From: Bdellovibrionales bacterium
GTDB taxonomy: Bacteria > Bdellovibrionota > Bdellovibrionia > Bdellovibrionales > UBA1609
Assembly: GCA_020628165.1 (NCBI GenBank)
Contig: JAHDFM010000011.1
Span: forward strand, 18,969-82,968
Length of the DNA stretch: 64,000 nucleotides
Direction: 5' to 3'
The position numbers were made by a program, and so were the translations under genes. The stretch's first letter is position 1; each line of letters starts with the position of its first letter. Below, piece after piece: positions 1 through 64,000 of this stretch. Below the pieces are notes generated by a model. It saw only the letters and a list, made by a program, of their open reading frames with translations, ran no database searches and was not told the DNA's origin.

Positions 1-2
1 TA

Positions 3-662
3 GATAATTTTATCAATAAGCCAACAAACATCAAAATGTCTTCAGACTTCATTTATGGTGAGTTACCACTTGATTCACCTCTATTGTTTTGGTCATTTCC
101 AGATGATGACATTGAGCAGGTGGAAGTGGCTTTAGGTACGAACCCTGACAGTGAAATAGATAATTTTGTACCATGGGAAGAAGCCGACAGCCTAAGCTCT
201 CACAGAATTAAATTTTTAACAGGAATTGGAGAGTGTGTTTCTTATTATCCATCCATTCGATTAAAAGACAAATCTGGTAACATTTCTGCGCCATTAACGG
301 ATAGAGGTGGGTTTATTTGGGATAACTCAGCTCCGCAATTTAACGGTGATATTGTCATACTTGAACAAAGTAACAGTATCAATGAAAGCCCAAGATTTCA
401 ATGGCCAGAGGCTGAGGACTTGTGTGGAATTTCTTATTATGACGTGGCCGTGGGCACAACGCCAGGTGGATCAGATATTATTGACTACACTCGAATCCCA
501 GTGAATGTGAATGTTTTTGAGTATCAAATCACTCACTTGGTAGATGGTTTTGATATGCAGTTAGAGCTAGGGCAAAACTATTACCTATCCATTGTCGCAA
601 CGGATATTTCTAATAAAATTTCAAGTTTTATTATTTCTAACCCTTGGAGTGTATCGCCGTGA
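3..662 (+). CDS. C-terminal fragment of a secreted/surface repeat protein (frame open to the left window edge)
   Basis: No stop in this frame between nt 3 and 662, so the ATG at 36 is probably internal. The sequence looks like Ig/FN3-type surface repeats (..YDVAVGTTPGGSDIIDYTRIP..). No catalytic motif recognised. Confidence 0.45.
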   Translation, partial: DNFINKPTNIKMSSDFIYGELPLDSPLLFWSFPDDDIEQVEVALGTNPDSEIDNFVPWEEADSLSSHRIKFLTGIGECVSYYPSIRLKDKSGNISAPLTDRGGFIWDNSAPQFNGDIVILEQSNSINESPRFQWPEAEDLCGISYYDVAVGTTPGGSDIIDYTRIPVNVNVFEYQITHLVDGFDMQLELGQNYYLSIVATDISNKISSFIISNPWSVSP

Positions 663-2317
663 TATTGTCGAGTGAAAATGAGTTGAACACTCATGCAAAA
701 CAAATTCATGAATATAATCTCAAACACTTGGAAAGCATTCCAACACAATGGGCTCGGGTCGAGAACGCAATTAAAGATTTTTATGGGCTTGAAATTGATA
801 AATTTACTTTTGATATTAAATTGGCCTTTGTTGAGGCAGCCAATAATGTGATTCAGCACGCCCACAAATTAGTGCCAACTGATTTTCAGATTAAAATGTA
901 TTTAAAAACCGATGAAATAGAATTTTGGGTTTTTGACTACGGGAAAGGCTTTGATTTAAAAAGTAAAATAAAATGTGTCAGTACACTTCATGAAAACTCA
1001 AGGGGAGTTTATTTAATCAATTCAGCAGTTGATTCTCTTGATTATGTGAAAGGAAAGAAATGCAATATTCTTATTTTTAAGAAAAAAATAAATTTAAAAA
1101 ACAACTCTGATACAAAATTTCTAGATAAAAATAAAAGAAAATTTTTATTAGTTAACCTACAACAAGAAGAACAAGATTTTTTTGATGAATTTGCTCAAGA
1201 GAATAATTATAATGTACAAAACATAAATTGCTCTATTGATCTCGAGCAAGTTTTGTACTCTAACCTTTCTCTCGATTTACTGTTTGTTTATATTGAAGAT
1301 GAAGACCTTAGTAACTTTGAGATGATTCAACAGTTTAAAAAAAATACTAAAAATAAATTCATTCCAATCATAGCCCTGACAAAAAATAAAAAAATTGATG
1401 TGATGATTCAAAGCTTCTTATCTGGTTGCAATCAGTTCATAACACTCCCTTGTAATAAAATGGAGCTAAAATCTAAAGTGAGTTCTCTTTTGGAGCTTAA
1501 AGATAAAACAAGATATCTTGAAATCAGTGCTCAGCAAATGACGACACAGTTAGATGAAGCTAAGGCGTTACAAGTTGGAATACTACCATCTAAGAATGAA
1601 CTGATTCATGGTTGTGACTTTGATTACATATTTAAACCTTCTAGCTACGTTGGTGGTGATATGTTGAATTATTTCTCAGTGAATGAGAATATCTCTGCAT
1701 TTTATGTCGCTGACGTGTCTGGTCACGGAGTGGCCTCTGCAATGTTCTCTATCTGGTTGAACAAAATTTTGACACCTTCAATCAGTAAAAGTGGAATCAT
1801 TAAACAGCGGATTAATAAAAAGCCCTTTTATCAAGTGCGACAGCCGAGTGAAGTTTGTCATCAGCTAGATAAATTGATGGACGATTCACAAGAGCAGTAC
1901 CTCACCATGTTTTTTGGTTACATCGATCATCAAAAAAACACTTTGACATACTCTTGCTGTGGACATCCTCAGCCTTATGTTTTGAGAGGTAAAAAGCATA
2001 TTAAACTAAAATGTGAAAACCCACCGATTGGCATGGGACTCGGTCTAGACTTCAAAAATCATTCAATGAAATTAAAAGATCAGGATAAGATCTTTGTGTA
2101 TTCTGACTGTGTCGTAGAAACAAAATCTCCGGAGGGAGTGCTATTTGATAGCCATAATTTAGAGATTTTTTTAGACAGATCTGAAAAAGTCGGAACAGAG
2201 CAGCTTAATAGCTTAGTGAGTGTATTAAAAGCGTATTCCGGAGAAGAATCTTTTGAAGATGATCTTACAATTTTAAAAATTCATTTTAACAAGAAAAAGG
2301 AGAAGTCATGGAAGTAA
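644..2317 (+). CDS. Fused partner-switching protein: RsbW/SpoIIAB-like Ser kinase (HATPase) + degenerate receiver domain + PP2C/SpoIIE-type phosphatase
   Basis: 557-aa ORF. N-terminal ~150 aa carry anti-sigma-kinase-type motifs (EAANNVIQHAH, FDYGKGFD, SRGVYLINS). The middle ~130 aa have a receiver-like pattern. The C-terminal ~240 aa carry PP2C/SpoIIE motifs (GGDMLNYF, ADVSGHGVASAM, YSDCVVE, DDLTILKI). Start is uncertain: TTG 644, GTG 659 (GTGA overlap with the upstream stop) or TTG 665. Confidence 0.8.
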   Translation: MECIAVILSSENELNTHAKQIHEYNLKHLESIPTQWARVENAIKDFYGLEIDKFTFDIKLAFVEAANNVIQHAHKLVPTDFQIKMYLKTDEIEFWVFDYGKGFDLKSKIKCVSTLHENSRGVYLINSAVDSLDYVKGKKCNILIFKKKINLKNNSDTKFLDKNKRKFLLVNLQQEEQDFFDEFAQENNYNVQNINCSIDLEQVLYSNLSLDLLFVYIEDEDLSNFEMIQQFKKNTKNKFIPIIALTKNKKIDVMIQSFLSGCNQFITLPCNKMELKSKVSSLLELKDKTRYLEISAQQMTTQLDEAKALQVGILPSKNELIHGCDFDYIFKPSSYVGGDMLNYFSVNENISAFYVADVSGHGVASAMFSIWLNKILTPSISKSGIIKQRINKKPFYQVRQPSEVCHQLDKLMDDSQEQYLTMFFGYIDHQKNTLTYSCCGHPQPYVLRGKKHIKLKCENPPIGMGLGLDFKNHSMKLKDQDKIFVYSDCVVETKSPEGVLFDSHNLEIFLDRSEKVGTEQLNSLVSVLKAYSGEESFEDDLTILKIHFNKKKEKSWK

Positions 2318-2637
2318 ATATTAATGAGAGCACCAGTGCAACTGTCATTTATCTCAATGGATCTTTTGACGCTACTGTCAGTCGAGATGTGAGAGAAAAG
2401 TTTGATGGACTTATTTCGAAAGGATTACAAAACTTTATAGTGGATCTTGAGCAAGTTGATTTTATAGATTCATCGGCTTTAGGTGCGTTGGTTGGATTTT
2501 TTAAAAAAGTCCGAGTGGGGGAAGGTGATGTCAAACTAGCAAGGCTGTCTTCACAAATTTTAAAGATATTTGAGCTAACTCAATTAGACCAAGTCTTTGA
2601 AATATTGCCCTGGGATTATGCTAAAAAAATAGGTTAA
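2308..2637 (+). CDS. STAS-domain anti-sigma-factor antagonist (RsbV/SpoIIAA-like)
   Basis: 109 aa. Has the conserved phospho-serine motif DFIDSSALGAL. AAGGAG RBS lies before ATG 2308, and the ORF overlaps the upstream ORF by 10 nt (translational coupling). Confidence 0.85.
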   Translation: MEVNINESTSATVIYLNGSFDATVSRDVREKFDGLISKGLQNFIVDLEQVDFIDSSALGALVGFFKKVRVGEGDVKLARLSSQILKIFELTQLDQVFEILPWDYAKKIG

Positions 2638-2639
2638 CC

Positions 2640-4592
2640 TTGCTTTATGAAGTATTTGTTAGCTCTATTTACTTCGTAAAAATCATTATTTGTTTTTTTT
2701 GTGTCTTCTATTATCTGCCTAAAAAAGTGACCGATAATACCAAGATTTGTTTCAAAAAAAATAAATTCAATATAATTCTTACATTCGTTGCAGCGGCCTT
2801 AGTGATCTCACAGGTTTTGTCAGTATTGAAAATGTTAGAAACTTTTTCACTTATAGTCTGCCTTTGTGTTTTTAGTCTTGGATTGAGGCTGCAACTTAAA
2901 AAAGTAAATGTTTTTGATTTCTTTAATGAATTAAAAACCCGTTGTTACATAGAGATGTTCACTTATCTAGAGATGAAAAATTTTATGATGTACGTATTTA
3001 ATCGATTAACAAATTGGGCACGAGTGAAGTTACGGTGGGCCTCTTTTCAGGTTAACCCGTATCACATGCTCACTTTAGTGCCATTTGTATTGATTGGATC
3101 TTTTTATTTGCTTGAAAATTTAAATTCATACACAAATTCTGATCTTCAGCATATTCTTAATTATAAGAAAGTAGGATTAGGAAACTTATTTGGTTTGAAT
3201 CATTTTTCAATTGGAAACTATTTCTTCACAAACTTTATGTTAACCATTTTAAATATTGATATTGAGAAAGTATATTCTTTACTCATTTTAATTAATGCTG
3301 TTGTAAATATGTTTGTGGTCAATACAGTTCTTGCTAAACTTTTTGAATCTAAGTCTTTAGGAATAACAGGATTAGGTGTATTTATTGTCGGACTTTTCTC
3401 CTTTTCAAGTAGTTCAGGGCTGGTGTTTAACGAAGAGTTTAGTGTCAATCTCATGTTGGCCTCTGTTTTATTAATTAATGTTTATGAGTTAAGCAAAATT
3501 AGTGTTGTTCAGATAAAGGCTCTTAGAAAGACTGATTTAACTTTAAGTCTTGCCGTGATGTCTTTTTTAAGTTTGAAGTTAACCCTCTTATTTGCCATTG
3601 CTGCCATTGCTTATTTTTCATTAAAAACGGCACAAAAAGAGCTTTTGACTAAAAAGATCTATTCAAACATAGGCCTCGGATTTCTTCCATTGTTCCTTTT
3701 TAGTCTCTTACGTTATTTATTTGTCGATGGCTCATTGTTATTGGATTTAAAATCTGAGTTCTTTATAAAAGAAACGGCACAGGTTGGTTTGTTTTCAAAA
3801 TCAACCACTGTGTTTTATTTGTCATATATATTGAGTTTAGGATTGTTTTTAATCTCTAGCTCTATAACAGACTTTAAGAATAAAATAAGAATAGATGGTT
3901 TTATAAAATTTGTTTTTATTTTTAACACTGTATTATTTGTATTAGATAAGCTGGTTCCAACCGTTGTAGATATCAATCAGATTCTTAAAGAGCTCTGTGC
4001 AGTGAATGCCGTTGTTATTTCTATTTCTATTTATATAGTACTTAAATGCAAGGTATTTGCAGATTTAGTAAAACAACAAAAAAGAGCTATGCCGGCTCTG
4101 AGTTGCTTATTAATACTTAGCTATGTTTTGTATTCAAAGCCAAATTATTCGTATGCTATTAATAATGTTAAAGGCTATAAGTTTTCAAAGATTATAAATC
4201 GAATTAAGTATCAAAGCGTTCGACACTCATGGACAGTCATAGGAGAACATTCATTTTTTTCTTTAATCTACGGTAGTGGATATCATTTAAGCGTGAAAGA
4301 TTTTTTAGAAAAGTACCAAGCTAAGGAATATATTTGGGACCCATATGATCCTGAGACAACTATTGGGACTAATTATGTTTATTTTGTTTTAAACAAAAAT
4401 AAATTAGACCAAGACACAAAACAAGAAAAACTACTTAGAAACTGGATAGCTGAGTATGAGTTTCGGCATGAAGAGTTAGATCGATTCTATGAAGATGAAT
4501 CCTATGTCGTTTATCAGCTTTATCGGTCTCCAGAGTTTGAAAAGAAAATTAAAAAACAGATGTATTTAAAAAAAATAAATGAGGGCTCTTAA
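2640..4592 (+). CDS. Polytopic inner-membrane protein (roughly 12 hydrophobic segments) with a ~150-aa soluble C-terminal domain; function unknown, candidate polymerase or membrane glycosyltransferase
   Basis: 650-aa ORF, extremely hydrophobic for the first ~480 aa, packed tightly between the STAS gene and a GT4 gene. Only a TTG start is available at 2640. No family motif recognised. Confidence 0.55.
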   Translation: MLYEVFVSSIYFVKIIICFFCVFYYLPKKVTDNTKICFKKNKFNIILTFVAAALVISQVLSVLKMLETFSLIVCLCVFSLGLRLQLKKVNVFDFFNELKTRCYIEMFTYLEMKNFMMYVFNRLTNWARVKLRWASFQVNPYHMLTLVPFVLIGSFYLLENLNSYTNSDLQHILNYKKVGLGNLFGLNHFSIGNYFFTNFMLTILNIDIEKVYSLLILINAVVNMFVVNTVLAKLFESKSLGITGLGVFIVGLFSFSSSSGLVFNEEFSVNLMLASVLLINVYELSKISVVQIKALRKTDLTLSLAVMSFLSLKLTLLFAIAAIAYFSLKTAQKELLTKKIYSNIGLGFLPLFLFSLLRYLFVDGSLLLDLKSEFFIKETAQVGLFSKSTTVFYLSYILSLGLFLISSSITDFKNKIRIDGFIKFVFIFNTVLFVLDKLVPTVVDINQILKELCAVNAVVISISIYIVLKCKVFADLVKQQKRAMPALSCLLILSYVLYSKPNYSYAINNVKGYKFSKIINRIKYQSVRHSWTVIGEHSFFSLIYGSGYHLSVKDFLEKYQAKEYIWDPYDPETTIGTNYVYFVLNKNKLDQDTKQEKLLRNWIAEYEFRHEELDRFYEDESYVVYQLYRSPEFEKKIKKQMYLKKINEGS

Positions 4593-6217
4593 TGAATATA
4601 CTATTGTTGCACGGTTATGGTTTGGATAGATCAGGTTCTAATGTTTTTATTAAAAATTTGGCCAGAAATCTGTGTGATCAAGGTCATAATGTTCATTTGT
4701 TTTGCCAAGCAAGTCTAGAAGAAGCACAAAATGAATGCAACAGCTACTATGAATACAATAGCAAGAATAAAGTTAAATTTTTTGTTGAAGACAACAGCTT
4801 TCAATGTTCAGGTAACCTGTATATTCATAAAGCTGATATTTCGATATTACTTGTTTATAATATGGATAAGTACAATGGTTTTGAAAAAGTCACCACTTAC
4901 ACTCAGGCCAGTAAAGAAGAATTAGAGACTTATTTTGTTAAAAATGCTTCTTTGGTGCGTAAAATATGTATGCGCTATCAAATTGACATTGTTCTTGCTA
5001 ATCATATTTTAGGAATGCCAGAAGTTGCAAGGCGTGCCACACATCTAACGGGGGTTCCTTTTGTGATCAACCCACACGGATCTTCGATTGAATACAGTAT
5101 TAGGGGGAATGATCACTTTAAGAGTCTTTGTCGCGAAAGTTTTATTAGGGCCAAGGCCATTGTGGTTGGCAGCGAAGAGATGAAACGACGAATTGAAGAT
5201 ATATGGGGCACTAAATTCAATAAAAAGTTTATTCAGATAAATATGGGAGTGAACACCTCATTATTCAATGCAAATGATAAGATCACAGAACTGCAAGTCA
5301 CAGACAGAGAGTTTCTTGAAAAGAGGTATTCAAAAGAATTTTTTGATGAGTTTTATGAACAACAAAAGTCAGTCTCAGCTGAGAAGTTAAATGCTGCAAT
5401 GACTAAGAATCGGGATCATTTTTTACAAAACAAAAGTGACAAAGACTACACTGAGAAAGTCAATGCTAATAAGGCTTCAAAAAAAATTGTATATGCAGGT
5501 AAAATGATTGTTGGTAAGGGGGTGCATAACTTAATTTTTGCAGTGGCTCAGGCAAAAAATATAGAGTTAATGCTTGCAGGAGAAGGGACTTTTCGACCTT
5601 GCCTAGAGCTGTTGGTGCGTGCTCTGCAATATACTGACTATAATTTATTTAAGACAATTGTTACAAATGGTCCTTATTTTGATGGCAAGCCTAAAAAAGT
5701 GATGGCAAGCCTCGAAAGGTACCTAAATCAAGTAGAGTTCACCAAGTTGAGTGAAATGGCTCAACAGAACAATTTGATTGAACGAGTTAAATTTTTAGGC
5801 TTTCTAACTCATGAGCAATTGGTTTCTCTTTACAAAGTCTGTCACTACCTTTTTCTACCTTCTGAAGTGAAAGAGGCCTATCCACTTTGCCTTATTGAGG
5901 CAGCTGCCTGTGGACTTTTACCCCTTGCCACAGACACGGGTGGCAATAAAGAGTTTCTCAATCGTTTGTCAGCCAACTTATTCAAAGATGAAAAAAGTCT
6001 TGTCATTGCTTCTGAATCTAATGAAGTGGTGGGATCTATTCACAGTAAGATTGAGACCATTAAAGATGTTAATTTTTCCGCGGCAGAGATGTCTGAGTAT
6101 GTTCATAAAAACTACGATGTTAAAAATATAACGAAACAATATTTAAATGAATTTAGTAAACTAGTATATGGAGACAATGATGAAAGAGCAAATTTTAAAC
6201 AAGCTTCCTGTTTATAA
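4592..6217 (+). CDS. Glycosyltransferase, GT-B fold, family 4-like, with a long internal insertion
   Basis: ATG overlaps the upstream stop (TAATG). The C-terminal half has the GT4 signature region (..EAYPLCLIEAAACGLLPLATDTGGNKEF..). The N-terminus MNILLLHGYGLDRSGSNVF is paralogous to the ORF at 13387. Confidence 0.8.
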   Translation: MNILLLHGYGLDRSGSNVFIKNLARNLCDQGHNVHLFCQASLEEAQNECNSYYEYNSKNKVKFFVEDNSFQCSGNLYIHKADISILLVYNMDKYNGFEKVTTYTQASKEELETYFVKNASLVRKICMRYQIDIVLANHILGMPEVARRATHLTGVPFVINPHGSSIEYSIRGNDHFKSLCRESFIRAKAIVVGSEEMKRRIEDIWGTKFNKKFIQINMGVNTSLFNANDKITELQVTDREFLEKRYSKEFFDEFYEQQKSVSAEKLNAAMTKNRDHFLQNKSDKDYTEKVNANKASKKIVYAGKMIVGKGVHNLIFAVAQAKNIELMLAGEGTFRPCLELLVRALQYTDYNLFKTIVTNGPYFDGKPKKVMASLERYLNQVEFTKLSEMAQQNNLIERVKFLGFLTHEQLVSLYKVCHYLFLPSEVKEAYPLCLIEAAACGLLPLATDTGGNKEFLNRLSANLFKDEKSLVIASESNEVVGSIHSKIETIKDVNFSAAEMSEYVHKNYDVKNITKQYLNEFSKLVYGDNDERANFKQASCL

Positions 6218-8432
6218 GTTAGACTATATTGATTCAGAGTACTTAAGTAGTCATGAGTCAGACCATGTATATATTGATCTTTCAGACACAGATTTACTAG
6301 AAGTAGAAGATTTATTAACACTCAATAATATATATAGTTTGTGCACAGAAATGAACAAACAGGCCCATTTGATTGTGAATAAAAAATCGATTCTCTCAAC
6401 TCAGCTTGATTTTGAGCGCTTGCATCGAAAGTTTAATATCACTTACCAAGGTGAAGATTTATCAGAATTTGAACAAGAGTCTGAGTCCGTTGACATTGAA
6501 CTTTCAAATATCCCTCAAGACTGGAGGGATGATGTTGACCAGGTGATAGAGAAAATTGAAGCAAGTACCTATGAAAATGCACTTTTCATGTTCAAATGGA
6601 TCATCAATAATGAAAAATTTCTTTACTCTCAGAATTTAATATCTCCTTATATGGATATCATTCCAAAACTGATCATGAAATCTGATGAACGGAAATTAGT
6701 TTTCATCATTGAGTCTTTACCAGTTGGTCAAATCATTAAATTGTTTTTTGATGATTACACGATCATCCCTGATCAAAAAATAGCTAGGCTCTTTGATAAA
6801 ATGGATGATGAGCTTTTGGTGAAATTGTTCCAGAAAATGACCCTTGGAGTGGATTTACCTAGCCGATCTGGTGAAATTTTATCATTGATGGGCTCTAAGT
6901 TGAAGGCAAAGGTCATTAACCAATTATCATGCATTTCCATCCTTAAAATGTTTAAATTCGCTAACAATGTTCGTGTGATTGATGCTTTGATTTTATGCAT
7001 GTCTAAGAAGAAGGTTTTTGAGTTGTTTAAATTCATTGATCAGTCAGATGTCGAAAACAAAGACGATATGAAGTTTTATTTAGATTATGTTTCTATTCAT
7101 GACTTGGGATGTTTTTCAGGAAAAGAGGATGAATTTGATTTTGAACCTAACAACGTCTGGGTCAACCTCAATATTAATAGTTTCGACAAGTTATTCTTTG
7201 TTTTTTCTGGGCAAGGAAACAATGATGCAAATTTTTGTGATCATTTCACCGTTAGAAAAATACAAGAAAATATTGACTATGCCTATGGCAGAAAACGAGT
7301 GGATGTTCACCTTGTTGAGTTTGATAAAAGTCGCTTCAAAGCGGAGTGCTACAAGTCAGAAGCATTGAATACAAATTACCAGCAATTTTTAAGTTCTTAC
7401 TCAGGCTGTGATAGTTTGAGTAAGAATGATTTTAAAAATCTTGGCTTATTTCAGCTACAAACCAAAGCTCAAGAAAGAAACATAGATATAGCCATTAATG
7501 GCAATTTTTATTTTGATTACGGTCATCATTTATATGGTCAAAAATTAGGACTTCCATTGGAACATTCGCAAGGTCTTAATTTTGGAGATCCAGTAGGTTT
7601 ACTTATAAATAATTATAAAACATTGTCGCCTGCTATTTACAACAGAGCGACCTTTTTAGTGACGGAGGATGAAGACATTACCATCGATCGCGTGAAAGAG
7701 TCTGAGATCACAGTTTCGGGTGAGCACCTTATATGGAATAAAGAAAATACGCAGGATGTGAGCCTTGATGATGTCGTTTTCTATAATAATATCTTTGGTT
7801 TCAAAACTCCAATAAACCCAGGTCGCTTAGAATTAATAATTACTAAGGATAAGATTCTAAAAGTTAAAGAGGGAGGAGGAGCCCTTATACCTTTTACCGG
7901 CTTTGTAGTGAGTATCGATAAGAGCAAATATAAGGGCAAGTTTAGACAAGACGACCTTGTTGTTTATAACAATTACTATAAAAGCAAAAAAATCAAAGAA
8001 GCCATAGGTTGTGGACCGTTACTGGTGCAAAATGGAGAAATAGAAATTAACTTCAACAAAGAAGACTTTGGCAAACAAGATAGCAGTGTCATGTCCTTTT
8101 TTCTACCTCGTCAATTTGAAAAATATGAAGCCGCAAGAAGTTTTATTGGCTTGCGTGGTGATAAAGTTGTCATTGGTGCTGTCTCTGGCTGTTCTTACGG
8201 AACTGGCTTACAAGAGACTTCAACTGGAATGACTTTTTCTGAATTGGCCATGTTTTGTCGTGATATTGGCTTAGAGACGGCCATGGGGCTGGATGGAGGT
8301 GGGTCAAGTTCGATTGTGACCAAACAAGAGGGAGACTTTAAGATCCTAAACACTCCCACAGGTGGTAAAGATGTTCCTCGCGGAACAGAGCGCTTTATAT
8401 CAACGTCTTTGATGTTTCAATTGAAGGAGTGA
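6168..8432 (+). CDS. Protein with a C-terminal phosphodiester glycosidase (NAGPA / DUF2233-like) domain; the ~430-aa N-terminal region is unassigned
   Basis: The C-terminus shows the family hallmark ..FIGLRGDKVVIGAVSG..GMTFSELAMFCRDIGLETAMGLDGGGSSSIV.. No obvious signal peptide. Several in-frame ATGs at 6168, 6177 and 6180 all overlap the upstream gene. Confidence 0.65.
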   Translation: METMMKEQILNKLPVYKLDYIDSEYLSSHESDHVYIDLSDTDLLEVEDLLTLNNIYSLCTEMNKQAHLIVNKKSILSTQLDFERLHRKFNITYQGEDLSEFEQESESVDIELSNIPQDWRDDVDQVIEKIEASTYENALFMFKWIINNEKFLYSQNLISPYMDIIPKLIMKSDERKLVFIIESLPVGQIIKLFFDDYTIIPDQKIARLFDKMDDELLVKLFQKMTLGVDLPSRSGEILSLMGSKLKAKVINQLSCISILKMFKFANNVRVIDALILCMSKKKVFELFKFIDQSDVENKDDMKFYLDYVSIHDLGCFSGKEDEFDFEPNNVWVNLNINSFDKLFFVFSGQGNNDANFCDHFTVRKIQENIDYAYGRKRVDVHLVEFDKSRFKAECYKSEALNTNYQQFLSSYSGCDSLSKNDFKNLGLFQLQTKAQERNIDIAINGNFYFDYGHHLYGQKLGLPLEHSQGLNFGDPVGLLINNYKTLSPAIYNRATFLVTEDEDITIDRVKESEITVSGEHLIWNKENTQDVSLDDVVFYNNIFGFKTPINPGRLELIITKDKILKVKEGGGALIPFTGFVVSIDKSKYKGKFRQDDLVVYNNYYKSKKIKEAIGCGPLLVQNGEIEINFNKEDFGKQDSSVMSFFLPRQFEKYEAARSFIGLRGDKVVIGAVSGCSYGTGLQETSTGMTFSELAMFCRDIGLETAMGLDGGGSSSIVTKQEGDFKILNTPTGGKDVPRGTERFISTSLMFQLKE

Positions 8433-8433
8433 C

Positions 8434-10044
8434 ATGAGTGAGGTTTTAGAGCAGGAGACCATTGATAAAAAGATTGAGGAATTATCTGACTTTGTCATAG
8501 AAACTGCTGAAAAACCCATGAGTTCTATGGCCGTGGCTGCTTTATTAGAGAGTCGTGGCTTGCGTGACGTCGATGCTATTGAAAAGTTCAATTGTAAAAA
8601 TATTTTTGACCTTGCTGATATTGTCTATCAACAAGTTAAGCAGAGGTTGTATGATGACTTCAAAACAACGGCCAGTAAAATACAAAAAGAAAAATTATTA
8701 TTTACGCTAAAAAGGTTTTTTCTACTTTATGGCAAAGGTATTCTCTTTGCTGCACCTATGGTGGGGCAATTGTTCTCTATTCTTTACTTTAGGTACTCAC
8801 TATGGGCATGGATGGACTTTTCTGTGATGCAAGCGTCTATAGTTGCGATTGCCACATTGTTTAGTTTTATTTTCACTGGTGGGTTAGCTCAGATCATTGG
8901 TCGTGAAGGTATTTTTTATAGTGGGCAAAAAAACCCTTATTTGATGAATAAGGTGTGTTTGAAGCTTATTGCTTTTGGCGTGGCCATAGCCACTGTTTTT
9001 TCAGTGGTTGTATTTTTATCTAATATTGTATTTGGATTTTTTTCTACTCAGAATTATTTAATTTTTTTACTGTACTACAACTTATTAACATACTTGTGGC
9101 TGATATTTTCAGTTCTTTTTATGTTGGAGTTTAATTTAGCGATTTTACTGTCTACAGTCTTTGGCACTCTCATTGTTCATGCAGTTATGATTTCTAAGTG
9201 GAGTAACATATATTTGGCTCATGCTTGTGGGTTGTCGGTGGCGACTATAACTGCTTTGCTTTTTTATTATTGGGTTTACAAGAAAAAGATCAAACAAATG
9301 GATGAGAAGCTCTATCATTCAAAATTACCTAGACGAAGCGTTTTAGTCTATATTGTTGAACCCTTTATGATCTTTGGAACTTTTTATTTTTCTTTTTTAT
9401 TTGTAGATAGAATCGTTGGCTGGTCTGCTGGAACATTTAAACAACCGTTGCCAATTTGGTTTCGAACTCCCTATGAGCTAGGTATGGATTGGGCCTTAAC
9501 GGGACTTTTGATCACTTCTGCTGTTTTAACTTATACGGTTCACCAATTCAATATGCGCTTAATACCTATACAACAATCTATTAAGGCTGTTGATTATGTA
9601 ACTTTTAACAAGCACTTCAAAGGCTTTTTTTATCAACAAATGATTATGATTTGCGTGGTGAGTTTGATGAGCACTTTTTTTGTCTATTTCGGAGCACTTG
9701 CAATTAAGAATAACGTGAATTATTTAGAGGTGGAAGAATTTTTCTCAAGTGGAATCACTTATTTTACCTTTTGGTTTGCTTCTTTTGGGTACAGTTTTTT
9801 AATCATAGCTCAAATGTGTGCCTTGTTTTTCTTTTCTCTAGCAAAAACACAAATAGTTATCAAAAACATAGCCATTGCTCTCGTTGCCAACATAATGATT
9901 GGCTACATTTTAAGTCGAACGATTGCTTACGAATACAGTGTTGTGGGTTTGTTTTTTGGATCACTAATTTATTTACTATTAATGGTGAGGAGTTCGAAAA
10001 AAATGATTGATAAGTTGGATTATCAATATTATTCGGCATTTTGA
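8434..10044 (+). CDS. Polytopic membrane protein, possible PelG-like exopolysaccharide export component, with a ~95-aa cytoplasmic N-terminal extension
   Basis: 536 aa, AAGGAG RBS, at least 10 hydrophobic segments. The segment ..FSFIFTGGLAQIIGREGIFYSG.. resembles the PelG motif ..LILTGGLQLLFTRFVSDRLFE.. as I recall it. A PelF-like gene lies two ORFs downstream. Family assignment is tentative. Confidence 0.45.
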   Translation: MSEVLEQETIDKKIEELSDFVIETAEKPMSSMAVAALLESRGLRDVDAIEKFNCKNIFDLADIVYQQVKQRLYDDFKTTASKIQKEKLLFTLKRFFLLYGKGILFAAPMVGQLFSILYFRYSLWAWMDFSVMQASIVAIATLFSFIFTGGLAQIIGREGIFYSGQKNPYLMNKVCLKLIAFGVAIATVFSVVVFLSNIVFGFFSTQNYLIFLLYYNLLTYLWLIFSVLFMLEFNLAILLSTVFGTLIVHAVMISKWSNIYLAHACGLSVATITALLFYYWVYKKKIKQMDEKLYHSKLPRRSVLVYIVEPFMIFGTFYFSFLFVDRIVGWSAGTFKQPLPIWFRTPYELGMDWALTGLLITSAVLTYTVHQFNMRLIPIQQSIKAVDYVTFNKHFKGFFYQQMIMICVVSLMSTFFVYFGALAIKNNVNYLEVEEFFSSGITYFTFWFASFGYSFLIIAQMCALFFFSLAKTQIVIKNIAIALVANIMIGYILSRTIAYEYSVVGLFFGSLIYLLLMVRSSKKMIDKLDYQYYSAF

Positions 10045-10049
10045 GGGTT

Positions 10050-11663
10050 ATGGACTATAAGAAGTTTTTAGACACAAGTTTAAATGCCAATCAAATTTGG
10101 TTGGACCTCGTCGAGCACTTAGTTCAGTCTTACAAGTTGCAGTACATTAAAGTCTTTGAAGAGAGTGGCGAAGAGCTTAGTTTAGAATATTCTTATGAAA
10201 ATCCAATCAAAGAGTTTCGCGTTGATACCAAATTTCAAAAATTTCATTTAGATGACATCAATGACCTTTCGACGTTTAATAATTCTTTTACAGAGAATGA
10301 TCAGCAGTTTTTTCATGAGTCTTACAAAAAAGATGTGTTTAACAAAGCTCACAGCTTGAACAATTGTTTGATTTTAAAGGATCAATTCTATCGGGTTGTT
10401 TTTTGTTTTCACGATGGGTTTTTCTTGTGGAAACATAAGAGAGAGCTACAAAAACACGCTCAGTTCATTATTTTTTCGTACCACAATTATAAATTATTTA
10501 TGCGTAATCGTAAGGTGCTTCAAAAAGTCTATGACAATCAAGTTTTAAATAAGATTTCAAAGGCCACGATTGTTTCGAACAAACCTATATTGCAGTTTAT
10601 CCTGGATAAAGTTTGCAGTGCTCTCCATTTTGATTTTTGCTATTTAATTAATGCTGGTAACAAGACGGTCTTGTCTCAAAGTTTAAATGCTAAAGACATT
10701 GATGTCTTTAGTTTTTTAGAAATTGATAGTAACGGTGTGCAAGTGATTTCATCTGTGGATATCATTGAGCGTGGTTACGCTTCCATATTGATTTTACCTG
10801 TAGATAAATCTATGAAAGCCTACTTGGTGATGCTGGTTGAAAAAAATAAAAAAATAGTGACTGATAAACAAGTGAAAAGCTTGGAATACTATTATCAGTT
10901 ATTGATTAAGTACTTAAATAAGAAAAACGAAATAAAGAATTTTATTAAAAAGTATGAGGAGCTTCTGCTTGATTTAATCAATGTCTATGAGGCCCACTCT
11001 AATGAGCTTGTTGGTCACCACAACAGAGTGGCACTATTCACCAATTTGATAGCAAAAAAAATAAATATGAAGTTTTCTGACCGCATGATTTTAGTTAAAG
11101 CGGCCAAATTGCACGACATTGGTATGTTAAACATTCAAAAAGACAATAATATCATTGCGGATAACTTCAATCATCCTGTTGTAGGCAGTCAGGTGTTTTC
11201 TGACTTGAGTAATTATGCTGAGGTGAGTGATTTGATATTAAAGCACCATGAAAATTGTCAAGGTTATGGTTATCCACAAAGCCTTAAGCTCAAAGAAAGT
11301 GAAGTGAGTGCGCAAATTTTATCATTGGTTGAGTATTTAGTAGAGTTTGTTTTCCATAATATTAAAGGGAAACAAGTAAGTATTGCGAAAACGGTCAGTG
11401 AGTTAACAAAAAGCAATCTCTACAGTGAAAAAGTACAATCCGCAGCTGTTGATGTCCTGAAGTCCATCGAAATCCAAGGAAAGAAGCAAAGTATCTGTAA
11501 GTCTATGTTTGGGGCAAGATCACGTGTGTGCCAAGGGTGTCCTGCTTTAAATTCAAAGAAACGATGTTGGGAGTTTAATGAAGACGAACGCAATTGCATC
11601 AATCATGGCTGTAAATCATGTAAGGACTGCATTGTCTTTAAAACCTGGGGAGGGACGTCATAA
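10050..11663 (+). CDS. HD-GYP domain signalling protein with an unassigned (possibly GAF-like) N-terminal ~300 aa and an 8-Cys C-terminal tail
   Basis: HD-GYP motifs are present: HHNRVALF, AAKLHDIGM, HHENCQGYGYPQSL. C-terminal tail: CKSMFGARSRVCQGCPALNSKKRCWEFNEDERNCINHGCKSCKDCIVF. ATG 10050 was preferred over the TTG at 10041. Confidence 0.75.
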   Translation: MDYKKFLDTSLNANQIWLDLVEHLVQSYKLQYIKVFEESGEELSLEYSYENPIKEFRVDTKFQKFHLDDINDLSTFNNSFTENDQQFFHESYKKDVFNKAHSLNNCLILKDQFYRVVFCFHDGFFLWKHKRELQKHAQFIIFSYHNYKLFMRNRKVLQKVYDNQVLNKISKATIVSNKPILQFILDKVCSALHFDFCYLINAGNKTVLSQSLNAKDIDVFSFLEIDSNGVQVISSVDIIERGYASILILPVDKSMKAYLVMLVEKNKKIVTDKQVKSLEYYYQLLIKYLNKKNEIKNFIKKYEELLLDLINVYEAHSNELVGHHNRVALFTNLIAKKINMKFSDRMILVKAAKLHDIGMLNIQKDNNIIADNFNHPVVGSQVFSDLSNYAEVSDLILKHHENCQGYGYPQSLKLKESEVSAQILSLVEYLVEFVFHNIKGKQVSIAKTVSELTKSNLYSEKVQSAAVDVLKSIEIQGKKQSICKSMFGARSRVCQGCPALNSKKRCWEFNEDERNCINHGCKSCKDCIVFKTWGGTS

Positions 11664-11680
11664 GTCAAATATCAGTATTA

Positions 11681-13327
11681 ATGGCCAATGAAGGAACGTA
11701 CCCTTATATGGGCGGGGGTGTGAGCACCTGGTGCCATATTCTCTGTGAAAATCTTGAAGACATCGATTGGAAGATTTTCGCTGTTGTTGCCGACCCTTAT
11801 GTGACCGATCGCTATAAAACGGATCAACTACCACAGATCAAAGAAAAGATCATCATTCCATTGTGGGGGTTTGAAGAGACAGCTGAGTACACTGACACCA
11901 GGCCATTTCCACAGATCTATGATAATAAAGTGCGCACCACTAATGATGCTATTGAAACTGAGTTTGTTGCATTGTTTGAAAGTTTTTTGAGTGGCATGGA
12001 TGAAGATGATCACTCTATGATTGAGATGGGACACGTGATCACGTCGATTCACGACTATTTTCAGAACTACGATTACAACATCACGATGAAATCAGAACTT
12101 GCTTGGAACACCTTTAAAAATTATTTTTTAAAACGAGCCTCCGAACAAGAAATGATCAAGCTGGATCCGCCAAGTTTGTTTGACCTAACCACTTGTATGC
12201 GCTGGTTGTACAATATGTTTGTTCCGGTCGTTGCCAATGTTCCAGTCACAGATATCACTCACGCCACCATCGCATCTTCAACTGCGATGGCTTGTATCAT
12301 TTCTAAGGTGAAGTACGGAACTCCAATGGTTTTGACAGATCATGGAGTCTACGCTCGTGAAAGATACATTGCTTGTTCATCAGCTCCTTTTAGTTCATTT
12401 TGTAAACGCTTTCTAGCCCGTTTAGCCCTTTTATTTTCAAAACTCTGTTATTATTACGCCGACGTCATCACTCCCTGTGCCCACTTTAATGCTCGTTGGG
12501 AGCTACCTTTAGGTGGGTATGCCAGTCGTTTAGAAATCAATAACTTCAAAGAGTGGGAAAACACGGGAGTGGTGCCAAATCTAAAAGAGTTTCCTCACTT
12601 AGAGCCCTGTTACCGAGCTTTGGTGGACTATAATTTAATTCCTAGTTACGACAGTCAGACTGAGTTCCCATGGATTCGAACCATTTACAATGGTGTGGAC
12701 ACCGATCGCTTTAAGCCAGGGCCTAAGCCGGAGCACTTACGTGGTACACCGACGGCTGTTGCTCTTGCGCGTGTATTTCCCTTAAAAGATGTTTTGACAA
12801 TGATTCGCTCATGTAAAGTGGCAAAGCAATCGATCGATAATATAAAGTACATTGTCTACGGCTCTTTAAAAGCGGACCCTGAATACGTACAAAAATGCAA
12901 TGATCTAATTGCAGAGCTAAAACTGGAAGATAATTTTGATTTAGCAGGTTACCACTCAAAACCCAATGAAGCTTTTTGGGAGGGAGATGTGAGTGTGCTG
13001 TCGAGCATTTCAGAGGGCTTTCCTTTTACGGTGCTTGAGAGCATGGCTGCAGGTGTGCCTGTTGTAGGAACGGATGTGGGTGGCTGTAAGGAGGCCATAG
13101 GTATCGGTGATGCTGCTTGTGGAATTGTCGTGCCTCCAAGAGATCCTGAAAGTTTTGGCAACGCTGTAGTTAAACTATTAACTGACTCAGACCTTAGGCT
13201 GTATTACTCTAAAAAAGGTCGAGAAAGAGTTCTTAAACTTTTTCAAACAGACATTTCTGTTAAAGCTTATAGAAACGTTTATCAGTACCTCTATGAACGC
13301 TTTTCAAAGTCTAGAAATAATAAATAA
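11681..13327 (+). CDS. pelF: PelF-like glycosyltransferase (DUF3492-type N-terminus + GT4 C-terminal domain)
   Basis: The N-terminus MANEGTYPYMGGGVSTWCHIL matches the PelF-family start (EG[ST]YPYV.GGVS.W.H.L, from memory). The C-terminal GT4 region is SISEGFPFTVLESMAAGVPVVGTDVGGCKE. Confidence 0.7.
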   Translation: MANEGTYPYMGGGVSTWCHILCENLEDIDWKIFAVVADPYVTDRYKTDQLPQIKEKIIIPLWGFEETAEYTDTRPFPQIYDNKVRTTNDAIETEFVALFESFLSGMDEDDHSMIEMGHVITSIHDYFQNYDYNITMKSELAWNTFKNYFLKRASEQEMIKLDPPSLFDLTTCMRWLYNMFVPVVANVPVTDITHATIASSTAMACIISKVKYGTPMVLTDHGVYARERYIACSSAPFSSFCKRFLARLALLFSKLCYYYADVITPCAHFNARWELPLGGYASRLEINNFKEWENTGVVPNLKEFPHLEPCYRALVDYNLIPSYDSQTEFPWIRTIYNGVDTDRFKPGPKPEHLRGTPTAVALARVFPLKDVLTMIRSCKVAKQSIDNIKYIVYGSLKADPEYVQKCNDLIAELKLEDNFDLAGYHSKPNEAFWEGDVSVLSSISEGFPFTVLESMAAGVPVVGTDVGGCKEAIGIGDAACGIVVPPRDPESFGNAVVKLLTDSDLRLYYSKKGRERVLKLFQTDISVKAYRNVYQYLYERFSKSRNNK

Positions 13328-13386
13328 ATAATATTTATTTGACACTGTGGTGCCGCTTTTTCATACTAAATGAACGGAGACCAAGT

Positions 13387-14805
13387 ATGGATTACAGAAA
13401 ACATATATGTTTGTTGCACAGCTATGGAGTGGACGGTTCGGGGAGCTCTGTTTACACAATTGATTTAGCCAACGAGTTGGTAAAGTTTGGTTATCGTGTC
13501 AGTGTCATTTGTCACGAAACAAGGCTGAGTCACCTAAAGAACAACAACAAACAATTAAATCTTAAGAATGTTCATATTCCCTACTGCGAGACGAGAAAAA
13601 GTGAATTTGTGACTGTCTTTAGTTTATTCACTAAAAACACATTTGTTGCCTATGATCGTCCAGAACTGTCGAACACAAAACCAATCAATGAGGCCTCTCA
13701 CGATGAGATCATGCAACACACGGATGAGATTTATAAATTTTTAAATTATTTAAATTGCAAAAATCCAATAGAGCAAATTTTAGTGAATCACTTAAGTGTT
13801 TTGAACTTAGTTGCCAGTCAATTTGGCAAAAAAAACAATGTGCCATTCAAAACAATTGTGCATGGAACTTTTCTTGAATATGCCATCAATCGCAATTTGT
13901 ATTTTAAAAAGTTAGTGACTTATAGTTTAGAGCAGACCAGTGCTATTTTTGTTTTGAATGAATCCGTGAAAAGTCGCTTCTTAAAAACGTTTGATCGCTT
14001 CACAGAAAAAGTTAAAATTGTACCACCAGGTCTGAATCAAACTTATTTTGACACCAACCAAGTCAGTCCACAGGTCCTAGCCAGTGAACATAAAGTGATA
14101 TCCTACGTCGGACGTATCTCTTTAGATAAAGGCCTACATTGTTTATTGGTTATTTTACCTTTGTTGTCTCTTAAGCATAAGTTCACACTTAAAATAGCAG
14201 GGGACGGCCCTGATTTACCGTTTTTAAAAGATACAATGAACTTGCTGTCTCAGGGCCGCTTTAGAGAGTATTATGAAAAGTGTGAAGAATACATCGGCGA
14301 GACGAGAGATAAAGACATTGCGCGACTTTTGCTCAATCCGTTAAAAAATTATTTAGCAAAGTATGAACTGAATAAACTAAACACCATTGACTTTGAGCTC
14401 AATGTTGATTGGTTAGGACATTTGTCTAAACAGGGTTTGGAAAAACTATATAAAAAGTCCGAGTACAATGTTTTAACTTCGCTTGTTCCTGAAGCCCATC
14501 CGTTGGTTATTTGTGAAGCTTTAGCATGTGGGACAATGACCATTGCTAAAAATTTTTCTGGAATCACAGAGCTTTACTCAGACCTAGATGACTACTTATC
14601 CGGCTCTGAAGATAAAGATTATCAAATAGAAGATGATCATACCACTTTCATTGAAGAACTTTTTAAAGTTTGTGATCGTTACTTGCAAAAAAACACACTG
14701 AAAGAGTTGAGTCCACAATTGAAAGAGTTTGCGAAAAAGTCATACTCTTGGTCGTCGCTTGCTAGGAAGATACTGTATTCAGAAAATGAAACAATGTTTG
14801 TTTAA
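13387..14805 (+). CDS. Glycosyltransferase, GT4-like, paralog of the ORF at 4592
   Basis: ATG 13387 is preceded by ACGGAGA. The N-terminus HICLLHSYGVDGSGSSVYT parallels ILLLHGYGLDRSGSNVF of the 4592 ORF. The C-terminal region is ..VPEAHPLVICEALACGTMTIAKNFSG.. Confidence 0.75.
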   Translation: MDYRKHICLLHSYGVDGSGSSVYTIDLANELVKFGYRVSVICHETRLSHLKNNNKQLNLKNVHIPYCETRKSEFVTVFSLFTKNTFVAYDRPELSNTKPINEASHDEIMQHTDEIYKFLNYLNCKNPIEQILVNHLSVLNLVASQFGKKNNVPFKTIVHGTFLEYAINRNLYFKKLVTYSLEQTSAIFVLNESVKSRFLKTFDRFTEKVKIVPPGLNQTYFDTNQVSPQVLASEHKVISYVGRISLDKGLHCLLVILPLLSLKHKFTLKIAGDGPDLPFLKDTMNLLSQGRFREYYEKCEEYIGETRDKDIARLLLNPLKNYLAKYELNKLNTIDFELNVDWLGHLSKQGLEKLYKKSEYNVLTSLVPEAHPLVICEALACGTMTIAKNFSGITELYSDLDDYLSGSEDKDYQIEDDHTTFIEELFKVCDRYLQKNTLKELSPQLKEFAKKSYSWSSLARKILYSENETMFV

Positions 14806-14825
14806 GTATTTTACAGGGAGGTAAA

Positions 14826-15611
14826 ATGTCAAAATTTATGGGAATAATACTTGCGGCTGGAGCGGGAACGAGAATGCAGTCAACTCTTCCTAAAGTGCTT
14901 CATGAAGTCAATGGCAAAAGCATGGTGCAAAGTTCTATCGATGCTCTTAAGAAAGCTGGAGCTGAAGAAATTGTTGTTGTTGTCGGTTACAAAAAAGAAA
15001 TGGTCATGGAAAAACTGGGGGATCAGGTCAAGTACGCTGTTCAAGAACAGCAGCTAGGAACGGGGCATGCTGTAAAAGCAGCTGCTGAACATATTAAAAA
15101 CTACGATGGTAAAGTGGTCGTTGTTTATGGTGATAACCCACTTCTTAAAGTTGAAACCATCCAAAAATTAGTGACCTCTGTGGACGAGGAGCATAGCTGT
15201 AGCTTATTGACCATATCATTATTAAACCCTTCGCAGGCAGGGCGTATCGTTCGAGATAAGTCTGGGCGATTTTTAAAAGTCATAGAAGAGCAAGATTGCA
15301 GTAAGGAACAAAAAAAGATTTCCTACATAAACTGTGGCTCTTACTGTTTTAAAAGTAATTTGTTGTTAACGGCACTTGATCAGTTAAAATCAAACAATAG
15401 TCAAGATGAGTATTACCTGACTGATGTGCCAGGTTATTTTGTAGAGTCGGGAGAGAAAGTTCAGTTAGTGGAAGCAACGGATGTTTTTGAAATACTCGGC
15501 ATAAATGACAAGAAGCATTTAGAGTTTGCAGAAACTGCTCAAACTATTGAGTATGCCGAGGCTTTCTATGAAATAATTGATGCCGCCAGCAAACTGAAAA
15601 AGGCCGAGTGA
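14826..15611 (+). CDS. Sugar-1-phosphate nucleotidyltransferase resembling the N-terminal uridyltransferase half of GlmU, without the acetyltransferase half
   Basis: GGGAGG RBS. ILAAGAGTRMQSTLPKVLHEVNGKSMV matches the GlmU N-terminal signature. At only 261 aa there is no room for the left-handed beta-helix acetyltransferase domain. Confidence 0.8.
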   Translation: MSKFMGIILAAGAGTRMQSTLPKVLHEVNGKSMVQSSIDALKKAGAEEIVVVVGYKKEMVMEKLGDQVKYAVQEQQLGTGHAVKAAAEHIKNYDGKVVVVYGDNPLLKVETIQKLVTSVDEEHSCSLLTISLLNPSQAGRIVRDKSGRFLKVIEEQDCSKEQKKISYINCGSYCFKSNLLLTALDQLKSNNSQDEYYLTDVPGYFVESGEKVQLVEATDVFEILGINDKKHLEFAETAQTIEYAEAFYEIIDAASKLKKAE

Positions 15612-15615
15612 ATTT

Positions 15616-16383
15616 ATGTTAGAACGAATTGTATTAGAAGAAGAGGAAGTGTCTAAAAAAATACTTTTGGTTGATAATAAAGACGATGAAATTCGCATTT
15701 TAAGGCGTAGACTTTGCCAGTTTGGGTTTGACGTTGTCATAGCTGAAGGGCCAATGCGGGCTATCGATATTTTGTCAAAAGACAAAGATATAGAGTTGAT
15801 TTTTTTAGATTTTAACACATTAAATTTAACGGGCTTTCAGATAATCAATAAAATCGCTAAAATGAACCCTGCTCAAAAAGCTAAGGTGATTGTTCAGTGC
15901 AATGGTTGTTCAATCACTCAATTGCGCAATATCATTAAGTGCGGCGCATCCGATTGTTTAATAAAACCCGTGGATCAATTAGTGCTTCAGCACAAGGTCT
16001 CATCTATTTTAGGGTTGGATGTTGAAAAGTGGATGGACTACACCATCAATGAGTTTGATACAGACAAGGTTGCAGGAGTTTTTTTATTGTCTGACAATAT
16101 TGAATTGATGTCATTGAGTGAGCTAAACTTAAAATTTAAATGTCGACATGACATTGAGGTGGGCTCAAAGATTATTCTACGAGTACCGATTCTTGATGAA
16201 ATTGGTGTAGGGGAGTGTTTAGTTGAAATTATTTCCGTTGATTGTGATGGACACACAAACTTCTGCACAGCCAATATCATAGGTTTAGAAGAAGCGAAAA
16301 GAACTCAATTAAGAAAGTACATTCTTGAGTGTTATCGAAAAAAAAGAAAAGTAAAAAGCCAAGGACGACTCCCAAATTGCTAA
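15616..16383 (+). CDS. Response-regulator receiver domain protein with a C-terminal PilZ-like (degenerate) beta-barrel region
   Basis: Receiver pattern KILLVDN..IELIFLDFNTLNLTGFQ..CLIKPV. The C-terminal ~100 aa (..ELMSLSELNLKFKC..VGSKIILRV..CLVEIISV..ANIIGLEEAKRTQLRKYI) follow a PilZ-like strand pattern, but no clean RxxxR or DxSxxG motifs are present. Confidence 0.6.
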   Translation: MLERIVLEEEEVSKKILLVDNKDDEIRILRRRLCQFGFDVVIAEGPMRAIDILSKDKDIELIFLDFNTLNLTGFQIINKIAKMNPAQKAKVIVQCNGCSITQLRNIIKCGASDCLIKPVDQLVLQHKVSSILGLDVEKWMDYTINEFDTDKVAGVFLLSDNIELMSLSELNLKFKCRHDIEVGSKIILRVPILDEIGVGECLVEIISVDCDGHTNFCTANIIGLEEAKRTQLRKYILECYRKKRKVKSQGRLPNC

Positions 16384-16484
16384 CCGCAGTTTGGGCTTAT
16401 CCCACGATTAAAAAAGTATCACAGATCACTTTGGGCGCATTTTAGTCTTCTTGAGTTTATCACCCTCATTTTGAGAAAAGTACT

Positions 16485-16510
16485 GTCATCCTGAGGGAGA
16501 GCCGAAGGAT
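16485..16510 (+). repeat. Copy (diverged) of the dispersed GTCAYCC..GAAGGA repeat
   Basis: GTCATCCTGAGGGAGAGCCGAAGGAT lies in the convergent gap between the receiver gene and the TPR/barrel gene. An upstream half-unit TATCACCCTCATTTTGAG is also present. Confidence 0.55.
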
Positions 16511-16571
16511 ACAAGCAAAGACCATATTGTTAGTATGACGGTGTTATTTATTCTAAACAAAAGAATAATTT

Positions 16572-17999
16572 CTACAAAAATTTGTACGTCAGGTTAATAC
16601 TGAACAAGTTGTAGTTATAAACCTCAGATCCCGAGGATACATAGCGCATTTGCAGTTTAGCAGCCCTATTAATGACATAACTAAAGTAAACATCTGGCTG
16701 AAAGTTGACAGAGTCATCCTCTCTGATGGCCAGCTTAAATTGAGTGTCTAAAATGTATTTGTCAGTCTTAAACCACTCAACCCCAGCTCCAAGAGTATAC
16801 AAGGGGCGAGTATCTTCTGTGAAGTAAGGGGAGGCGCCGTCATAAATGGTTTTAAATTTCTGCTGAATTAAGTTAAAAGTGCTGTAAATTCGTTTGGGTT
16901 GATCAAAAGCATAGTACTTCCAAAACAGACTGTAATAAAAGTTAGTATTTTCGTCAGAAATCAACTGCTGAGTGATTTCACCACTGATGATATGGTCTTT
17001 AAATTGCTCAGAATAAACGCTAGCACTCATGTTGAGTGCCGAAATTTCATTGAGGTGTGCCTCTGTGGTGGGGTGATATGAGTCGTTCATTACTTTAAGA
17101 CTAACATAGTTCTTTGTAAACAGAGATGTATTAAAGACATAGCCATAATGAGGGATAGAGTTTGGTAGGTTCACTCCAATGTGTGCATGTGATATTGACT
17201 GAGATGTGTGTGACCAGCTAAGGGTTGATTTGAGCAGGTGATTGCTAAAGTCACGAACTTTGTCTTCTTGCAAGGTCGTTTGATGTTCCAGTTTGTACTT
17301 AAGCTTTGAGTTCAAATAATTGCTGTAATCGTTAGTTATCTGATTTTGTGTAAGGTCTGTGCTATCAACATAATATTTGTACTCATTGAATGTTTGCCCA
17401 GACTTTTCGTAACTAAGTAGGTCTTTGTATTTGAGAGCATTGCTATGAGACGGCTCAAGAGTGAGTATTTTATCATAGTTAGCGAGGCTTCTCTGCCAGC
17501 AGGTGTTCCAGTGACAATGCTGAGCTTGTAGGTAAAGCACTTCTGTGTCGTTGGGCTCTAAAGCAAGATAATCAGTGGCCGACTCTAAAAACGCTGGAAT
17601 GTCTTTCACAGAAATGTAAGCAAGCCCAATATTTTTTAAAGCTGTGTTGTTTTCACTATTGAGTTTAAGGACTTTCTTATAGTAAACAATCGATTTTTTA
17701 AACTGTTGATCCCACTGCAGTCCTTGCGCTAGGTCAAAAAGTAATTTTTCATTGCTTGGGTCCTTTTTAGCAAGAACTTCCATGTATTGCAGTCTTTTTT
17801 TGGTCAGTGAAACCCAACCAGACCACGTGATAATTTTTTTAAGAAGGTCTATATTTCTACGATCTTTTTTATACTGTTTTTCTGCGAGTTGAATAGCTTC
17901 TTTCGTTTTCCCTTGAGCCATCAGCGACTCTAGCGATAGGCCACTAGAGTAGGAGCTGACTGTATAAAAGGTTAAAAGTAAAATTAAAGTTGCTCGCAT
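16572..17999 (-). CDS. Secreted TPR-repeat + beta-barrel protein (small PelB/PgaA/BcsC-type polysaccharide export scaffold/porin candidate)
   Basis: Signal peptide MRATLILLLTFYTVSSYS. The N-terminal ~200 aa are TPR-like (..YYKKVLKLNSENNTALKNIGLAY.. LALEPNDTEVLY.. ILTLEPSHSNAL). The C-terminal ~270 aa have alternating beta-strand character and end ..NLTYKFL. Confidence 0.6.
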   Translation of the reverse strand: MRATLILLLTFYTVSSYSSGLSLESLMAQGKTKEAIQLAEKQYKKDRRNIDLLKKIITWSGWVSLTKKRLQYMEVLAKKDPSNEKLLFDLAQGLQWDQQFKKSIVYYKKVLKLNSENNTALKNIGLAYISVKDIPAFLESATDYLALEPNDTEVLYLQAQHCHWNTCWQRSLANYDKILTLEPSHSNALKYKDLLSYEKSGQTFNEYKYYVDSTDLTQNQITNDYSNYLNSKLKYKLEHQTTLQEDKVRDFSNHLLKSTLSWSHTSQSISHAHIGVNLPNSIPHYGYVFNTSLFTKNYVSLKVMNDSYHPTTEAHLNEISALNMSASVYSEQFKDHIISGEITQQLISDENTNFYYSLFWKYYAFDQPKRIYSTFNLIQQKFKTIYDGASPYFTEDTRPLYTLGAGVEWFKTDKYILDTQFKLAIREDDSVNFQPDVYFSYVINRAAKLQMRYVSSGSEVYNYNLFSINLTYKFL

Positions 18000-18088
18000 A
18001 TAATAAATAAATAATAATTATTTAATAAAGAATGATCGATCTAATTCGTTATTCTTCTTGAAAACTAGATGTAGGTGCAGCTCACAGT

Positions 18089-19198
18089 ATGGCGGGATTA
18101 AATACCGATTTTAATTTAACAAGCAAGATTGATACGAACTTACCATTTTCAGAAAGTTTGTTTTTTCCTTTTTTTAGTTTGATATTTCTATGTTTAGTTA
18201 AATCGTTAGTGAATATAAAATTATTTCCAAATGATCATGTTATAAATTCATTCATGATTTCACTGGTACTCATTTGTTTGGTCGAACACAATGTAGGGCG
18301 TTTGTTTGCCTATTATGAAGAGAACGAAAATATTTTTACGACGACAAGATTGAAATCTTACTTAGTCTCTACGGGGTTAATTCTTGCTTTCATACTTTCC
18401 ATCATAAGCTTTGTAAATGATAGTTTGGCCTACTTACTTCCACTAGATATCTATTTGTCATTCGTAGTTCTGCGATTAATGAAAAAAAAATTATCATTGA
18501 AAGTGGGGGTGCTTTTACTCACAGTCGTTTCTGCAGTTTTGTTTTTTAGTGGTAGTAGTCTTTATTTGTATCATTTGTTTTTAAAAATTATATTAACCGT
18601 TTGTTTTTTTAGATTATTTAAATTCACTTGGTATACATATTATAAGAAATATTTTATTAGAACTCATAAACTGTATTACAGCCTGTTTGGCTTTTGCATT
18701 TATTTCCCTTTAGCATTTTATTTTTATTTTAATCGTGAACAAGTAGTGCACTTTAGCATTATGTCCTTGGTTTTCCTTATGCTAGTGGGAGGGTCTTTTG
18801 TTGATTATCAATTCACCAACTCCTTACTGCGTTTGAAAAAGTTAGTTAGCTCCGAGATGTCATATGGTTCTTTTATAAATAATTCGTTGGATTATGCCGG
18901 TCGAGTGCAATTGATTTTTTCTGTGTACATGGTGCTAGTGGTTCTTTTTGCCAGCTATAGTGCTGTTCTAGGAATGTCTTTTGTTCCAATTGTGCTGCTT
19001 TCATTGGCAGTGTTTATGTATAAGTACAATTATTTCTTTCGTTTGAGTCAGTTGTTCCTAGTAAGTCATTTAATACTGCTCACTTTGGTTTGTGTGGTTG
19101 ATATGAGCTTATTCTTTATACTATATTTGTTGTTAGCATATGTTTTTTTTGTAGAGGGCTTTCGCAAGTTCCACCTTTATTTGCGTGGAATATTTTAA
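18089..19198 (+). CDS. Polytopic membrane protein, unknown function (candidate Wzy-like polymerase or other EPS membrane component)
   Basis: 369 aa, almost entirely hydrophobic segments, embedded in the EPS locus. No motif recognised. Confidence 0.5.
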   Translation: MAGLNTDFNLTSKIDTNLPFSESLFFPFFSLIFLCLVKSLVNIKLFPNDHVINSFMISLVLICLVEHNVGRLFAYYEENENIFTTTRLKSYLVSTGLILAFILSIISFVNDSLAYLLPLDIYLSFVVLRLMKKKLSLKVGVLLLTVVSAVLFFSGSSLYLYHLFLKIILTVCFFRLFKFTWYTYYKKYFIRTHKLYYSLFGFCIYFPLAFYFYFNREQVVHFSIMSLVFLMLVGGSFVDYQFTNSLLRLKKLVSSEMSYGSFINNSLDYAGRVQLIFSVYMVLVVLFASYSAVLGMSFVPIVLLSLAVFMYKYNYFFRLSQLFLVSHLILLTLVCVVDMSLFFILYLLLAYVFFVEGFRKFHLYLRGIF

Positions 19199-19221
19199 GA
19201 GAAAACAAAGGAGTTTAATTG

Positions 19222-20181
19222 ATGAAAAAATTAGTTGTCGTGACTGGAGGAGCTGGCTTTATTGGTTCTCATACTGTGGACTACCTACTTAAGAACAAGT
19301 ACCAAGTGATCGTTCTCGATGACTTCAGCACAGGGCGCAGGGAGAACTTAGAACATCACTCAGGCAACCCAGACCTAGAAGTGTACGAGGTCAACATCGT
19401 CACGCGCTTGTGGTCAAAACTTTCTGCCATTTTAAACGATCGCCCTGTTCATAGTATCATTCATTTAGCTGCTCAAACAGCTGTGGTGCAATCAGTGGCT
19501 GATCCTATCCAAGATGTAAAGGTGAACTATTCAACGACAATCGAAGTGCTTGAGTTTGCTAAGATCAATAATATTAAAAGTGTGTTTTTTGCATCGTCAG
19601 CGGCTGTGTATGGAGACTGTTCTGATGAACTCATATCAGAAAAAGCTCAATGCCAGCCCTTGTCGCCCTACGGAATCAATAAGCTCGGCTCTGAGATGTA
19701 TATGGAGTACTATAAAAAAGTTCACAACATCAACGCCACGTCATTTCGTTTTTTTAATGTGTTTGGACCAAGACAAGACCCTATGAGCTCTTACTCGGGT
19801 GTGATTTCTATTTTCTTTGATCGCGCTCTTAAAAATAAAGACTTGGTTATCTTTGGAGATGGACAACAAACGAGAGATTTTGTTTATGTCGAAGATGTCG
19901 TTCAAAATATTTTATTTTTTCTCAATGAAAACATGAGTTCGGTGGGGGCATACAATGTGGGGACATCCACTAAGACGACCATCACTGAGCTAGCAGAATT
20001 CATCATAGAGATGACGGGCTCAAAGAGCAAAATTATCCACAAAGAAAGTCGTCCGGGAGAAATCATTCACTCGCAGGCCTCCATTGAAAAACTTAAGAAA
20101 ATAAATAAGACATTCCCGAACTACGCCCTTGAGAACGGTTTGCAAATCACAACCGATTGGTTTCGCGAGGCCACCATTTGA
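19222..20181 (+). CDS. NAD-dependent sugar-nucleotide epimerase (extended SDR; GalE/WbpP/PelX-like UDP-hexose or UDP-HexNAc 4-epimerase)
   Basis: AAGGAG RBS. Rossmann motif VVTGGAGFIGSH and catalytic YxxxK (SPYGINKLGSE). About 320 aa, typical for the family. Confidence 0.85.
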   Translation: MKKLVVVTGGAGFIGSHTVDYLLKNKYQVIVLDDFSTGRRENLEHHSGNPDLEVYEVNIVTRLWSKLSAILNDRPVHSIIHLAAQTAVVQSVADPIQDVKVNYSTTIEVLEFAKINNIKSVFFASSAAVYGDCSDELISEKAQCQPLSPYGINKLGSEMYMEYYKKVHNINATSFRFFNVFGPRQDPMSSYSGVISIFFDRALKNKDLVIFGDGQQTRDFVYVEDVVQNILFFLNENMSSVGAYNVGTSTKTTITELAEFIIEMTGSKSKIIHKESRPGEIIHSQASIEKLKKINKTFPNYALENGLQITTDWFREATI

Positions 20182-21533
20182 GCGAACGCATTTCACTGAT
20201 TTTAGAAGGAGCTCAGAAGCCAAGTGTGGGTGGTGTTTTTCGTCATATAGAGTCACTTGTGAAAAGCCTTAAATACAAAAACTTTGAATTCATTCTCCTT
20301 TCAACTAAAGACCAAAGTGACAGTGAATTGCAATTTTTAAAGCAGTTCAATGTGACGGAACGACATGTGAGTCTCTTTCATCCTCACGCTATCAAAAGGT
20401 ATTGGCCATTCAAAGATAAAAAGTTAAAACAAGTTTACAGCTTTATAGAGTCTTTGATCGCTGGAGACACTCAACAAAAATTACAGAAAAAGTTTTTACA
20501 ATTAAAAAAAATGAAGTTTTCAAACAGCAGGGCAAAAAAAATAAGTCAGTGCGATATTAAAGAAATCACACATATCTGCGAAACACACTTTCAACAATCA
20601 GAAGTGAATGATGTGCGCGCCTTAGTGAGGAGCTTTATTTTGCCATTAAGAAACACAATAATGAATCATACGGAACTCAATGTTTCGCATGTATTTTCAG
20701 TGGGGTTGCCATTGTTTTTTGCGTTAAAAAATTCACGAGACACCAAGAAAATCATTGTCGATGTGCACGGCGATTTTCTAGCTGAGCTTGAATTTCAATT
20801 CCCGCACTATAAAAGCGTACAACAAGCTTTCAAAAATCTAGTGAATTTCAACTCTCACCAAATAGAAAATATGGTTTACCGAGGGGTGCGCAGTCAATTA
20901 CAAGCCAGCCAAACAGAAACCAACATCGTCCGTATTAATAATTTTAGCGCAAACAAGTTCAAGTCTCCAAAAGGGTCGGACACACTAAGGATTTCTTATG
21001 TTGGCCGTTTGAGCCGCGAAAAAGATGTTCTCACGGTGATTGAACAGTTCAAAGATTTTAACCAACAATACACAGAGCGAGCTGAGTTAAATATCATTGC
21101 CCCCAAAGGTTACGAAAAAAAATACTACGATTTATTAAAAGTAAAAATAAAAAAGTACAGGTTAACAAATGTAAATTTCCATTTCGATCTTAACCAAAAA
21201 GACCTCTACGCGTTCACAGATGTGCTCTTGTTAATGAGCGATTACGAGACTCAGCCATTGGTGTTAATCGAGGCTGCTCAATTAGAAATCCCTGTGATCT
21301 GCAACGATCTTCCATCATTACGACAAATGGTCACTTCAAGGAAGTACCAAAAAGATCTATTCATAAATAAAAAAGAAAAAAACGAAGCCGTAGAGGCACT
21401 AAACTTAATGAGCAACATCACCAAAAGAAAACAATACGGCCAACTCTTAAAAAGTATACTAGATCAAAAACACACAGAAAAAGCCTTCAGAAGTAGCTAC
21501 GACAATCTTTATAGAGATGTCTCAATTATTTAA
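20178..21533 (+). CDS. Glycosyltransferase, GT4-like
   Basis: C-terminal GT4 region ..SDYETQPLVLIEAAQLEIPVICNDLPSL.. The probable TTG start at 20178 overlaps the epimerase stop (ATTTGA). The ORF track starts it at 20157. Confidence 0.7.
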   Translation: MSERISLILEGAQKPSVGGVFRHIESLVKSLKYKNFEFILLSTKDQSDSELQFLKQFNVTERHVSLFHPHAIKRYWPFKDKKLKQVYSFIESLIAGDTQQKLQKKFLQLKKMKFSNSRAKKISQCDIKEITHICETHFQQSEVNDVRALVRSFILPLRNTIMNHTELNVSHVFSVGLPLFFALKNSRDTKKIIVDVHGDFLAELEFQFPHYKSVQQAFKNLVNFNSHQIENMVYRGVRSQLQASQTETNIVRINNFSANKFKSPKGSDTLRISYVGRLSREKDVLTVIEQFKDFNQQYTERAELNIIAPKGYEKKYYDLLKVKIKKYRLTNVNFHFDLNQKDLYAFTDVLLLMSDYETQPLVLIEAAQLEIPVICNDLPSLRQMVTSRKYQKDLFINKKEKNEAVEALNLMSNITKRKQYGQLLKSILDQKHTEKAFRSSYDNLYRDVSII

Positions 21534-21660
21534 AGTGTTAATTGAACTCTAATTGTACTTACTTTGGTGAACAACTACGTCGAAGCTCAAAGATGTACAA
21601 ACACAAAGTGAAAGCCCCATGCAGCGCCGGAGTTTCATTTGCAAAAAAAGAAAAATGCGA

Positions 21661-21776
21661 AAAGACGTCAAAGACATTTTTTCCGCACGGAGTTCCGCGG
21701 GTGCGCTGCTCGGCCAAAGGGCGAGCGGTGCTGCCCGAGGCTGTTTGAGTACGGAAAGAATGTCTTTGACGTCTTT
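21661..21776. repeat. Hairpin element, copy 1: 25-bp basal stem enclosing a 66-nt GC-rich conserved core
   Basis: 21661-21685 (AAAGACGTCAAAGACATTTTTTCCG) pairs with 21752-21776 (CGGAAAGAATGTCTTTGACGTCTTT), giving 25 bp with one G-T. The core is the reverse complement of the core at 57689-57752. It lies between convergent genes (GT4 end 21533, lpdA end 21836). Confidence 0.75.
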
Positions 21777-21835
21777 GGGTCTCAAGCAAAATCGTGCAAA
21801 TGAATCTCAGGCGACCATGAAAGAACGAAAAAAGC

Positions 21836-23242
21836 CTACATCTGACGAGCAAGCTTGTCGACATTAAGAGCCGCTTCACGAACCACTTCACTCAAAGTCG
21901 GATGCGAGTGGAAGCTGCGAGCAAGGTCTTCAGCACTGCCACCAAACTCCATACAAACGATGATTTCAGAAAGCAGCTCAGAAGCACGAGGCCCAATAAT
22001 ATGGCCCCCTAAAATTTGATCGGTCTCTTTGTGAGCAAGAATTTTAACTTGTCCATCGGTTTGGCCAAGAGCTTTGGCACGGCCATTGGCAGAAAAAGGA
22101 AAAGTTCCTGATTTGTAAGGAATGTTTTGTGCTTTGAGCTCTTCTTCGGTGTAACCAACGCTAGCCACTTCAGGATCTGTATAAATAACAGATGGCACAG
22201 TGAAGTAATTAACGTGTCCCGATTGGCCGGCAACGATTTCAGCAACGGCCACAGCTTCTTCCTCCGCTTTGTGAGCAAGCATCGGACCAGGAATTAAATC
22301 GCCAACAGCGTAGACATTGCTGAACTTAGTTTGAAAATGCTCATTCACTTGCACAAATCCACGCTTGTCTTTTTCAATGCCAAGCTCATCGAGGCCCAGC
22401 TTATCAGAATAAGGCACACGCCCTGCAGCTACTAAACAAATGTCGCCTTTGATCTTTTCAGTTTCTCCAGTTTTCATCACTTCATAAGTGAGCTCCACAG
22501 ATGACTTTTTGGCGTCAGCTTGGGTGACTTTTGCGCCAGTGATAAAGTTCATGCCCTGTTTCTTGAGGATTTGCATAAGGCGTTTGCTTATGCCTTTGTC
22601 CATAGGGCCACAAATTTTGTCTGCGTATTCGATTACAGTGACTTCACTGCCTAAACGCATCCATACAGAGCCCATTTCTAAGCCAATGGCACCAGCGCCA
22701 ATAACGAGCATTTTTTTAGGAACTTTCTCAAGGCTCAAGGCTTCCGTAGAAGAAATGATCGTTGTGCCGTTATACTCAAGACCGGGTAGGGTGTTGGGAG
22801 CACTTCCTGTTGCAAGCATAATATTTTTTGCTTTCAAAACTGTTTCTTTGTCACCACCAGACACTTTGACTTCGTTGGCTGAAACGAGTTGTCCCCAGCC
22901 ACTGAACTTTTCAACGTTATTTTTCTTCATAAGGTAATCCACGCCGCCAGTGAGTTCACCTACGATTTTGTCTTTTCTAGCTAGTAAATTCTTAAGGTTG
23001 AGCTTAACGCCACTGAGATCAACTCCGTGCTCACTCAACGAGTGATTGGCTTGCAAGAAATGCTCAGATGATTCCAGCATAGCCTTTGAAGGAATACAGC
23101 CAACGTTCAAGCACGTGCCGCCCAGTGTTTTTTCTTTTTCAACAATAGCAGTTTTAAGTCCAAGTTGGCTTGCGCGAATGGCGCCAACATAGCCGGCAGG
23201 TCCCGATCCAATGATCACTAAATCAAATTCTGTGTTCGACAT
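21836..23242 (-). CDS. lpdA: Dihydrolipoyl dehydrogenase (E3)
   Basis: GSGPAGYVGAIRASQLG..LGGTCLNVGCIPSKA redox-active disulfide motif. 468 aa, immediately downstream of sucB. Confidence 0.95.
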   Translation of the reverse strand: MSNTEFDLVIIGSGPAGYVGAIRASQLGLKTAIVEKEKTLGGTCLNVGCIPSKAMLESSEHFLQANHSLSEHGVDLSGVKLNLKNLLARKDKIVGELTGGVDYLMKKNNVEKFSGWGQLVSANEVKVSGGDKETVLKAKNIMLATGSAPNTLPGLEYNGTTIISSTEALSLEKVPKKMLVIGAGAIGLEMGSVWMRLGSEVTVIEYADKICGPMDKGISKRLMQILKKQGMNFITGAKVTQADAKKSSVELTYEVMKTGETEKIKGDICLVAAGRVPYSDKLGLDELGIEKDKRGFVQVNEHFQTKFSNVYAVGDLIPGPMLAHKAEEEAVAVAEIVAGQSGHVNYFTVPSVIYTDPEVASVGYTEEELKAQNIPYKSGTFPFSANGRAKALGQTDGQVKILAHKETDQILGGHIIGPRASELLSEIIVCMEFGGSAEDLARSFHSHPTLSEVVREAALNVDKLARQM

Positions 23243-23258
23243 AATATTTGTATCTCCG

Positions 23259-24485
23259 TTAAATGTCTAAAAGCAAACGTGAAGGATCTTCCAGGCCTTC
23301 TTTGATCTTTACTAAAAAGCTCACTGACTCTTTGCCGTCAATAACTCTGTGGTCATAAGAAAGGGCCACGTACATCATTGGGCGAATAACAACTTCACCG
23401 TTAAGTGCAATAGGGCGGTCTTCAATTTTGTGCAATCCCAAAATACCACTCTGTGGTGGGTTTAAAATCGGAGTGGACATCATGGAACCAAAAACACCAC
23501 CGTTGCTGATGGTGAATGTGCCACCGCTCAAATCATCAATTGAAATTTTACCATCGCGAGCTTTCAGGGCGTAGTGACGAATGGCAAGTTCTATTTCAGC
23601 CAGCGACATTCTGTCGACACTTTTAATGGATGGCACCATCAAACCTTTTGGTGTGCTCACTGCGATGCCCATGTTCACAAAATTGCGAGTGATCACTTCG
23701 TCACCGTCGATGCTGGCATTCACAAGTGGGAACTCTTTTAAAGCGGCACAAGTGGCTTTAACAAAAAGACCCATAAAGCCTAAGCTGATGCCGTATTTTT
23801 CTTTGAATTTTTCTTTGTACTTAGCGCGCAAGGCTTTTGCGGCAGTCATATCGATTTCATTAAAGGTCGTTAAGATGGCGGCATTGGTTTGAGCCTCCAC
23901 GAGTCTGCGTGCAATGGTTTTACGAAGCGTACTCATTTTTTTACGTGTTTCAACAGGCTCTTCTCCGCCACTGACAACGGGGAGAGCGGGAGGTGCTACC
24001 GGCGCTTTGGCCTCGGTTTGAGGTGCCGCCGCTTGTGGAGCCGTTGCCGACAAAGCGTTGGCTTTGGTGATGCGACCATCTTTGCCAGTTCCTGCCACTT
24101 GTCCTGGTGATAGGTTTTTTTCAGCCATGATTTTTCTGACTGCAGGGCTTAGGTGACCCGACATATCTTTGCCAGAGGTCGCTGCGGCGGGTGCTGCTGC
24201 TTGAGCAGGAATATCTGTAGTCGTTGTGTTAGATGCTGCCGGGGCTTGCGCATCAGTGTCGATAACACCAAGAACAGTTCCAACGGTGACTGTGTCACCT
24301 TCTTCAACGTTAATTGTGACACTTCCTGCGTGCTCGGCAACAATGTCGACACTGGCTTTTTCAGTTTCTAATGACAATAAAACATCATCTCTTTGTACAT
24401 AACTTCCATTTTCAACACTCCACTCAGCGAGTGTTGCTTCCGTAACAGACTCTCCAACGGCGGGGACTTTGATTTCTGCTTTCAC
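23259..24485 (-). CDS. sucB: Dihydrolipoamide succinyltransferase (E2 of 2-oxoglutarate dehydrogenase)
   Basis: N-terminal lipoyl domain (..[10 protein letters not shown]..), Ala/Pro linker, and catalytic [11 protein letters not shown] motif. GTG start with an AGAGGAA RBS. Confidence 0.95.
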
Positions 24486-24509
24486 GGTGATTCCTCTTTT
24501 GTTAATTGG

Positions 24510-27233
24510 TTATTTAAAACTGTCGGTTAAAATTTGTTCTTGCTCTTGTTTGTGCATCTTTGGTGATCCTGTGGCAGGGCTAGCTCTGCGTGTTCTGCCC
24601 ACGTATTCAAATTGAGCCTTTATTCCGGTTTCAGCACAGATCTCTAAAATTTCAGGAGCCACTTGCGAGTAAGCACCCATGTTCTTCGGCTCTTCTTGGC
24701 ACCAAACGATCTTCTTTAAATTTTTAAAGCCATTCAAGTGGGAAGCCAACTGATCTTTGGCAAGTGGGTAGAGCTGCTCAATGCGAACGATGGCCGTGCC
24801 TGCACCAATTTTGTTGTCTTCGCGATAAGCATCTAAATCGTAATAAACTTTTCCAGAGCACAAAATCAGTTTTTTAACTTTGTCAGGCTCAGTGCACTTT
24901 GGATCAAAGATAATTTCTTTGAACGTTCCAGAAGATAACTCTTCCAGAGTCGATTTCACTTTGGCATGTCTCAACAAAGACTTCGGTGACATCACGATGA
25001 GTGGTTTTCTAAAGTCTCTATGCACTTGGCGACGAAGCGCATGGAACATATTAGCCGGTGTGGTTAAGTTACACACTTGCATGTTGGCTTGAGCGCACAT
25101 TTGTAAAAAACGCTCCAAGCGAGCACTGGAGTGTTCTGGCCCTTGCCCGGCGTAGCCGTGCGGAAGCAATAATGTTAATCCAGTGTGACGACTCCACTTT
25201 TGCTCACCACTGGTGAGGAATTGATCAATGATAATTTGTGCTCCATTTGCAAAGTCACCGAACTGTGCTTCCCAGATGGTTAAAAAAGTTGGGTCAGAAA
25301 TGGAGTTACCATACTCATACCCAAGAACCGCCATCTCTGAAAGTGGGCTGTTGTAAATACAGAACTCACCCTTGTCCGGATTGATCTGATCCATAGGGCA
25401 AAACTCTTTGCCAGTCTCTTGGTCGAAGTAAACTGCTTGTCTATGAGTGAAAGTTCCGCGTTTGCAATCCTGACCAGAGATGCGCACCGGAATTCCTTCT
25501 GAACGCAAACTTCCGTAGGCAAGTAGTTCCGTCATGCCCCAGTCAATGGAGTTGTCGGCAATCATCTTGGCTCTGTTTTGAACCAATTTTTTAACTTTCG
25601 AATTGATATTAAAACCATCAGGAAGAGAAGTTAAAGTGTCCGCCACTTTTTTCAGTTGGTCCATTTTAATGGTTGTGTCGATTGGTGAAAGAATGTCTTC
25701 CATGCCACCCTGTCTGAGACCTTTCCAGTAGCCATCAAACACATTAGGCTTGAGCTCTGCTGGTTGTTTGCGAACAGAATCGAGAATGGCTTGTAAGTTG
25801 TCCATCTTTTCTTGATAAAAACTTTTTGCTTCAGCATCGGTGAGAACACCTTCTGCAATGAGCTTGTCAGTGTAGATTTTGTTGAGTGACGGGTGCTTTT
25901 TGATAAGCTTGTACATTTTAGGTTGCGTGAACAAAGGCTCATCACCTTCGTTGTGACCGTATCGTCGGTAGCAAATCAAATCGATAACGATATCTTGACC
26001 GAATTCTTGGCGAAAGCGAGTGGCAATGTTAACTGCGCGCAAACAAGCTTCGGCATCATCACCGTTAACAAGCAACACAGGAGCTTTGATCACTTTGGCC
26101 ATGTCAGAGCTATAACGAGTAGAGCGACTGTCGTCAGGGTTTGTAGTGAAGCCCACTTGGTTATTGATAATAATATGTAAAGTTCCACCGACGGTGTAAC
26201 CTTGCAGTTGTGAAAGCTGTAAAGTTTCACTGACCACACCTTGGCCAATAAAAGCGGCATCACCGTGAATTAAAATAGGCATGACTTTTTTTCGAGAACC
26301 CGTGTCATTGTGTAGACGCTGTTTGGCGCGGGCCATACCGCAGGCCACTGGGTTGACACTTTCAAGGTGACTTGGGTTAAAAGCTAAAGAGATATGACAT
26401 TCGCCGTGCTTTGTTTTTTTATCGGCAGAGTAGCCCATATGATATTTCACATCGCCGTCCATGCCAGTGTTGTCTATAACGGTGCCATCAAAATCTGAAA
26501 AAGTGATGTCTAAAGCTTTGTTCATGAAGTTTGCAAGCACGTTGATGCGCCCGCGGTGAGCCATTCCGATCACAAGCTCTTTAATGCCGGTTTGCGTGGA
26601 TACATCGACAGTGTGTTCAAGCATTGGCATAAGGGCATCGCCACCTTCCACTGAAAAGCGCTTTGTTCCAACGTATCTTGTGTGAATGAATTTTTCTAGG
26701 GTTTCCGTCTTAACTAAAGATTTGAAAACATTTTTTTTATCTTCATTACTTAATGTAAATTGCGGGCTGCCAGATTCAAGTTCTTTGTGAAACCATTTTC
26801 TCACGTCGGGTTCACAACCTGAGACTTGAATGGCCATGGTGCCGCAGTAAAGTTTTTCTAGCTTTGTGATCATTTCAGCTAAGGTTGCATCCGGTAAGCC
26901 GATCAAGCTTCCCACTTGAAATTTTTTGTTGAGGTCTTTGTCAGACAAGTTAAAGTGGCTGAGGTCAAAACCGTCACCAAGTGGCTTTGCTAGGTTGAGT
27001 GGGTCTAACTGAGCTTTGAGGTGGCCGTAGTCTTGGTAGTAACAGATCAGGTTGTAAACATCGATTTCTTGACTGGATATTGAGCTTTCGCCAGAAAAGT
27101 TTTTAGCAAACTCAATGCCTTCAAAAAAGTGCTTCCATTCGGGGGCTATGCTGGCTGGGTCGTTGAGATAATTTTGGAACTCACTTTCAATGTATTCGAG
27201 ATTGTCGCGATTCATGTAATTAAACTTGTCCAC
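24510..27233 (-). CDS. sucA: 2-oxoglutarate dehydrogenase E1 component
   Basis: 907 aa, colinear with SucA/OdhA (..GMAHRGRLNVLAN-type GMAHRGRINVLAN, HGDAAF.GQGVV, YRR.GHNE.DEP). Start could be GTG 27233 or ATG 27215. Confidence 0.95.
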   Translation of the reverse strand: MDKFNYMNRDNLEYIESEFQNYLNDPASIAPEWKHFFEGIEFAKNFSGESSISSQEIDVYNLICYYQDYGHLKAQLDPLNLAKPLGDGFDLSHFNLSDKDLNKKFQVGSLIGLPDATLAEMITKLEKLYCGTMAIQVSGCEPDVRKWFHKELESGSPQFTLSNEDKKNVFKSLVKTETLEKFIHTRYVGTKRFSVEGGDALMPMLEHTVDVSTQTGIKELVIGMAHRGRINVLANFMNKALDITFSDFDGTVIDNTGMDGDVKYHMGYSADKKTKHGECHISLAFNPSHLESVNPVACGMARAKQRLHNDTGSRKKVMPILIHGDAAFIGQGVVSETLQLSQLQGYTVGGTLHIIINNQVGFTTNPDDSRSTRYSSDMAKVIKAPVLLVNGDDAEACLRAVNIATRFRQEFGQDIVIDLICYRRYGHNEGDEPLFTQPKMYKLIKKHPSLNKIYTDKLIAEGVLTDAEAKSFYQEKMDNLQAILDSVRKQPAELKPNVFDGYWKGLRQGGMEDILSPIDTTIKMDQLKKVADTLTSLPDGFNINSKVKKLVQNRAKMIADNSIDWGMTELLAYGSLRSEGIPVRISGQDCKRGTFTHRQAVYFDQETGKEFCPMDQINPDKGEFCIYNSPLSEMAVLGYEYGNSISDPTFLTIWEAQFGDFANGAQIIIDQFLTSGEQKWSRHTGLTLLLPHGYAGQGPEHSSARLERFLQMCAQANMQVCNLTTPANMFHALRRQVHRDFRKPLIVMSPKSLLRHAKVKSTLEELSSGTFKEIIFDPKCTEPDKVKKLILCSGKVYYDLDAYREDNKIGAGTAIVRIEQLYPLAKDQLASHLNGFKNLKKIVWCQEEPKNMGAYSQVAPEILEICAETGIKAQFEYVGRTRRASPATGSPKMHKQEQEQILTDSFK

Positions 27234-27426
27234 TTTGCAGTCCTGTCTGTTGGGGGTCTTATTAGGGCCTGTTAAAATTTATTTTTTTTAAAACTTATTT
27301 TAACATGAATGTCATTAAAGAATAAGAAACAGTTAATGATTTCTTAGAGTTGCTCCTCTTTTATGCGAAGCTTCATCGATCTAATTCTTGCACTGCACCT
27401 GAAGCTGGTTCATCCTGTTAGTAGGT

Positions 27427-28323
27427 ATGGAAAATATAGTTGATTTTTTGAGCATATTTGACTGGCTGAAAGACATTTGGTCTTTTCAAATCACCAGTGT
27501 CGACGGCTATCCGATCACCATTGGTAAAATTGTCAAAGGAATCACTTTACTCATCATGGGCTATTTTCTTTGCCGGAGTGTCAGTCGCGAGGTTGAGAAA
27601 AAATTACTCGTTCGTTTGGATATTGATTCGTCCTTAAGGCACACCTTACGAACTATCATTTTTTATTTTTTACTGATTGTTCTCACTTTATTTATCTTAC
27701 GACTCCTGAACATACCGATCACCGTCTTCACCGTGATTGGGGGTGCTCTCGCCATCGGGGTTGGTTTGGGTTCACAAAACATTGTGAACAACTTCATTAG
27801 TGGTTTGATCATGATGATTGAACGTCCCATCAAAATGGGCGACATCATCGAAGTGGATGGCATAACTGGGCGAGTAGAGCTCATTGGTCCGAGAAGCACC
27901 CGAATAAAAACCACAAGCAACACACACATAGTTGTGCCCAATAGTAAGTTTTTAGAAAACAACGTGCTTAACTGGACCTTATCTGACGATTTGGTTCGAT
28001 TAAAGATCACTGTGGGTGTTGCATATGGGTCAGACACCAAAATGGTCGAAGAAACTTTGCTCGAAACTGTAGCTGATATGGAAAAAGTGCTTAAGTACCC
28101 AGAGCCAGCTGTGTTTTTTACTAACTTTGGGGATTCCAGCCTCGACTTTTCCCTAGTCCTATGGGTGAAGCTTTACGACCCTTTGCACCGTTTCCAAATA
28201 GAAAGCGAAGTCCGCCATAAAATAGCAAGTATTTTTGCTGACAAAGACATATCCATTCCGTTTCCACAAAGAGATCTCAATATGTTCACAAAAGATCCTT
28301 TGCGCGTAACCATTCAAAAGTAG
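27427..28323 (+). CDS. Small-conductance mechanosensitive channel (MscS family)
   Basis: Three N-terminal TM segments followed by the MscS beta-domain motif ..ERPIKMGDIIEVDGITGRVELIGPRSTRIKT.. Confidence 0.9.
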   Translation: MENIVDFLSIFDWLKDIWSFQITSVDGYPITIGKIVKGITLLIMGYFLCRSVSREVEKKLLVRLDIDSSLRHTLRTIIFYFLLIVLTLFILRLLNIPITVFTVIGGALAIGVGLGSQNIVNNFISGLIMMIERPIKMGDIIEVDGITGRVELIGPRSTRIKTTSNTHIVVPNSKFLENNVLNWTLSDDLVRLKITVGVAYGSDTKMVEETLLETVADMEKVLKYPEPAVFFTNFGDSSLDFSLVLWVKLYDPLHRFQIESEVRHKIASIFADKDISIPFPQRDLNMFTKDPLRVTIQK

Positions 28324-28434
28324 TATTCACAGACTTTGTTTATTAGGGCTTTTGGCTTAGGACATACCGATAGAACCTGCTTAAGTGGTTAAATTTATTT
28401 AAAGTATATTTACAACGCACCGAATATTTTTTAT

Positions 28435-28983
28435 ATGTTAAAGTTCATACTAATCATTGCAGCTGCTGCCGTTTCTTTTTCAACTCACGCCTACAAATAC
28501 AAAAAAGACAGAGCACATTTTAGCATAAGTTACAGCAACTACGACGATGTTCGCTTGCGTTCAGGTACGGATGTGAATGTGAATAATAGCATTGATTTTG
28601 AATTTGGTATTCGTTTTCGTCGTTTGTTCCGAACTTTTTTAGCAGCTTCTGTTGGTGAGAAGGGGCTTCAAAGAGAGCTCGGTGTGGGTTTCAGAGTAGA
28701 CCTTCCAGGATTTTTTCTTATCGATGCAAAGATTCAAGACTTTATTAAGAAGGGCATGCAAAGGCCGATCAACACTTCTTTTTTTGTTATTGGAAATCAA
28801 GCTCGATTTGAAAATGAACAAGGGGCACTCGTCATCGATTCTTTTGCAACACGTTTTGGTTTGAGTTTGTCGTGGTTTCCACTTTCTAAATCCATTGTTT
28901 ATATTCGTGGAGACTTAGGCGTTTACACTGTTGGTGGTAATTCCCATGCACTGTACGGCCTCGGTGTAGGAATGGCTTTTTAA
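28435..28983 (+). CDS. Small secreted protein, probable 8-stranded OM beta-barrel
   Basis: Signal peptide MLKFILIIAAAAVSFSTHA, alternating hydrophobic pattern, and a C-terminal ..GLGVGMAF aromatic terminus. Confidence 0.5.
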   Translation: MLKFILIIAAAAVSFSTHAYKYKKDRAHFSISYSNYDDVRLRSGTDVNVNNSIDFEFGIRFRRLFRTFLAASVGEKGLQRELGVGFRVDLPGFFLIDAKIQDFIKKGMQRPINTSFFVIGNQARFENEQGALVIDSFATRFGLSLSWFPLSKSIVYIRGDLGVYTVGGNSHALYGLGVGMAF

Positions 28984-29295
28984 TTCAAAAAAATTAAACT
29001 TTTGTTTTTCTAGCTCAAATTTAAAAGATCAAATTTTTTGTATTTTTTATATTATTTTAAGGTTTCCAGTTGTCTTTCTCACAACCAAACTTTTTCTAGA
29101 ACAAATGATGTTTTTGCCGGTTTCGCTCAATATTAAGTGGCCGTTAATGCGATAGGATGCCTCTTGCAATTCAAAAATCTGACATCGTTAAATTTGAAAT
29201 TAAACAATTTTGAGGTCTTTTTGTTAATTTAAAAATTTTACATTCTAGAGCTTATGTGGCTTTAAGTGCTTATAAATATTTTTGGAGGACAGGCT

Positions 29296-29682
29296 ATGAA
29301 AAAAACAATGATTACTTTACTCACTTTATTTGGGTTCAACTTAGCTTATGCATCAAACACCATTTTAGTATGTAATATTCCACAAGGAGCCTTTGGCAAT
29401 TTTTTTGTTGAGCAGTGGAACAATGACGAGATTACAAAATACAGTGTCTCTTTTGTAAATGGTGATGGGGAAGTTATTGAAAAAGGGTTTCTGTCCAATG
29501 TTATAAAAGATAAAGGTAACTTAACTGGAATTATTTTTGCTGATGATAGTTCAATCAATGGTTATTTAAACATCGTTGAAGATAAAGGTTTTTTTTATGC
29601 AGAGGGAGCTGGAGCAATTACAAACTCTCCAGGACTTAATCTTCAGTTTGCACTGCAAAATTGTAAAAATCCGCAACATTAA
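29296..29682 (+). CDS. Small secreted protein, unknown function
   Basis: GGAGG RBS 6 nt before ATG 29296. Signal peptide MKKTMITLLTLFGFNLAYA. The ORF track start at 29266 is a non-ATG codon upstream. Confidence 0.5.
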   Translation: MKKTMITLLTLFGFNLAYASNTILVCNIPQGAFGNFFVEQWNNDEITKYSVSFVNGDGEVIEKGFLSNVIKDKGNLTGIIFADDSSINGYLNIVEDKGFFYAEGAGAITNSPGLNLQFALQNCKNPQH

Positions 29683-29723
29683 TTAGATAATTATTTTTAG
29701 CGATTTAAAAATCAATTAGGAAT

Positions 29724-29755
29724 AAAAAAAGCCATCTTACGATGGCTTTTTTTTA
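29724..29755. terminator. Bidirectional rho-independent terminator
   Basis: AAAAAAA-GCCATC-TTAC-GATGGC-TTTTTTTT lies between convergent ORFs ending at 29682 (+) and 29779 (-). Confidence 0.75.
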
Positions 29756-29778
29756 TTATTAGCAATTGATATAGTCGT

Positions 29779-30144
29779 TTACTGACAAGCAAATCCAGCG
29801 TTAGCAAGGTTGCTTTGAATGCGTCCGGCAACTTCTTTACAGTAAGTGCTTCCAACTTGCGATCTTGCCACTTGCTTCGTCTCACCATTCTTTGTGTAGT
29901 TGACGATGCAACCATTGGCTCCATTTTTATCGATAACGATGGCTCGTGAGTCTTTTCCAAGCTTGCACTCAGCTGTCATGATGTTGTCCGCTGATGGGGC
30001 TGTTGCTTTGGCTGCAGCTTTTTCAGCGTCTGTTTTGACAGCTTCAGTTGCTTTCACAGTTGAGTCTTTCATCGTTTTTTTATCCTTCGATGAACAGGCT
30101 ACCATGAATAAGCTGATAAGGCCTATGGTAAGTAATGCTTTCAT
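29779..30144 (-). CDS. Small lipoprotein, unknown function
   Basis: Lipobox MKALLTIGLISLFMVAC|SS. 121 aa with 4 further Cys residues. Confidence 0.6.
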   Translation of the reverse strand: MKALLTIGLISLFMVACSSKDKKTMKDSTVKATEAVKTDAEKAAAKATAPSADNIMTAECKLGKDSRAIVIDKNGANGCIVNYTKNGETKQVARSQVGSTYCKEVAGRIQSNLANAGFACQ

Positions 30145-30531
30145 GTTTCCTCCTGGTTGTTTATAAAAACGTAAATAAAATAGTTATTTAACCTCTATTA
30201 TCTTAAGTAAACAACGCAACCTGAGCAATCATTAATAGCAATTTCCCTAAGAGAAGCAGGTGTTTAAAGCAGTTGTCGACGTATTAACAAGAGTGGTGTT
30301 GTGTTTCCGGGTTTTATTGTCTTGTGTTGAAAAAGCAGCACCCGACCAAGGTCGTAGGTTTTTCATGTTTTTATCGAACGGGTTTGTGTTATTTAAAAAT
30401 TATCAAATCAGACGGAGATAAAAAGATGAGTCCTGTGAGCTTTTTCTTAAGTATTATTAGATAGTTCGGCCGTCTGATTTTGTTGGCCATGGCCTCTTTT
30501 TTTTGTTATACCACTTTGTTAAGGTGATCTT

Positions 30532-31488
30532 ATGTTGATAGAAGAGGATAAATTAGTGGCCAAGAAATTACCTGATATTACTAAGCAGTCAGAGTCAGTT
30601 ATCTTTGATAAGCTTGCTCGCGTCGGTATGGGCGAAATTGAAATGCCAGTGAACTTAGACTGGTCTGGCGAACGCCAGTGGGTGCCAGCTAAAATCAATG
30701 CCACTGTGAGCATTGATGATGAAAAGGCCAAAGGCATTCATATGTCGCGTTTGTATCTCAACTTAAAAAATGAATTGGCCAATCAGTCAATGAGTCTTTC
30801 TCTTGTTAAAGATTTGCTTGAAAAGTTTGTGTCGTCGCAAGAAGGCTTAAGTCGTTCGGCCACATTAGAGCTACGTTTCAATTATTTAATCTTGCGCAAA
30901 GCTCTTAAAAGCTCAAAGCAAGGATGGCGCGAATACCCCATTGTTCTGAAAGGGGTTCTAGAAAACGGTGGGCTCAGTTTGTCATGTCAGTTAGACATTG
31001 CCTATTCGAGCACTTGTCCATGTTCTGCTGCTTTATCAAGACAGTTGCTCAAAGAAAAATTCATTGCCGATTGGCAAGGGCAAGATTTATCTTTGGATGC
31101 TGTGTCTGAATGGATGACAAAAGAGTCGTCCATAGTTGCCACTCCACACGCACAAAGAAGTTATGCATATTTAACTATGAAACTGAATGAAGACGTCGAC
31201 ATCGCACAGTTTGTGAACGCCATGATCGATACTGCTGAAAACACTTTGGGCACCCCTGTGCAAGCGGCTGTTAAACGCCAAGATGAGCAAGAGTTTGCCA
31301 GGCTCAACGCCAGTAACCTAATGTTCTGCGAGGATGCTGCCAGAAAATTAAAGAAACTTTTGAACGCTGATAAAAATATCAAAGATTTTAAACTTATGGT
31401 TGAGCACCGAGAAAGTTTACACCCTCATAATGCTATTGCCATGGCGATCAAAGGTGTTGAAGGTGGTTTTACGGCTGACTTCTGTTAA
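30532..31488 (+). CDS. folE2: GTP cyclohydrolase FolE2 (type IB)
   Basis: Family motifs KGIHMSRLY, SSTCPCSAA and ESLHPHNA. Length is about 300 aa. Confidence 0.8.
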   Translation: MLIEEDKLVAKKLPDITKQSESVIFDKLARVGMGEIEMPVNLDWSGERQWVPAKINATVSIDDEKAKGIHMSRLYLNLKNELANQSMSLSLVKDLLEKFVSSQEGLSRSATLELRFNYLILRKALKSSKQGWREYPIVLKGVLENGGLSLSCQLDIAYSSTCPCSAALSRQLLKEKFIADWQGQDLSLDAVSEWMTKESSIVATPHAQRSYAYLTMKLNEDVDIAQFVNAMIDTAENTLGTPVQAAVKRQDEQEFARLNASNLMFCEDAARKLKKLLNADKNIKDFKLMVEHRESLHPHNAIAMAIKGVEGGFTADFC

Positions 31489-31501
31489 TTATTAAAAAGA
31501 A

Positions 31502-33373
31502 TCATTCGTTGTAAGCTTCTTGAATTATTTTTTGCAACCCTTGCACGATGGCAGGCGTGTGTGCGAGGTGAGGAGTGTTCCTGACACCACCAATGATTTC
31601 ATCAAACAGAGATTCTTGAGCTGTGATTCGCCCTTTGAAGCTAATGTTTTTTCTAGCCGCTAGGGCGCTGGTGATTGGAATGAAACACATCTTGCGATTC
31701 TTTACATCTAAACGAGCTCCAAAGTGTTGTTGCACTGAGTTTGAAATTTCTTTTTCAATGTCGGCGACAGCATCTATGTACCCGCAAGATCCTTTGTCCA
31801 AATTTAAGTGATTGCGTTGGTTGTGAAAGCGGTAGGTGTATTTGTCTGTACCATCACCACCAAAAAGGCCGCCAAGTTCTGTTGGATCGGGGTATTTTAA
31901 CACGCCATTAAAGATATAGGGTGAATCAGATCTAGCTATGTAACTTTTAAAAACGATTTGAGTGTAATTACGAAGTGGTGTGTGGAGGGCCACATAATAA
32001 TCTGAATTCAGAGGCACTGTTTGGCCTGCAATCGAGCCATTAGTGATGCCTACATTTTTACTTGTTTCTTTTGGAAGACCGAGGCTTTGTAAATGTCTTT
32101 GCGATGCTGTAAATTTTGGGTTGAAATAACCTTGTTCTATATTAACTAACTGTTGAATGATAAGTTCTTGAGCGAATTCAGAAGTTAGGAAGACATCACT
32201 GAACAGTTTCACTTGGTTAGACACAGTTTGTCCACTTTGTATGCCATTATCTAAGGCGTTGGATATGTTGTCTAAATTTAAAATTTTATCAATAAAATCT
32301 CCAAAAATATTTCTAAATCTTCGATTTTGCTTTACTGCATGCTGAGTGCTGACTTTTAAAAAACGCATAAGGTGTTGTAAGCCTAATGCAACATGTGCTC
32401 CTTGATGTGGAGAATCAAAAGAAATGTAGTGGGACACATTGTGGTCTTCATTGTTAATTTCCATTTCTCTGAGTGCCATGCGACCAATGACTCCTCCCAA
32501 GCTGAGACCCATTAAAAGGGAGCTTGAGTTGTCTTGCTTTAGTTGATTGATCAACCTTATAGCCTTGGCGGTTGCAGATGATTTTGCGGCAAGTTTTTTT
32601 AGGTAATAATTTTTATGTCCGTAAGCAATAAAGGCTACAGAAACCCCTTTTTTCTGCAACTCCTCATACACTTTATTGGCATTACTAATGTGAGCCGTGT
32701 ACTTAGCCTCTCTATTTATAGTTCTGGGTTGGCCAAAGTTATGAGGAGCTAAAATAAAGGCCACCTTATGAATTTCTTTTTTGTTCGGGTTAGCCAAGAA
32801 AATTTTAACATCGGCAGAGCGACCATATTTGCCTGTAACAGAACAGCCAAACTCAGCTAAAAAAGAATTGAGGCCTGAGCACTCAGGCAATGCCATTGGT
32901 TTACTTCTTGTGCCTTCTTTTTGAATAGCTCTTTGAACTTGTTGAGGCCAAGAGTTTTGTAGTAGGAAAGTTTCTTGTGGTATTGGTTGAAAGTTTTCAG
33001 GGATGAGATGTTGTGGTGGCTTCACAGGTTTTGGTGGAACTGTGACAGTGATTGGTTTGATAGGAGTTGTCGTGTTAGAGCTATTATTGCCAGACTCATT
33101 GTTATTGATGGCTTCAATAATATTATCCACTTGATTTGTAATTGCTTCGACGGTTGGCTTTGTGGGGAGCTCCGTCTGAGCTGATGGCTCTATGATGTTA
33201 TTTGAATTTATTTGTGAATCATTTTCTGTGTTGAAGTTTTGAGAAATTCCAGAGGTAGTGACAGTTTGATCGATGTTTGATTTGGATTGCATGTCATTGG
33301 TACAGCCAATATTAAAGATTGCAGTCGTTAAAATTATTGTGAAAGTAAGCGCTCGCCCTTGAAAAATCACCAT
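31502..33373 (-). CDS. Lipoprotein with an alpha/beta-hydrolase (lipase/esterase-like) domain
   Basis: Lipobox ..AIFNIGC|TN, a low-complexity Pro/Thr/Asn linker, and the nucleophile elbow LMGLSLGGVIGR (GxSxG) followed by ISFDSPHQGAH. Confidence 0.6.
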   Translation of the reverse strand: MVIFQGRALTFTIILTTAIFNIGCTNDMQSKSNIDQTVTTSGISQNFNTENDSQINSNNIIEPSAQTELPTKPTVEAITNQVDNIIEAINNNESGNNSSNTTTPIKPITVTVPPKPVKPPQHLIPENFQPIPQETFLLQNSWPQQVQRAIQKEGTRSKPMALPECSGLNSFLAEFGCSVTGKYGRSADVKIFLANPNKKEIHKVAFILAPHNFGQPRTINREAKYTAHISNANKVYEELQKKGVSVAFIAYGHKNYYLKKLAAKSSATAKAIRLINQLKQDNSSSLLMGLSLGGVIGRMALREMEINNEDHNVSHYISFDSPHQGAHVALGLQHLMRFLKVSTQHAVKQNRRFRNIFGDFIDKILNLDNISNALDNGIQSGQTVSNQVKLFSDVFLTSEFAQELIIQQLVNIEQGYFNPKFTASQRHLQSLGLPKETSKNVGITNGSIAGQTVPLNSDYYVALHTPLRNYTQIVFKSYIARSDSPYIFNGVLKYPDPTELGGLFGGDGTDKYTYRFHNQRNHLNLDKGSCGYIDAVADIEKEISNSVQQHFGARLDVKNRKMCFIPITSALAARKNISFKGRITAQESLFDEIIGGVRNTPHLAHTPAIVQGLQKIIQEAYNE

Positions 33374-33534
33374 GTCTCATTTTAATCAGTTTTTTAAGTG
33401 ATGGGTGAAGTTTGTAAGTTATTGTTTCAATATGAGTCAAATTTGTAAGATTATTCGACATTTAGCTGCATATTCCTTAACCGGTTCCTCAACTTATTGT
33501 TGATAATAAAGTAGACAGTTTCCATAAATAGTAT

Positions 33535-33549
33535 TGATAATCATTTTCA
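33535..33549. promoter_or_regulatory. Fur box (7-1-7 inverted repeat) upstream of the Fur-family gene
   Basis: TGATAAT-C-ATTTTCA compared with consensus TGATAAT-N-ATTATCA gives 13 of 14 arm positions. It lies about 50 nt upstream of ATG 33600, with additional GATAAT-like hexamers on both sides. Confidence 0.55.
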
Positions 33550-33599
33550 TTAATGGTAATTCATTTTTAAATACATACTTTACAAGGAGACAGTTGAAC

Positions 33600-34076
33600 A
33601 TGAAGCTCATCAAAGGAAAAGAAAACAAAGAAGTTTTAATTGAGCGCGAACCCATAGATGTTGAGACCTTTAAAAGAATGATTCGTCAGATGGGCTTAAA
33701 AGTGACTAAGCAGCGCGTGCATATCCTTGAAGCAATGAGTGAAGGGCGGGCGCACATCACTGTGCAAGAGCTCTACGAAAAACTGCAAAAAACTCACCCA
33801 GAGATTGGCTTTGCCACTATTTATCGCTTCTTAAAAAATATGACGGATCACAACCTTGTAACAGAAGTGCGTATGGGTGGTTTTCCTGCAAGGTATGAGC
33901 TCACTCCCAATCAACATCACGATCATTTGAATTGTACTAATTGCGGTAAGATAGTAGAGTTTGAAAACGAAAGCATCGAAGAGCTTCAGGAGTCTGTGGC
34001 TCGCAAATTTAATTTCAAACTTACTGGGCACGTTTTAGAACTTTATGGATTGTGCCAAGACTGTCAGCAGGAGTAA
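33600..34076 (+). CDS. Fur-family metalloregulator
   Basis: AAGGAGA RBS before ATG 33600. Winged-helix region ..KVTKQRVHILEAM.. with metal sites HHDHLNCTNCGKIVEF and LYGLCQDC. The ORF track start at 33534 is a TTG inside the Fur box region. Confidence 0.85.
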   Translation: MKLIKGKENKEVLIEREPIDVETFKRMIRQMGLKVTKQRVHILEAMSEGRAHITVQELYEKLQKTHPEIGFATIYRFLKNMTDHNLVTEVRMGGFPARYELTPNQHHDHLNCTNCGKIVEFENESIEELQESVARKFNFKLTGHVLELYGLCQDCQQE

Positions 34077-34077
34077 A

Positions 34078-36609
34078 ATGTTAAAGTTTGATGGAGAAAT
34101 TGTCGTCAAAGGTGCCAAAGAGCATAACTTAAAAGATATATCAGTCACAATTCCGCGCAACAAGTTAACTGTGGTCACGGGCCTTAGTGGCAGCGGTAAA
34201 TCAAGCCTTGCCTTTGATATTATTTATGCCGAAGGACAGAGGCGTTATTTAGAAGGGCTTTCGGCTTACGCGCGCAACTATATGGTGCAGTTAAAAAAAC
34301 CAGAAGTTGAGTCTGTTGAAGGTCTATCACCCTCCATTGCCATTGATCAAAAAACCATCACAACGAACCCGCGCTCCACAGTGGGAACTGTCACTGAGAT
34401 TTACGATTACTTACGTTTACTTTTTGCTAGGGTAGGTACTCCTCATTGTCCTGAACACAATGAACCTGTTTCTAACCAAAAACCACAAGACATCATTGAT
34501 GAGATTTTAAAACAAAAGAAAGGCACAAAGTTTTATATTTTAGCCCCTATTTATCGCGGTAAAAAAGGGGAGTTTTTAAAAGAGTTTCAAAAGTGGGAGA
34601 AAAAAGGGTTCACCAAAGCTAAAGTGGACGGTGATTGGATAGAGTTGAGTCAGGCAAAAAAGTTGGCGAAACACAAATTTCATGACATTGATTTGTTAAT
34701 TGATCGCCTAGTGGTCGACAAGAAATTTGAATCAAGACTGCAAGAAAGTGTGAATCTTGCCCTCAGTATGGCTGACGGTCTTGTTGAGATTGAAAACTTA
34801 AACACCAAAACAAATAAGCTGTATTCAATACATCGCTCTTGCCCAACTTGCGGTTTTACCTTTCCTGAGCTTGAACCTCGTATTTTTAGTTTCAATAGCC
34901 CTAAAGGAGCTTGTGAGACTTGCAATGGCCTTGGTTATTTGTCTGATGAAGAGGATTTTGAAAATGACTCAGAAGATAGTGATGATTACATTGAATACGA
35001 GGTCTGCCCTAGTTGTGAAGGACAAAAGTTATCTCCACGAGCTTTGAGTGTTTATATTAACGATAAAAATATATTTAGCTTTTCAAAACTGTCGGCAAAA
35101 AATCTTTTAAAAGAATTCAAAGATTTAAAGTTAGGTAACAAACAAAACATCATTGCTGAAAAAATTGTGGAGCAGATCGTTTCAAGACTTGAATATATGC
35201 TAAAGGTGGGAACATCTTATCTGTCACTCAACCGCGAGACACGAACCCTTTCTGGGGGAGAAGTCCAGCGCATTCGCTTGGCCACGCAGGTGGGTTCATC
35301 GATGGTGGGTGTTTTATACGTGTTAGATGAGCCGAGCATTGGTTTGCATCCAAGAGATCACCACCGTTTGCTCGGAGTTATCAACGAGATCAAAGATCGT
35401 GGCAACACCATTTTGTTGGTCGAGCACGATGAAGACACCATTCGTAGTGCTGATTACATCATTGATCTCGGACCAGGTGCGGGCAGTAAGGGCGGAGAAG
35501 TTTCTGCCCGCGGCCCTTACGATACTATTTTAAAATCAAAAGAGGGTTTAACAGCAAAGTATCTAACAGGCGAGTTAGCGATCACTACCCCAAAAGAACG
35601 CCGCCCAGGCAACGGCAACCACATTCGCTTGATTGGGGCAGAAGAGCACAATTTAAACTCTGTCAATGTTGACATTCCTTTGGGGAAACTGGTTGGTGTG
35701 ACGGGGGTTTCTGGCAGTGGCAAGAGCTCTTTGATCATCCAAACTTTGTATCCTGCCTTTTGGAATAAAATCAATAAGACCAACAAGTGGGTGGGAGAGC
35801 ATCAAAAAATTGAGGGCTTTGAACATATCGATAAAGTGATTGAGATCAATCAAAAGCCGATTGGTAGAACTCCGCGCTCAACACCGTCGACGTATGTAGG
35901 AGTGTTTCCTCTCGTACGCAATTTGTTTGCCAGTCTGCCCGAAGCTAAGATTAGAGGTTTCAAGCCTGGTCACTTTAGTTTTAATGTGAAGGGTGGCCGC
36001 TGTGAAGAGTGCCAAGGGGCAGGTGTCAAAAAAGTAGAGATGCATTTTTTATCAGATGTGTACGTACCTTGTGATTATTGTTTAGGTTCAAGATACAACA
36101 ATGAAACCCTGAGTATTCGTTTTAAAGATAAAAACATCGCTGAAGTTCTTAATATGACGGTGACTGAAGCTTGCGAGTTTTTTAAAAACCACAAAAACAT
36201 TCATAAAAAATTAGAAACTCTAGAGCAAGTGGGCATGGGTTACATGACACTAGGGCAAAACTCAACCACACTTTCTGGTGGCGAAGCTCAAAGAGTTAAG
36301 CTCAGTAAAGAGCTGTCAAAACGACAAACGGGCAAAACGCTTTATATTTTAGATGAACCGACAACTGGTTTGCATTTTGAAGACGTCAACAAATTGGTCA
36401 TACTTTTACAAGCGCTGGTAGATAAAGGCAACTCTGTGGTTGTGATTGAGCATCACTTAGACATCATAAAAAACTGCGATCACATCATCGATATGGGCCC
36501 CGAAGGCGGAGATGAAGGTGGTCAAGTTGTTTTCACAGGCACTCCAGAACAGCTCATAAAAAACAAAAAAAGCCACACTGGCATTTTCTTAAAAAAACAC
36601 ATGTCTTAG
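34078..36609 (+). CDS. uvrA: Excinuclease ABC subunit UvrA, short form (843 aa) lacking the insertion domain
   Basis: Colinear with E. coli UvrA from MLKFDGEIVVKGAKEHNLK.. through both ABC modules (GLSGSGKSSLAFD, LSGGE.QR, second GVSGSGKSSL). AGGAG RBS before ATG 34078, which is 1 nt after the fur stop. About 100 aa are missing between CNGLG and CPSCEG. Confidence 0.95.
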   Translation: MLKFDGEIVVKGAKEHNLKDISVTIPRNKLTVVTGLSGSGKSSLAFDIIYAEGQRRYLEGLSAYARNYMVQLKKPEVESVEGLSPSIAIDQKTITTNPRSTVGTVTEIYDYLRLLFARVGTPHCPEHNEPVSNQKPQDIIDEILKQKKGTKFYILAPIYRGKKGEFLKEFQKWEKKGFTKAKVDGDWIELSQAKKLAKHKFHDIDLLIDRLVVDKKFESRLQESVNLALSMADGLVEIENLNTKTNKLYSIHRSCPTCGFTFPELEPRIFSFNSPKGACETCNGLGYLSDEEDFENDSEDSDDYIEYEVCPSCEGQKLSPRALSVYINDKNIFSFSKLSAKNLLKEFKDLKLGNKQNIIAEKIVEQIVSRLEYMLKVGTSYLSLNRETRTLSGGEVQRIRLATQVGSSMVGVLYVLDEPSIGLHPRDHHRLLGVINEIKDRGNTILLVEHDEDTIRSADYIIDLGPGAGSKGGEVSARGPYDTILKSKEGLTAKYLTGELAITTPKERRPGNGNHIRLIGAEEHNLNSVNVDIPLGKLVGVTGVSGSGKSSLIIQTLYPAFWNKINKTNKWVGEHQKIEGFEHIDKVIEINQKPIGRTPRSTPSTYVGVFPLVRNLFASLPEAKIRGFKPGHFSFNVKGGRCEECQGAGVKKVEMHFLSDVYVPCDYCLGSRYNNETLSIRFKDKNIAEVLNMTVTEACEFFKNHKNIHKKLETLEQVGMGYMTLGQNSTTLSGGEAQRVKLSKELSKRQTGKTLYILDEPTTGLHFEDVNKLVILLQALVDKGNSVVVIEHHLDIIKNCDHIIDMGPEGGDEGGQVVFTGTPEQLIKNKKSHTGIFLKKHMS

Positions 36610-36613
36610 GTTG

Positions 36614-37264
36614 TTAAGCCACCTGAAGAAATTTTTGACTGACAAATTTTTCTTCGTCGACTTGGATGTCTTCTTTCACAGACCTCAAATACTCAAGCAC
36701 AAGGTCTTTATCAAACTGAGTGTTAGAGTGTTTAATGAGTTCATCTTTAGCAATTTCCATATCCAAACCTTTGCGATAAGGTCGAGTGTTTGTCATAGCA
36801 TCAACAGTGTCGATGATAGATAAAATGCGGGCAGTTAACGGAATGTTTTTGCCGGCAATCTTGTGAGGGTAACCTTTGCCATCAAAACGTTCGTGATGAT
36901 AACGGATTCCAGGAACTAAAAGTTTAAAAAATGGGTCATAATCAGCGAGGGGTTGAATCATCTGGACGCTGATTTCAGAATGGCTTTTCATAGTTTTGTA
37001 CTCTTCATCAGTGAGTTTTGCAGGTTTTAATAAAATATTGTTTGCGATGCTCACCTTACCGATGTCATGAAACATTCCAGAGTACTCTAAGATTGTTTGT
37101 TGATAAGTGTCTAGCCCTAAATACTTTGCAAGTTTTCTAGCTTCTAAGCCCACGCGACAGCAATGATAATATGTGAAAGGGTCTTTGGCTTTCACTCCTA
37201 AAAGAATTGATTGCGCGACGGCTTGCGCCCAATCTGGCACCCTATGATTCATGTTTCTCCTCAT
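36614..37264 (-). CDS. Stand-alone HD-GYP domain protein (c-di-GMP phosphodiesterase family)
   Basis: Canonical motifs YHCCRV, FHDIGKV, KPAKLTDEEY, HHERFDGKGYP and IIDTVDAMT. 216 aa. Confidence 0.85.
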   Translation of the reverse strand: MRRNMNHRVPDWAQAVAQSILLGVKAKDPFTYYHCCRVGLEARKLAKYLGLDTYQQTILEYSGMFHDIGKVSIANNILLKPAKLTDEEYKTMKSHSEISVQMIQPLADYDPFFKLLVPGIRYHHERFDGKGYPHKIAGKNIPLTARILSIIDTVDAMTNTRPYRKGLDMEIAKDELIKHSNTQFDKDLVLEYLRSVKEDIQVDEEKFVSQKFLQVA

Positions 37265-37490
37265 CCCGACTTAAAAATTATCGGTTTAAGGCGTTCTTTT
37301 CTTTAACGTTTTAGTCTGAAACACTCGACTTATGCCTTTGAAACTACTTATCAAACTGGCAGTCACCTCTAGTACAAAAAAATCAGTTTGCATCAGAAAG
37401 AGACGTGAATATTATCAAAATGATTGACGGCTGCAGAACTGCTTCCTAGATAAAAGTAAAGTAATTTGAATTTTAGCCGAAAAATATTAC

Positions 37491-39131
37491 ATGAAAATCT
37501 TATTACTTGTTTGTACGTCTGTTCTATTAGTTTCTTGTTCAAGGCATGGTTACGACCTGTTGGATCTATCCTCTGTTGAGAACAACTCCACCATTCTCAT
37601 CGAAAAATTGACGGTCAATAACGTCAGTAGCGATAGCTTTAAGGTGAGCACTCAGTTTGTTGGCGATCAAAATTCAAATTCGTCTGTTGTATTATCTTAT
37701 TGTAACCTCACTGACTCTCCAGCTTGCACACCATCAACTGTGTTGGGGAACCTTACAAAAGGAATCGGGAATTTTTATTTAAATATCACTTCTACCAATC
37801 TAACGGGGGGTGATAACCCTGGTGATAAGCTTAGATTGAGAGTGACAAGTGACGGCAGAGAGCTTGAGTATGTGGTTACATTAGCTGACTCTACCGTCAA
37901 TCATATTTATCGTTCTGTTGGCCCAGGAAACACTTCAGCCTTAGCGGTAGGAACAACAAATAGCTTAATCATTGCAGGTAGCACGGCACAATTTCAAAAC
38001 CCAATACCAGATAACGTCGGAGTGGGCGATGCCATTCAGTATGACTCAACTGGTGACTCTAGCATCGATAGCATAGCTTTTATTCACGAGCGTTTAGACA
38101 GCACAACTTATGTCGTTAAAACGGCAACTGGGTCTACGCCCAATGTAACTGGCGGCGATAATGATTGGTCTTTATTTAGAGCTTTCACGTCTTTGAGTGA
38201 TGCTGAAGCTGGTAATGAAAACACAGGCATTGACCCAGCTGTTCGTTCTTTTGACACTTGGTCTGGGGGAGCTGATTTAGTTGCTTTGGATTTAATATGG
38301 AATTTTGCCTTTTACGGTGATGCTGCCGACACAGCTCAGGCCACTTTTATATCTTGGACGACGTCATCGGAAAATTATATTAAAGTTTTCGCACCCAGTG
38401 CCATTTCAGAGGTGGGTGTCAGTCAACGACATGAGGGTGTTTGGGACAATACAAAAGCGAGAATGAGTGTAACAAACTCTTATGGAATTTATATACTCGA
38501 TGACTATGTTGTTATAGATGGCTTGCAAGTCGAGCTCATCAGCACTGGTACTGACGCCAACAAAAGAGGAATTAGATCGAATGTTTCACAAAGTGTGAAC
38601 ATATTAAATAATATTGTTAAAGGCACAATCAGTTCAACAGGTAACTACAATGGTGGCATAAGTTTATATAGCGGAACGATAGGGTCTGAATCTATAGTTG
38701 CAAATAATATTATTTACGGTTTTGACACGGCTCCGAACTCAGCTGGGATTTTTATGAGTGGGTCCGGTGACTTCTATGTATACAACAACACCGTCTACGG
38801 AGCGTTCGACTGCTATTATGGCATTGCAAATTCTGTCTACAAAAACAACATTGCCCAGAACTGCACTAATACAGGTTTCAGGGGGGCAACGCACGCGGAC
38901 TCCACCAACAACTTGTCTTTGCTAGCGGATGCACCTGGCTCAAATCCTATCAATTCAACCACACTCACTTTTGTTGATACTGTCGGGCATGACTACGCTC
39001 TATCTGCGACAGACACGGCAGCCATTGCCACAGGGATGAACCTTCTTCTTGATTCTGTGTTTCCTTTTAACTTTGACATGCTCAATAGACAACGTGACGC
39101 CGATTGGGATTTAGGTGCTTTAAAAAACTAG
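37491..39131 (+). CDS. Lipoprotein with right-handed parallel beta-helix repeats
   Basis: Lipobox LLVSC|S. The C-terminal half has periodic NNIV/NNII/NNTV/NNIA repeat starts typical of pectate-lyase-fold beta-helices. Confidence 0.6.
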   Translation: MKILLLVCTSVLLVSCSRHGYDLLDLSSVENNSTILIEKLTVNNVSSDSFKVSTQFVGDQNSNSSVVLSYCNLTDSPACTPSTVLGNLTKGIGNFYLNITSTNLTGGDNPGDKLRLRVTSDGRELEYVVTLADSTVNHIYRSVGPGNTSALAVGTTNSLIIAGSTAQFQNPIPDNVGVGDAIQYDSTGDSSIDSIAFIHERLDSTTYVVKTATGSTPNVTGGDNDWSLFRAFTSLSDAEAGNENTGIDPAVRSFDTWSGGADLVALDLIWNFAFYGDAADTAQATFISWTTSSENYIKVFAPSAISEVGVSQRHEGVWDNTKARMSVTNSYGIYILDDYVVIDGLQVELISTGTDANKRGIRSNVSQSVNILNNIVKGTISSTGNYNGGISLYSGTIGSESIVANNIIYGFDTAPNSAGIFMSGSGDFYVYNNTVYGAFDCYYGIANSVYKNNIAQNCTNTGFRGATHADSTNNLSLLADAPGSNPINSTTLTFVDTVGHDYALSATDTAAIATGMNLLLDSVFPFNFDMLNRQRDADWDLGALKN

Positions 39132-39229
39132 CGTTGATAATATTATTTTTTCGACTTTTAAAACATCAATAGATAGTTCTCATCAAAAATATATTTGAAG
39201 AACTTGGGGGTATGCCTCAGGTTTAGGAT

Positions 39230-39550
39230 TTACTTCCAGCCTTTTGTGCTTCCATCAGACCGTTGTCGAGAACATTTGAATCTATCCACTGAATCAGGAC
39301 GTTTTTTTTGTTGTTTGAGATGGCCTCTTTCACTAGCTCGTTTGCGCCAGCGTTTGTAAGCCTTTTCATCGAGTTGAGTTCTCATGAAGCTTTCGACCTC
39401 ATTGGGCGACAGACCAAATTGCTTTTTTATGGCTTCAAAGCTTGTACGATCTTCCCAAGCCATTCGAACAACTCGGTCTTGATCCTCTGCTGATAAGCTT
39501 TGATAGGTCTTTTTTTTACTGTTAGAAATGCCCATAACCAAAAATAACAT
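39230..39550 (-). CDS. TIGR03643/DUF2805-family small protein
   Basis: MAWEDRTSFEAIKKQFGLSPNEVESFMRTQL..YKRWRKR matches my recollection of that family's core. The start may be ATG 39533 instead of 39550. Confidence 0.6.
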   Translation of the reverse strand: MLFLVMGISNSKKKTYQSLSAEDQDRVVRMAWEDRTSFEAIKKQFGLSPNEVESFMRTQLDEKAYKRWRKRASERGHLKQQKKRPDSVDRFKCSRQRSDGSTKGWK

Positions 39551-39679
39551 ATGTCATCAAAAGCAGCTAGCTTGTAATCTAATTTTTTATAATATCAGTC
39601 TTTGTAGTAGAGAACTCTGAAAAAACTTCTCAAATTCAGTAGAAAGCAATAAAACTGACTCAATAGAAACTATAAAGCT

Positions 39680-39733
39680 GTCACCCAGAGCGGAATATTG
39701 TCACCCTTAGCGAAGCGAAGGACCTAAGCGCTA
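39680..39733 (+). repeat. Dispersed GTCAYCC..GCGAAGCGAAGGAC repeat, two tandem units
   Basis: GTCACCCAGAGCGGAATATT-GTCACCCTTAGCGAAGCGAAGGACCTAAGCGC lies just 3' of the LamG gene stop. CTTAGCG and CGCTAAG can pair. Confidence 0.7.
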
Positions 39734-39829
39734 AGATAAATATATTTATATTTTGAGATCGGGAAGTTCTGACTATTAAGTCAATGGGTCATTTCTTAGC
39801 CCAAACAGATTCATTCACAAAAAAATATC

Positions 39830-42800
39830 TTAATTATAGTTAATATCAATCTCGTCAATAGTGCATTGATCAGTTTGAGCCGGGTTCGAACGTAAGTAAC
39901 CAATCACTTCAAGCTCTCCAGCTCCAAATTGGGTGGCAAATTGTTTGATATTATTAGTGACTTCAGATGCAATGTTTCTATGAGACTCATCGCTCACTAA
40001 TGTCCAAGAAGTACCATCATGATAATAACTGTTGGGGCTACGGTGAAGTCTGAAACTTGCACAAGAATCGGCACTAATGTTTGCGCTCATGATGCTAGTA
40101 AAATTAATTGGAGACTTTGGCTTTACTTCGACGTATTCACTGGCGTATTTAGTTGTGTTTGCTGGATTTAGGTTTACGGATGTGAGTTCTGGCAAACATG
40201 GTTCTCCACCACAGACAGTGTTGTCATCGGCTTCCATATACACTCGGTACTGAGCGTACCTATTAGCAGACGGTGATACAAACTGAGTGTAATCAATGTT
40301 TAAAAACTCTGGGCCTGTTGGTTTGGAACTTCCCGTAATTGAGATCTCATCTTCTACACAAATACCAGGGTTGCTATCAGTAGTGTTCAAAGCGCAGTTA
40401 AAAGTGATATCACTAGGAAGTCGGTTATAAAGCTCACTGTAGTAAGTGGTGCCGTCACCACCTGGTCCGACGAATTCTGCTTTGTAAATATCATCTGAAT
40501 CCGTTGCATTTAAAACCCCATCACCATCACAATCAGTTGTACTTCCTGCAGGAGCCACATTATAGCTTTTACAATTACATGAGGGGTCTATACAGTTTTT
40601 TACTTGCAGTTTTACTCGGTTAGCTCCACGCCGGTAAAGCTCTTGGATTTCAGTATCAATTAAACCTCGTGACCATATTGCTACCTCATCTATATTCCCA
40701 GTAAAGTAATTTGTACTCAAGGCACCAAATGACATAACAGTAAAAGTTTCATTTAAACTATTCGTATCTGGTTCCTGAGAATCCAGCGAACCATTTATAT
40801 ACATATACCTCTGACCATTATATTTCATTAAAAGGATATGATTAAATTCACCAGCAACTAAAGTAATTGTTGAATTGATATTATTTTGAGTTGCACCGTC
40901 ATTCCTTGAATATACTAATGTATAAGGCTGAGCGTGAGTACTGTTTCGATAAGATAATATTTCATGCCCAGAGGGAGTGCTTCTCGTAAAAATTCTATTG
41001 AGTGTGCTATCTAAATCAACCTGATTAATACTAGGTAAGATCCACATAGATATTGAGTAGTCATCATTAAAGTTTGTAACTAATGAAGGGCTCATGTTCA
41101 CGCTCAAAAAATCATCAACTCCATCGGTTTTTATCGACTTCATTAATTTTCCATTAGCATTGAACTCGACTCCTCCAGACTCATCGATATGACTGTTGTT
41201 GCCAGATTTATCTTCATAATCATTATTACCTGGTAAAACACTATCGGCAAATTTTTCATTAAAGTCCCAATAGGCTAAAAGACCACTTTGCAAATTGCCA
41301 GTTAAACCAAAGTAGTCTGATGAACTCTCACTATCTGGGACTCCATCATTATTAAAGTCACCAACAAGTTCTTTCCCAAAAGGTAAATTGGTCGACCAAC
41401 TTAAATCAGGCCAGGCTGAGGTGGCATTGCCTAAATCAATAATTTCTGAATCATAATGACTGGCGTATTTTTGTTTTTGGCGGTCATAAATTGTTTTTAC
41501 ATCAGATGGTGTTAGAGTGGTCTTCCAAAGAGCCACGTCATCGATGTGACCTAAAAATGGCCATCGATTTACACCAGATTCACTAGTAAGCCCCACCTTC
41601 CAGGTTTGTGCTCCATAATCCCTGCTGGTTCCATCAAATGTAGTTGTACCAATGAGCTCACCATCTAAAAAGAGTTGAAGAGTATTGGTTGTGAAGTTCA
41701 CAACGCCAACTACAAAGTAGTAAATGTTAGGAGGTTTAGGGCCGGATAACACAGTCATTGCGACATTACTACTTTGATAGTGAACAACACGAAATAGTCC
41801 ATCATGTCTATAAGTTAAACCCTCATGAAAACCAGTTTTGTTCACAATGGAAAAAAAGCTATCATCAGTGGAGTTGTTTGGTGGTAATCCTGTGGGTTTG
41901 ACCCATGCAGATAATGAGTAGCTCGAATCTTGCAAGTCATCTAGTTCAACATTAGATGGCATATCCATATACTGTAAGCTTCCTAAAGACCCATCGAACT
42001 GAGCAGAACTAGAGCCTATTTTTTGCTCCGCAGATAGAATGGGTCCATTGACTGGTGTTCCATGGTAGCCATTCTCTGAAGAGTCCTGCCAATTTCCATC
42101 CATTTTCCAATAACCAATGATATGATTCCATTGTGGCGTCCAAGACTCAGCTAAAGATGTGTCGCTCGCTTTTAAAACTTTTTGTTGATTGTAAATGGCT
42201 GTTATTTGACCCGTCGTTAAAAGCTCTGGCCAATATATAAAATCGTCAATTTCTCCATCCCATGCGCGATCTTCTAAATCGCGGTTGCCGATATAAAAAT
42301 TATCGATGGTGTTGTTTAAAGCTCCTGATGGAGTGTAGATCTCGGTGATTGTTTGTTGAACGCCATCTATAAAAATAATGGGATCTTTACTATTTGAAGT
42401 TGCATCGTATGTGAGAGCAATGTGATGCCATTTTCCCAGTTCTATTGAATTATTGGGTGTGGACCATTGTCCGGAAGTCACTGAATGATGTGCTCTGAAC
42501 CTTAAATGAGACCCCGATTGATTGACCCAAAGTTGAAGCGAATCGACATTAAAGATTCTCGGAAAAGAGTTCGGAAAGCTATCTAACTTTACCCAGGTGG
42601 ACACTGACATTTGAGAAATTGGTGCAGAATTAGAAAAAAACACACCATCGTCAATGCCATCAAAGCTTAGTGCTTTGTCAAGGTGGCCTGTTAGATGATC
42701 TAGTCCTGTACCATTGGTGTTGATGGTGTTCAGTGTAGGACCCAACTCTCCATCTAGATTGCCATTCATTTTGTAATAATGGCTGGCTTGCAACCAGTTG

Positions 42801-43129
42801 GGTGTCCAGGTGGCAGAATGTTCAATGTCAGTGTGAGTGAGTAGTGAGATTTGATTGTTAGAAAATAGAGTGCCTTGATGATCACCTGAAGACAAATCTT
42901 CGCCTGAGTTGGTAAGATCTAATGGTTTCAGTGTGGCTCTGCCATTACTAAATTCAACAAGGTTACTGTCAAAAACATAGTTATTACTGGAGTTAAACTG
43001 CCAAGTGGAATCAAAGGCTGACCCAAGAGTGAGTTCTGTTTTTTCATAACTGCATGAGCTTATTAAAACCATAAATACAGCTATTGAAAGTAACTTTATT
43101 TTCTTAATTAATTGAATCGCCAAAAACAC
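39830..43129 (-). CDS. Large lipoprotein with multiple LamG/concanavalin-A-like lectin domains
   Basis: Lipobox LISSC|S. Has a recurring LamG_3-type signature (G.IDD[FV]..W: DGEIDDFIYW, GHIDDVALW, GNIDEVAIW) and one thrombospondin-type Ca-binding-like DCDGDGVLNATDSDD. 1099 aa. Confidence 0.65.
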   Translation of the reverse strand: MFLAIQLIKKIKLLSIAVFMVLISSCSYEKTELTLGSAFDSTWQFNSSNNYVFDSNLVEFSNGRATLKPLDLTNSGEDLSSGDHQGTLFSNNQISLLTHTDIEHSATWTPNWLQASHYYKMNGNLDGELGPTLNTINTNGTGLDHLTGHLDKALSFDGIDDGVFFSNSAPISQMSVSTWVKLDSFPNSFPRIFNVDSLQLWVNQSGSHLRFRAHHSVTSGQWSTPNNSIELGKWHHIALTYDATSNSKDPIIFIDGVQQTITEIYTPSGALNNTIDNFYIGNRDLEDRAWDGEIDDFIYWPELLTTGQITAIYNQQKVLKASDTSLAESWTPQWNHIIGYWKMDGNWQDSSENGYHGTPVNGPILSAEQKIGSSSAQFDGSLGSLQYMDMPSNVELDDLQDSSYSLSAWVKPTGLPPNNSTDDSFFSIVNKTGFHEGLTYRHDGLFRVVHYQSSNVAMTVLSGPKPPNIYYFVVGVVNFTTNTLQLFLDGELIGTTTFDGTSRDYGAQTWKVGLTSESGVNRWPFLGHIDDVALWKTTLTPSDVKTIYDRQKQKYASHYDSEIIDLGNATSAWPDLSWSTNLPFGKELVGDFNNDGVPDSESSSDYFGLTGNLQSGLLAYWDFNEKFADSVLPGNNDYEDKSGNNSHIDESGGVEFNANGKLMKSIKTDGVDDFLSVNMSPSLVTNFNDDYSISMWILPSINQVDLDSTLNRIFTRSTPSGHEILSYRNSTHAQPYTLVYSRNDGATQNNINSTITLVAGEFNHILLMKYNGQRYMYINGSLDSQEPDTNSLNETFTVMSFGALSTNYFTGNIDEVAIWSRGLIDTEIQELYRRGANRVKLQVKNCIDPSCNCKSYNVAPAGSTTDCDGDGVLNATDSDDIYKAEFVGPGGDGTTYYSELYNRLPSDITFNCALNTTDSNPGICVEDEISITGSSKPTGPEFLNIDYTQFVSPSANRYAQYRVYMEADDNTVCGGEPCLPELTSVNLNPANTTKYASEYVEVKPKSPINFTSIMSANISADSCASFRLHRSPNSYYHDGTSWTLVSDESHRNIASEVTNNIKQFATQFGAGELEVIGYLRSNPAQTDQCTIDEIDINYN

Positions 43130-43324
43130 TTCAATTACATATCGGTGTTTTGAGCTAAATCATCAAAAAATTTATTGTTTTTAGTTGTGTGTTACGTGAT
43201 TTTAAAGCTTTGGTTTCATTTTGAAACAGGACTTTAATAGAATATACGACTGAGCTATTATCGAGTAACAAAAACGAAGCCATAAACTTCGTTTCTGTTT
43301 GATAAAGTTTAATAAAACTAATTT

Positions 43325-43726
43325 TTAATAGACTTGAAAAACACACTGCTTGGTGCTTTTCAAACACGTGATTTCACCGGGAGGTCTCTGTGCGCAGTAT
43401 GGAAGAGGAGGGCACTCCATTTTATTTTGAGATGTGTAAATAATAGAACCAATTCGCTTGTACTCAGGACCTTCTTTAAGAATTTCAAGGCCAGCTTTGC
43501 CATATTTGTTAATTATTTTAGTTCCACAAGTTGGACCCCCAAAATAATTAGCCTCACTACAATCGGCGTCTGTTTCGCAAGATAAGTCGTCTGAAATGTA
43601 AAATTCAGCCAGTTTTTTAGCAGCCTTTTGAGCGGCCACACAGCGACTGTAATCAGGTGTTATGTCTGCGTAAACAAAACTGCCCGCAAAACAACTCATA
43701 ATAAATGTTAATAATAGATTTTTCAT
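43325..43726 (-). CDS. Small secreted Cys-rich protein
   Basis: Signal peptide MKNLLLTFIMSCFAGSFVYA. Nine Cys in the ~113-aa mature part. No family recognised. Confidence 0.5.
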   Translation of the reverse strand: MKNLLLTFIMSCFAGSFVYADITPDYSRCVAAQKAAKKLAEFYISDDLSCETDADCSEANYFGGPTCGTKIINKYGKAGLEILKEGPEYKRIGSIIYTSQNKMECPPLPYCAQRPPGEITCLKSTKQCVFQVY

Positions 43727-43878
43727 TTAAATCCCTCCCTTTGCAGATTCCTATCTAGCACAAAAAAAGAGGAGGACTAACTGTAAAATATGCAAACTAA
43801 CATTCAGCAACATTTATTATATTTAATTGTAAATTTATACTTTCTTTAACAGACAAGACAACTTGTTTAATGTTTCGC

Positions 43879-44859
43879 TCAGAGCTTGTCAGCAAAGTCT
43901 TTGGCGAAGTAAGTAAAGATCAAGTCGGCTCCAGCTCTTTTGATGGCAGTGAGGCTTTCTAAAATGACCCCATGAGCATCACATAAATTGTTGTGCCCAA
44001 GCAAAGACAACATCGAGTACTCACCACTGACGTTGTACGCAGCAATAGGAGTGTTGGTGTTGTTGCGAATATCTCTGATGATATCCAAATAAGGGAGGGC
44101 GGGTTTGACCATGACAATATCAGCCCCTTCTTCTATATCTAATTGCACTTCGGTCAAAGCAGAGTTTCTATTGGCGGGGTTCATTTGATAAGTTTTCTTA
44201 TGGCCTTTTGGGGCGGAGTCGAGAGCATCACGAAAGGGACCATAAAAATGTGAGGCGTACTTGGCGGCATAAGACATAATGCCGACCTCGCTATAGTTTT
44301 TACTATCTAAGGCTTCGCGAATGAATCCAATGCGATGATCCATCATGTCAGACGGAGAAATAAAATCACTGCCGGCTTCGGCTTGGACCAAAGCCATTTC
44401 AGCCAATATTGGTAGAGTTTTATCATTTAAAATTTTTCCATCTTCAACAAAGCCATCTTGTCCATCGCTAGAGTAGGGGTCCATGGCCACATCTGTGAAG
44501 AGTATGACATCAGGGAATTCTTTTTTTAACTTGCGAATGGCCTTAGGCATTAGGCCGTCGGGGTTTTTACTTTCCGTCGCCGTTTTGTCTTTTTTATCGT
44601 CCGGAACCACCGGGAACAAAGCCAGTCCTTTGATTCCTTTTTTGTGCGCCTCTTCCACTTGTGGCAACAATAAATCAAGGCTAAATTTAAAAATGCCCGG
44701 CATGCTTTTGACTTCTTGTTTTTGATTATCACCCTCTAACATAAACACCGGCCAAACTAGATCGTTGCAGGTGAGGTGGGTTTCTTGAACCAGCTCGCGC
44801 GTGGATTTGTTTTTTCTTAAGCGACGTGGTCTGAGGTGTTTGTTGTAGGCTTTACTCAT
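43879..44859 (-). CDS. hemB: Porphobilinogen synthase (delta-aminolevulinate dehydratase), Asp-rich (non-Zn) active-site type
   Basis: Colinear with HemB (..MVKPALPYLDII.., ..YNVSGEYSM..). The metal-site region DVAMDPYSSDGQDG is the Asp-rich variant. Confidence 0.95.
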   Translation of the reverse strand: MSKAYNKHLRPRRLRKNKSTRELVQETHLTCNDLVWPVFMLEGDNQKQEVKSMPGIFKFSLDLLLPQVEEAHKKGIKGLALFPVVPDDKKDKTATESKNPDGLMPKAIRKLKKEFPDVILFTDVAMDPYSSDGQDGFVEDGKILNDKTLPILAEMALVQAEAGSDFISPSDMMDHRIGFIREALDSKNYSEVGIMSYAAKYASHFYGPFRDALDSAPKGHKKTYQMNPANRNSALTEVQLDIEEGADIVMVKPALPYLDIIRDIRNNTNTPIAAYNVSGEYSMLSLLGHNNLCDAHGVILESLTAIKRAGADLIFTYFAKDFADKL

Positions 44860-45427
44860 GATGTTTGATCTCTTCTATTATAGACTGTAATGTTTTGATT
44901 GGTAAACCAACGATACTACTTGGGTCCTGACTTTCTACCTTGGCAAATAAGTTTTTTCCATTCAGTTCGTATTTGTATCCACCGGCACAGCCAATGGGCT
45001 TGTCTAGGTGTACGTACTCATGAATCTGATCAGGACTTAAGTTTTTAAGCGTAAGAGTGGTGATGTCTAAATGATTAAAGCACTTATGAGGTGAGTACAC
45101 ATACAACGAAGTGAGAAGTTGATGGCTGTCATTGTTCATTTGTTGCAAACGTTCAATGGCTTGCTCGAGAGTTTTTGGTTTGTTGTAGGTTCTATTTTTA
45201 AAAACCAACATTTGATCGGAGCCAATGATAATATCATTTTTAAATTGTTGAATGAGACTTTCACTTTTTTTTTGGCCGAGCAACTGACACAGCTCTTTGG
45301 GTGAAAGTGCTTGTTGTTGCTTGAACCCCTCTTCGTCAAATAACGGGGAGACGGCCTCAAAGTCATAGCCCATATTTTCCATTTGCATTTTTCTAAATGG
45401 GGAGGTGCTAGCAAGGATTATTTTCAT
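44852..45427 (-). CDS. maf: Maf-like nucleoside-triphosphate pyrophosphatase
   Basis: MKIILASTSPFRKMQMENMG.. and ..GAYKYE-type GCAGGYKYE. ATG 45427 was preferred over the upstream non-ATG start. The stop overlaps the hemB start region. Confidence 0.85.
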   Translation of the reverse strand: MKIILASTSPFRKMQMENMGYDFEAVSPLFDEEGFKQQQALSPKELCQLLGQKKSESLIQQFKNDIIIGSDQMLVFKNRTYNKPKTLEQAIERLQQMNNDSHQLLTSLYVYSPHKCFNHLDITTLTLKNLSPDQIHEYVHLDKPIGCAGGYKYELNGKNLFAKVESQDPSSIVGLPIKTLQSIIEEIKHHE

Positions 45428-45562
45428 GGATTCATCCTTACAACAGAGGTGACTGTTATGTACACCTCTAGGCACTAAAAATTGTTAAAACTTTGTGCAA
45501 TGACCTAGGCATGTCATAGATTACTCTTGTAACACCTTACTGTTGTGAGAGATCATTGATTT

Positions 45563-46633
45563 ATGAATTATGTACATAACTTAGACCCATTTTTTATTCA
45601 TTTCACTGGCGATATTGGCATCCGATGGTATGGCCTTGCATACCTCACCGGTTTTTTTCTTGGCTACGCCTTGATTCTTTTTTTAGCGAAAAGAAAGCGC
45701 ATTAACATTCCACCAGAAAAAGTGGGCGATTTTGTCACGGCCATTGCAATTGGCACCATGGTAGGTGGTCGCATTGGGTATGCTTTGTTTTACAAGCCAA
45801 GTTTGTTTTTTGAGTGGGGTGACTCCTTTCCATTTTGGGGTTTGTTAGAGGTGCACAAAGGTGGCATGGCCAGTCATGGCGGCATTCTTGGAATAATGGT
45901 GGCCGCTTGGTGGTGGGGCCGAAAACATAAAATCTCAATGTTAGAACTCACGGATTTAACGACAACAAGTGCGTCCGTCGGTTTTATTTTTGGACGTGTT
46001 GCCAACTTTATCAATGGTGAGCTTTACGGTCGTGTTGTTACCAGGGCTAACGACTGGGCGGTGAAGTTTCCTAACGAAATGTACTTGTGGCTCGAAAAAG
46101 GCATGTCCGATAAAATCACTAAACTCTATCCAGTGGTGGAGAAGTTAAAACCTTTAAAGTCTGGCGGTATTGAATTGAATCCAAGCCTCTCTGATTGGAC
46201 AATGTGGGCTGAGCGCAATAGCCAATATGCTTACAACAAGATTCAACCCTTTATGAGCCAAGCCATTGAAAAAGTGCAGCAAGGCGATGAGACCATCAGA
46301 GCGGCCTTAGGACAGGCTTTATCAGCAAGGTATCCTTCACAGCTGTACCAGGCTTTTTTAGAGGGCTTTTTAGTTTTAGTAGTTATAGTTATTTTCTGGA
46401 GAAAACCGAGGCAGGCTGGTATGGTCAGTGGGTTATGGGGGATCAGTTACGGTCTTGCACGCATCTTGGGTGAAAAGTACCGACTGCCGGATTCTCATTT
46501 AGGGTTTCAAGCTTTAGGTTTTACTCGCGGACAGTGGTTGAGCTTTGGCCTCATAGCGATGGGGGTTGCATATATGTACTTTAGCAGTCGTCAAAACAAT
46601 AAAAAAATTGGTGGGTGGTTCATTAAGGCCTAG
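45563..46633 (+). CDS. lgt: Prolipoprotein diacylglyceryl transferase, with a ~70-aa insertion
   Basis: Motifs IRWYGLAYLTGF, GGMASHGGILG and GRVANFINGELYGR. At 356 aa it is longer than the roughly 290 aa typical of the family. Confidence 0.9.
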   Translation: MNYVHNLDPFFIHFTGDIGIRWYGLAYLTGFFLGYALILFLAKRKRINIPPEKVGDFVTAIAIGTMVGGRIGYALFYKPSLFFEWGDSFPFWGLLEVHKGGMASHGGILGIMVAAWWWGRKHKISMLELTDLTTTSASVGFIFGRVANFINGELYGRVVTRANDWAVKFPNEMYLWLEKGMSDKITKLYPVVEKLKPLKSGGIELNPSLSDWTMWAERNSQYAYNKIQPFMSQAIEKVQQGDETIRAALGQALSARYPSQLYQAFLEGFLVLVVIVIFWRKPRQAGMVSGLWGISYGLARILGEKYRLPDSHLGFQALGFTRGQWLSFGLIAMGVAYMYFSSRQNNKKIGGWFIKA

Positions 46634-46671
46634 AACACTCATTTATTTTTTTAATTAATGGGGGGGCAAAT

Positions 46672-47181
46672 ATGATGATCATATTTCAAATTATAATGAG
46701 TGCGACGGTGAGCTTTTCCGAAAGCGTACCTGTTGAGTTCAATCACACGGTAGAAACATGTTTGTCAGCACAAAGCTTATGGAGTCATTTTGACTTAGCT
46801 TTGACTAACTCCAAGGGATCGCGCCTTTGGCCGACGAAATCTTCTAAAGTTCAAGGGAGCGGTGTTTCTGAAGAAGCGATTATCAATGTGACTTATAAGG
46901 CTGGCCTTTTTAGCCCTACTTACAGCTACAGAGTTTCAAATATATCGCCACTAGAAACATTCACTTACTCCGCCGTGCCGGAAGATCACCCATTTGAGGG
47001 CGGTGCACAGATTGATATAATTGATCACGGGGAGTACCGAGAGCTAGTTTGGGATGGCCTTTATCAAACTCCTGCCAATGCACGTCGACATCGTCGCTTT
47101 TTTAAAAAATATTCAGCTAAGTTTTTCAAACAATTAAATGATAATATTGGGCAGCTAGAAACCGTAGAGTGTTCTTTTTAA
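46672..47181 (+). CDS. Hypothetical protein
   Basis: 169-aa ORF with compact spacing after lgt. No motif recognised. Confidence 0.4.
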   Translation: MMIIFQIIMSATVSFSESVPVEFNHTVETCLSAQSLWSHFDLALTNSKGSRLWPTKSSKVQGSGVSEEAIINVTYKAGLFSPTYSYRVSNISPLETFTYSAVPEDHPFEGGAQIDIIDHGEYRELVWDGLYQTPANARRHRRFFKKYSAKFFKQLNDNIGQLETVECSF

Positions 47182-47386
47182 AAGTTTTTAGATAACTACC
47201 CCAAGTGGTCATTGTTGACTGCATCTTTTTGAGACACCTATTGAATATTATTTGTTGCTTCATATAATTATACTGTAACGATACACTTTATTTTTTTTCG
47301 ACATTCATTTTAAAACAACGACGTTTATTTTTATGAAAACATTTAGAAAGACTTAATTTTTTATCAACATAGCCGATAGTCTTAGT

Positions 47387-50300
47387 ATGAAAGTCTTGTT
47401 GTACGTTTTTATCTCTTTCTTTCTTTTTAACTGCTTATCATGCAGTACAGACACTCGCGTCGACCTATTATATACAAATAGTATTTCTGGTTTTGCCGAA
47501 TCTTTTAATTCTGGAGCAAGTTTGGGTGATGTCTCCATGAGCTGTGCAGATGTTACAGTGAATTTGTATAAACTCAACGAATTAGGCGATCGCATCACAC
47601 CAGAAGTGGCCAACACCAAAGTGGCTAGCAACGGACGTTATGAATTTAGAAACATAGGTTCAAAAATTAAATTTGTAAATAATAGGCCGACAGAGCCTTA
47701 CGTTGTTGAAACCGTAGGTTGCAACAAAAAGTACTCGCGCATGCTCACTGGTTTTGAGCAGCAAAACATCAACTTTGGAACCAGCTTGATCAGCTTCACC
47801 TTGGAGACCGACCTAAAAGATGAAATGGCTGACACTTATAAGAACATAGCCAGTTTAGAAGAGCTTTATAAGTCTGTCCAATCAGCTGAGAACTACAACG
47901 AAGCTTACAATGTGATCAATACAGACTCTACTCTGCGCGATAAATTTGAGAATTTGTTTGATAACAATCAACCGACGGTTCTTGAAGAGATACCTCCAAG
48001 TTTAGTCAGCGAGGTTGTGCCAGATAATATGAATGAGGGCACTCAATATCAAGTGTCGATCAGTTCATTTCATTGGGACCCTGATTACACCCAAGCCATT
48101 CAATGGAAGATAGATAATGCAACGGTCTCTACAGCGAGCACTTTTAATTTAACTTTTACTAAAAACATGCAAGGCCTGCGAACTTTAACCCTTTATTTAG
48201 GTAAAGATGACGGGGCTGGAGTCCTTGATATAAGTAAGCCTTACCTCACGAGAGTGTATGAGATTCAAGTTAACAACACTTACCCTGCGGTTCCGCTAGC
48301 TTTATCAATGGCGAGCACTGCCGTTTCTACTCGAAATGTGCAACTGCAATTAGCGACGGGTGCCGGATTTGAAAACTGTGCCACGTTTTCAAAGTTCGCA
48401 GTGACTGAAAACACATCTGTAACACCGAGCTTGTCAGACTTTACAGGCGAATGCAGCACAGAAACTACACAAACACTCAATTATGTATTGAGCTCTGCAG
48501 GAGATGGCTTAAAGACTCTTCGTCTATGGACCATTGATGCTTCTAATAATATATCAAGCCCTTACAGTTTAAATGTAACACTGGATGAAACGGCTCCCAA
48601 TATCAATGCCATCAGCCTTAACAATGGCAATGATTACTCTGGAACCCCATTCTTAAATGTTAATCTAGATATCACAGATTTATCACCGCCTATTCAAGTG
48701 CGCTTGCAAGAGGCCGACCTGATCACTGGCGATTGTCAATCGCAGTATGCCGATGATAGCTGGCTCAGTTATTCTAATTCGCTCACACCCATAGTTTTTT
48801 TAGTTTCTAATTCAGACTCACTTAAAAAAGTGTGTGCATGGGCAAAAGACAGTGTTGGTAATATCACCTCACACACTCCAACCGACGGTGTTGATGGTGT
48901 CACTTACGATGAGATCAATTATGAAGTAGGAAACCCTCCCGAAGTGATTTTACTTAAGATTTCAAATAACACTACTGGAGTGAATTTTGGCACTGAAAAC
49001 TATATCTCTGGTGATGATGTTAAGATTGAATGGAATGTGAGTGATGTTGAAGGGCTTAATAATAATCCCGTTTCTCTTTACTACACTGTTGATGATGTTA
49101 ACTGGCTGACCATTGTTGAAGACTTTGGAGGACTCACCGGTGAGCCAACAAGTTACGACTCGACATACACCAGCTTTGATGCTCCAACGAACAATTATTT
49201 TAAAATTAAAATTGTTGTTAAAGACAAATCAGCCAACTTAAGTGTTCCTATTATTTCGACACCACAAAACACGGGAAACTGGAGTGTCTATGCTGGATCT
49301 ACAGATCGTGGAGTTGGTTCATCAGCTAAAACTGCAAGCTTGTTACACAGTGGTGTTTACGGCAAGCCATTTGCGGTTAATAAATTAAATAATGATGTTT
49401 ATATGATCGATCATTACAATAATATCTTGAGGATGGATGCTCTTACGGGTTTGACTGAAGTGTTTATTAAACACGGAAGTAGTAACTTTAGCACTTCAGG
49501 TGTGGTGGACTCTTCGACTCAAACGGCGACCGATAGAGCGCAAATCGTCATAAAAGATGGCTTTATGTACTTAAAGGAAAACAATCACTATGTGCAATCA
49601 TCCATTGTTTATAAAATTAATTTACAAGACAACAGCTATATTCGTTATATATCTGGTGGACTCAATGTTGACTTAACCACAGCAACCCCACAAGACGTCT
49701 TTTTGTTAGCAGGTCCTCTTGCACTTGATGAAAGCCATTCGCTTTATACCATCACTAAATGTGTTACAACGAATTGGAACCGTTACACAGACTCATACAG
49801 AATGATTAAAATCACTCAGAAGTCTGACGGCACGGCTGATGAGGTCATTCACGTTGCAGGTAACTGTGTGCGTGAAAATATGTCTGTTGATGGTCCACTC
49901 GCAGCAACGTCAGCTCCTGTTGGAGTTAATCATTATCCTATTTACGGCGATATCACCGCCTGGGACAACGGTGACAAAATTTATTTTCAGTTCAGTCAAG
50001 GGAACGTCTTTAAAATTGTTGATGGGCAAATGTACAAAACTAATATTTCAACAAATTTAGGTCCGTCATTGTTTTACGACGATGTTCGAGAAAAAGTGTA
50101 TTTAGCCAGCAGTGTGATCACCGAAATCACTCCCGATTTAACCGGTGCTTTCGGAGATACCACAAATATGTATGTAAATAACAATGGTGCTGATAATGAT
50201 TGTTTGTCGGACAAAAAGATAAGATCAAGTGCTTGTGTTAACGCTGCTTTTGGTTTGGACAGTAGTTCGAGTGGCTCGTTATTTTTTATGGATGGTTCTG

Positions 50301-51418
50301 CGGTGAATGCAGGTCGAGCTTATCGATTACGTTATGTTGATAACAATGAAAAGGTGCAAACAGTCGCCGGCACTCTACCTTTTTATGGAGACGGACAAGA
50401 CAAGTCGTCTATACGTGGAACTTTTTCTGGTATCTATTACAAAAAATCGACTGAACCTAACCAAACAGCTTATCCAGAAGGCCTTTACTTTATGGAGCAA
50501 AAAGGGATAGTTATGGGGTATGTCAACCCGACAACTCACATGACAGAAGCTGTTTTTGGTTCTCAGAAAGGGGGCGTAAATTACTTGGACTCTGGTGTTC
50601 AAGTAGATAAATACACCAATCTTGGGACAGCTTACGGTGGTGGTAACGGCATGCCGATATCTTTTCATGATGGGCTTCCTTATTTTAAATCTCAGTACCG
50701 TGCACTGAAAGTGGACGAAAATAAACAAAGTGTGAAGCTTCACAACACGGCGACACTTTTTGATCACGCTGATCATGGTGATGCAGTCACGTCTTCTAGC
50801 TTGCATGTCTACGGTGGAATGAAGAATTTCACAATGAAAGGAAACGGTCTCTTTGTAATTGGATCTTATTATGTAGCTGGAAGCTCTCACTACAACGTAG
50901 AAAACCCTGTTTTGCACTACCACGACTTCGCAACAAATACGATCACCAAAGTCATGGGTAAGACGGGAACAACAAGTTCTCCAGATATCAGCACTCCAGG
51001 ACAAGTGCAAGACGCCTCAATCAGTAGTAGTTGTCGATTCAATGGCAGTTGTTACATGCAATATGTCGGAAGTCAGGACCGTTTGTACTTTGTTGAGGAT
51101 ACGAAGCTACGTTACATTCACAAGCCAACTGATGTTGCCAACTCTACCTTATCAACATTGCATGACTTCGGTGTTTCATTAAGTAATTTTATTTTTAAAG
51201 AAGACTTATCGATGATTTTTTATCTAAGGTCAGACGGGAAGTTATATTGTCACGATCTTACCAGCGGTAAAGCCTGGTGCAATGATAGTGTTCTAGGGCC
51301 TGCTACTGGCCTTGCGACAATTAGCCGCGGCCCTAACCAGTTCACTTGGTATGACGCCAACACGCTACTCATTAGTAACTACAAAGGCTTAATCTACAAA
51401 TACACCCTCCAAGACTAA
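47387..51418 (+). CDS. Very large secreted or lipid-anchored surface protein, unknown function
   Basis: 1343 aa. Hydrophobic N-terminus MKVLLYVFISFFLFNCLSCS, rich in Asn/Ser/Thr/Gly. Beta-rich repeat character (Ig-like N-terminal half, possible propeller-like C-terminal half). Confidence 0.6.
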   Translation: MKVLLYVFISFFLFNCLSCSTDTRVDLLYTNSISGFAESFNSGASLGDVSMSCADVTVNLYKLNELGDRITPEVANTKVASNGRYEFRNIGSKIKFVNNRPTEPYVVETVGCNKKYSRMLTGFEQQNINFGTSLISFTLETDLKDEMADTYKNIASLEELYKSVQSAENYNEAYNVINTDSTLRDKFENLFDNNQPTVLEEIPPSLVSEVVPDNMNEGTQYQVSISSFHWDPDYTQAIQWKIDNATVSTASTFNLTFTKNMQGLRTLTLYLGKDDGAGVLDISKPYLTRVYEIQVNNTYPAVPLALSMASTAVSTRNVQLQLATGAGFENCATFSKFAVTENTSVTPSLSDFTGECSTETTQTLNYVLSSAGDGLKTLRLWTIDASNNISSPYSLNVTLDETAPNINAISLNNGNDYSGTPFLNVNLDITDLSPPIQVRLQEADLITGDCQSQYADDSWLSYSNSLTPIVFLVSNSDSLKKVCAWAKDSVGNITSHTPTDGVDGVTYDEINYEVGNPPEVILLKISNNTTGVNFGTENYISGDDVKIEWNVSDVEGLNNNPVSLYYTVDDVNWLTIVEDFGGLTGEPTSYDSTYTSFDAPTNNYFKIKIVVKDKSANLSVPIISTPQNTGNWSVYAGSTDRGVGSSAKTASLLHSGVYGKPFAVNKLNNDVYMIDHYNNILRMDALTGLTEVFIKHGSSNFSTSGVVDSSTQTATDRAQIVIKDGFMYLKENNHYVQSSIVYKINLQDNSYIRYISGGLNVDLTTATPQDVFLLAGPLALDESHSLYTITKCVTTNWNRYTDSYRMIKITQKSDGTADEVIHVAGNCVRENMSVDGPLAATSAPVGVNHYPIYGDITAWDNGDKIYFQFSQGNVFKIVDGQMYKTNISTNLGPSLFYDDVREKVYLASSVITEITPDLTGAFGDTTNMYVNNNGADNDCLSDKKIRSSACVNAAFGLDSSSSGSLFFMDGSAVNAGRAYRLRYVDNNEKVQTVAGTLPFYGDGQDKSSIRGTFSGIYYKKSTEPNQTAYPEGLYFMEQKGIVMGYVNPTTHMTEAVFGSQKGGVNYLDSGVQVDKYTNLGTAYGGGNGMPISFHDGLPYFKSQYRALKVDENKQSVKLHNTATLFDHADHGDAVTSSSLHVYGGMKNFTMKGNGLFVIGSYYVAGSSHYNVENPVLHYHDFATNTITKVMGKTGTTSSPDISTPGQVQDASISSSCRFNGSCYMQYVGSQDRLYFVEDTKLRYIHKPTDVANSTLSTLHDFGVSLSNFIFKEDLSMIFYLRSDGKLYCHDLTSGKAWCNDSVLGPATGLATISRGPNQFTWYDANTLLISNYKGLIYKYTLQD

Positions 51419-51444
51419 AGCCGCTGTTATTCAGAGTCAGCAAC

Positions 51445-51506
51445 GTCACCCAGAGCACAATCCTTCATCCTAAGCACAGTATGTCATCCTGAGCGAAGCG
51501 AAGGAC
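51445..51506 (+). repeat. Dispersed GTCAYCC..GCGAAGCGAAGGAC repeat, three tandem units
   Basis: GTCACCCAGAGCACAATCC-TTCATCCTAAGCACAGTAT-GTCATCCTGAGCGAAGCGAAGGAC lies in the convergent gap after the 1343-aa ORF. Confidence 0.7.
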
Positions 51507-51576
51507 ACAACCCATCAATAACAATCACTGACTACAAAAAAATATTTTTATAAAAATAACATTTAATAAGTATCAA

Positions 51577-52473
51577 TTATAAAAATTTTCTCAGCTTTAA
51601 AATTATTTCTTTAGACTGTATCTGTTGAATAATAGACTTCGTAAGCTCAATGGTTTTCTTGTCAGATATATTAATATCGACGGTGTGACCTTTCAGGCTA
51701 TGCAAGTAATGCTGAAACAACCCCTCATCTTTTTGTGAGCCTAATTGCCCAACAAAATCACTGAGTTTTTTAAGCATCCAATAGTCTAGCATGATTGGGT
51801 CATTCATTGAGCTAGGACTTAGGTTCAAATATTTGCTTGTCTCAGCCAGAGTTTTATCTTCAAACCCAAACAACCCCTGAGGGTAGATAAAGTACATAAT
51901 CACCCATCTTATAAGTCGCCTCAATTTATGTGTACCATCTTCTAGTAAGTTAGAATCAATTTCATCGATAATTTTGTTGTGAATTTTTTTAAGCTCTTTA
52001 CGAGCACCTTTTAAGTAGTGTTTTCGTAGAACAGCAAAGTCTTGAGGAGTTTGTGATAAGCACTTTTTTATTATTGAAAGCTGTTTTTGAAATTCTGGTA
52101 GTTCTGTCATTAGCTCAAGGCTTGCTATTATAACATCTGATTTTGCATCGGATAGTATCTTCTTTGACTTTATTTGTGTCAGTTCAAACATCTCAACATA
52201 GTATAAAAAGCGACCCAGGCAATCTTCGATGCCCTTAGCTGCTAATCTTAATTGAGAGCCTGCGATAGCAAGGTCGTTGTCTTTGCTATTTCTTAGTATG
52301 CGTCCGTAGGCTTCTAGTTGAAAAGCATCAGTTCTTAACTTGATGATTTCGGCTGTTATATTTTCAATGCTTTGTTCTAAAAGAAAGTGCTCAACAAACT
52401 CATTGAGTTTTGTTTCCCAAAGGTAGCCTTTTAGAGCTTTGTAAGAGTTTTTAAATAATTTTTGATACTGCAT
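51577..52473 (-). CDS. CHAD-domain-like helical protein
   Basis: All-helical 298-aa ORF with CHAD-like landmarks (..THKLRRLIRW.. and ..LSDFVGQLGSQKDEGLF..). Assignment is from memory of the family pattern. Confidence 0.45.
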   Translation of the reverse strand: MQYQKLFKNSYKALKGYLWETKLNEFVEHFLLEQSIENITAEIIKLRTDAFQLEAYGRILRNSKDNDLAIAGSQLRLAAKGIEDCLGRFLYYVEMFELTQIKSKKILSDAKSDVIIASLELMTELPEFQKQLSIIKKCLSQTPQDFAVLRKHYLKGARKELKKIHNKIIDEIDSNLLEDGTHKLRRLIRWVIMYFIYPQGLFGFEDKTLAETSKYLNLSPSSMNDPIMLDYWMLKKLSDFVGQLGSQKDEGLFQHYLHSLKGHTVDINISDKKTIELTKSIIQQIQSKEIILKLRKFL

Positions 52474-52517
52474 TGTGTGTTGGATAGAGCAGTTCTTATA
52501 TTTTGTCTAGGTAGGTT

Positions 52518-52543
52518 GCGCTAGGTCCTTCGCTCAAGTTGAC
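52518..52543 (-). repeat. Dispersed repeat, single unit in inverted orientation
   Basis: The reverse complement reads GTCAACTTGAGCGAAGGACCTAGCGC and shares the GAAGGACCTA(A)GCGC tail with the 39.7-kb copy. Confidence 0.55.
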
Positions 52544-52578
52544 AAATATTTACTTAAGGCAGTTTTTCACTGCAATAT

Positions 52579-53304
52579 TTATCTATGCCGATCTGTATAT
52601 CTTTTGGCAGATACAGTTAAATAGGCATTGCTCGTTATGAAATAGTTCAAAACATCTCTATTGAGCGAGCTTTGTTGAGCGTTGTATTTTTTCTGATAGG
52701 TCAGTGCAGGAACTTTTTTAAATCTTAGGTCCCTCCAATTGAGAGTTGTATCACTTGTTATCTCCTCAGGTACGTCAGTGACTTCAGGAAACATTTCTTC
52801 AAAATAGGTTAAAGCGTGAGCCATATGAAGTTCGTCACTGTAGTCGAGATCAAGGATTCTACCATTTTCTTCAATAATGACATGAAAGCCCCAGATCGAG
52901 TTTGACCCCTCAAAATCACCAGAGAGTGAAGCTTGCTTAAATTTATCTATCTTGTGTTTTGGTACGAATTGCTTGTGGCCTAATTTAGGAAGTAAAAATA
53001 CAACATTTACATCTGTAAGATCGACACCTTGTCTGTAGAGTAAGTCAATGATTACATAAACATTATTATTACAATACTCAGAACCGTAACAATAGGTGTG
53101 TGGGTTTCTGATCAGTTCAGTGTCGATGAAGTCGTTGTATTGAGCTTGAGTTTGGGCAAGGACAGATGGGCTTAAGTTTAAAATTTCAGTGCTACAATAT
53201 GCTTGTTTTAATTCCGGTTCATTACTGTCTTGAGCTTTTGAATGGATACAAATGCTAATGAATGCAAAGATCATTAAAATACTTTTATTAATTGAATAGC
53301 CCAT
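52579..53304 (-). CDS. Secreted protein, unknown function
   Basis: ATG 53304 gives the signal peptide MGYSINKSILMIFAFISICIHSKA. The longer ORF-track start at 53412 adds a non-signal N-terminus. Confidence 0.45.
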   Translation of the reverse strand: MGYSINKSILMIFAFISICIHSKAQDSNEPELKQAYCSTEILNLSPSVLAQTQAQYNDFIDTELIRNPHTYCYGSEYCNNNVYVIIDLLYRQGVDLTDVNVVFLLPKLGHKQFVPKHKIDKFKQASLSGDFEGSNSIWGFHVIIEENGRILDLDYSDELHMAHALTYFEEMFPEVTDVPEEITSDTTLNWRDLRFKKVPALTYQKKYNAQQSSLNRDVLNYFITSNAYLTVSAKRYTDRHR

Positions 53305-53576
53305 CTTTTGACATGAGATGCAAATAGAAAGCCACAACTTCTTATCCAGTAAGCATTTATTTTTTTTATGAATTAGACTGTGAAATTTAGAACGTTCTTT
53401 TGTAAAAGACAAAAACTGTCACTTTTGGAGAGTCAGCTGACGCTTTTTGCATGAGTGATAGATGAGTCTTCTTGTTGTCTATTTATAATTTTTTATTGTT
53501 AAGAAAACTTGGGGTATCTTTAATTAGGTGGTTACTTAAAGGTGAAATTTATTTAGAGCAGCTACTATTGAGCACT

Positions 53577-53607
53577 AAAAAAAGCCAGCGTAGGCTGACT
53601 TTTTTTT
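53577..53607 (-). terminator. Rho-independent terminator of nrdB
   Basis: On the minus strand, AGTCAGC-CTAC-GCTGGCT forms a 7-bp stem (one G-U) and is followed by a T run. It lies 28 nt after the nrdB stop. Confidence 0.7.
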
Positions 53608-53634
53608 ATTCCATATAAAAATGAAGGTTAATAA

Positions 53635-54633
53635 CTAGAAGCTTTCATCAAAAGCGACGTCTCCAGTCACTCCAACTTGATAAGCAGAAACTCTGCGCTC
53701 AAAGAAATTGGCGAGCTCTTGAGTGTCTTGTAGCTCCATGAACGGAAATGGATTTTTCACGTTGTATTGAGCTGGTATGCCAAGGCGAGTGAGTCTTTGG
53801 TCAGCAATGAACTGTAAGTATGTTTTCATGTCTTTTTGGCTAAGACCAGCGATACCACCACTTAAGAAATCGTTGCTGAAGTGAAGTTCGCAGTTAATAG
53901 CATCTTCAAGCATAGCAATGACCATGTCTTTCATTCTGTCGTCAAATAGATCTGGCTCTTCTTCAGAGGCCACTTCAAAAACTTTGAAAGCAAAGTCAAT
54001 GTGAGCACTTTCGTCACGGAAAACCCAGTTTGTTCCTGAGGCAAGGCCGTTGAGTAAACCTTTTGATCTTAGGTAGTAAACATAGGCAAAGGCTGCAAAG
54101 AAGAATAAACCTTCAACAGACGTTGCAAAGCAGAGCAAATTCATTAAGAACTTTCTGCGGTCTTCTTTAGTTTCTAAGCGCTTTAGCTCATGTATGGAAT
54201 CCATCCATTTAAAACTAAAGTCAGCTTTATTTTTAATTGACGGAATGTTGTGAATGGCCGCAAAGGCCTTTTCTCTTTCTTTGATGTCTGGGATGTAGGT
54301 ATCAAGAAGAGTTAAGTAGAATTGTACGTGCAATGCCTCTTCGTAAAGCTGCCTAGATAAGTAAAGTCTTGCCTCTGGCGAATTCACGTGAGTGTAGAGG
54401 TTCAATACAAGGTTGTTGCCTACAATAGAGTCACCTGTTGCAAAGAATGCAACTAAGCGGCTAATAAGAAACTTCTCAGCTTCAGTGAGCTTTGAATGTA
54501 AGTCTGTAACGTCGGATGTGAAGTCAACCTCGTCCACAGTCCAGGTGTTTTTGATAGCGTCTTTGTACATTTCATAGAAAACAGGATATTTCATCGGTCG
54601 TAGTGTGAGATCAAAACCCGGATCAAGAATCAT
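53635..54633 (-). CDS. nrdB: Ribonucleotide reductase class Ia beta subunit
   Basis: Di-iron/tyrosyl motifs (..EALHVQFY.., ..FFAAFAYVYYL.., ..RDESAHIDF..). ATG 54633 with a GGGGGA RBS was preferred over the 54729 start. Confidence 0.95.
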   Translation of the reverse strand: MILDPGFDLTLRPMKYPVFYEMYKDAIKNTWTVDEVDFTSDVTDLHSKLTEAEKFLISRLVAFFATGDSIVGNNLVLNLYTHVNSPEARLYLSRQLYEEALHVQFYLTLLDTYIPDIKEREKAFAAIHNIPSIKNKADFSFKWMDSIHELKRLETKEDRRKFLMNLLCFATSVEGLFFFAAFAYVYYLRSKGLLNGLASGTNWVFRDESAHIDFAFKVFEVASEEEPDLFDDRMKDMVIAMLEDAINCELHFSNDFLSGGIAGLSQKDMKTYLQFIADQRLTRLGIPAQYNVKNPFPFMELQDTQELANFFERRVSAYQVGVTGDVAFDESF

Positions 54634-54753
54634 GGAGTTCCCCCTATATGTTGTTAATTTATTATGCGAAAACACTAAATGTAATGGTAAAATGAGATTT
54701 TTTAAAAAACAATAATATTCCGCCTGCATCAGGCGGAATATTTTAGTTGACTT

Positions 54754-57195
54754 TTATTGGCAAGCTTCACAGATTTCAGGGTTCTCTAAAGAGCAGGCTA
54801 AGGCCTCTTCATCTGTGTACTTTTTAGTTTGTTCTGTATTATCACTGGTCGTTACTTTGGTGATTCGAGTCGCAGGGCGAGATCTTAAATAATAAGTTGT
54901 CTTGATCCCTTTTTTCCAGGCATACATGTACATGCTTGAAAGCTTTCCGATGGTCGGTGACTCAATAAACAAGTTGAGGCTCTGACTTTGGTCGATAAAA
55001 GCACCGCGGTCGGCAGCCATATCAATCAATTCTTTTTGTGGCACTTCCCAAACTGTGCGGAAAATGCGTTTCACAGTGTCTGGAATCTCATCGATCTTTT
55101 GGATAGATCCTTCGTTCACTTTGATCTTGTTGCGAACTTCGTCAGTCCATAAGCCAAGCTCTTTGAGCTTCTTAACCAAGTATTTGTTGATTTGAATGAA
55201 CTCACCCGACAAAGTTTCTCTTTTAAAGAGGTTTGAAACTTGTGGTTCGATGGCTTCATACACTCCAGTGAGAGAAGCGATGGTCGCCGTTGGTGCAATG
55301 GCAATCATGAGTGAGTTGCGTAACCCAATGCTTTTAACCTTGCGACGAAGTTCTTCCCAGCGTTTCATGTCTTCAGGCACAACACCCCAGTGGTCAAACT
55401 GTAGGTCACCTTGAGCGGCACGAGTGTCTTTGAAGTTCTCGTGTGGGCCATCTTTCTCAGCCAAGGCACAAGACGTTTTAAGTGCGTTGTAGTAAACCTC
55501 TTCAGAGATTTTTTTAGAAATTTCTTTTGCCTTTGGGCTGTCATAAGGAATTTCCATTTTAAAGAACACATCTTGTAAACCCATAAGGCCAAGACCAACT
55601 GGACGCCACTTTGAGTTACTGGCCTCGGCTGTGTCGATAGGATAAAAGTTAATATCAACAACACGGTCAAGGTACTTTACTGCAGTTTGTACGGTGTTTG
55701 CTAGCTTTTCAAAATCAAACTCTCCGTTCACACAGTGGTTCGATAAGTTCACACTTCCCAAGTTACAAACGGCTGTTTCGTCGTTATTAGTGACTTCTAA
55801 GATTTCTGTACATAGGTTCGATAAGTGAATCACATTTTTTGGTGCACCAGTCTGATTTGACTTGTTGTTGCTGTGATCTTTAAAAGTCATCCAACCGTTA
55901 CCAGTTTGGGCAAGAGTTTTCATCATGCGCCCGTAAAGGTCGCGTGCTTTGACTTGTCTTACGAAAATTTCTTCTTTTTCCGCTTGTAGATAAGCTTTCT
56001 CAAACTCGTCACCAAAAGTGTCAACAAAGTGAGGCACTATTTTAGGGTCAAATAACGACCACATAGCATCCTCTTCAACTCGCTTCATGAATAAGTCTGG
56101 CACCCAGTTAGCTAAGTTTAAGTTGTGTGTTCTTTGTGACTCATCGCCAGTGTTGTCACGTAATTGTAAAAACTCTTCAATGTCAGCGTGCCAAGTTTCA
56201 AGATAAATACAGGCAGCTCCTTTTCTTTTGCCACCCTGGTTAACAGCAGCAACAGATGAGTCAAGAGTCTTTAACCATGGTACTAAGCCGTTAGAGTGCC
56301 CATTGGTTCCTTTAATCAATGAGCCTCTAGAGCGCACACGAGAGAAGGAAACGCCGATACCACCAGCCCACTTAGACAACATAGCTACATCGTTATATTT
56401 GCTATAGATAGAAGTCAGGCTGTCTTGAGGAGAATCAAGAAGATAACATGAAGACAACTGTGGTCTTTTTGTTGCCGAGTTAAATAAAGTCGGTGAACTC
56501 GTCAGATAATCGTGGTGACTGACAAGATCGTAGAACTCTTTAGCCTCTTCAAAGTTGTTGGCAAGCCCGCAAGCCACACGTAAGAAAAAATATTGTGGAG
56601 TTTCAAAAACTTTGCGCGAAGTTGGGTTTTTGAGAAGGTACCTGTCATAAAGGGTTCTCAAGCCAAAGTACTCAAAGTTCTTCGTGCGCGAGTTATCTAT
56701 TATAATATTTAAAGCTTCTTTGTTTTCTTTGATGAAATTAAATTTTTCCTCAGAAAGAAGACCGTTTTCAAATTCAGCTCGTACACAATCGTAGAAGTTG
56801 TGGATGCCTTGGCTGCCCACTTCTTCTTCAATGAAACGAGCCATCAAGCGAGCTGCAAGCTTTGCGTACTCAGGCTCTTCACCTATGAGTAATGATGCCG
56901 TTTGAATGCAAAGTTGATCGAGCTCTGCGGTTGTTGCGCCGTCGTAAAGGCCACTGATCACCTTGGTTGCAACGCGCATAGGGTCGACTTCTTTAAGCCC
57001 ACCAGAGCAAGCGATAACAACATTAACAATTTTGTTAACGTTCACTGGTTGAAGATCACCGTTACGTTTTTTTACGCGCATGATTTTGGGGCCATCGGTG
57101 TCTGCTTGAGCAGGGGATGCCGTCGCGTCCACCTGAGGCATCGTTGTGATCACCTTCTGTGGTTTTTCTTTGCTGATTTCTTGTTGTTTGTCCAT
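54754..57195 (-). CDS. nrdA: Ribonucleotide reductase class Ia alpha subunit with an N-terminal ATP-cone
   Basis: ATP-cone VKKRNGDLQPVNVNKI. Catalytic region ..NLCTEI.. and a C-terminal CxxC-type tail (..ENPEICEACQ). AGGAGG RBS. Confidence 0.95.
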   Translation of the reverse strand: MDKQQEISKEKPQKVITTMPQVDATASPAQADTDGPKIMRVKKRNGDLQPVNVNKIVNVVIACSGGLKEVDPMRVATKVISGLYDGATTAELDQLCIQTASLLIGEEPEYAKLAARLMARFIEEEVGSQGIHNFYDCVRAEFENGLLSEEKFNFIKENKEALNIIIDNSRTKNFEYFGLRTLYDRYLLKNPTSRKVFETPQYFFLRVACGLANNFEEAKEFYDLVSHHDYLTSSPTLFNSATKRPQLSSCYLLDSPQDSLTSIYSKYNDVAMLSKWAGGIGVSFSRVRSRGSLIKGTNGHSNGLVPWLKTLDSSVAAVNQGGKRKGAACIYLETWHADIEEFLQLRDNTGDESQRTHNLNLANWVPDLFMKRVEEDAMWSLFDPKIVPHFVDTFGDEFEKAYLQAEKEEIFVRQVKARDLYGRMMKTLAQTGNGWMTFKDHSNNKSNQTGAPKNVIHLSNLCTEILEVTNNDETAVCNLGSVNLSNHCVNGEFDFEKLANTVQTAVKYLDRVVDINFYPIDTAEASNSKWRPVGLGLMGLQDVFFKMEIPYDSPKAKEISKKISEEVYYNALKTSCALAEKDGPHENFKDTRAAQGDLQFDHWGVVPEDMKRWEELRRKVKSIGLRNSLMIAIAPTATIASLTGVYEAIEPQVSNLFKRETLSGEFIQINKYLVKKLKELGLWTDEVRNKIKVNEGSIQKIDEIPDTVKRIFRTVWEVPQKELIDMAADRGAFIDQSQSLNLFIESPTIGKLSSMYMYAWKKGIKTTYYLRSRPATRITKVTTSDNTEQTKKYTDEEALACSLENPEICEACQ

Positions 57196-57663
57196 TTTGC
57201 CTCCTGCGCGTTGTATTTGGGGTCAGTGAACCCCCAGCTTAATCGTTATTAAACTTGCTTAATTAAATTTATATTTTTATGAAGTGTTTTACTTGCGTAC
57301 GTCCTTGTACGAAAAAAGAAGATCTTTCCTTTCCCCAGCTCTGGAGTCGTTCCAAAACCATTCCCTACCAAAAGAGTAGGTCGGACAAGATAACACGTCA
57401 ATCCGGAAAAGTTCAATGCTGCAAGAATATTCTTTGTGTTAGAACAGAACCTAGAAAAAATAAGCCTTTGCAGCTTGTCTAAATGTGTTAGGACAAAAAC
57501 TTGACTGCACATCTATTTATCAATTCAAACACGGCTTTCACAAAAAATAAAATTTTTAGTTAAGATTTTGAAAGCGTCAAAGTTACGGTGTCAAAAAAGT
57601 AGCACTTTCTTGTTTTGTGAGAGCTTTGGTGTCTTTAGTTCGCTTGGTTAAATGGTTGGACTC

Positions 57664-57777
57664 AAAGTCATCGAATACCCCTTCCCCATACTCAAACAAC
57701 CTCGGGCAGCACCGCTCGCCGATAGCGAGCAGCGCACCCGCGGAACTGCTTGTGGGGAAGGGGTGTTCGATGACTTT
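57664..57777. repeat. Hairpin element, copy 2 (inverted relative to copy 1): 25-bp basal stem + 64-nt conserved core
   Basis: 57664-57688 (AAAGTCATCGAATACCCCTTCCCCA) pairs with 57753-57777 (TGGGGAAGGGGTGTTCGATGACTTT), giving 25 bp with one G-T. The core 57689-57752 matches the reverse complement of 21686-21751 in two blocks (31/32 and 22/22). Confidence 0.75.
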
Positions 57778-58265
57778 TTGTATTCATAAATTTTATGCAG
57801 ACAAAAACACCGGGCAACGCTCTTTGAATGTTAGCGTGGCTGGCGCGTGGTGAGAGGTCTGTCGTGTTCGGGTATTTCATTTTAACTTTTACAATTCAAC
57901 ATTTTTATTATTGAGATTGATTTTATTAAATGATGAATTTTAGTTTTGGTTTAACAATGCATTTTTAAATTTTATTTTGAGTATAACTAAAAATTTACTG
58001 AGTGCGGTTGCAGTCACGATGCTTTATTCATTTATGTTTTTTTAACGACAGTTTTCATCATTAAGTAAGGATATACATAAAATTTGTTTTTCATTAGAAA
58101 TCAATCATATGGTCAATTTAGATAGTGACGCAATTGGTTAATTCGCTATCAGAGGCAATATATCTGCTATTGAAAAACTTGCCCTTTGGTCTTATTCGAA
58201 GTGTAGTTATATTAAATGTATATAGGAATAACATAAAACCTGTGACATGGAGAGGGGGCTTGATT

Positions 58266-59663
58266 GTGAAAAGTGTATTTTTACTTTTTTTGGCAACAAC
58301 AGTCTCATTATCTTTCGCAGCACCCACCACCAAATACCGACTTCAAACAGACAGCAAAACACATACCAAAAATAATATTTTCTTCATAAATACAGCTTCA
58401 GTTGTCTACACCGATTTAAATAATTTTTCAAAACGCACAGTGGATGGCTCCACTCAAACTTTTGGGTTTGGTATTCATAAAAAGTGGCAACAAAAATTTC
58501 CAACACAATTAAATGCTGAGCTGTTGTGGAGCTCCGCAGAGCAATCCGTTTATCACGATATACCTAATGCTTTTGCAGCCTACCAAATCAGTGAGTCGCA
58601 ACAAATCAGTTTAGGGCGAAAAAAACAAAAATGGAGCGCCGATGATGATATTTGGGAGCGTGGGTTGTGGGAGCCGCGAACCTATTTTCAAATCACTGAC
58701 TTTAGGATGCAGTCATTACTAGGTGTGCATTATAATTATGAAAACCCACAAAAGCACAGAGCATTTCTAGTTGCGTCTCCTGTATTCATTCCAGACATCG
58801 GGGTTAAGTTTGATGTTGTCGACAATCAATTTGTGGCAAACAACCCAAGTTTCAAGCCGCCAAGCACCGTTATCCAAGCCGGGAGCACAGATATCTCTGT
58901 GTCTTACGACATGGTTAATGATGAGCCCAAAGATGTCATATTTCACCCCCTGGCTGCTGGAAAGGTGTCTTTAAAAACTTCAAAGGCAGGGAGGCTCGGT
59001 TTGATGGCTGCCTACAAGCCACTCAATCAACTGGTTTTAGAAGCGCCGGTAATTAATGGTGTGAAAGATTACGGAACTCTTTTGCACGCCAAAGTTCGTC
59101 CTGAAGTTTACTATCATCAGTTGCTTTCAGCACAGTACACTCACGACCTAACTGGCCAGTTGAAAGCTGGAGTTGTGCTCACTGATGACAAGCCAAACTT
59201 AAAAAACAGGTCGCAACTGTATTTGCAAAAAAAATTGCATCATTCACAGATCTACACACTTTTTATGGAGAGTTTTAACGACCTCACTGATACGCGTTTA
59301 AAGATGAGCTACAGTGTTGTTGACGGTGGGGATGCACCAGATAGGGGGGAGTTTGCATCTAGCAACAACAGTCGCTTTCCACTGCGCTTTCATTACACGG
59401 ATGCTCTTAAATTGATTTTTGAACAAGCTATGAATGTCTATGTGCCACTGCTCTTTACCTCCGATTTGACTTATGATTTTGATCAAAAAGTTTCACTCAT
59501 AAAGGTTGGGTTTGATGTCAATGTGTTAGAAGGGCTATTTGTAAGTCTTCAATGGCGAGATATTTCTTTGTGGTCTAACAACTACGATAAGAGCAAAGAG
59601 CATTATTGGCATGGTTATATAGATGCCGACTTCGCGCAATTAGGAGTCAGTTATGTTTTCTAA
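58266..59663 (+). CDS. Secreted protein, probable OM beta-barrel (cassette 1)
   Basis: GTG 58266 lies 7 nt after GGAGAGGGGG and gives the signal peptide (M)KSVFLLFLATTVSLSFA. Beta-strand periodicity and a C-terminal ..LGVSYVF. Paralog of the ORF at 62082. Confidence 0.55.
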   Translation: MKSVFLLFLATTVSLSFAAPTTKYRLQTDSKTHTKNNIFFINTASVVYTDLNNFSKRTVDGSTQTFGFGIHKKWQQKFPTQLNAELLWSSAEQSVYHDIPNAFAAYQISESQQISLGRKKQKWSADDDIWERGLWEPRTYFQITDFRMQSLLGVHYNYENPQKHRAFLVASPVFIPDIGVKFDVVDNQFVANNPSFKPPSTVIQAGSTDISVSYDMVNDEPKDVIFHPLAAGKVSLKTSKAGRLGLMAAYKPLNQLVLEAPVINGVKDYGTLLHAKVRPEVYYHQLLSAQYTHDLTGQLKAGVVLTDDKPNLKNRSQLYLQKKLHHSQIYTLFMESFNDLTDTRLKMSYSVVDGGDAPDRGEFASSNNSRFPLRFHYTDALKLIFEQAMNVYVPLLFTSDLTYDFDQKVSLIKVGFDVNVLEGLFVSLQWRDISLWSNNYDKSKEHYWHGYIDADFAQLGVSYVF

Positions 59664-61788
59664 ACTGCAGATCATTGCTTTTATGGTTGTTGTTGCACTC
59701 ATTGCATGCAGTGACAAAGAACCTACTGATACAAAAGAGCAGTTCACCAATGTGCGTTTATTAAATATCATAGAATGTCTTACAACTTATTCAGATAAGG
59801 TTGATGTCTACTTTAAAGGGAAGCTCGAAACCCCTGCGATCAGAAAATTTTGGTCCTGTCACACTGATATTTTACAGATGTACATAGAGAGAACTCCCAA
59901 AACAGGTTCGAATCCTAGATACAGCTATAAAGAGGTCCTTTCTTTTTTAAATGAAATTCTATCGGGTCGATTGACTATCGAAGAAGAGCTCATCACTGCT
60001 ATTTTCAAAGTTAAAAAAATCTTGATTGGAGGAAGTGATCTTTATCTGACTCGTGATGAATTGTTTGATTTACAGAAGAAAATTGAGCTGATCAGCGACC
60101 TCACTGTGAGTATAAAAGAAGAAGTGCCTACAGTGGTGAAGTTTTACGAGTCACCAAAGCTGGTTGGCTATACTGAATTAAAGAGAAGTTGGGATGTAGT
60201 TTCTCCAGAAGTGATTCAATTGATACTTAGAGCAAACTTCAGGGAGATTTCCTTTTTAGATTTAAGACAGATATTTGAGCTTTATCTGGATCAAGAAACG
60301 CACCCAGACAGAGCCTCGACTCTGACCAACTTAGTAAAAAGCTTTACCAGGCTGACGGTCGGGCCAGAGGCAAAAATCACAGATCAAAAATCGCTAATAT
60401 CATATATAAATTTATCAAAGCTAATGAGCTTTTCTTTTGTAGGTTGGGATTTGTGGTTAGCAGGAAAGCACAACGATCATATGTTTGCGCTCATCATAAA
60501 GATTGCAAATAGCATACAAGAAACACTGCAAAGTCAGCATCAATTCAATGAGTCTGTAACGATCGATGATAGAGAGTGGCTCACGATTGTCGAAAATCTT
60601 GCAGTGTTTCTTGGGGCACAAAAGATGCAAAAAGAAAAAGTGCAAGACTCGGTGGCCGTGTTTAAAAAAGTATTGTTCGAAACAAAGTCTGGCGAAGTGA
60701 CTCTTGATCAAGTCAAAACATTCAATGAAAAACTACAAGGGTATCGTTTGAGTTTTAATAACTATGATCAACTTAAATCAAGCTCACCTGAATGCAAAGC
60801 TAAAAATCTCAATCAACGAGATTACAAAAAGATAAACAGTCACACTATCTTCTGTCATCTCGTGAGTTACCAACTTCTTGAAAAAAACAAAATGGCTTTG
60901 TCTCCAGGTAAAGAGCCTATTAGTGCAAGCACATATTACGCTATCAATATTCAAATGGTTGCACTGAATTTGGTTTTACAGGTCTATACTGAAACTATTG
61001 GTTTAACTAAAGAGCAGGTGATCACTATTACAGGCGATGTTAAAAAACTAATTTCTCCTTTTGTCATTTTAGATGACAGTCTTTTTGGAGACATCGTGCA
61101 AAGACTGACTATAGAGGCTGACTTGTTTACGCCCTATAGTGATGGTGATGGCAATGTGTCTTTATTTGAGGTGACGAGTTACCTAGCAATGGTTTTAAGC
61201 AGCTACTCTTCTTACATGGATATGGTCTCATTCAGCCAATGTGCTAAGTCTACGAGCGATGCTTGCTATATGGATGTTTTTGACCAATATAGATCACATT
61301 TTTTAGAGCCATTTGCAGAGTTCAACAAGTATTTAGACGCCATGGATCTAATGGCTAAAAAAGATTATTACAAAAGCTTTAGAGCCATCCTTCTGGGAAG
61401 TCCTGATGCCTCTTTACAGTTTTCTGACTTTTTTCAGGTGATGGTGCTGTTGCATTATCAGGAAGTCTTTTTTACTGCGTTTAATAAAAACAAAAATGCA
61501 GTTCTCGACTACGATGAGGTGCAAGCCTCCTACACTCATTACCGCGATCTTTTTTATGGCCTATTAGATAGTGTTTTTCCTGATTTAAATGAGCAAACAG
61601 CTCTTGGCTACTTCAGTTTTTTGGTGAGCAAAGGAAAGCTTGTCGATACGTCCAATGAAGATCAGATTGACAATATCAATGATGCCATTGAATTGAAACA
61701 TTGGCTGAGTTTTCCACAAAAACGTAGTTCCAAAGCTGAGCGTAAAGAGCTTATGAATGTCATCGAGTTCATTAGTCAGCTGTTCTAA
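59653..61788 (+). CDS. Large lipoprotein, mostly helical, unknown function (cassette 1)
   Basis: Lipobox VVVALIAC|SD. The ATG overlaps the barrel-gene stop by 11 nt. 711 aa. Confidence 0.55.
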   Translation: MFSKLQIIAFMVVVALIACSDKEPTDTKEQFTNVRLLNIIECLTTYSDKVDVYFKGKLETPAIRKFWSCHTDILQMYIERTPKTGSNPRYSYKEVLSFLNEILSGRLTIEEELITAIFKVKKILIGGSDLYLTRDELFDLQKKIELISDLTVSIKEEVPTVVKFYESPKLVGYTELKRSWDVVSPEVIQLILRANFREISFLDLRQIFELYLDQETHPDRASTLTNLVKSFTRLTVGPEAKITDQKSLISYINLSKLMSFSFVGWDLWLAGKHNDHMFALIIKIANSIQETLQSQHQFNESVTIDDREWLTIVENLAVFLGAQKMQKEKVQDSVAVFKKVLFETKSGEVTLDQVKTFNEKLQGYRLSFNNYDQLKSSSPECKAKNLNQRDYKKINSHTIFCHLVSYQLLEKNKMALSPGKEPISASTYYAINIQMVALNLVLQVYTETIGLTKEQVITITGDVKKLISPFVILDDSLFGDIVQRLTIEADLFTPYSDGDGNVSLFEVTSYLAMVLSSYSSYMDMVSFSQCAKSTSDACYMDVFDQYRSHFLEPFAEFNKYLDAMDLMAKKDYYKSFRAILLGSPDASLQFSDFFQVMVLLHYQEVFFTAFNKNKNAVLDYDEVQASYTHYRDLFYGLLDSVFPDLNEQTALGYFSFLVSKGKLVDTSNEDQIDNINDAIELKHWLSFPQKRSSKAERKELMNVIEFISQLF

Positions 61789-62081
61789 CACTTGAGAGTC
61801 CGGCAAAGTGATTTTGAAACAGGTTGAATGAGATTTTTAGAGAGTTTCATAGTCGTTGAATGTTGGCTTTGATTGTTAAAGTTTCTTATAATTTTGTTGA
61901 ACTGAATCCAATCAAGTGATTGAAATTAATCAGGTTCAACATCTCCAAGCAATTTTTTATGTAAAATTTACACACTTTGCCCTATGTATATTTGATCTGA
62001 ATTTAAGAAATTAAGAAAAAAGTAAATTTCTAGTGTTTGTAGTCAAGATCCCTTATAATTCAGCTAAATAGGGGCTTATTT

Positions 62082-63479
62082 ATGAATCGAACTTTAAGTG
62101 AGAAAATAATCGATATATTAGGCACTTACAACTTTATGTTGATGTTGTTTTTTGCTCTAAGTTTAACTGCTTTATCTGTTCCTGTTGTTGGGCAAAGCAG
62201 CGCCCCAAGCTCACAAATTCATTTAAAAACTGGTTTGTACAACCAGAAAGTTGACCAAACTACCAATTACCAAACCTATGATCTCTTCCTCGAAAACAAT
62301 TATAGCTTTAGAGGCAAAAGTAATAACTACAGTCACAACCTAGGTGTTTTGTATCAAAACTCAAATGACTTTAACACATATGACTTTATGGTTTCTGAAC
62401 TTTACTGGACATTTAAAACGAATGCTGGTGATTTTTCTTTTGGTCGTAAAAAGCAATTGCTCAACCTAGCAGATGCTGAGTGGGACCTTGGGCTCACGCA
62501 ATCTTTATTTGCCCATGACCCCTTAAATCCTGTGTCTCAAGGGCAGATTGGCCTGCACTATTATAAAAACTGGTCTCAATTCTATGTGAAGGCATTTGCA
62601 AGTTATCTTCACTTTCCAAATCAAGGTCCAAAGTTCACAAACAAAAATGAAGACATTCAAACGGGAAGTCCATGGTTCAATGCACCACCAAAGACTTTGG
62701 TTGAGACAAATCTACGAACGCCAATTAGATACAAGGTTGAAACTCCAGAGGTGAGTGATGTCGTATTCCAACCGAGTGGCTCGTTGCAGCTGGGTTATGA
62801 GAATCAAATTTTCTCAGTCAGTGCAGCTTATATAAATCAGGTGAGTAACGAATTTCATAAAGCGTATCGCTTTTCGCAAGAGACATCCCCTGACCGCATT
62901 TTTGTTAAAGTCAATGCTGCAGCCCTCAGACAGGAACTATGGTCTGCCAATATAGCTTACACACCGGGAGATTATAGTTTGTGGGCCTCCTACTTGAAGG
63001 ACCGTCCAGTTGATGGCTATCAGTTTGATTCTACATGGGTAGAGACTCAACTCGATGAGGAAGATTGGTACTCTGCTGGAATAAAAAAGAACCATTTTCT
63101 AGTGACGAACTTAACGGCTTCAATAGCGTACATACAAAAGGAAAGTCATAAAAACAGAAAAGAAACTTTGTTAGGGCTTAAAGAGCTAGACTCCATTTTG
63201 AGTCGTACATATTTTGAGCGCAGTAAAAGTGCGAATTTAAAATTACTGTACGATTATCAAATCAATAAAAAATCAAAGCTCTCTTTTGTCAGTCGGTATG
63301 AATATTCCATTGCTGATAAGAGTGAGTTGACTACGGCAAAAGTGAATTATCAAAGAAATCAAATCAATATCCAATTAGAAGGAGGTGTGCTCTCAGCTAA
63401 GGAAAACGACACGACAGGATTTCAAGCCAAATTTAAAGGCAATGACTTTGTGAGTTTCGGTTTAGGGTATGCTTTTTAA
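62082..63479 (+). CDS. Secreted protein, probable OM beta-barrel (cassette 2)
   Basis: 465 aa, C-terminal ..FGLGYAF. Shares blocks with the 58266 ORF (SFGRKKQ..W.LGL, IGLHY.., F.APP). Confidence 0.55.
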   Translation: MNRTLSEKIIDILGTYNFMLMLFFALSLTALSVPVVGQSSAPSSQIHLKTGLYNQKVDQTTNYQTYDLFLENNYSFRGKSNNYSHNLGVLYQNSNDFNTYDFMVSELYWTFKTNAGDFSFGRKKQLLNLADAEWDLGLTQSLFAHDPLNPVSQGQIGLHYYKNWSQFYVKAFASYLHFPNQGPKFTNKNEDIQTGSPWFNAPPKTLVETNLRTPIRYKVETPEVSDVVFQPSGSLQLGYENQIFSVSAAYINQVSNEFHKAYRFSQETSPDRIFVKVNAAALRQELWSANIAYTPGDYSLWASYLKDRPVDGYQFDSTWVETQLDEEDWYSAGIKKNHFLVTNLTASIAYIQKESHKNRKETLLGLKELDSILSRTYFERSKSANLKLLYDYQINKKSKLSFVSRYEYSIADKSELTTAKVNYQRNQINIQLEGGVLSAKENDTTGFQAKFKGNDFVSFGLGYAF

Positions 63480-64000
63480 TCCCATTTATCTTTTATTTCT
63501 TTTTGTATTTGCGATCTCTTCGTGTTCATTCGACACGGACGATGGAGCGTCGAAAGAAGAGATGACTGTTGAGTCAACAGTGACCTCATCACTGGCTTGT
63601 ATTAATGACAGCATCGTGCCTTTTTTTGAATTAGACAGTGAAGAAAGAACGCAGTTTCACACAGATAAAATGTTTGATTGTATCGATCATGCAATTAATA
63701 TTGTTGATAAGCATGTCAACGTCGAAAGTAAAAAAGCAATTTCTGTGTCTGACATTAAGCGCTTGGTGCAAGGACGTGTCGATAACTACACGGATACTGT
63801 TGACACCTTCATTGATCTTTACTTTTCCTTAAGTCATATCATTTTACGTGGCACAAAAGATATGGTCACACACGATGAGCTAAAGAAATCTCGCAAAGTA
63901 TTGAAGGAGTTAAACCCAGTTTATGCTTTACTTCAATCAAGCTTTAACAAGATCAATGCTTCTAAAGAAGGTGGGGAGTCTTCAGACTTATCACCTCTAA
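63469..64000 (+). CDS. Lipoprotein, 5' part only (runs off the window) (cassette 2)
   Basis: Not in the ORF track because it has no stop. ATG 63469 overlaps the barrel stop by 11 nt. It reads MLFNPIYLLFLFVFAISSC|SFDTDDG.. and stays open to nt 64000. Confidence 0.5.
   Translation, partial: MLFNPIYLLFLFVFAISSCSFDTDDGASKEEMTVESTVTSSLACINDSIVPFFELDSEERTQFHTDKMFDCIDHAINIVDKHVNVESKKAISVSDIKRLVQGRVDNYTDTVDTFIDLYFSLSHIILRGTKDMVTHDELKKSRKVLKELNPVYALLQSSFNKINASKEGGESSDLSPL

Follow-up and report, generated by a model that had tools for sequence, protein, structure and literature searches.

The DNA analyzed here, a 64,000-nt stretch from a Bdellovibrionales bacterium (the window), encodes a Ser kinase, an aspartate-less receiver, and a PP2C phosphatase in one polypeptide, followed by a STAS protein and a Pel-like polysaccharide locus. 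The switch is not a new kind of system, and its dead receiver is the only element that is unreported: among the pseudo-receivers described in the literature searched, none is placed between the Ser kinase and the PP2C of a partner-switching enzyme. Based on the sequences, a structural model, and analogy, we consider it likely that the pair works as a partner switch of the SypE/SypA type of Vibrio fischeri, in a variant without the receiver aspartate, with a non-sigma target of the STAS protein and with the dead receiver acting as a hinge or docking surface. The adjacent Pel-like locus is probably controlled by this switch.

Domain structure of the fused enzyme

The features of the locus are listed in Table 1. 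GTG 659 appears to be the likelier start of the fused gene, as it has a GGAG 9 nt upstream and a GTGA overlap onto the stop of the preceding ORF; the database gene call also gives 552 aa. In the Pfam search, HATPase_c_2 matched aa 53–146 (E 5.7e-13, 49.4 bits, cutoff 27.4) and SpoIIE matched aa 352–548 (E 2.5e-33), and Response_reg gave a weak match at aa 179–279 (E 5.5e-4, 20.5 bits) under the gathering cutoff of 30.2, with an alignment that begins only at profile position 13. The original prediction, made from the sequence alone, had read the ORF from nt 644 as an RsbW-type Ser kinase, a receiver-like domain, and a PP2C/SpoIIE phosphatase, and these assignments hold, including the match of the N-terminal domain to the anti-sigma-kinase family HMM. 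The kinase motifs, namely, the N-box (E64/N68/H72), G1 (D98-G100-G102), and G2 (R120-G121), are intact; they recur throughout the family as well as in SypE, where N52 aligns with N68. The metal-binding residues of the PP2C domain (D339, D357, D488, D539, and D540) are all kept; their columns show no variation across 46 sequences, and SypE has them too. Foldseek matches of the PP2C region were RssB, SiaA, SpoIIE, and Rv1364c. Matches to RsbW, RssB, and SiaA in NCBIfam were all subthreshold, and the RsbW and SpoIIAB scores were far under their cutoffs. Both halves of the protein have intact catalytic residues and are predicted to be active.

Table 1. Features of the fused-enzyme locus in the window
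Feature	Position (nt)	Strand	Basis or remarks
ORF of 208 aa, no assigned function	36..662	+	Translationally coupled to the fused gene (GTGA stop/start overlap)
Fused Ser kinase/pseudo-receiver/PP2C phosphatase gene	644..2317	+	ORF and Pfam; 557 aa from TTG 644, more probably 552 aa from GTG 659
RsbW/SpoIIAB-type (HATPase_c_2) Ser-kinase domain	725..1093	+	aa 28–150; N-box, G1, and G2 intact
Aspartate-less pseudo-receiver	1133..1579	+	aa 164–312; four concordant alignments and AlphaFold
SpoIIE/PP2C Ser-phosphatase domain	1697..2287	+	aa 352–548; Pfam
STAS-only protein of 109 aa, predicted substrate	2308..2637	+	Pfam STAS, TIGR00377
Polytopic membrane protein without family	2640..4592	+	~11 TM-like segments (hydropathy) and a soluble C-terminal domain of ~165 aa
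Pel-like polysaccharide locus, presumed output	4592..21533		Pfam, NCBIfam PelF, synteny with L023
PelF	11681-13327		NCBIfam NF038011, 168.5 bits, cutoff 100
Atypical response regulator	15616-16383	+	Member of the Pel-like locus
TPR protein		-	Member of the Pel-like locus

The receiver domain retains only one of the five catalytic residues of canonical PF00072 receivers (T246). N171-L172 stands in place of the Asp pair, Y216 (codon at nt 1289-1291) in place of the acceptor Asp, and L268 in place of the Lys. Four alignments are concordant on these positions: MAFFT with 10 relatives, MAFFT with 13 proteins of the same domain order, BLASTP against SypE, in which Y216 is opposite D192, and the family receiver HMM, to which aa 164–281 scored 35.9 bits (E 3e-13). 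The AlphaFold model of the fused protein (pLDDT 89.1, pTM 0.74) contains a complete (βα)5 fold at aa 165–312, with pLDDT of 76–96 in the receiver block. In the model, the substituted residues are located at the ends of β1, β3, β4, and β5, and α5 is prolonged into a long helix that reaches into the phosphatase. Y216 is at the C-terminal end of β3, and neither the alignments nor the model have gaps from β3 through α3. The absence of the acidic pocket and the Tyr at the phospho-acceptor position had been proposed from a hand alignment; the present alignments and the model bear this out and add the lost Lys, which had been missed. Because the Mg-binding pair, the acceptor Asp, and the Lys are lost, the domain, whose fold is predicted to be kept, should not be phosphorylatable by a histidine kinase or an Hpt protein. 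By a published definition, a pseudo-receiver keeps the receiver fold but lacks at least one of the five residues, such as the acceptor Asp (PMC12632262), and the window domain, with its modeled fold and Y216 at the acceptor position, agrees with this definition. FrzS and the REC1 domain of ShkA are aspartate-less receivers that likewise keep the fold but lack catalytic residues, among them the acceptor Asp (PMC12632262, PMC4395418).

The STAS partner and the polysaccharide locus

The STAS protein matched Pfam STAS (E 3.4e-19) and TIGR00377 (71.8 bits, cutoff 53.45). The first 10 nt of its gene, from the ATG, are shared with the end of the fused gene, and an AAGGAG ribosome-binding site lies in front of the ATG; this arrangement indicates translational coupling of the two genes. 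The phospho-site motif is D54-S55-S56, with S55 (nt 2470-2472) as the predicted phospho-acceptor, and D54 and S55 are invariant among the STAS partners of the relatives. The motif agrees with the SypA fragment ...AFLDSSGIGAIV, in which S56 is the phospho-site. The coupled STAS protein with a phosphorylatable motif had also been recognized in the original prediction.

Between nt 36 and 16383, the genes all point in the same direction and no gap exceeds 20 nt, and the operon continues from the switch genes straight into the GT4 and PelF genes. The ORF at 36-662 had no Pfam or NCBIfam match and no homolog in any related locus; its predicted coupling to the fused gene shows that the operon begins at or before the window edge. 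Neither Pfam nor NCBIfam assigned a family to the membrane protein at 2640-4592. Its homologs include the product of the gene that follows STAS in locus L003 (E 6e-20 and 5e-8) and, weakly, that of L004 (E 0.006). A gene of this type comes directly after STAS in two or three of the nearest loci; L023 lacks it. This protein is a candidate for the STAS target or for a component of the polysaccharide machinery. The Pel-like locus contains GT4 enzymes, NAGPA, a 10-TM protein of unknown family, an HD_5 (HD-GYP-like) protein, PelF, GT4, and an NTP-transferase, and further the atypical response regulator, the TPR protein, a 9-TM protein of unknown family, an epimerase, and a second DUF3492-GT4 protein. 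Three polytopic membrane proteins in the locus are without family assignment. No Pfam or NCBIfam match to PelA–E or PelG, including the c-di-GMP receptor PelD, was found in any gene of the locus.

Relatives of the fused enzyme

The nearest relatives are 30–35% identical over the full length, and all have the kinase–REC–PP2C order. Relatives of ~30% identity with canonical receivers share this order and the same STAS protein, and one of them also has the same PelF-type polysaccharide genes. In that locus (L023), the fused enzyme is only 31% identical and has a canonical receiver, and the STAS protein is 59% identical; the 10-TM protein (47%, E 1e-145), the PelF-like glycosyltransferase (67%), the NTP-transferase (56%), GT4, and HD_5 are shared with the window. 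The linkage of the pair to the same polysaccharide genes in so distant a relative strengthens the earlier reading of the adjacent locus as the likely output. Three members have a dead receiver, namely, the window protein, P0002, in which part of the receiver is deleted outright, and P0268. The dead-receiver version occurs with an adjacent STAS gene in three diverged lineages, and that of L026 is immediately 3′ of a DUF3492-GT4 gene. The STAS gene adjoins the fused-enzyme gene in L003, L004, L005, L023/L024, L026, and L028.

In three canonical-receiver loci, an Hpt-bearing gene is adjacent: V. fischeri has SypF, L023 has a pair of H-NOX and hybrid HK-Hpt genes, and L027 has an Hpt that stands alone. 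In three other loci with canonical receivers (L005, L028, and L029), no polysaccharide genes were found nearby, and no gene for an Hpt protein or a kinase. Neither association is universal among the relatives, and since these three loci are also without a kinase gene, its absence near the window gene proves little.

Comparison with SypE and SypA

In V. fischeri, SypE has the order kinase–REC–PP2C, its substrate is the STAS protein SypA, both belong to the syp polysaccharide locus, and the system is not known to have a sigma partner (PMC3610818, PMC10120452, PMC8256260). SypE both phosphorylates and dephosphorylates SypA, which acts downstream of SypE and below transcription on a non-sigma target that is still to be found (PMC3610818, PMC10120452, PMC8256260). 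N52 in the N-box of the SypE kinase is required (PMC3610818). Pfam assigned HATPase_c_2 (13–134), Response_reg (145–254), and SpoIIE (315–503) to SypE of A. fischeri ES114, an order identical to that of the window protein (53–146, 164–281, and 352–548, respectively). The original prediction had presented the fusion as a novel, permuted HsbR-like switch, which does not stand because the order is the published SypE architecture. The N-box Asn (N68 = N52 in SypE), the G-boxes, and the PP2C Asp residues are common to both enzymes, and both have a single-domain STAS substrate with the D-S-S motif encoded in the same locus (S55 in the window, S56 in SypA). Both systems are inside a polysaccharide locus, and neither has a known sigma partner.

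The two systems differ in the receiver, which is canonical and phosphorylatable in SypE (E-D, D192, S, and K), whereas the window protein has N-L, Y216, T, and L and thus lacks the D192 equivalent and the DD/T-S/K set except for the T. The Hpt-bearing hybrid kinase SypF is encoded adjacent to SypE, but the window has no kinase or Hpt gene. The STAS gene directly follows the enzyme gene in the window, while sypA is several genes upstream of sypE, and the polysaccharide genes are PelF type in the window and syp type in V. fischeri. In BLASTP, the alignment of the window protein with SypE (21% identity, E 1e-6) was confined to the receiver and PP2C and left the kinase domains unaligned. SypE was absent from the best 150 exhaustive matches to the window protein and was a long-branch outgroup in the NJ trees. 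At such low similarity, common descent of the two fusions is no more than plausible.

Proposed mechanism and alternatives

Here, we propose a mechanism of the window switch by analogy with SypE/SypA. The kinase domain would phosphorylate S55 of the STAS protein, and the phosphatase domain would take the phosphate off. The unphosphorylated STAS protein would be the active form, promoting polysaccharide production post-transcriptionally by binding to a non-sigma target, possibly the membrane protein at 2640-4592 or another enzyme of the Pel-like locus. Direct control by STAS has a precedent in Anabaena, in which a STAS domain gates a glycosyltransferase. Because the receiver is dead, the kinase/phosphatase balance would not be set by a phosphorelay, and the input would be other than a sensor kinase; the level of phosphorylated STAS may be set by, for example, a bound partner or metabolite, the ATP/ADP supply to the kinase, or the metal supply to PP2C. 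The pseudo-receiver is most likely retained as a structural hinge, because α5 continues as the long helix into PP2C, and may, in addition, offer a surface for docking or for binding a ligand.

The output may instead be transcriptional, with the RsbW-type domain acting as a true anti-sigma factor that sequesters a distant sigma factor, the STAS protein releasing it, and the polysaccharide locus following. HATPase_c_2 is the anti-sigma kinase family, and the subthreshold matches include RsbW and SpoIIAB. HsbR and CrsR bind RpoS, whose gene lies elsewhere (PMC6482189), and only 643 nt of sequence precede the fused gene within the window. Nevertheless, searches of the window ORFs of ≥120 aa and of the small gap ORFs (61 kb downstream) found no domain of a sigma factor, histidine kinase, or Hpt protein, and no sigma gene is located beside the enzyme/STAS pair in the related loci, the nearest case being one rpoN ~4.4 kb downstream in L029. 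The earlier statement that no sigma factor is in sight is correct for these 61 kb, but the RpoS example makes it weaker evidence than was implied. In SypE, the only studied protein of this order, STAS is the downstream component and the effect is below transcription, and a local target would agree with the conserved linkage to polysaccharide enzymes. We regard anti-sigma control as unlikely, although it is the most probable of the alternatives.

Another reading, also unlikely in our estimate, is that the dead receiver has taken on a new role as a sensor of a small molecule (e.g., c-di-GMP) or a protein partner that tips the kinase/phosphatase balance, and that STAS directly gates the adjacent membrane protein. 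For c-di-GMP, a parallel is the pseudo-receiver of ShkA, and the Pel-like locus encodes the HD-GYP-like protein; as to a protein partner, a candidate is the atypical response regulator of the same locus.

The substitutions might also be signs of decay, leaving a regulator frozen, for example, in the kinase-on state like unphosphorylated SypE, as a constitutive brake or an incipient pseudogene. The loss of four of the five receiver residues and the partial deletion in P0002 are in line with this, and natural sypE frameshift alleles of V. fischeri alter biofilm output (bioRxiv 10.1101/471292). However, the ORF is intact and tightly coupled on both sides with every kinase and PP2C catalytic residue kept, the score against the family HMM and the high-confidence model argue for continued selection on the fold, and three diverged lineages retain the dead receiver with an adjacent STAS gene. 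A permanently phosphorylated STAS protein would also leave the pair pointless, and decay thus appears improbable.

HsbR/HsbA of Pseudomonas aeruginosa and CrsR/CrsA of Shewanella oneidensis combine the same three domains in one protein, have a STAS partner that carries its phosphate on a conserved Ser, and govern the biofilm lifestyle (PMC6482189). Their order is REC–PP2C–kinase, in contrast to the kinase-first window protein; their receiver is functional and fed by HptB, whereas that of the window is dead and no Hpt gene is present; their kinase domain is also an anti-sigma factor for RpoS; and neither pair is embedded in a polysaccharide locus. The window enzyme might have arisen by an independent circular permutation within this family, whose architecture is confirmed (PMC6482189) and whose order is the more common among the best 150 representatives by PP2C similarity (~22 versus 9 kinase-first). 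This origin is very unlikely, since the kinase-first order with a canonical receiver is shared by SypE and at least eight other representative proteins, and the nearest full-length relatives are all kinase-first; the window protein is thus a member of an existing group, not a one-off permutation.

The fusion itself has further precedents. Kinase and phosphatase were said to be normally separate proteins, which is true of RsbW/RsbU, but the fused SypE, HsbR/CrsR, and Rv1364c are well known. RsbW/RsbU/RsbV and SpoIIAB/SpoIIE/SpoIIAA of Bacillus belong to the same enzyme families and use the same STAS phospho-Ser chemistry; in both systems, however, kinase and phosphatase are two proteins, the kinase is an anti-sigma factor encoded beside its sigma gene, and a receiver domain is lacking. 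Rv1364c of Mycobacterium tuberculosis, which was matched by both the sequence and fold searches (3ke6), has an RsbU-type PP2C and an RsbW-type kinase in a single polypeptide, but in the order PAS–PP2C–kinase–STAS, with the substrate fused in and no receiver. In HenR/All4160 of Anabaena PCC 7120, a REC–PP2C phosphatase and a kinase set the phosphorylation of a STAS domain that directly controls a polysaccharide-synthesis enzyme without a sigma factor; here, the kinase and phosphatase are separate proteins, the glycosyltransferase carries the STAS domain as a fusion, and the receiver looks canonical.

That the receiver is still a working phospho-acceptor, with the alignment slightly off and a residue of the acidic run right after Y216 (E218-D219-E220-D221) taking the phosphate, or with Tyr216 itself modified, would agree with the weak, late-starting Pfam match but is hardly credible, as four independent alignments and the model fix Y216 at the end of β3, and phosphotransfer chemistry should fail whichever residue faces the pocket because the Mg-binding pair and the Lys are missing too.

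SypE/SypA is among the best-studied partner switches without a sigma-factor end point, and how pseudo-receivers switch is an open question (PMC12632262). The same enzyme, STAS protein, and polysaccharide genes, with a working receiver in some genomes and a dead one in others, form a natural comparison set, which could show how a SypE-type enzyme behaves once its phosphorelay input is removed; one of the working-receiver genomes has the H-NOX and hybrid kinase–Hpt pair. The conserved gene order from STAS to the membrane protein offers a concrete candidate for the STAS target. If the receiver is a sensor and STAS gates the membrane protein, the target class of SypA-type STAS proteins would be a part of the machinery that makes or exports the polysaccharide.

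Fused enzyme gene and its STAS partner

The 557-aa product of the fused enzyme gene was searched against Pfam and NCBIfam. HATPase_c_2 (residues 53–146, E 5.7e-13) scored above its gathering threshold, SpoIIE matched residues 352–548 (E 2.5e-33), and Response_reg matched residues 179–279 (E 5.5e-4) but, at 20.5 bits, fell short of its cutoff of 30.2. The NCBIfam matches (RsbW, Pseudomonas RssB, and SiaA) were all sub-threshold. The catalytic residues of the kinase and phosphatase domains are all kept in the alignments, by which the protein is predicted to be a bifunctional enzyme with both activities intact. The fusion of a kinase, a receiver-like domain, and a phosphatase is present as described in the original prediction, and so is the coupled STAS protein with a DSS motif. 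The latter matches Pfam STAS (E 3.4e-19) and, above its cutoff, the anti-sigma-antagonist model TIGR00377, and its motif is D54-S55-S56. Its ATG is preceded by AAGGAG and lies in a 10-nt overlap with the enzyme stop codon; the gene of the putative substrate is coupled to that of the enzyme. GTG 659 is the probable start of the enzyme gene and gives a 552-aa protein, as in the database gene call. A GGAG is found 9 nt upstream of this GTG, which overlaps the stop codon of the preceding 208-aa ORF as GTGA. Because of the two overlaps, the enzyme gene is coupled on both sides. The start of the operon is at the window edge or before it. The 208-aa product fits no known family. Two internal repeats of ~100 aa with motifs like VA(L/V)GT.P(D/G) can be made out by eye, and no counterpart was found in the related loci.

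Features of the window, with coordinates and strand where assigned
Feature	Position	Strand	Description
Upstream ORF	36-662	+	208 aa
Fused enzyme	644-2317	+	557-aa product
STAS protein	2308-2637	+	109-aa product
Locus, 1st after STAS	2640-4592	+	Polytopic membrane protein, 650 aa, ~11 TM, without family
Locus, 2nd			GT4 glycosyltransferase
Locus, 3rd			NAGPA-domain protein
Locus, 4th	8434-10044	+	10-TM protein without Pfam/NCBIfam family
Locus, 5th	10041-11663	+	HD_5 (HD-GYP-like) protein
Locus, 6th			Glycosyltransferase passing the NCBIfam PelF cutoff (168.5 bits vs 100)
Locus, 7th			Another GT4
Locus, 8th			Nucleotidyltransferase
Locus, 9th	15616-16383	+	Atypical response regulator, 255 aa
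Following			TPR protein
Following	18089-19198	+	9-TM protein without family
Following			Epimerase
Following			Second DUF3492-GT4
GC-rich element, copy 1	21654-21781	+	~130 nt
Second HD_5 protein	36614-37264	-
Laminin_G_3 protein	39830-43129	-	1099 aa, three Laminin_G_3 domains
Large protein	47387-51418	+	1343 aa, without any family
GC-rich element, copy 2	57659-57784	-	Inverted relative to copy 1
Several ORFs	58-63 kb		465-711 aa, without family

Receiver domain

Four concordant alignments place N171-L172 at the acidic pair of the receiver and Y216 at the acceptor Asp; T246 is kept, and the Lys is replaced by L268. The alignments were made with MAFFT from the window protein and ten relatives, with MAFFT from thirteen proteins sharing its domain order (SypE among them), by BLASTP against SypE, and with an HMM trained solely on canonical receivers of the family, which scored 35.9 bits (E 3e-13) on the window protein. 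In the BLASTP alignment, Y216 is paired with D192 of SypE, the putative acceptor by sequence alignment. The AlphaFold2 model, based on an alignment of 46 sequences, was confident (mean pLDDT 89.1, pTM 0.74) and had the full (beta-alpha)5 fold, with beta1 at 165–170, beta3 at 212–216, beta4 at 242–246, and beta5 at 264–267. The N171-L172, Y216, T246, and L268 positions are located where the active site of a receiver belongs, and alpha5 (272–312) is extended into the phosphatase as one long helix. The original prediction, made from a hand alignment, had the acidic pocket lost and a Tyr at the acceptor position; alignments and model agree with it, and the Lys is lost as well. By the definitions of PMC12632262, the domain belongs with the aspartate-less pseudo-receivers. 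Judged from sequence and model, it is predicted to be dead, yet still a receiver by fold, and would be unable to take any part in phosphotransfer.

Comparison with SypE, HsbR, and other relatives

The sypE gene was retrieved from chromosome II of A. fischeri ES114 using an N52A mutagenic primer (PMC3610818) as a DNA probe. Another Vibrio hit, a 417-aa REC-PP2C protein, was rejected as SypE because the kinase domain is missing. SypE has the same Pfam domain order as the window protein. BLASTP aligns the two at 21% identity (E 1e-6), in the receiver and PP2C domains only. The receiver of SypE is a strong match (91 bits), whereas that of the window protein has NL, Y, T, and L at the acidic pair, acceptor, Thr, and Lys positions. 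The gene of SypF, an Hpt-bearing hybrid kinase, adjoins that of SypE. The original prediction of a permuted HsbR-like switch gave the order of P. aeruginosa HsbR correctly as REC-PP2C-kinase (PMC6482189), but the order of the window protein is that of SypE. By analogy, a SypE-like function of the window protein appears well grounded. Searching the PDB by sequence and by fold gave P. aeruginosa RssB (REC-PP2C; 3eq2/3f7a; Foldseek E 3e-24), SiaA, SpoIIE, and Rv1364c as neighbors, and no solved structure with the full three-domain arrangement.

An exhaustive profile search returned 455,643 proteins (E ≤ 1e-3), the majority via the PP2C domain. Among the top 150 representatives classified with local HMMs, 112 were REC-PP2C, about 22 had the HsbR order, and 9 were kinase-first. 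Six of the 150, including P0127, P0129, P0131, and P0143, were REC-PP2C-REC-PP2C-kinase proteins of ~1000 aa, whose layout resembles that of HsbR in tandem form. Canonical receivers (45–102 bits, Pfam) were found in the kinase-first proteins P0003, P0121, P0126, P0128, P0134, and P0148. Besides the window protein, degenerate receivers occur in P0002 (SL, part of the domain deleted, without a Pfam receiver match) and P0268 (EP, N, V, and V). These three and the canonical P0003, P0121, and P0270 are mutual closest relatives at 29–35% identity; the neighbor-joining bootstraps in this six-member clade were weak and differed between domains. A metagenome scan added only the contig of P0002, already known, and distant REC-PP2C proteins.

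Polysaccharide locus and its conservation in relatives

All genes from 36 to 16383 are on the plus strand, and no gap between them exceeds 20 nt. The three family-less polytopic membrane proteins of the locus (~11, 10, and 9 TM) may replace missing PelD/E/G-type functions. Database searches with the 650-aa protein as a single sequence and as a two-sequence profile matched the query alone, and an AlphaFold model from the single sequence had a pLDDT of 39, too low for use.

In the related locus L023, the fused enzyme has a canonical receiver and shares 31% identity with the window protein. Beside it are a STAS protein (59% identical to that of the window) and homologs of the 10-TM protein (47%, E 1e-145), PelF (67%), nucleotidyltransferase (56%), GT4, and HD_5 protein. 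In L026, whose enzyme has a dead receiver, a DUF3492-GT4 gene is followed by the enzyme gene and the start of a STAS gene. The gene following STAS in L003 encodes a homolog of the 650-aa membrane protein, and so, with weak similarity, does that in L004. The more distant kinase-first loci L005, L028, and L029 have other neighbors, and STAS is still adjacent in L005 and L028. The link of the switch to polysaccharide genes is conserved in relatives, and in L023 the switch lies beside the same genes as in the adjacent locus that was proposed, from the window alone, as the output.

The response regulator of the operon is a stand-alone protein. Pfam recognizes the receiver above threshold (44.9 bits), but on visual inspection D-N takes the place of DD and Cys that of the conserved Thr. 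Its C-terminal ~120 aa have no family, and no homolog was found in L023. Both HD_5 proteins have sub-cutoff matches to NCBIfam NosR, in its c-di-GMP phosphodiesterase part. The one within the locus has a 300-aa N-terminal region without assigned function, where the L023 counterpart has GAF. The G+C content of the polysaccharide locus (1–20000) is 0.32–0.38 versus 0.42–0.45 in the sucA-sucB-lpd region (22000–28000), which is compatible with horizontal acquisition. Surface-polysaccharide clusters are commonly low in G+C.

The two inverted copies of the GC-rich element are 76–79% identical, and the first lies between convergent gene ends directly after the polysaccharide locus. Each folds into a single ~120-nt hairpin (minimum free energies of −75.9 and −83.3 kcal/mol, z-scores of −8.5 and −9.5), and the outer stems differ in sequence with pairing kept. 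The element has no Rfam match, nor did the Rfam search of the window give any. Promoter and terminator scanning yielded counts no better than those in shuffled sequence.

Candidate input proteins

No histidine-kinase, Hpt, or sigma domain was found in window ORFs of at least 120 aa or in small gap ORFs, in agreement with the first reading that no sigma factor was in sight. In L023, two divergently transcribed genes lie upstream of the canonical-receiver enzyme (L023 positions 7462–9853, minus strand), one for H-NOX (HNOB) and one for an Hpt-bearing hybrid histidine kinase, and another hybrid kinase, of PilJ type, is encoded still further upstream. This arrangement suggests that the polysaccharide locus of L023 responds to NO or another gas. 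L027 has a stand-alone Hpt gene. A rule that canonical receivers have an adjacent Hpt or kinase gene was rejected; the pattern holds in only three of the six canonical loci with visible flanks and is at most suggestive.

Proposed mechanism

Unphosphorylated SypA promotes syp-polysaccharide biofilm below transcription via a non-sigma target (PMC3610818, PMC10120452, PMC8256260), and the work on Anabaena HenR/All4160 shows that direct gating of a polysaccharide enzyme by a STAS domain is possible. We propose that the window enzyme sets the phosphorylation state of S55 in the STAS protein, and that the unphosphorylated form would bind a local, non-sigma target and thereby activate polysaccharide production.

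An anti-sigma switch acting on a sigma factor encoded elsewhere would follow the HsbR/CrsR-RpoS precedent (PMC6482189), and our view covers 64 kb of one contig; we nevertheless consider this unlikely. That the protein is a locked or decaying regulator is less probable still, because the catalytic sites are intact, the pseudo-receiver fold is well preserved, and three diverged dead-receiver lineages keep the STAS gene. A misaligned yet functional receiver is very improbable in view of the concordant alignments, the model, and the additional loss of the Mg-binding pair and Lys.

For the proposed local switch on polysaccharide production, the fused architecture, STAS partner, absence of a sigma factor, and polysaccharide context are already seen in SypE/SypA. 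The literature searched contained no paper combining partner switching and a pseudo-receiver. New here are the association of a dead-receiver enzyme with a PelF-type locus, the conserved family-less membrane protein after STAS, and the aspartate-less receiver in the SypE-type enzyme class. In such an enzyme, the kinase/phosphatase balance would not depend on Asp phosphorylation; candidate inputs are the ATP/ADP supply, the metal supply, and a ligand or partner bound by the pseudo-receiver.

Follow-up and report, generated by a model that had tools for sequence, protein, structure and literature searches.

The Pel machinery consists of seven proteins, PelA–G, among which PelD, with four transmembrane helices followed by a GAF and a degenerate GGDEF domain, is the c-di-GMP receptor and PelE combines two transmembrane helices with TPRs. 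Enzymes of the GT-C fold, a second group that enters the comparison below, are users of lipid-linked donors. The forms of Pel considered here were the pelABCDEFG genes of Pseudomonas aeruginosa, the pelDEA(DA)FG arrangement of Bacillus cereus and the accessory gene pelX. In these systems PelF is the DUF3492 + GT4 glycosyltransferase of the cytoplasm, PelG a polytopic protein of the inner membrane (PF16933), PelB a TPR scaffold that ends in an outer-membrane porin, PelC a lipoprotein, PelX a UDP-GlcNAc C4-epimerase, and PelA a hydrolase (GH114/GH166-like) and CE4 deacetylase of the periplasm. The Gram-positive PelA has DUF2194 as one of its domains (PMC7890745). On the regulatory side, SypE and SypA control the output of the Syp polysaccharide in Vibrio fischeri (PMC10120452), and another partner-switch module has been described that acts on an enzyme of EPS (bioRxiv 10.64898/2026.04.08.717354).

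The locus described here lies in a window of 64 kb, the whole stretch of DNA that was analysed, and comprises 16 tightly packed genes at positions 36–21533 (Table 1). In the ORF layout all of them are on the + strand except the gene of the secreted TPR protein, and the gene junctions are overlapping or 1–20 nt wide (for example 4592/4592, 10041/10044, 8432/8434 and 20157/20181). The initial annotation had flagged positions 2640–21533 as a Pel-like locus with PelF-like and PelG-like genes, an observation that the gene content and family matches show to be real; the packing and the overlapping stop and start codons are also as it described them, and the span holds 13 genes rather than its estimate of about 15. 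The three co-oriented, overlapping genes just upstream (36–662, 644–2317 and 2308–2637) are part of the same unit. The first of them encodes a protein with no Pfam or NCBIfam match and no homolog among 82 related loci, and possibly belongs to the locus by virtue of its orientation and overlap. The locus may continue past the left window edge.

Table 1. Genes of the locus, with positions in the window and the evidence for each assignment.
Feature	Position	Strand	Evidence or remark
208 aa ORF	36..662	+	Shares 19 nt with the following gene; perhaps the leftmost member of the unit within the window
SypE-like regulator: RsbW-type serine kinase (HATPase_c_2), receiver-like domain, PP2C/SpoIIE phosphatase	644..2317	+	Pfam
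Single-domain STAS protein, SypA/SpoIIAA-like	2308..2637	+	Pfam STAS, E 3.4e-19
650 aa polytopic membrane protein with C-terminal soluble alpha/beta domain, predicted GT-C fold	2640..4592	+	Family HMM; AF2/Foldseek
GT4 with large insertion between the two Rossmann halves	4592..6217	+	Pfam Glycos_transf_1, Glyco_transf_4
754 aa protein, long N-terminal region, C-terminal NAGPA (phosphodiester glycosidase)	6168..8432	+	Pfam NAGPA
PelG-like MOP-superfamily membrane protein, 536 aa, ~100 aa conserved N-terminal helical extension	8434..10044	+	Homologs matching PelG; MOP fold
HD-GYP protein, further N-terminal region, Cys-rich C-terminus	10041..11663	+	Pfam HD_5/HD
PelF, DUF3492 + GT4	11681..13327	+	Pfam DUF3492, E 6e-36; Glycos_transf_1, E 7.6e-29
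GT4 with insertion, paralog of 4592..6217	13339..14805	+	Pfam Glycos_transf_1/Glyco_transf_4
GlmU N-terminal-type sugar-1-phosphate uridylyltransferase	14826..15611	+	NCBIfam GlmU models
Response-regulator receiver with ~120 aa C-terminal domain	15616..16383	+	Pfam Response_reg, 44.9 bits
Secreted TPR protein with ~280 aa beta-rich C-terminal module	16572..17999	-	TPR; partial PgaA; fusions in relatives
369 aa polytopic membrane protein, about 9 hydrophobic segments	18089..19198	+	Hydropathy
PelX-like SDR sugar-nucleotide C4-epimerase	19219..20181	+	Pfam Epimerase, E 3.7e-59
Second DUF3492 + GT4 protein (PelF paralog)	20157..21533	+	Pfam DUF3492, E 8.5e-12; Glycos_transf_1

On balance, these genes seem rather likely to form an operon-like unit that makes an extracellular polysaccharide, HexNAc-rich and related to Pel, with regulated output and with a GT-C step added to a Pel core. 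The likeness to Pel lies in a PelF that adjoins a putative PelG-family MOP protein, in an epimerase resembling PelX, in a secreted protein with TPRs as candidate for export, and in a presumed link to c-di-GMP. In contrast to Pel, the locus has no PelD, PelE or PelC and the window no PelA-type hydrolase/deacetylase; its PelG-like protein belongs to a divergent subfamily with an N-terminal extension, an HD-GYP protein is found instead of a GGDEF-type receptor, and there are conserved extras, namely the second PelF paralog, the GT-C-fold membrane protein and a partner-switch module.

The protein annotated initially as a PelF-like glycosyltransferase, whose N-terminus 'EGTYPYMGGGVSTWCHIL' was found as given, combines a DUF3492 with a GT1 domain, scores 168.5 bits against the NCBIfam PelF model (cutoff 100), and is a bona fide PelF. 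By tblastn its gene adjoins a PelG-like gene in 82 of 82 loci. The three additional GT4 enzymes claimed initially are present as well, the last of them being the second DUF3492 protein; this PelF paralog remains under the NCBIfam PelF cutoff (45.8 bits), and its family is a member of the conserved core, occurring in 60 of 81 related loci. The other two are paralogs of each other. Homologs of the first were found in four related loci, two of which also contain homologs of the second with 28% identity (E 1e-55 to 1e-57). The E-x7-E motif is kept in the translations of all four GT4 enzymes, which would build the sugar chains on the cytoplasmic face.

Recognition of the PelG-like protein was less direct. 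The protein itself does not match PelG and has no Pfam or NCBIfam match even at E ≤ 10, whereas several of its 168 homologs carry PF16933 or the NCBI name PelG, and full-length homologs with 35–40% identity match PF16933 with 27–44 bits against a cutoff of 29. Within the family, 10 of the 37 aligned members match the Pfam PelG model, of which positions 24–452 correspond to residues ~100–540 of the homologs. The TGGL..R segment pointed out in the initial annotation spans residues 147–157 and falls on invariant or near-invariant columns (G149, G150, Q153, G156 and R157). An AF2 model (pLDDT 86.5) was matched by Foldseek to MATE, MurJ and WzxE structures with probability 1.00; at the sequence level there is no match to solved MOP proteins, from which the cytoplasmic N-terminal extension specific to this subfamily also distinguishes it. 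Tied in this way to Pfam PelG, the protein is best assigned to a divergent (sister) subfamily of PelG with a predicted MATE/MurJ/Wzx fold. The PelF/PelG core postulated initially is thereby upheld. The same 536 aa protein had been counted a second time among three further polytopic proteins, leaving those of 650 and 369 aa.

The 650 aa protein, initially left unassigned, is instead a core component. It matches over its full length the HMM of a ~680 aa family (E 3.3e-38) that 60 of the 81 related loci encode, usually beside the PelG-like gene. The AF2 model (pLDDT 81.2, pTM 0.81) contains about 11–13 helices, and its best eight Foldseek matches in the PDB are all GT-C structures (STT3, PglB, DPY19, ArnT and AftA, probability 1.00), with TM-scores of 0.32–0.47 for this one model. 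Like the GT-C enzymes (STT3/PglB oligosaccharyltransferases, ArnT, AftA/Emb arabinosyltransferases, PMT and DPY19), it has a polytopic N-terminal membrane module, a soluble C-terminal domain and near-invariant acidic residues in the N-terminal part; unlike them, it has no Pfam, NCBIfam or PDB sequence match and no significant match to any GT-C family, PMT_2 being reached in one of 26 relatives at E 0.019. Conserved positions of the family are D/E67 (94% acidic), E111 (99%), K176, G192, F555 and W602. In GT-C enzymes a conserved catalytic acidic residue lies in the first extracytoplasmic loop; here the membrane side of the two acidic residues is ambiguous by hydropathy and charge. Family HMM and model together point to a conserved core partner of PelF and the PelG-like protein with a GT-C glycosyltransferase fold; no GT-C family linked to PelF/PelG-like genes is described in the literature searched. 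Together with the PelG-like protein it would take the place of PelD and PelE in the inner-membrane platform, and it would most likely add a glycosyl transfer on the outer side of that membrane from a putative polyprenyl-phosphate-linked donor. No polyprenyl-phosphate sugar-loading enzyme, of either GT2 or WecA/WbaP type, was found in Pfam/NCBIfam scans of the locus. Because the GT-C-fold protein brings in an element of lipid-carrier type, a purely synthase-type reading of the locus is weakened. As a separate observation, the Wzx-like and GT-C folds move the system closer to Wzx/Wzy logic than the initial annotation supposed.

Full lipid-carrier logic of the Wzx/Wzy kind would mean that a repeat unit assembled by the GT4 enzymes on undecaprenyl phosphate is flipped by the PelG-like protein and then polymerised or ligated in the periplasm by the GT-C or the 369 aa protein. 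We regard this as unlikely, though deserving of attention, given that the PelG-like model matches the lipid-linked-sugar flippases WzxE and MurJ as well as MATE, that the 650 aa fold is that of enzymes with lipid-linked donors, and that four to five GT4-type enzymes suggest the repeat unit of a heteropolymer. Pfam/NCBIfam scans, on the other hand, revealed no initiating phosphoglycosyl transferase and no Wza/Wzc-type export or chain-length protein, so that the genes are not an ordinary Wzx/Wzy/Wza set, and the Foldseek matches of the 650 aa protein are of the STT3/PglB/ArnT/AftA class and not of the solved ligase or polymerase types. The several hydrophobic segments and missing family assignment of the 369 aa protein (no Pfam or NCBIfam match at E ≤ 10) are common for Wzy-type polymerases, but this protein has a homolog in none of the 82 related loci and is lineage-specific. 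The export candidate, moreover, is a TPR protein of the synthase-dependent kind, fused in relatives to the PelA-like DUF2194.

The same structural matches bear on a reading without any secreted polymer, in which the locus modifies a lipid, a protein or an existing glycan of the cell envelope and the GT-C protein is a terminal transferase in the manner of ArnT, PglB or PMT. The credible matches of the 650 aa protein do transfer sugars to proteins, lipid A and arabinan and not to free polymers, but the conserved partners are polymer-handling ones, namely the PelF pair, the TPR export protein with its signal peptide and, in relatives, GH114 and DUF2194 proteins, and an epimerase resembling PelX recurs as an accessory, as it does in Pel loci. 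We consider this reading improbable.

Profile searches of the ORFs recovered PelF, PelG through its homologs, and none of PelA, PelD and PelE. The absence of PelA, PelC, PelD and PelE noted initially was confirmed: Pfam/NCBIfam scans of all locus ORFs gave none of these proteins and no GGDEF, GH114 or DUF2194 domain, and a search of the entire window, translated in six frames, with custom HMMs likewise turned up none of them. For PelD, no GGDEF or GAF match was obtained among the ORFs of 36–21891 and no such protein among the conserved gene families of the related loci; for PelE, no ORF has the build of a small inner-membrane protein with TPRs, the sole TPR protein having a signal peptide and no transmembrane helix; and no PelC-like lipoprotein ORF was seen in the locus. 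It is conceivable in principle that PelA, PelD and PelE are present in forms too divergent to be recognised, their parts being played by the NAGPA protein and the membrane proteins of 650 and 369 aa, since this low-GC genome is highly divergent in sequence and even its PelG-like protein escapes the Pfam model. We nevertheless find this very improbable: the 650 aa protein with its helix number and GT-C fold resembles neither PelD nor PelE, no locus ORF encodes a GAF-GGDEF protein, and profile HMMs derived from GH114 (50 proteins) and DUF2194 (57 proteins) of the related loci gave no match in any of the six reading frames of the window. The initial suggestion that the NAGPA-like glycosidase replaces PelA holds as regards the C-terminal NAGPA domain (residues 592–749, E 5.4e-22), which also occurs in family members from two Chloroflexota loci. 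None of five members has an N-terminal hydrophobic segment and there is no signal peptide, so that a role as periplasmic PelA substitute is unlikely.

Synteny in relatives places the preferred reading, a Pel core with an added GT-C step, in a wider context. Comparison of the 82 related loci recovered a conserved core of PelF, its paralog, the PelG-like protein, the GT-C protein of ~650–680 aa and the HD-GYP protein in no fewer than nine groups of phylum level (Myxococcota, Chloroflexota, Acidobacteriota, Bacteroidota, Ignavibacteria, Actinomycetota, KSB1/Calditrichota, Kryptonia and Balneolales), with a partner-switch module in most groups outside Balneolales. Many of these loci also contain GH114 and DUF2194 genes, as in Gram-positive PelA, and one relative has a Spherulin4 gene. 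Through these genes the relatives are tied to Pel-type chemistry, whereas the window has neither GH114 nor DUF2194, a point against the preferred reading. Since relatives keep these PelA-like genes, their absence from the window is lineage-specific and PelA has not generally been replaced. The initial view of a hybrid locus stands for the PelF/PelG core, the absent Pel proteins and the PelX-like epimerase; its notion of PelA replaced by other modules does not, and the locus is no one-off hybrid. It belongs to a widespread, conserved and hitherto undescribed architectural class in which four of the seven usual Pel proteins are missing and a membrane enzyme is included whose predicted fold is not known to occur in Pel systems.

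The secreted TPR protein is a candidate outer-membrane export scaffold or porin that would carry the polymer over the outer membrane. Its TPRs (residues 24–190) are matched in part by PgaA, and the protein aligns to the C-terminal residues 812–1255 of DUF2194-TPR fusions in related loci (E 2.7e-22). Signal peptide, TPRs and beta-rich C-terminus agree with the initial description; the C-terminal module has no sequence match to a porin and is a putative beta-barrel. Homologs terminate in YRY/HRF, and in one related locus the homolog is directly upstream of the PelG-like gene.

The sugars of the polymer are probably GalNAc and GlcNAc, as judged from the enzymes of sugar-nucleotide supply. The GlmU-type nucleotidyltransferase reported initially corresponds to the N-terminal uridylyltransferase half only, matching positions 2–235 of 447 in NCBIfam GlmU (E 6e-79) with no acetyltransferase half, and has homologs in eight related loci. 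The SDR 4-epimerase claim was correct, and the protein is a predicted PelX-like accessory C4-epimerase, the closest solved structures being the PelX entries 6WJB and 6WJ9 (E 2e-62); homologs with 49% identity are directly upstream of the PelG-like gene in two related loci. Together the two enzymes would supply UDP-GlcNAc and UDP-GalNAc.

Output would be gated post-translationally by a kinase-phosphatase/STAS switch with the predicted architecture of SypE/SypA. In both systems an N-terminal RsbW-type serine kinase (here HATPase_c_2, residues 53–146), a central receiver (179–279) and a C-terminal PP2C phosphatase (SpoIIE, 352–548) are joined in one protein, the adjoining gene encodes a STAS protein of one domain, the Ser56 of which belongs to a DSS motif (D54-S55-S56 in the translation), and both genes are inside a polysaccharide locus. 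The STAS protein, which passes the NCBIfam anti-sigma factor antagonist cutoff (71.8 against 53.45 bits), is the likely phospho-switch output. In switches of this type the phospho-acceptor Asp of the receiver sets kinase versus phosphatase output. Unlike in SypE, neither this Asp nor the conserved Lys is retained in the degenerate receiver here: it scores 20.5 bits, under the Response_reg cutoff of 30.2, and an alignment of the locus receivers with CheY places Tyr at Asp57 and Leu at Lys109. Both residues are kept in a Polyangiales homolog. The regulator has homologs in 17 related loci; in many of the related Pel-like loci kinase and phosphatase are separate genes, in contrast to SypE, and the syp locus itself differs in being of Wzx/Wzy type with neither PelF nor PelG.

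The tie to c-di-GMP would run through the HD-GYP protein and not through a PelD receptor. The protein was predicted as such initially and is supported by Pfam HD_5 (36.7 bits, cutoff 27.2) and the HHENCQGYGYP motif in its translation, with a partial match to the NosR-family c-di-GMP phosphodiesterase model of NCBIfam (E 8.3e-17). Its family, which recurs in 61 of the 81 related loci, keeps the metal-binding and GYP-type motifs H..R, HD, HP..G and HHE..G.G.P. The response-regulator receiver protein of the locus has no Pfam match in its C-terminal domain and keeps both the phospho-acceptor Asp and the Lys.

The open reading frames between positions 36 and 21533 form one run, on the plus strand throughout except for 16572–17999, with junctions that are either overlaps or gaps of 1–20 nt. 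The initial annotation had described about 15 tightly packed genes in 2640–21533; the packing holds, and the number of genes counted in that span is 13. The three genes upstream of it overlap in the same orientation and belong to the same unit, the left end of which may be cut by the window edge. The right end was placed at 21533 because the region 21836–27233 encodes, on the minus strand, the lipoamide dehydrogenase, E2 and E1 genes of 2-oxoglutarate dehydrogenase. A scan for promoters and terminators returned the same counts as shuffled controls and so no information, and no tRNA was found within the 64-kb window. The G+C content of the locus (window 1–21533) is 35.7%, as against 40.1% in the remaining window (21534–64000). 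The nearest PelF relatives (61–67% identity) and PelG-like relatives (43–47%) lie in loci of 56–65% G+C, two of which come from Myxococcota MAGs. This contrast and the high-G+C relatives hint that the locus was acquired horizontally or has drifted strongly in composition.

Genes of the polysaccharide locus (window coordinates)
Feature	Position	Strand	Description
Upstream gene (208 aa)	36–662	+	
Kinase-phosphatase	644–2317	+	RsbW-type kinase, receiver-like and PP2C domains on one chain
STAS protein	2308–2637	+	D54-S55-S56
Putative GT-C protein	2640–4592	+	650 aa
GT4 enzyme	4592–6217	+	paralogous to 13339–14805; with insertions
NAGPA protein	6168–8432	+	C-terminal NAGPA domain
PelG-like protein	8434–10044	+	536 aa
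HD-GYP protein	10041–11663	+	HD_5 domain; motif HHENCQGYGYP; family keeps HD-GYP signature residues
PelF	11681–13327	+	DUF3492 (E 6e-36) and GT1 domain; NCBIfam PelF 168.5 bits, cutoff 100
GT4 enzyme	13339–14805	+	paralogous to 4592–6217; with insertions
Uridylyltransferase	14826–15611	+	match confined to GlmU N-terminal half
Receiver protein	15616–16383	+	phospho-acceptor Asp intact; C-terminal part without Pfam match (domain-only scan)
Candidate export protein	16572–17999	-	signal peptide; TPRs 24–190; C-terminal part of ~280 aa
Membrane protein	18089–19198	+	369 aa; no family; no homolog in any related locus
SDR epimerase	19219–20181	+	best solved-structure matches 6WJB and 6WJ9 (E 2e-62)
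Second PelF paralog (PelF2)	20157–21533	+	DUF3492 and GT4; NCBIfam PelF 45.8 bits, under cutoff

The proposed PelF-like gene was confirmed by its DUF3492 match and by a score above the NCBIfam PelF cutoff. The E-x7-E motif, as read from the translations, is kept in all four GT4 proteins. The structures best matched by the epimerase are entries for the PelX UDP-GlcNAc C4-epimerase (preprint 10.1101/2020.05.26.111013).

Assignment of the PelG-like protein was less direct, since a Pfam/NCBIfam scan of its 536 residues returned nothing even at E≤10; an assignment by profile was therefore dropped, and homologs and fold were used instead. The protein has 168 homologs, many of them matching over the full length with 35–40% identity (E ~1e-100 to 1e-110), and several bear PF16933 or the NCBI name PelG. 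A PelG match is present in 10 of the 37 aligned members of the family, in which model positions 24–452 align to residues ~100–540 with 27–44 bits against a cutoff of 29. The AlphaFold2 model (pLDDT 86.5) resembles MATE, MurJ and WzxE structures, with 47 matches at E≤1e-3, whereas the family profile gave no meaningful match among solved-structure sequences. Taken literally, the absent profile match would refute the earlier PelG-like label; the homologs' PelG matches and the MOP-type fold argue for it, and we conclude that the protein represents a divergent subfamily on the edge of the PelG family. Specific to this subfamily is a conserved helical N-terminal extension of ~100 residues (window 8434–8733, residues 1–100), which lies outside the Pfam PelG model and gave no match in a domain-only Pfam scan. 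Few other parts of the subfamily are as well conserved, with P28, V34, A36, E39, S40, G42, R44 and D47 invariant. It may be where a regulator or PelF docks.

The 650 aa protein is covered end to end by the HMM of a ~680 aa family (E 3.3e-38; HMM 9–657 of 666) that has no sequence match in Pfam, NCBIfam or the PDB. A word-indexed homolog search with the protein retrieved only the protein itself, and a 24-sequence profile added one match; an exhaustive search of representatives yielded 36 relatives, which formed the basis of an AlphaFold2 model (26 sequences; pLDDT 81.2, pTM 0.81). In the model, a polytopic helical module precedes an alpha/beta domain (approximately residues 510–650), for which a domain-only Pfam scan gave no match. 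In a Foldseek search of the PDB the eight best matches were all GT-C glycosyltransferases (yeast and human STT3, PglB, DPY19 C-mannosyltransferase, ArnT and AftA among them), with probability 1.00 and TM-scores of 0.32–0.47; the next match was Pmt4 (probability 0.97), and all others were at or below 0.25. One relative also has a weak PMT_2 match (E 0.019), and D/E67, E111, K176, G192, F555 and W602 are near-invariant in the family. On the strength of the model, the protein is likely to have a GT-C fold, and a family of ~650–680 aa proteins that had neither a Pfam nor an NCBIfam model thereby gains a family-level assignment.

In order to place the locus, the PelG-like alignment was searched against the GTDB species-representative genomes, giving 316 relatives, from which 80 loci were retained; many of the contigs are short, and Balneolales contribute 42 of the 80 loci and dominate the counts. 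PelF adjoins the PelG-like gene in 82 of 82 loci by tblastn. Clustering of the open reading frames of 81 loci recovered the PelG-like protein in 77, PelF in 75, the HD-GYP protein in 61, PelF2 and the ~680 aa protein without Pfam match in 60 each, GH114 in 49, and large DUF2194-containing proteins in 40 and 15. A typical order is GH114, HATPase_c_2, PelF2, PelF, PelG-like, ~680 aa protein, SpoIIE, REC, HD-GYP, STAS and DUF2194-TPR. The clade nearest to our locus, with PelF at 61–67% identity, has the order PelG-like, HD-GYP, PelF and also carries the epimerase, a GT4 with an insertion, the GlmU-N enzyme and a stand-alone TPR protein. The locus is therefore not a one-off hybrid but a member of a conserved cluster type, the core of which recurs in at least nine groups: Myxococcota, Chloroflexota, Acidobacteriota, Bacteroidota, Ignavibacteria, Actinomycetota, KSB1/Calditrichota, Kryptonia and Balneolales. 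Pel-type matrix production would thereby reach into little-studied groups such as Balneolales, Anaerolineae, Ignavibacteria and Myxococcota. In their operon survey, Bundalovic-Torma et al. mention Gram-positive loci in which pelF and pelG are the only pel genes, and the present class is undescribed there (PMC7112194). Our literature searches found no paper joining PelF/PelG with STAS/SpoIIE, and the combination of PelG with GT-C gave unrelated papers only; DUF3492 or DUF2194 is mentioned in five of the papers covered.

The best-supported reading is that the locus encodes a regulated, Pel-related HexNAc-polymer machine without PelD and PelE, in which the GT-C-fold protein would be a fixed partner of PelF and the PelG-like protein. 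Such a conserved partner would be the most surprising element for a Pel specialist. The pairing of a MOP fold with a GT-C fold suggests that one step uses a lipid-linked sugar on the outer side of the inner membrane. The same pairing could belong to a full Wzx/Wzy pathway, but the locus lacks an initiating transferase, Wza, Wzc and GT2, and we consider this unlikely; a role in envelope modification is also less likely than polymer production. To our knowledge, the polymerisation of Pel, its passage across the inner membrane and the role of PelG are not settled in the field. A speculative and rather doubtful extension is that members of the PelG family truly flip polyprenyl-linked sugars, and that a PelF-type enzyme, a PelG-type flippase and the new GT-C family make up a third exopolysaccharide route. 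If so, the outer face of the inner membrane would be where part of the polymer is built or anchored, control would run through a STAS phospho-switch and HD-GYP rather than a PelD-type c-di-GMP receptor, and the route would bear on the inner-membrane passage of canonical Pel. More generally, the co-travel of PelF and the PelG-like protein with the GT-C-fold and HD-GYP proteins across many phyla offers a concrete hypothesis on Pel polymerisation and transport, one that genetics and biochemistry can probe.

The kinase-phosphatase and STAS proteins have the same architecture as SypE and SypA, respectively, of the Vibrio fischeri syp polysaccharide locus, where SypA unphosphorylated at Ser56 promotes Syp-dependent biofilm (PMC10120452; PMC4517449). 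After Vibrio Syp, this is a second example of a polysaccharide locus that encodes a SypE/SypA-type switch. A partner-switch-like module acting directly on an exopolysaccharide enzyme has also been reported (bioRxiv 10.64898/2026.04.08.717354). The receiver of the kinase-phosphatase (residues 165–300) is degenerate, with Tyr and Leu at the positions equivalent to Asp57 and Lys109 of CheY; a Polyangiales homolog has a canonical receiver that keeps both Asp and Lys. SpoIIE, HATPase_c_2 and STAS genes occur in most non-Balneolales groups, and Balneolales have a receiver-histidine kinase in their place. Our locus has a separate, intact receiver protein (15616–16383), and the annotated ORFs include no histidine kinase. 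The idea that this receiver protein ends in a PilZ domain was considered from the sequence and found to be unsupported. No PelD-like protein was found in the locus or in related loci; a canonical Pel system in disguise is a less likely reading, and the HD-GYP protein, judged by family membership, would be the sole c-di-GMP link. Its N- and C-termini gave no match in a domain-only Pfam scan. The tail (window 11478–11660) contains ~12 Cys in 55 residues (for example CQGCP and CKSCKDC), and tblastn matches reach into it in three related loci (L003, L005 and L063), whereas most family members do not have it. This tail may sense metal or redox state.

The candidate export protein aligns to the C-terminal part (812–1255) of DUF2194-TPR fusions from Bacteroidota and Ignavibacteria loci (E 2.7e-22). 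Its profile matched only generic TPR proteins among solved-structure sequences. Homologs terminate in YRY or HRF, ends of a kind usual for outer-membrane barrels, and the protein is a putative porin. Gram-positive PelA contains a DUF2194 domain (PMC7890745). The PelA hydrolase, in turn, has a relative in GH114. Many relatives carry GH114 and DUF2194 genes and so retain PelA-type functions; the family HMMs match nothing in a six-frame translation of the 64-kb window. The absence of PelA noted in the initial annotation thus holds for the window itself but does not extend to the cluster type in general. Close relatives of the locus carry, nearby, a Spherulin4-family gene (L084:21263–21626) and a Pel9A-like beta-helix gene (L083:17010–18815). 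The fungal galactosaminogalactan hydrolase Sph3 belongs to the Spherulin4 family, and both genes would be consistent with processing of a GalNAc-type polymer.

Neither a signal peptide nor a TM segment is present in the NAGPA protein or its four relatives, and a cytoplasmic phosphodiester glycosidase-like protein within a polysaccharide locus is puzzling. Its N-terminal 590 aa gave no match in a domain-only Pfam scan. NAGPA-domain proteins occur as tandem pairs in two Chloroflexota loci (L013:11892–16735 and L072:732–6447). Balneolales clusters (L022:19983–20625 and ~30 others) end in a conserved pair of small membrane proteins with DUF2752 and TM2 domains, directly 3' of the DUF2194 giant protein. 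Elsewhere in the window, a 1099 aa protein with three LamG-type domains (39830–43129, minus strand), an ORF of 1343 aa (47387–51418, plus strand) and neighbouring ORFs of 512 and 711 aa (58125–61788, plus strand), the latter three without a Pfam family at E≤1e-5, sit amid genes for MscS, FolE2, a UvrA-like ABC ATPase and class I ribonucleotide reductase.

Follow-up and report, generated by a model that had tools for sequence, protein, structure and literature searches.

The window, by which we mean the whole 64-kb stretch of DNA analysed, is otherwise ordinary chromosome, with genes for exopolysaccharide glycosyltransferases, mscS, folE2, fur, a uvrA paralogue, hemB, maf, lgt and nrdAB, and ARAGORN found no tRNA in it. 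Within this background we examined two hairpin elements in different gene contexts. Copy 1 lies between convergent genes, a glycosyltransferase gene assigned by Pfam (20157-21533, + strand) and lpdA (21836-23242, - strand), which is the last gene of a sucAB-lpdA-type operon. Copy 2 occupies the divergent region between nrdA (- strand) and an unannotated gene on the + strand (58125-59663). Both placements agree with a first-pass annotation of this DNA, which had put copy 1 between convergent genes and copy 2 in a divergent region upstream of nrdA.

Each element is a single long hairpin, as that annotation had described, with a 25-bp stem that departs from Watson-Crick pairing at one position; in copy 2 this odd position reads A·C on the - strand and G·T on the + strand. 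Predicted RNA folding energies for both strands of both copies ranged from -62 to -83 kcal/mol versus -32 to -42 kcal/mol for shuffled sequences (z -8.6 to -11.5), none of 200 dinucleotide shuffles folded as well, and DNA energy parameters gave the same outcome for both hairpins. The stems enclose a GC-rich core whose two sequence blocks each occur a single time in either copy and are otherwise absent from the window, with matches in 0 of 100 shuffles. A covariance model of the core alignment (CM R1), run on the window and on 46 kb of related loci, identified exactly two family copies in the window (Table 1), with the next score at 13 bits. Copy 1 is further enclosed by an outer 19-nt inverted repeat centred at 21719, concentric within 1 nt with the hairpin, whose centre is 21718.5.

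Table 1. Parts of the two hairpin elements, in window coordinates.
Feature	Position	Strand	Evidence or remark
Copy 1, 5' arm (AAAGACGTCAAAGACATTTTTTCCG)	21661-21685	+	Pairs with 21752-21776: 24 Watson-Crick pairs and one G·T
Copy 1, linker CACGG, 5 nt, from arm to core	21686-21690	+	Sequence read; differs from CAAGC of copy 2
Copy 1, GC-rich core, sense strand +	21691-21751	+	CM R1 63 bits, E 4e-19; fold; alignment
Copy 1, core layout: AGTTC lead, then helix	21695-21712 with 21722-21740	+	Fold, alignment
Copy 1, core layout: bulged T; loop; TGTTTGAGTA tail	T 21732; loop 21713-21721	+	
Copy 1, 3' arm	21752-21776	+	Complements 21661-21685
Copy 1, outer inverted-repeat arm (CGCCGGAGTTTCATTTGCA)	21625-21643	+	17/19 complementary to 21795-21813; pairs in 236-nt fold
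Copy 1, outer inverted-repeat partner (TGCAAATGAATCTCAGGCG)	21795-21813	+	Inverted-repeat search, 236-nt fold
Copy 2, 5' arm on core sense strand	57753-57777	-	24 Watson-Crick pairs with 57664-57688
Copy 2, linker CAAGC (read on - strand), 5 nt	57748-57752	-	
Copy 2, core, sense strand -	57689-57747	-	CM R1 67 bits, E 1.5e-20; - folds better than +
Copy 2, 3' arm on sense strand	57664-57688	-	Pairs with 57753-57777
Copy 2, promoter-like TTGCCC-16-TAAAAT	57790-57817	-	Consensus scan, 9/12 positions; weak evidence

Asymmetry marks the core hairpin: one T bulges out, and the two or three G·T wobbles are without exception on one strand. These features favour the + strand in copy 1 and the - strand in copy 2, and the core strand is thus clearly assignable in both, contrary to the earlier view that no functional strand could be chosen. 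As RNA, this sense strand folds better than its complement by 9-13 kcal/mol; for copy 2, the - and + strands gave -83.3 versus -74.2 kcal/mol as RNA and -44.6 versus -38.8 kcal/mol as DNA. The consensus scan returned seven promoter-like matches in the region of copy 2 versus 2.8 expected, and the weak match at 57790-57817 would start a sense-strand transcript a few nucleotides before the element.

When the cores were oriented alike, 14 of the 25 arm pairs were the same in the two copies, nine had changed on both sides and still paired, one had changed on one side and one was A·C. The first-pass annotation had counted ten differences, all compensated: nine stand, and the remaining one falls at the site that is G·T in one copy and A·C in the other. 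The arms are homologous, with 15 of 25 positions identical (permutation p about 1e-4), so the compensation is genuine and the hairpins are not unrelated.

We compared both sites with the closest available genomes (NrdA 84-86% and LpdA 78-85% identical). The core was absent from about 100 kb of these relatives, including the regions downstream of lpdA and upstream of nrdA, and a conserved lpdA or nrdA regulatory element was rejected because the relatives lack the element at both sites. Since even the nearest relatives are only about 85% identical in housekeeping proteins, no exact empty site was alignable. Upstream of nrdA, the proximal ~500 nt are conserved in relatives and contain a promoter-like TTGACA...CAAAAT and a small ORF; alignment places copy 2 just distal to this conserved promoter region, in window-specific sequence, where it is probably carried as a tolerated passenger. 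A T-rich tract (TTTTCGCATTTTTCTTTTTTTG) follows copy 1 on the - strand, so the hairpin may double as the lpdA terminator or as an RNA-stabilising hairpin; the other orientations have no U tract. A terminator scan called none at either element with loops limited to 3-8 nt, too short for these hairpins. Rfam yielded no match at the gathering threshold across the whole window, and at E≤10 copy 1 and an array from a related locus (L028) gave only noise (MIR1031 at 13 bits versus a gathering score of 100, GibS at 21 versus 115), in line with the first-pass annotation, which recognised no Rfam family in the element and read it as something other than a simple terminator.

An exact-pattern scan of GTDB species representatives, using the inner helix only, returned 29 loci. 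Five held the whole core in an AT-rich context and came from three Bdellovibrionales MAGs, and the remaining 24 were chance matches in GC-rich genomes; a metagenome scan contributed two further contigs with the core. Viral contigs gave chance matches only, in GC-rich contigs, blastn found no match in phage and plasmid collections, and literature searches on Bdellovibrio repeats and hairpins and on the core sequence returned nothing relevant. The family appears, from these scans, to be so far confined to a few Bdellovibrionota lineages and is apparently undescribed. The search beyond the window that the first-pass annotation had proposed recovered, with CM R1, 16 strong and several degenerate copies in the 46 kb of related loci, and both core and arms covary relative to shuffles.

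The sequence analysed comprised 64 kb from the source genome and, from the other genomes, snippets of 8 kb. The 2.17-Mb chromosome OZ244239.1 carries at least 17 copies within 24 kb sampled, in units of about 172 nt that comprise a 5' flank, an arm of ~25 nt, AGCG, the core, the complementary arm and GAGTCATTTGCC. The 5' flank is conserved (CCCCGTTGTTCACAG...TTCAAGGAGA) and is sometimes preceded by 23-nt tandem repeats; between the conserved outer flanks, the arms are 50-70% identical and near-fixed in length at 25-27 nt. Some of these units stand alone, others form inverted pairs, and others are arrayed head to tail (L028, 3190-3930). On a metagenome contig (L030), an inner unit with perfect 46-bp arms lies between GCTCAT and ATGAGC at the exact centre of a second core, which is diverged, oppositely oriented and flanked by its own 73-bp arms (97% complementary). 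Every copy seen is intergenic; in about 7 of 12 loci the element runs in the same direction as an upstream gene, and orientation relative to genes is inconsistent. Such dispersed, tandem and nested layouts, together with the inconsistent orientation and the absence from orthologous sites in relatives, show a family that, judged from its genomic layout, multiplies and rearranges as DNA. With no target-site duplication (TSD) or defined termini found, mobility is read from distribution, arrays and nesting rather than from an insertion footprint. The associated enzyme that the first-pass annotation had suggested looking for did not turn up: no transposase, integrase or reverse transcriptase was present in the window ORFs scanned or in the scanned ORFs beside family copies.

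Across the family, the conserved part is an apical GC-rich module of ~60 nt that forms an imperfect hairpin of ~17 bp between conserved single-stranded flanks, AGTTC... and ...TGTYTGAG. The core itself is a ~46-nt imperfect palindrome with a GC fraction of 0.64-0.67 versus a background of 0.38. Among 16 distinct sequences, 98.1% of core cells were paired and five pairs showed double-sided changes, as in CGGG/CCCG in the window and TTGG/CCAA elsewhere; this pairing and the covariation score were reached by none of 500 shuffles, and slid controls were 19-49% paired. The wobble positions are pairable on one strand only in these sequences: pair 13-44 was UG in 13, CG in two and UA in one, pair 16-40 was GC in nine, GU in four and AU in three, and pair 18-38 was UG in 14 and UA in two. 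Loop length varies between 3 and 9 nt across copies, which argues for a folded hairpin and against a dimer site with fixed spacing in duplex DNA.

The core also stands apart in its rate of change. Between copies of the same genome, cores are 85-100% identical and arms and outer flanks 50-80%. The extreme case is a pair of copies 1 kb apart (L004) whose cores are identical at 59 of 59 positions, loop included, and whose arms are 65-69% identical and differ by compensated substitutions and indels. This contrast exceeds what uniform divergence would give, which leaves two explanations: very strong sequence-specific constraint on the core, or its homogenisation between copies. The apex is near-invariant within each genome and takes genome-specific, covarying variants between genomes.

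The arms, by comparison with the core, are AT-rich and 25-46 bp long, with weaker outer layers around them, and their identity between copies is 0.3-0.7 versus 0.7-1.0 for the core. Indexed outward from the core over 16 copies, 94.5% of arm cells were paired, with double-sided changes at 25 of 25 positions; the covariation score was 1.08 versus 0.27±0.03 in shuffles (maximum 0.36), and slid controls were 38-51% paired. The earlier claim that the fold is maintained while its sequence drifts therefore extends from two copies to the family. Non-Watson-Crick positions on the core sense strand comprised 18 G·U and five A·C, a bias that is suggestive only, since the copies are related and the counts correspond to roughly 12 versus 4-5 independent events. 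Arm length varies (22-27, 35, 41, 46 and 73 bp), and the longest arms are perfect or near-perfect. The loop is inverted between some sibling copies (L028_3408/3808, TTT versus AAA; L008_1557/80, TGAA versus TTCA), and neighbouring tandem units show a compensated C-G to T-A difference. These loop flips, compensated indels and adjacent-unit differences point to arm-to-arm templating at the DNA level, and selection on the hairpin may act as well, since G·U exceeds A·C and homologous arms persist from one organism to another. Homologous, compensated arms across organisms could equally mean long-term selection on an RNA fold.

Several narrower readings were tried and set aside. A small protein-coding gene was rejected because the loop of 3-9 nt and a 1-nt core indel shift the frame and several copies stop early; an RBS-like AAGGAG with an ATG is limited to a subset of the OZ244239 copies. 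A tRNA-derived or T-loop reading was rejected because ARAGORN finds nothing and GTTCGG comes without the invariant A58, and a K-turn at the GA/GUCUGA internal loop because copy 2, L001, L030 and L031 do not retain the G. As candidate guides, the arms reach a best match of 17-18 of 25 within the 64 kb searched, equal to shuffled arms.

The hairpins are genuine and statistically well supported. Taking these observations together, we consider it reasonably probable that the elements belong to a new family of palindromic repeats, non-coding and multi-layered, whose apex serves strand-specific recognition and whose arms are templated. The apex would be the functional part, a sequence-specific site for a putative trans-acting factor that reads one folded strand, as single-stranded DNA or RNA; its invariance within a genome, its genome-specific covarying variants, the fixed bulge and wobbles and the conserved single-stranded flanks all suggest such a recognition module. 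The arms, for their part, would stay complementary mainly through arm-to-arm templating, in which the folded palindrome would undergo intra-strand template switching or conversion seeded by the stable GC core, and hairpin selection may add to this.

A primarily structured RNA is possible, though we hold it with distinctly limited confidence. The element would then be a cis-acting UTR element or a multi-copy small RNA whose apical domain binds a protein, with the long duplex selected as RNA (an RNase III substrate, mRNA stabiliser or terminator) and copy growth secondary. The one-strand core wobbles with their G-C/G·U/A-U series are what such an RNA would leave, as are the 18 G·U versus five A·C in the arms, the 9-13 kcal/mol advantage of the sense strand as RNA and the very strong arm covariation across organisms; at single loci, the promoter-like match just upstream of copy 2 has the sense orientation and copy 1 sits in the 3' region of a co-oriented gene. 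Against this stand the inconsistent gene orientation (about 7 of 12 loci co-directional with the upstream gene), the position of copy 2 distal to the conserved nrdA promoter region and the absence of the element at orthologous sites. Nesting in another copy's loop, head-to-tail arrays and sibling loop inversions likewise fit an RNA poorly, the loops are not conserved stable tetraloops, and no Rfam family matches.

Mobilisation in trans by an HUH/Y1 transposase, in the style of REP-RAYT or IS200/IS605 (PATE), seems to us rather unlikely. The element would here be a single-stranded DNA substrate whose bulged core and single-stranded flanks form the binding or cleavage site, and the arrays would come from rolling-circle-like copying. 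The imperfect GC-rich core, whose extrahelical T and single-stranded flanks are conserved, is the kind of site expected, strand-specific folding holds with DNA parameters too, no terminal inverted repeats are shared between copies and no TSD was found, head-to-tail arrays occur, and a close relative (L039) encodes a Y1_Tnp (PF01797) protein. Yet the core lacks a GTAG-type REP motif, tblastn detected no Y1 gene in the 64-kb window or the fetched family loci, and the Y1-carrying relative lacks the core in 31 kb, its Y1 gene being flanked by unrelated 25-bp repeats. Both of these alternatives overlap with the reading of a repeat family with a recognition apex and templated arms.

More doubtful is a self-templating hairpin element, in which the asymmetric apex would recruit a putative enzyme and insertion would occur at hairpin tips or palindrome centres. 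The idea arises from the copy nested exactly at the apex of another core and from the concentric palindrome layers. If it were so, the stem would be a free, fast-diversifying, perfectly paired duplex; more speculative still, the 25-bp duplexes might be processed into copy-specific small RNAs.

We regard as improbable a scheme in which the ~60-nt core is the sole unit and fold-back (snap-back) priming at the core hairpin creates new arms at every locus by copying the adjacent DNA in inverted orientation, with compensation a trivial by-product. Variable arm length (22-27, 35, 41, 46 and 73 bp, the longest perfect or nearly so), concentric outer layers and the L004 pair with its identical cores and different arms would all follow from it. 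The arms of the two window copies are, however, homologous (15 of 25, p about 1e-4), those of OZ244239 are 50-70% identical and near-fixed at 25-27 nt between conserved outer flanks, and the arms of L030 and L031, judged by eye, resemble them. An integron attC-type site, solo or clustered without an integrase, is essentially refuted: the long imperfect hairpin, extrahelical base, strand asymmetry and same-orientation arrays interleaved with small ORFs (L008, L028) recall one, but neither window copy has complementary R''/R' boxes at its base, the conserved part is apical here and basal in attC, the 172-nt arrays have no cassette content and no integrase was found in the window ORFs scanned.

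The family reverses a familiar pattern. REP, ERIC and Correia repeats normally conserve the stem sequence; here a near-invariant, asymmetric, GC-rich tip is carried on a stem of 25-46 bp that turns over completely while staying about 95% paired, compensated indels included. The family offers a natural system for separating fold selection from arm-to-arm templating as sources of covariation, which bears on covariation-based RNA discovery pipelines. It also points to a putative partner protein and, perhaps, to insertion at hairpin tips in a phylum of predatory bacteria that has been little studied. The significance would rise sharply if hairpin-tip insertion or small-RNA processing proved true.

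Set beside known families, the element is best read, on sequence grounds, as a palindromic interspersed repeat, REP/BIME/ERIC-like in kind and of unusual architecture. The first-pass annotation had proposed a REP-like or attC-like site, and the REP-like half fits best (multi-copy, dispersed, tandem, nested). As with REP, BIME and REPIN sequences, the copies are extragenic, GC-rich imperfect palindromes, present in many copies that stand singly, in clusters or in arrays, with a genome-specific variant, and like REPs and REPINs they would be recognised as a folded single strand. In REPINs, however, the stem is built from conserved REP sequences around a variable spacer, whereas in the present family conservation lies in the apex and variation in the long stem. 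The GT[AG]G at the 5' foot of a REP is absent; the conserved 5' flank is AGTTC, with no GTAG or GTGG beside either core. No Y1 (RAYT) gene was found by tblastn and Pfam in the 64-kb window or fetched family loci; the Y1_Tnp gene of the close relative lies at 13668-14267 of L039, between unrelated 25-bp repeats, and the core was not found in 31 kb of that genome.

Enterobacterial ERIC/IRU elements (~127 bp) are alike in size and are likewise long imperfect palindromes built around a conserved central inverted repeat, and they too lie between genes in either orientation. ERIC elements can be co-transcribed and fold in mRNA. Compared by description only, ERIC differs in being conserved over its whole length and in belonging to an unrelated taxon, in contrast to the diverged, compensated arms, arrays and nesting seen here. 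Correia/nemis elements of Neisseria and other MITEs are likewise small non-coding repeats, and their ~26-bp inverted ends produce long hairpins in transcripts. Correia/nemis transcript hairpins are RNase III targets, and by analogy would be a plausible model for an effect on RNA here. MITE terminal repeats are conserved and accompanied by TSDs (TA for Correia), whereas the present arms differ by at least 40% between copies and no TSD was found at the arm boundaries; a CCATG repeat at the boundary of the outer repeat of copy 1 is palindromic in its own right and would arise by chance with a probability of about 5%.

Integron attC sites also conserve structure over sequence, form strand-selective hairpins with extrahelical bases and occur in arrays. 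Their R''/L''/L'/R' layout is absent here, since neither strand shows complementary R'' (RYYYAAC) and R' (GTTRRRY) boxes around copy 1 or copy 2, and conservation is apical rather than basal. IS200/IS605 miniature elements (PATEs) carry two different subterminal hairpins with cleavage sites, in contrast to the single central hairpin per unit of the present family. The closest parallels for the arms are processes and not element families, and their action here is suggested by sequence patterns only. Template-switch correction of quasi-palindromes is established in E. coli, and flip/flop inversion of hairpins in parvovirus terminal repeats. Such processes keep arms complementary and invert loops without sequence selection, matching both the compensated arm changes and the TTT/AAA and TGAA/TTCA loop flips seen in this family.

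On chromosome OZ244239.1, the hairpin units are joined to other repeated elements. At locus L004, tandem arrays of a 22-23-nt unit (GGGAACAACGGGAGCGGAGGAGG, up to 8.6 copies) adjoin the 5′ flank of hairpin units, and window copies 1 and 2 are both without arrays of this kind. At L028, a further locus on this chromosome, the hairpins are combined with a second repeated module, GGCAAAGAACACTTTATACTCCCCCCTTCCCCCC, one example of which sits within a hairpin core (3612-3694); the hairpin-unit region at this locus is a module mosaic. Three small ORFs alternate with hairpin units on the same chromosome in a cassette-like arrangement. The 137- and 259-aa ORFs appear to start with signal peptides, and a Pfam scan of the 249- and 259-aa ORFs returned no match.

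A weak outer inverted repeat (AGAGC..GGTGT) surrounds copy 2 and is roughly concentric with its hairpin (centre 57722 versus 57720.5). Together with a comparable imperfect outer layer at L031, another carrier locus, it suggests that palindromes built in several layers are a general feature of this family.

Locations of features in the window and the compared loci
Feature	Sequence	Position
Partner-switching pair	window	644-2637
Exopolysaccharide-type cluster	window	2640-21533
nrdA-proximal upstream stretch	window	57249-57620 (-)
Outer repeat, copy 2	window	57620-57632 / 57808-57824
Tandem-repeat arrays	L004	1750-2067, 2638-2694
ORF, 137 aa	L008	507-920
ORF, 249 aa	L008	1892-2641
ORF, 259 aa	L028	2214-2993
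GGCAAAGAACACTTTATACTCCCCCCTTCCCCCC modules	L028	1895-1930, 3640-3670, 3945-3980
AT-rich hairpin	L035	7437-7490
Y1_Tnp gene with flanking inverted repeats	L039	13524-14338

The nrdA-proximal upstream stretch is conserved with relatives and contains a promoter-like motif, TTGACACCGTAACTTTGACG, and an 87-aa ORF. This ORF matched no Pfam family; its N-terminus shares 41% identity with an 89-aa ORF upstream of nrdA in relatives L038 and L039. Downstream of lpdA, relative L035 carries a different long imperfect hairpin, AATTTAAAATAGTGTGGCGTCC...GGACGACACGGTTATTTTAAATT, with no relation to the family core.

Elsewhere in the window, a SpoIIE-type phosphatase, which has an HATPase_c_2 domain and weakly matches a receiver domain, forms a partner-switching pair with the STAS-domain protein that comes after it. 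Downstream of this pair is a large exopolysaccharide-type cluster with GT4 and DUF3492 glycosyltransferases.

Relative L039 (JGI Ga0114957_1000531) encodes a 199-aa Y1_Tnp transposase (PF01797) between nrdB and lgt, whose HUH motif reads HYH and whose gene has 25-bp inverted repeats, AAGGTACGGACACACTTCTGGGAC, on both sides. The matching position in the window (46672-53412) holds ~7 kb of different genes.
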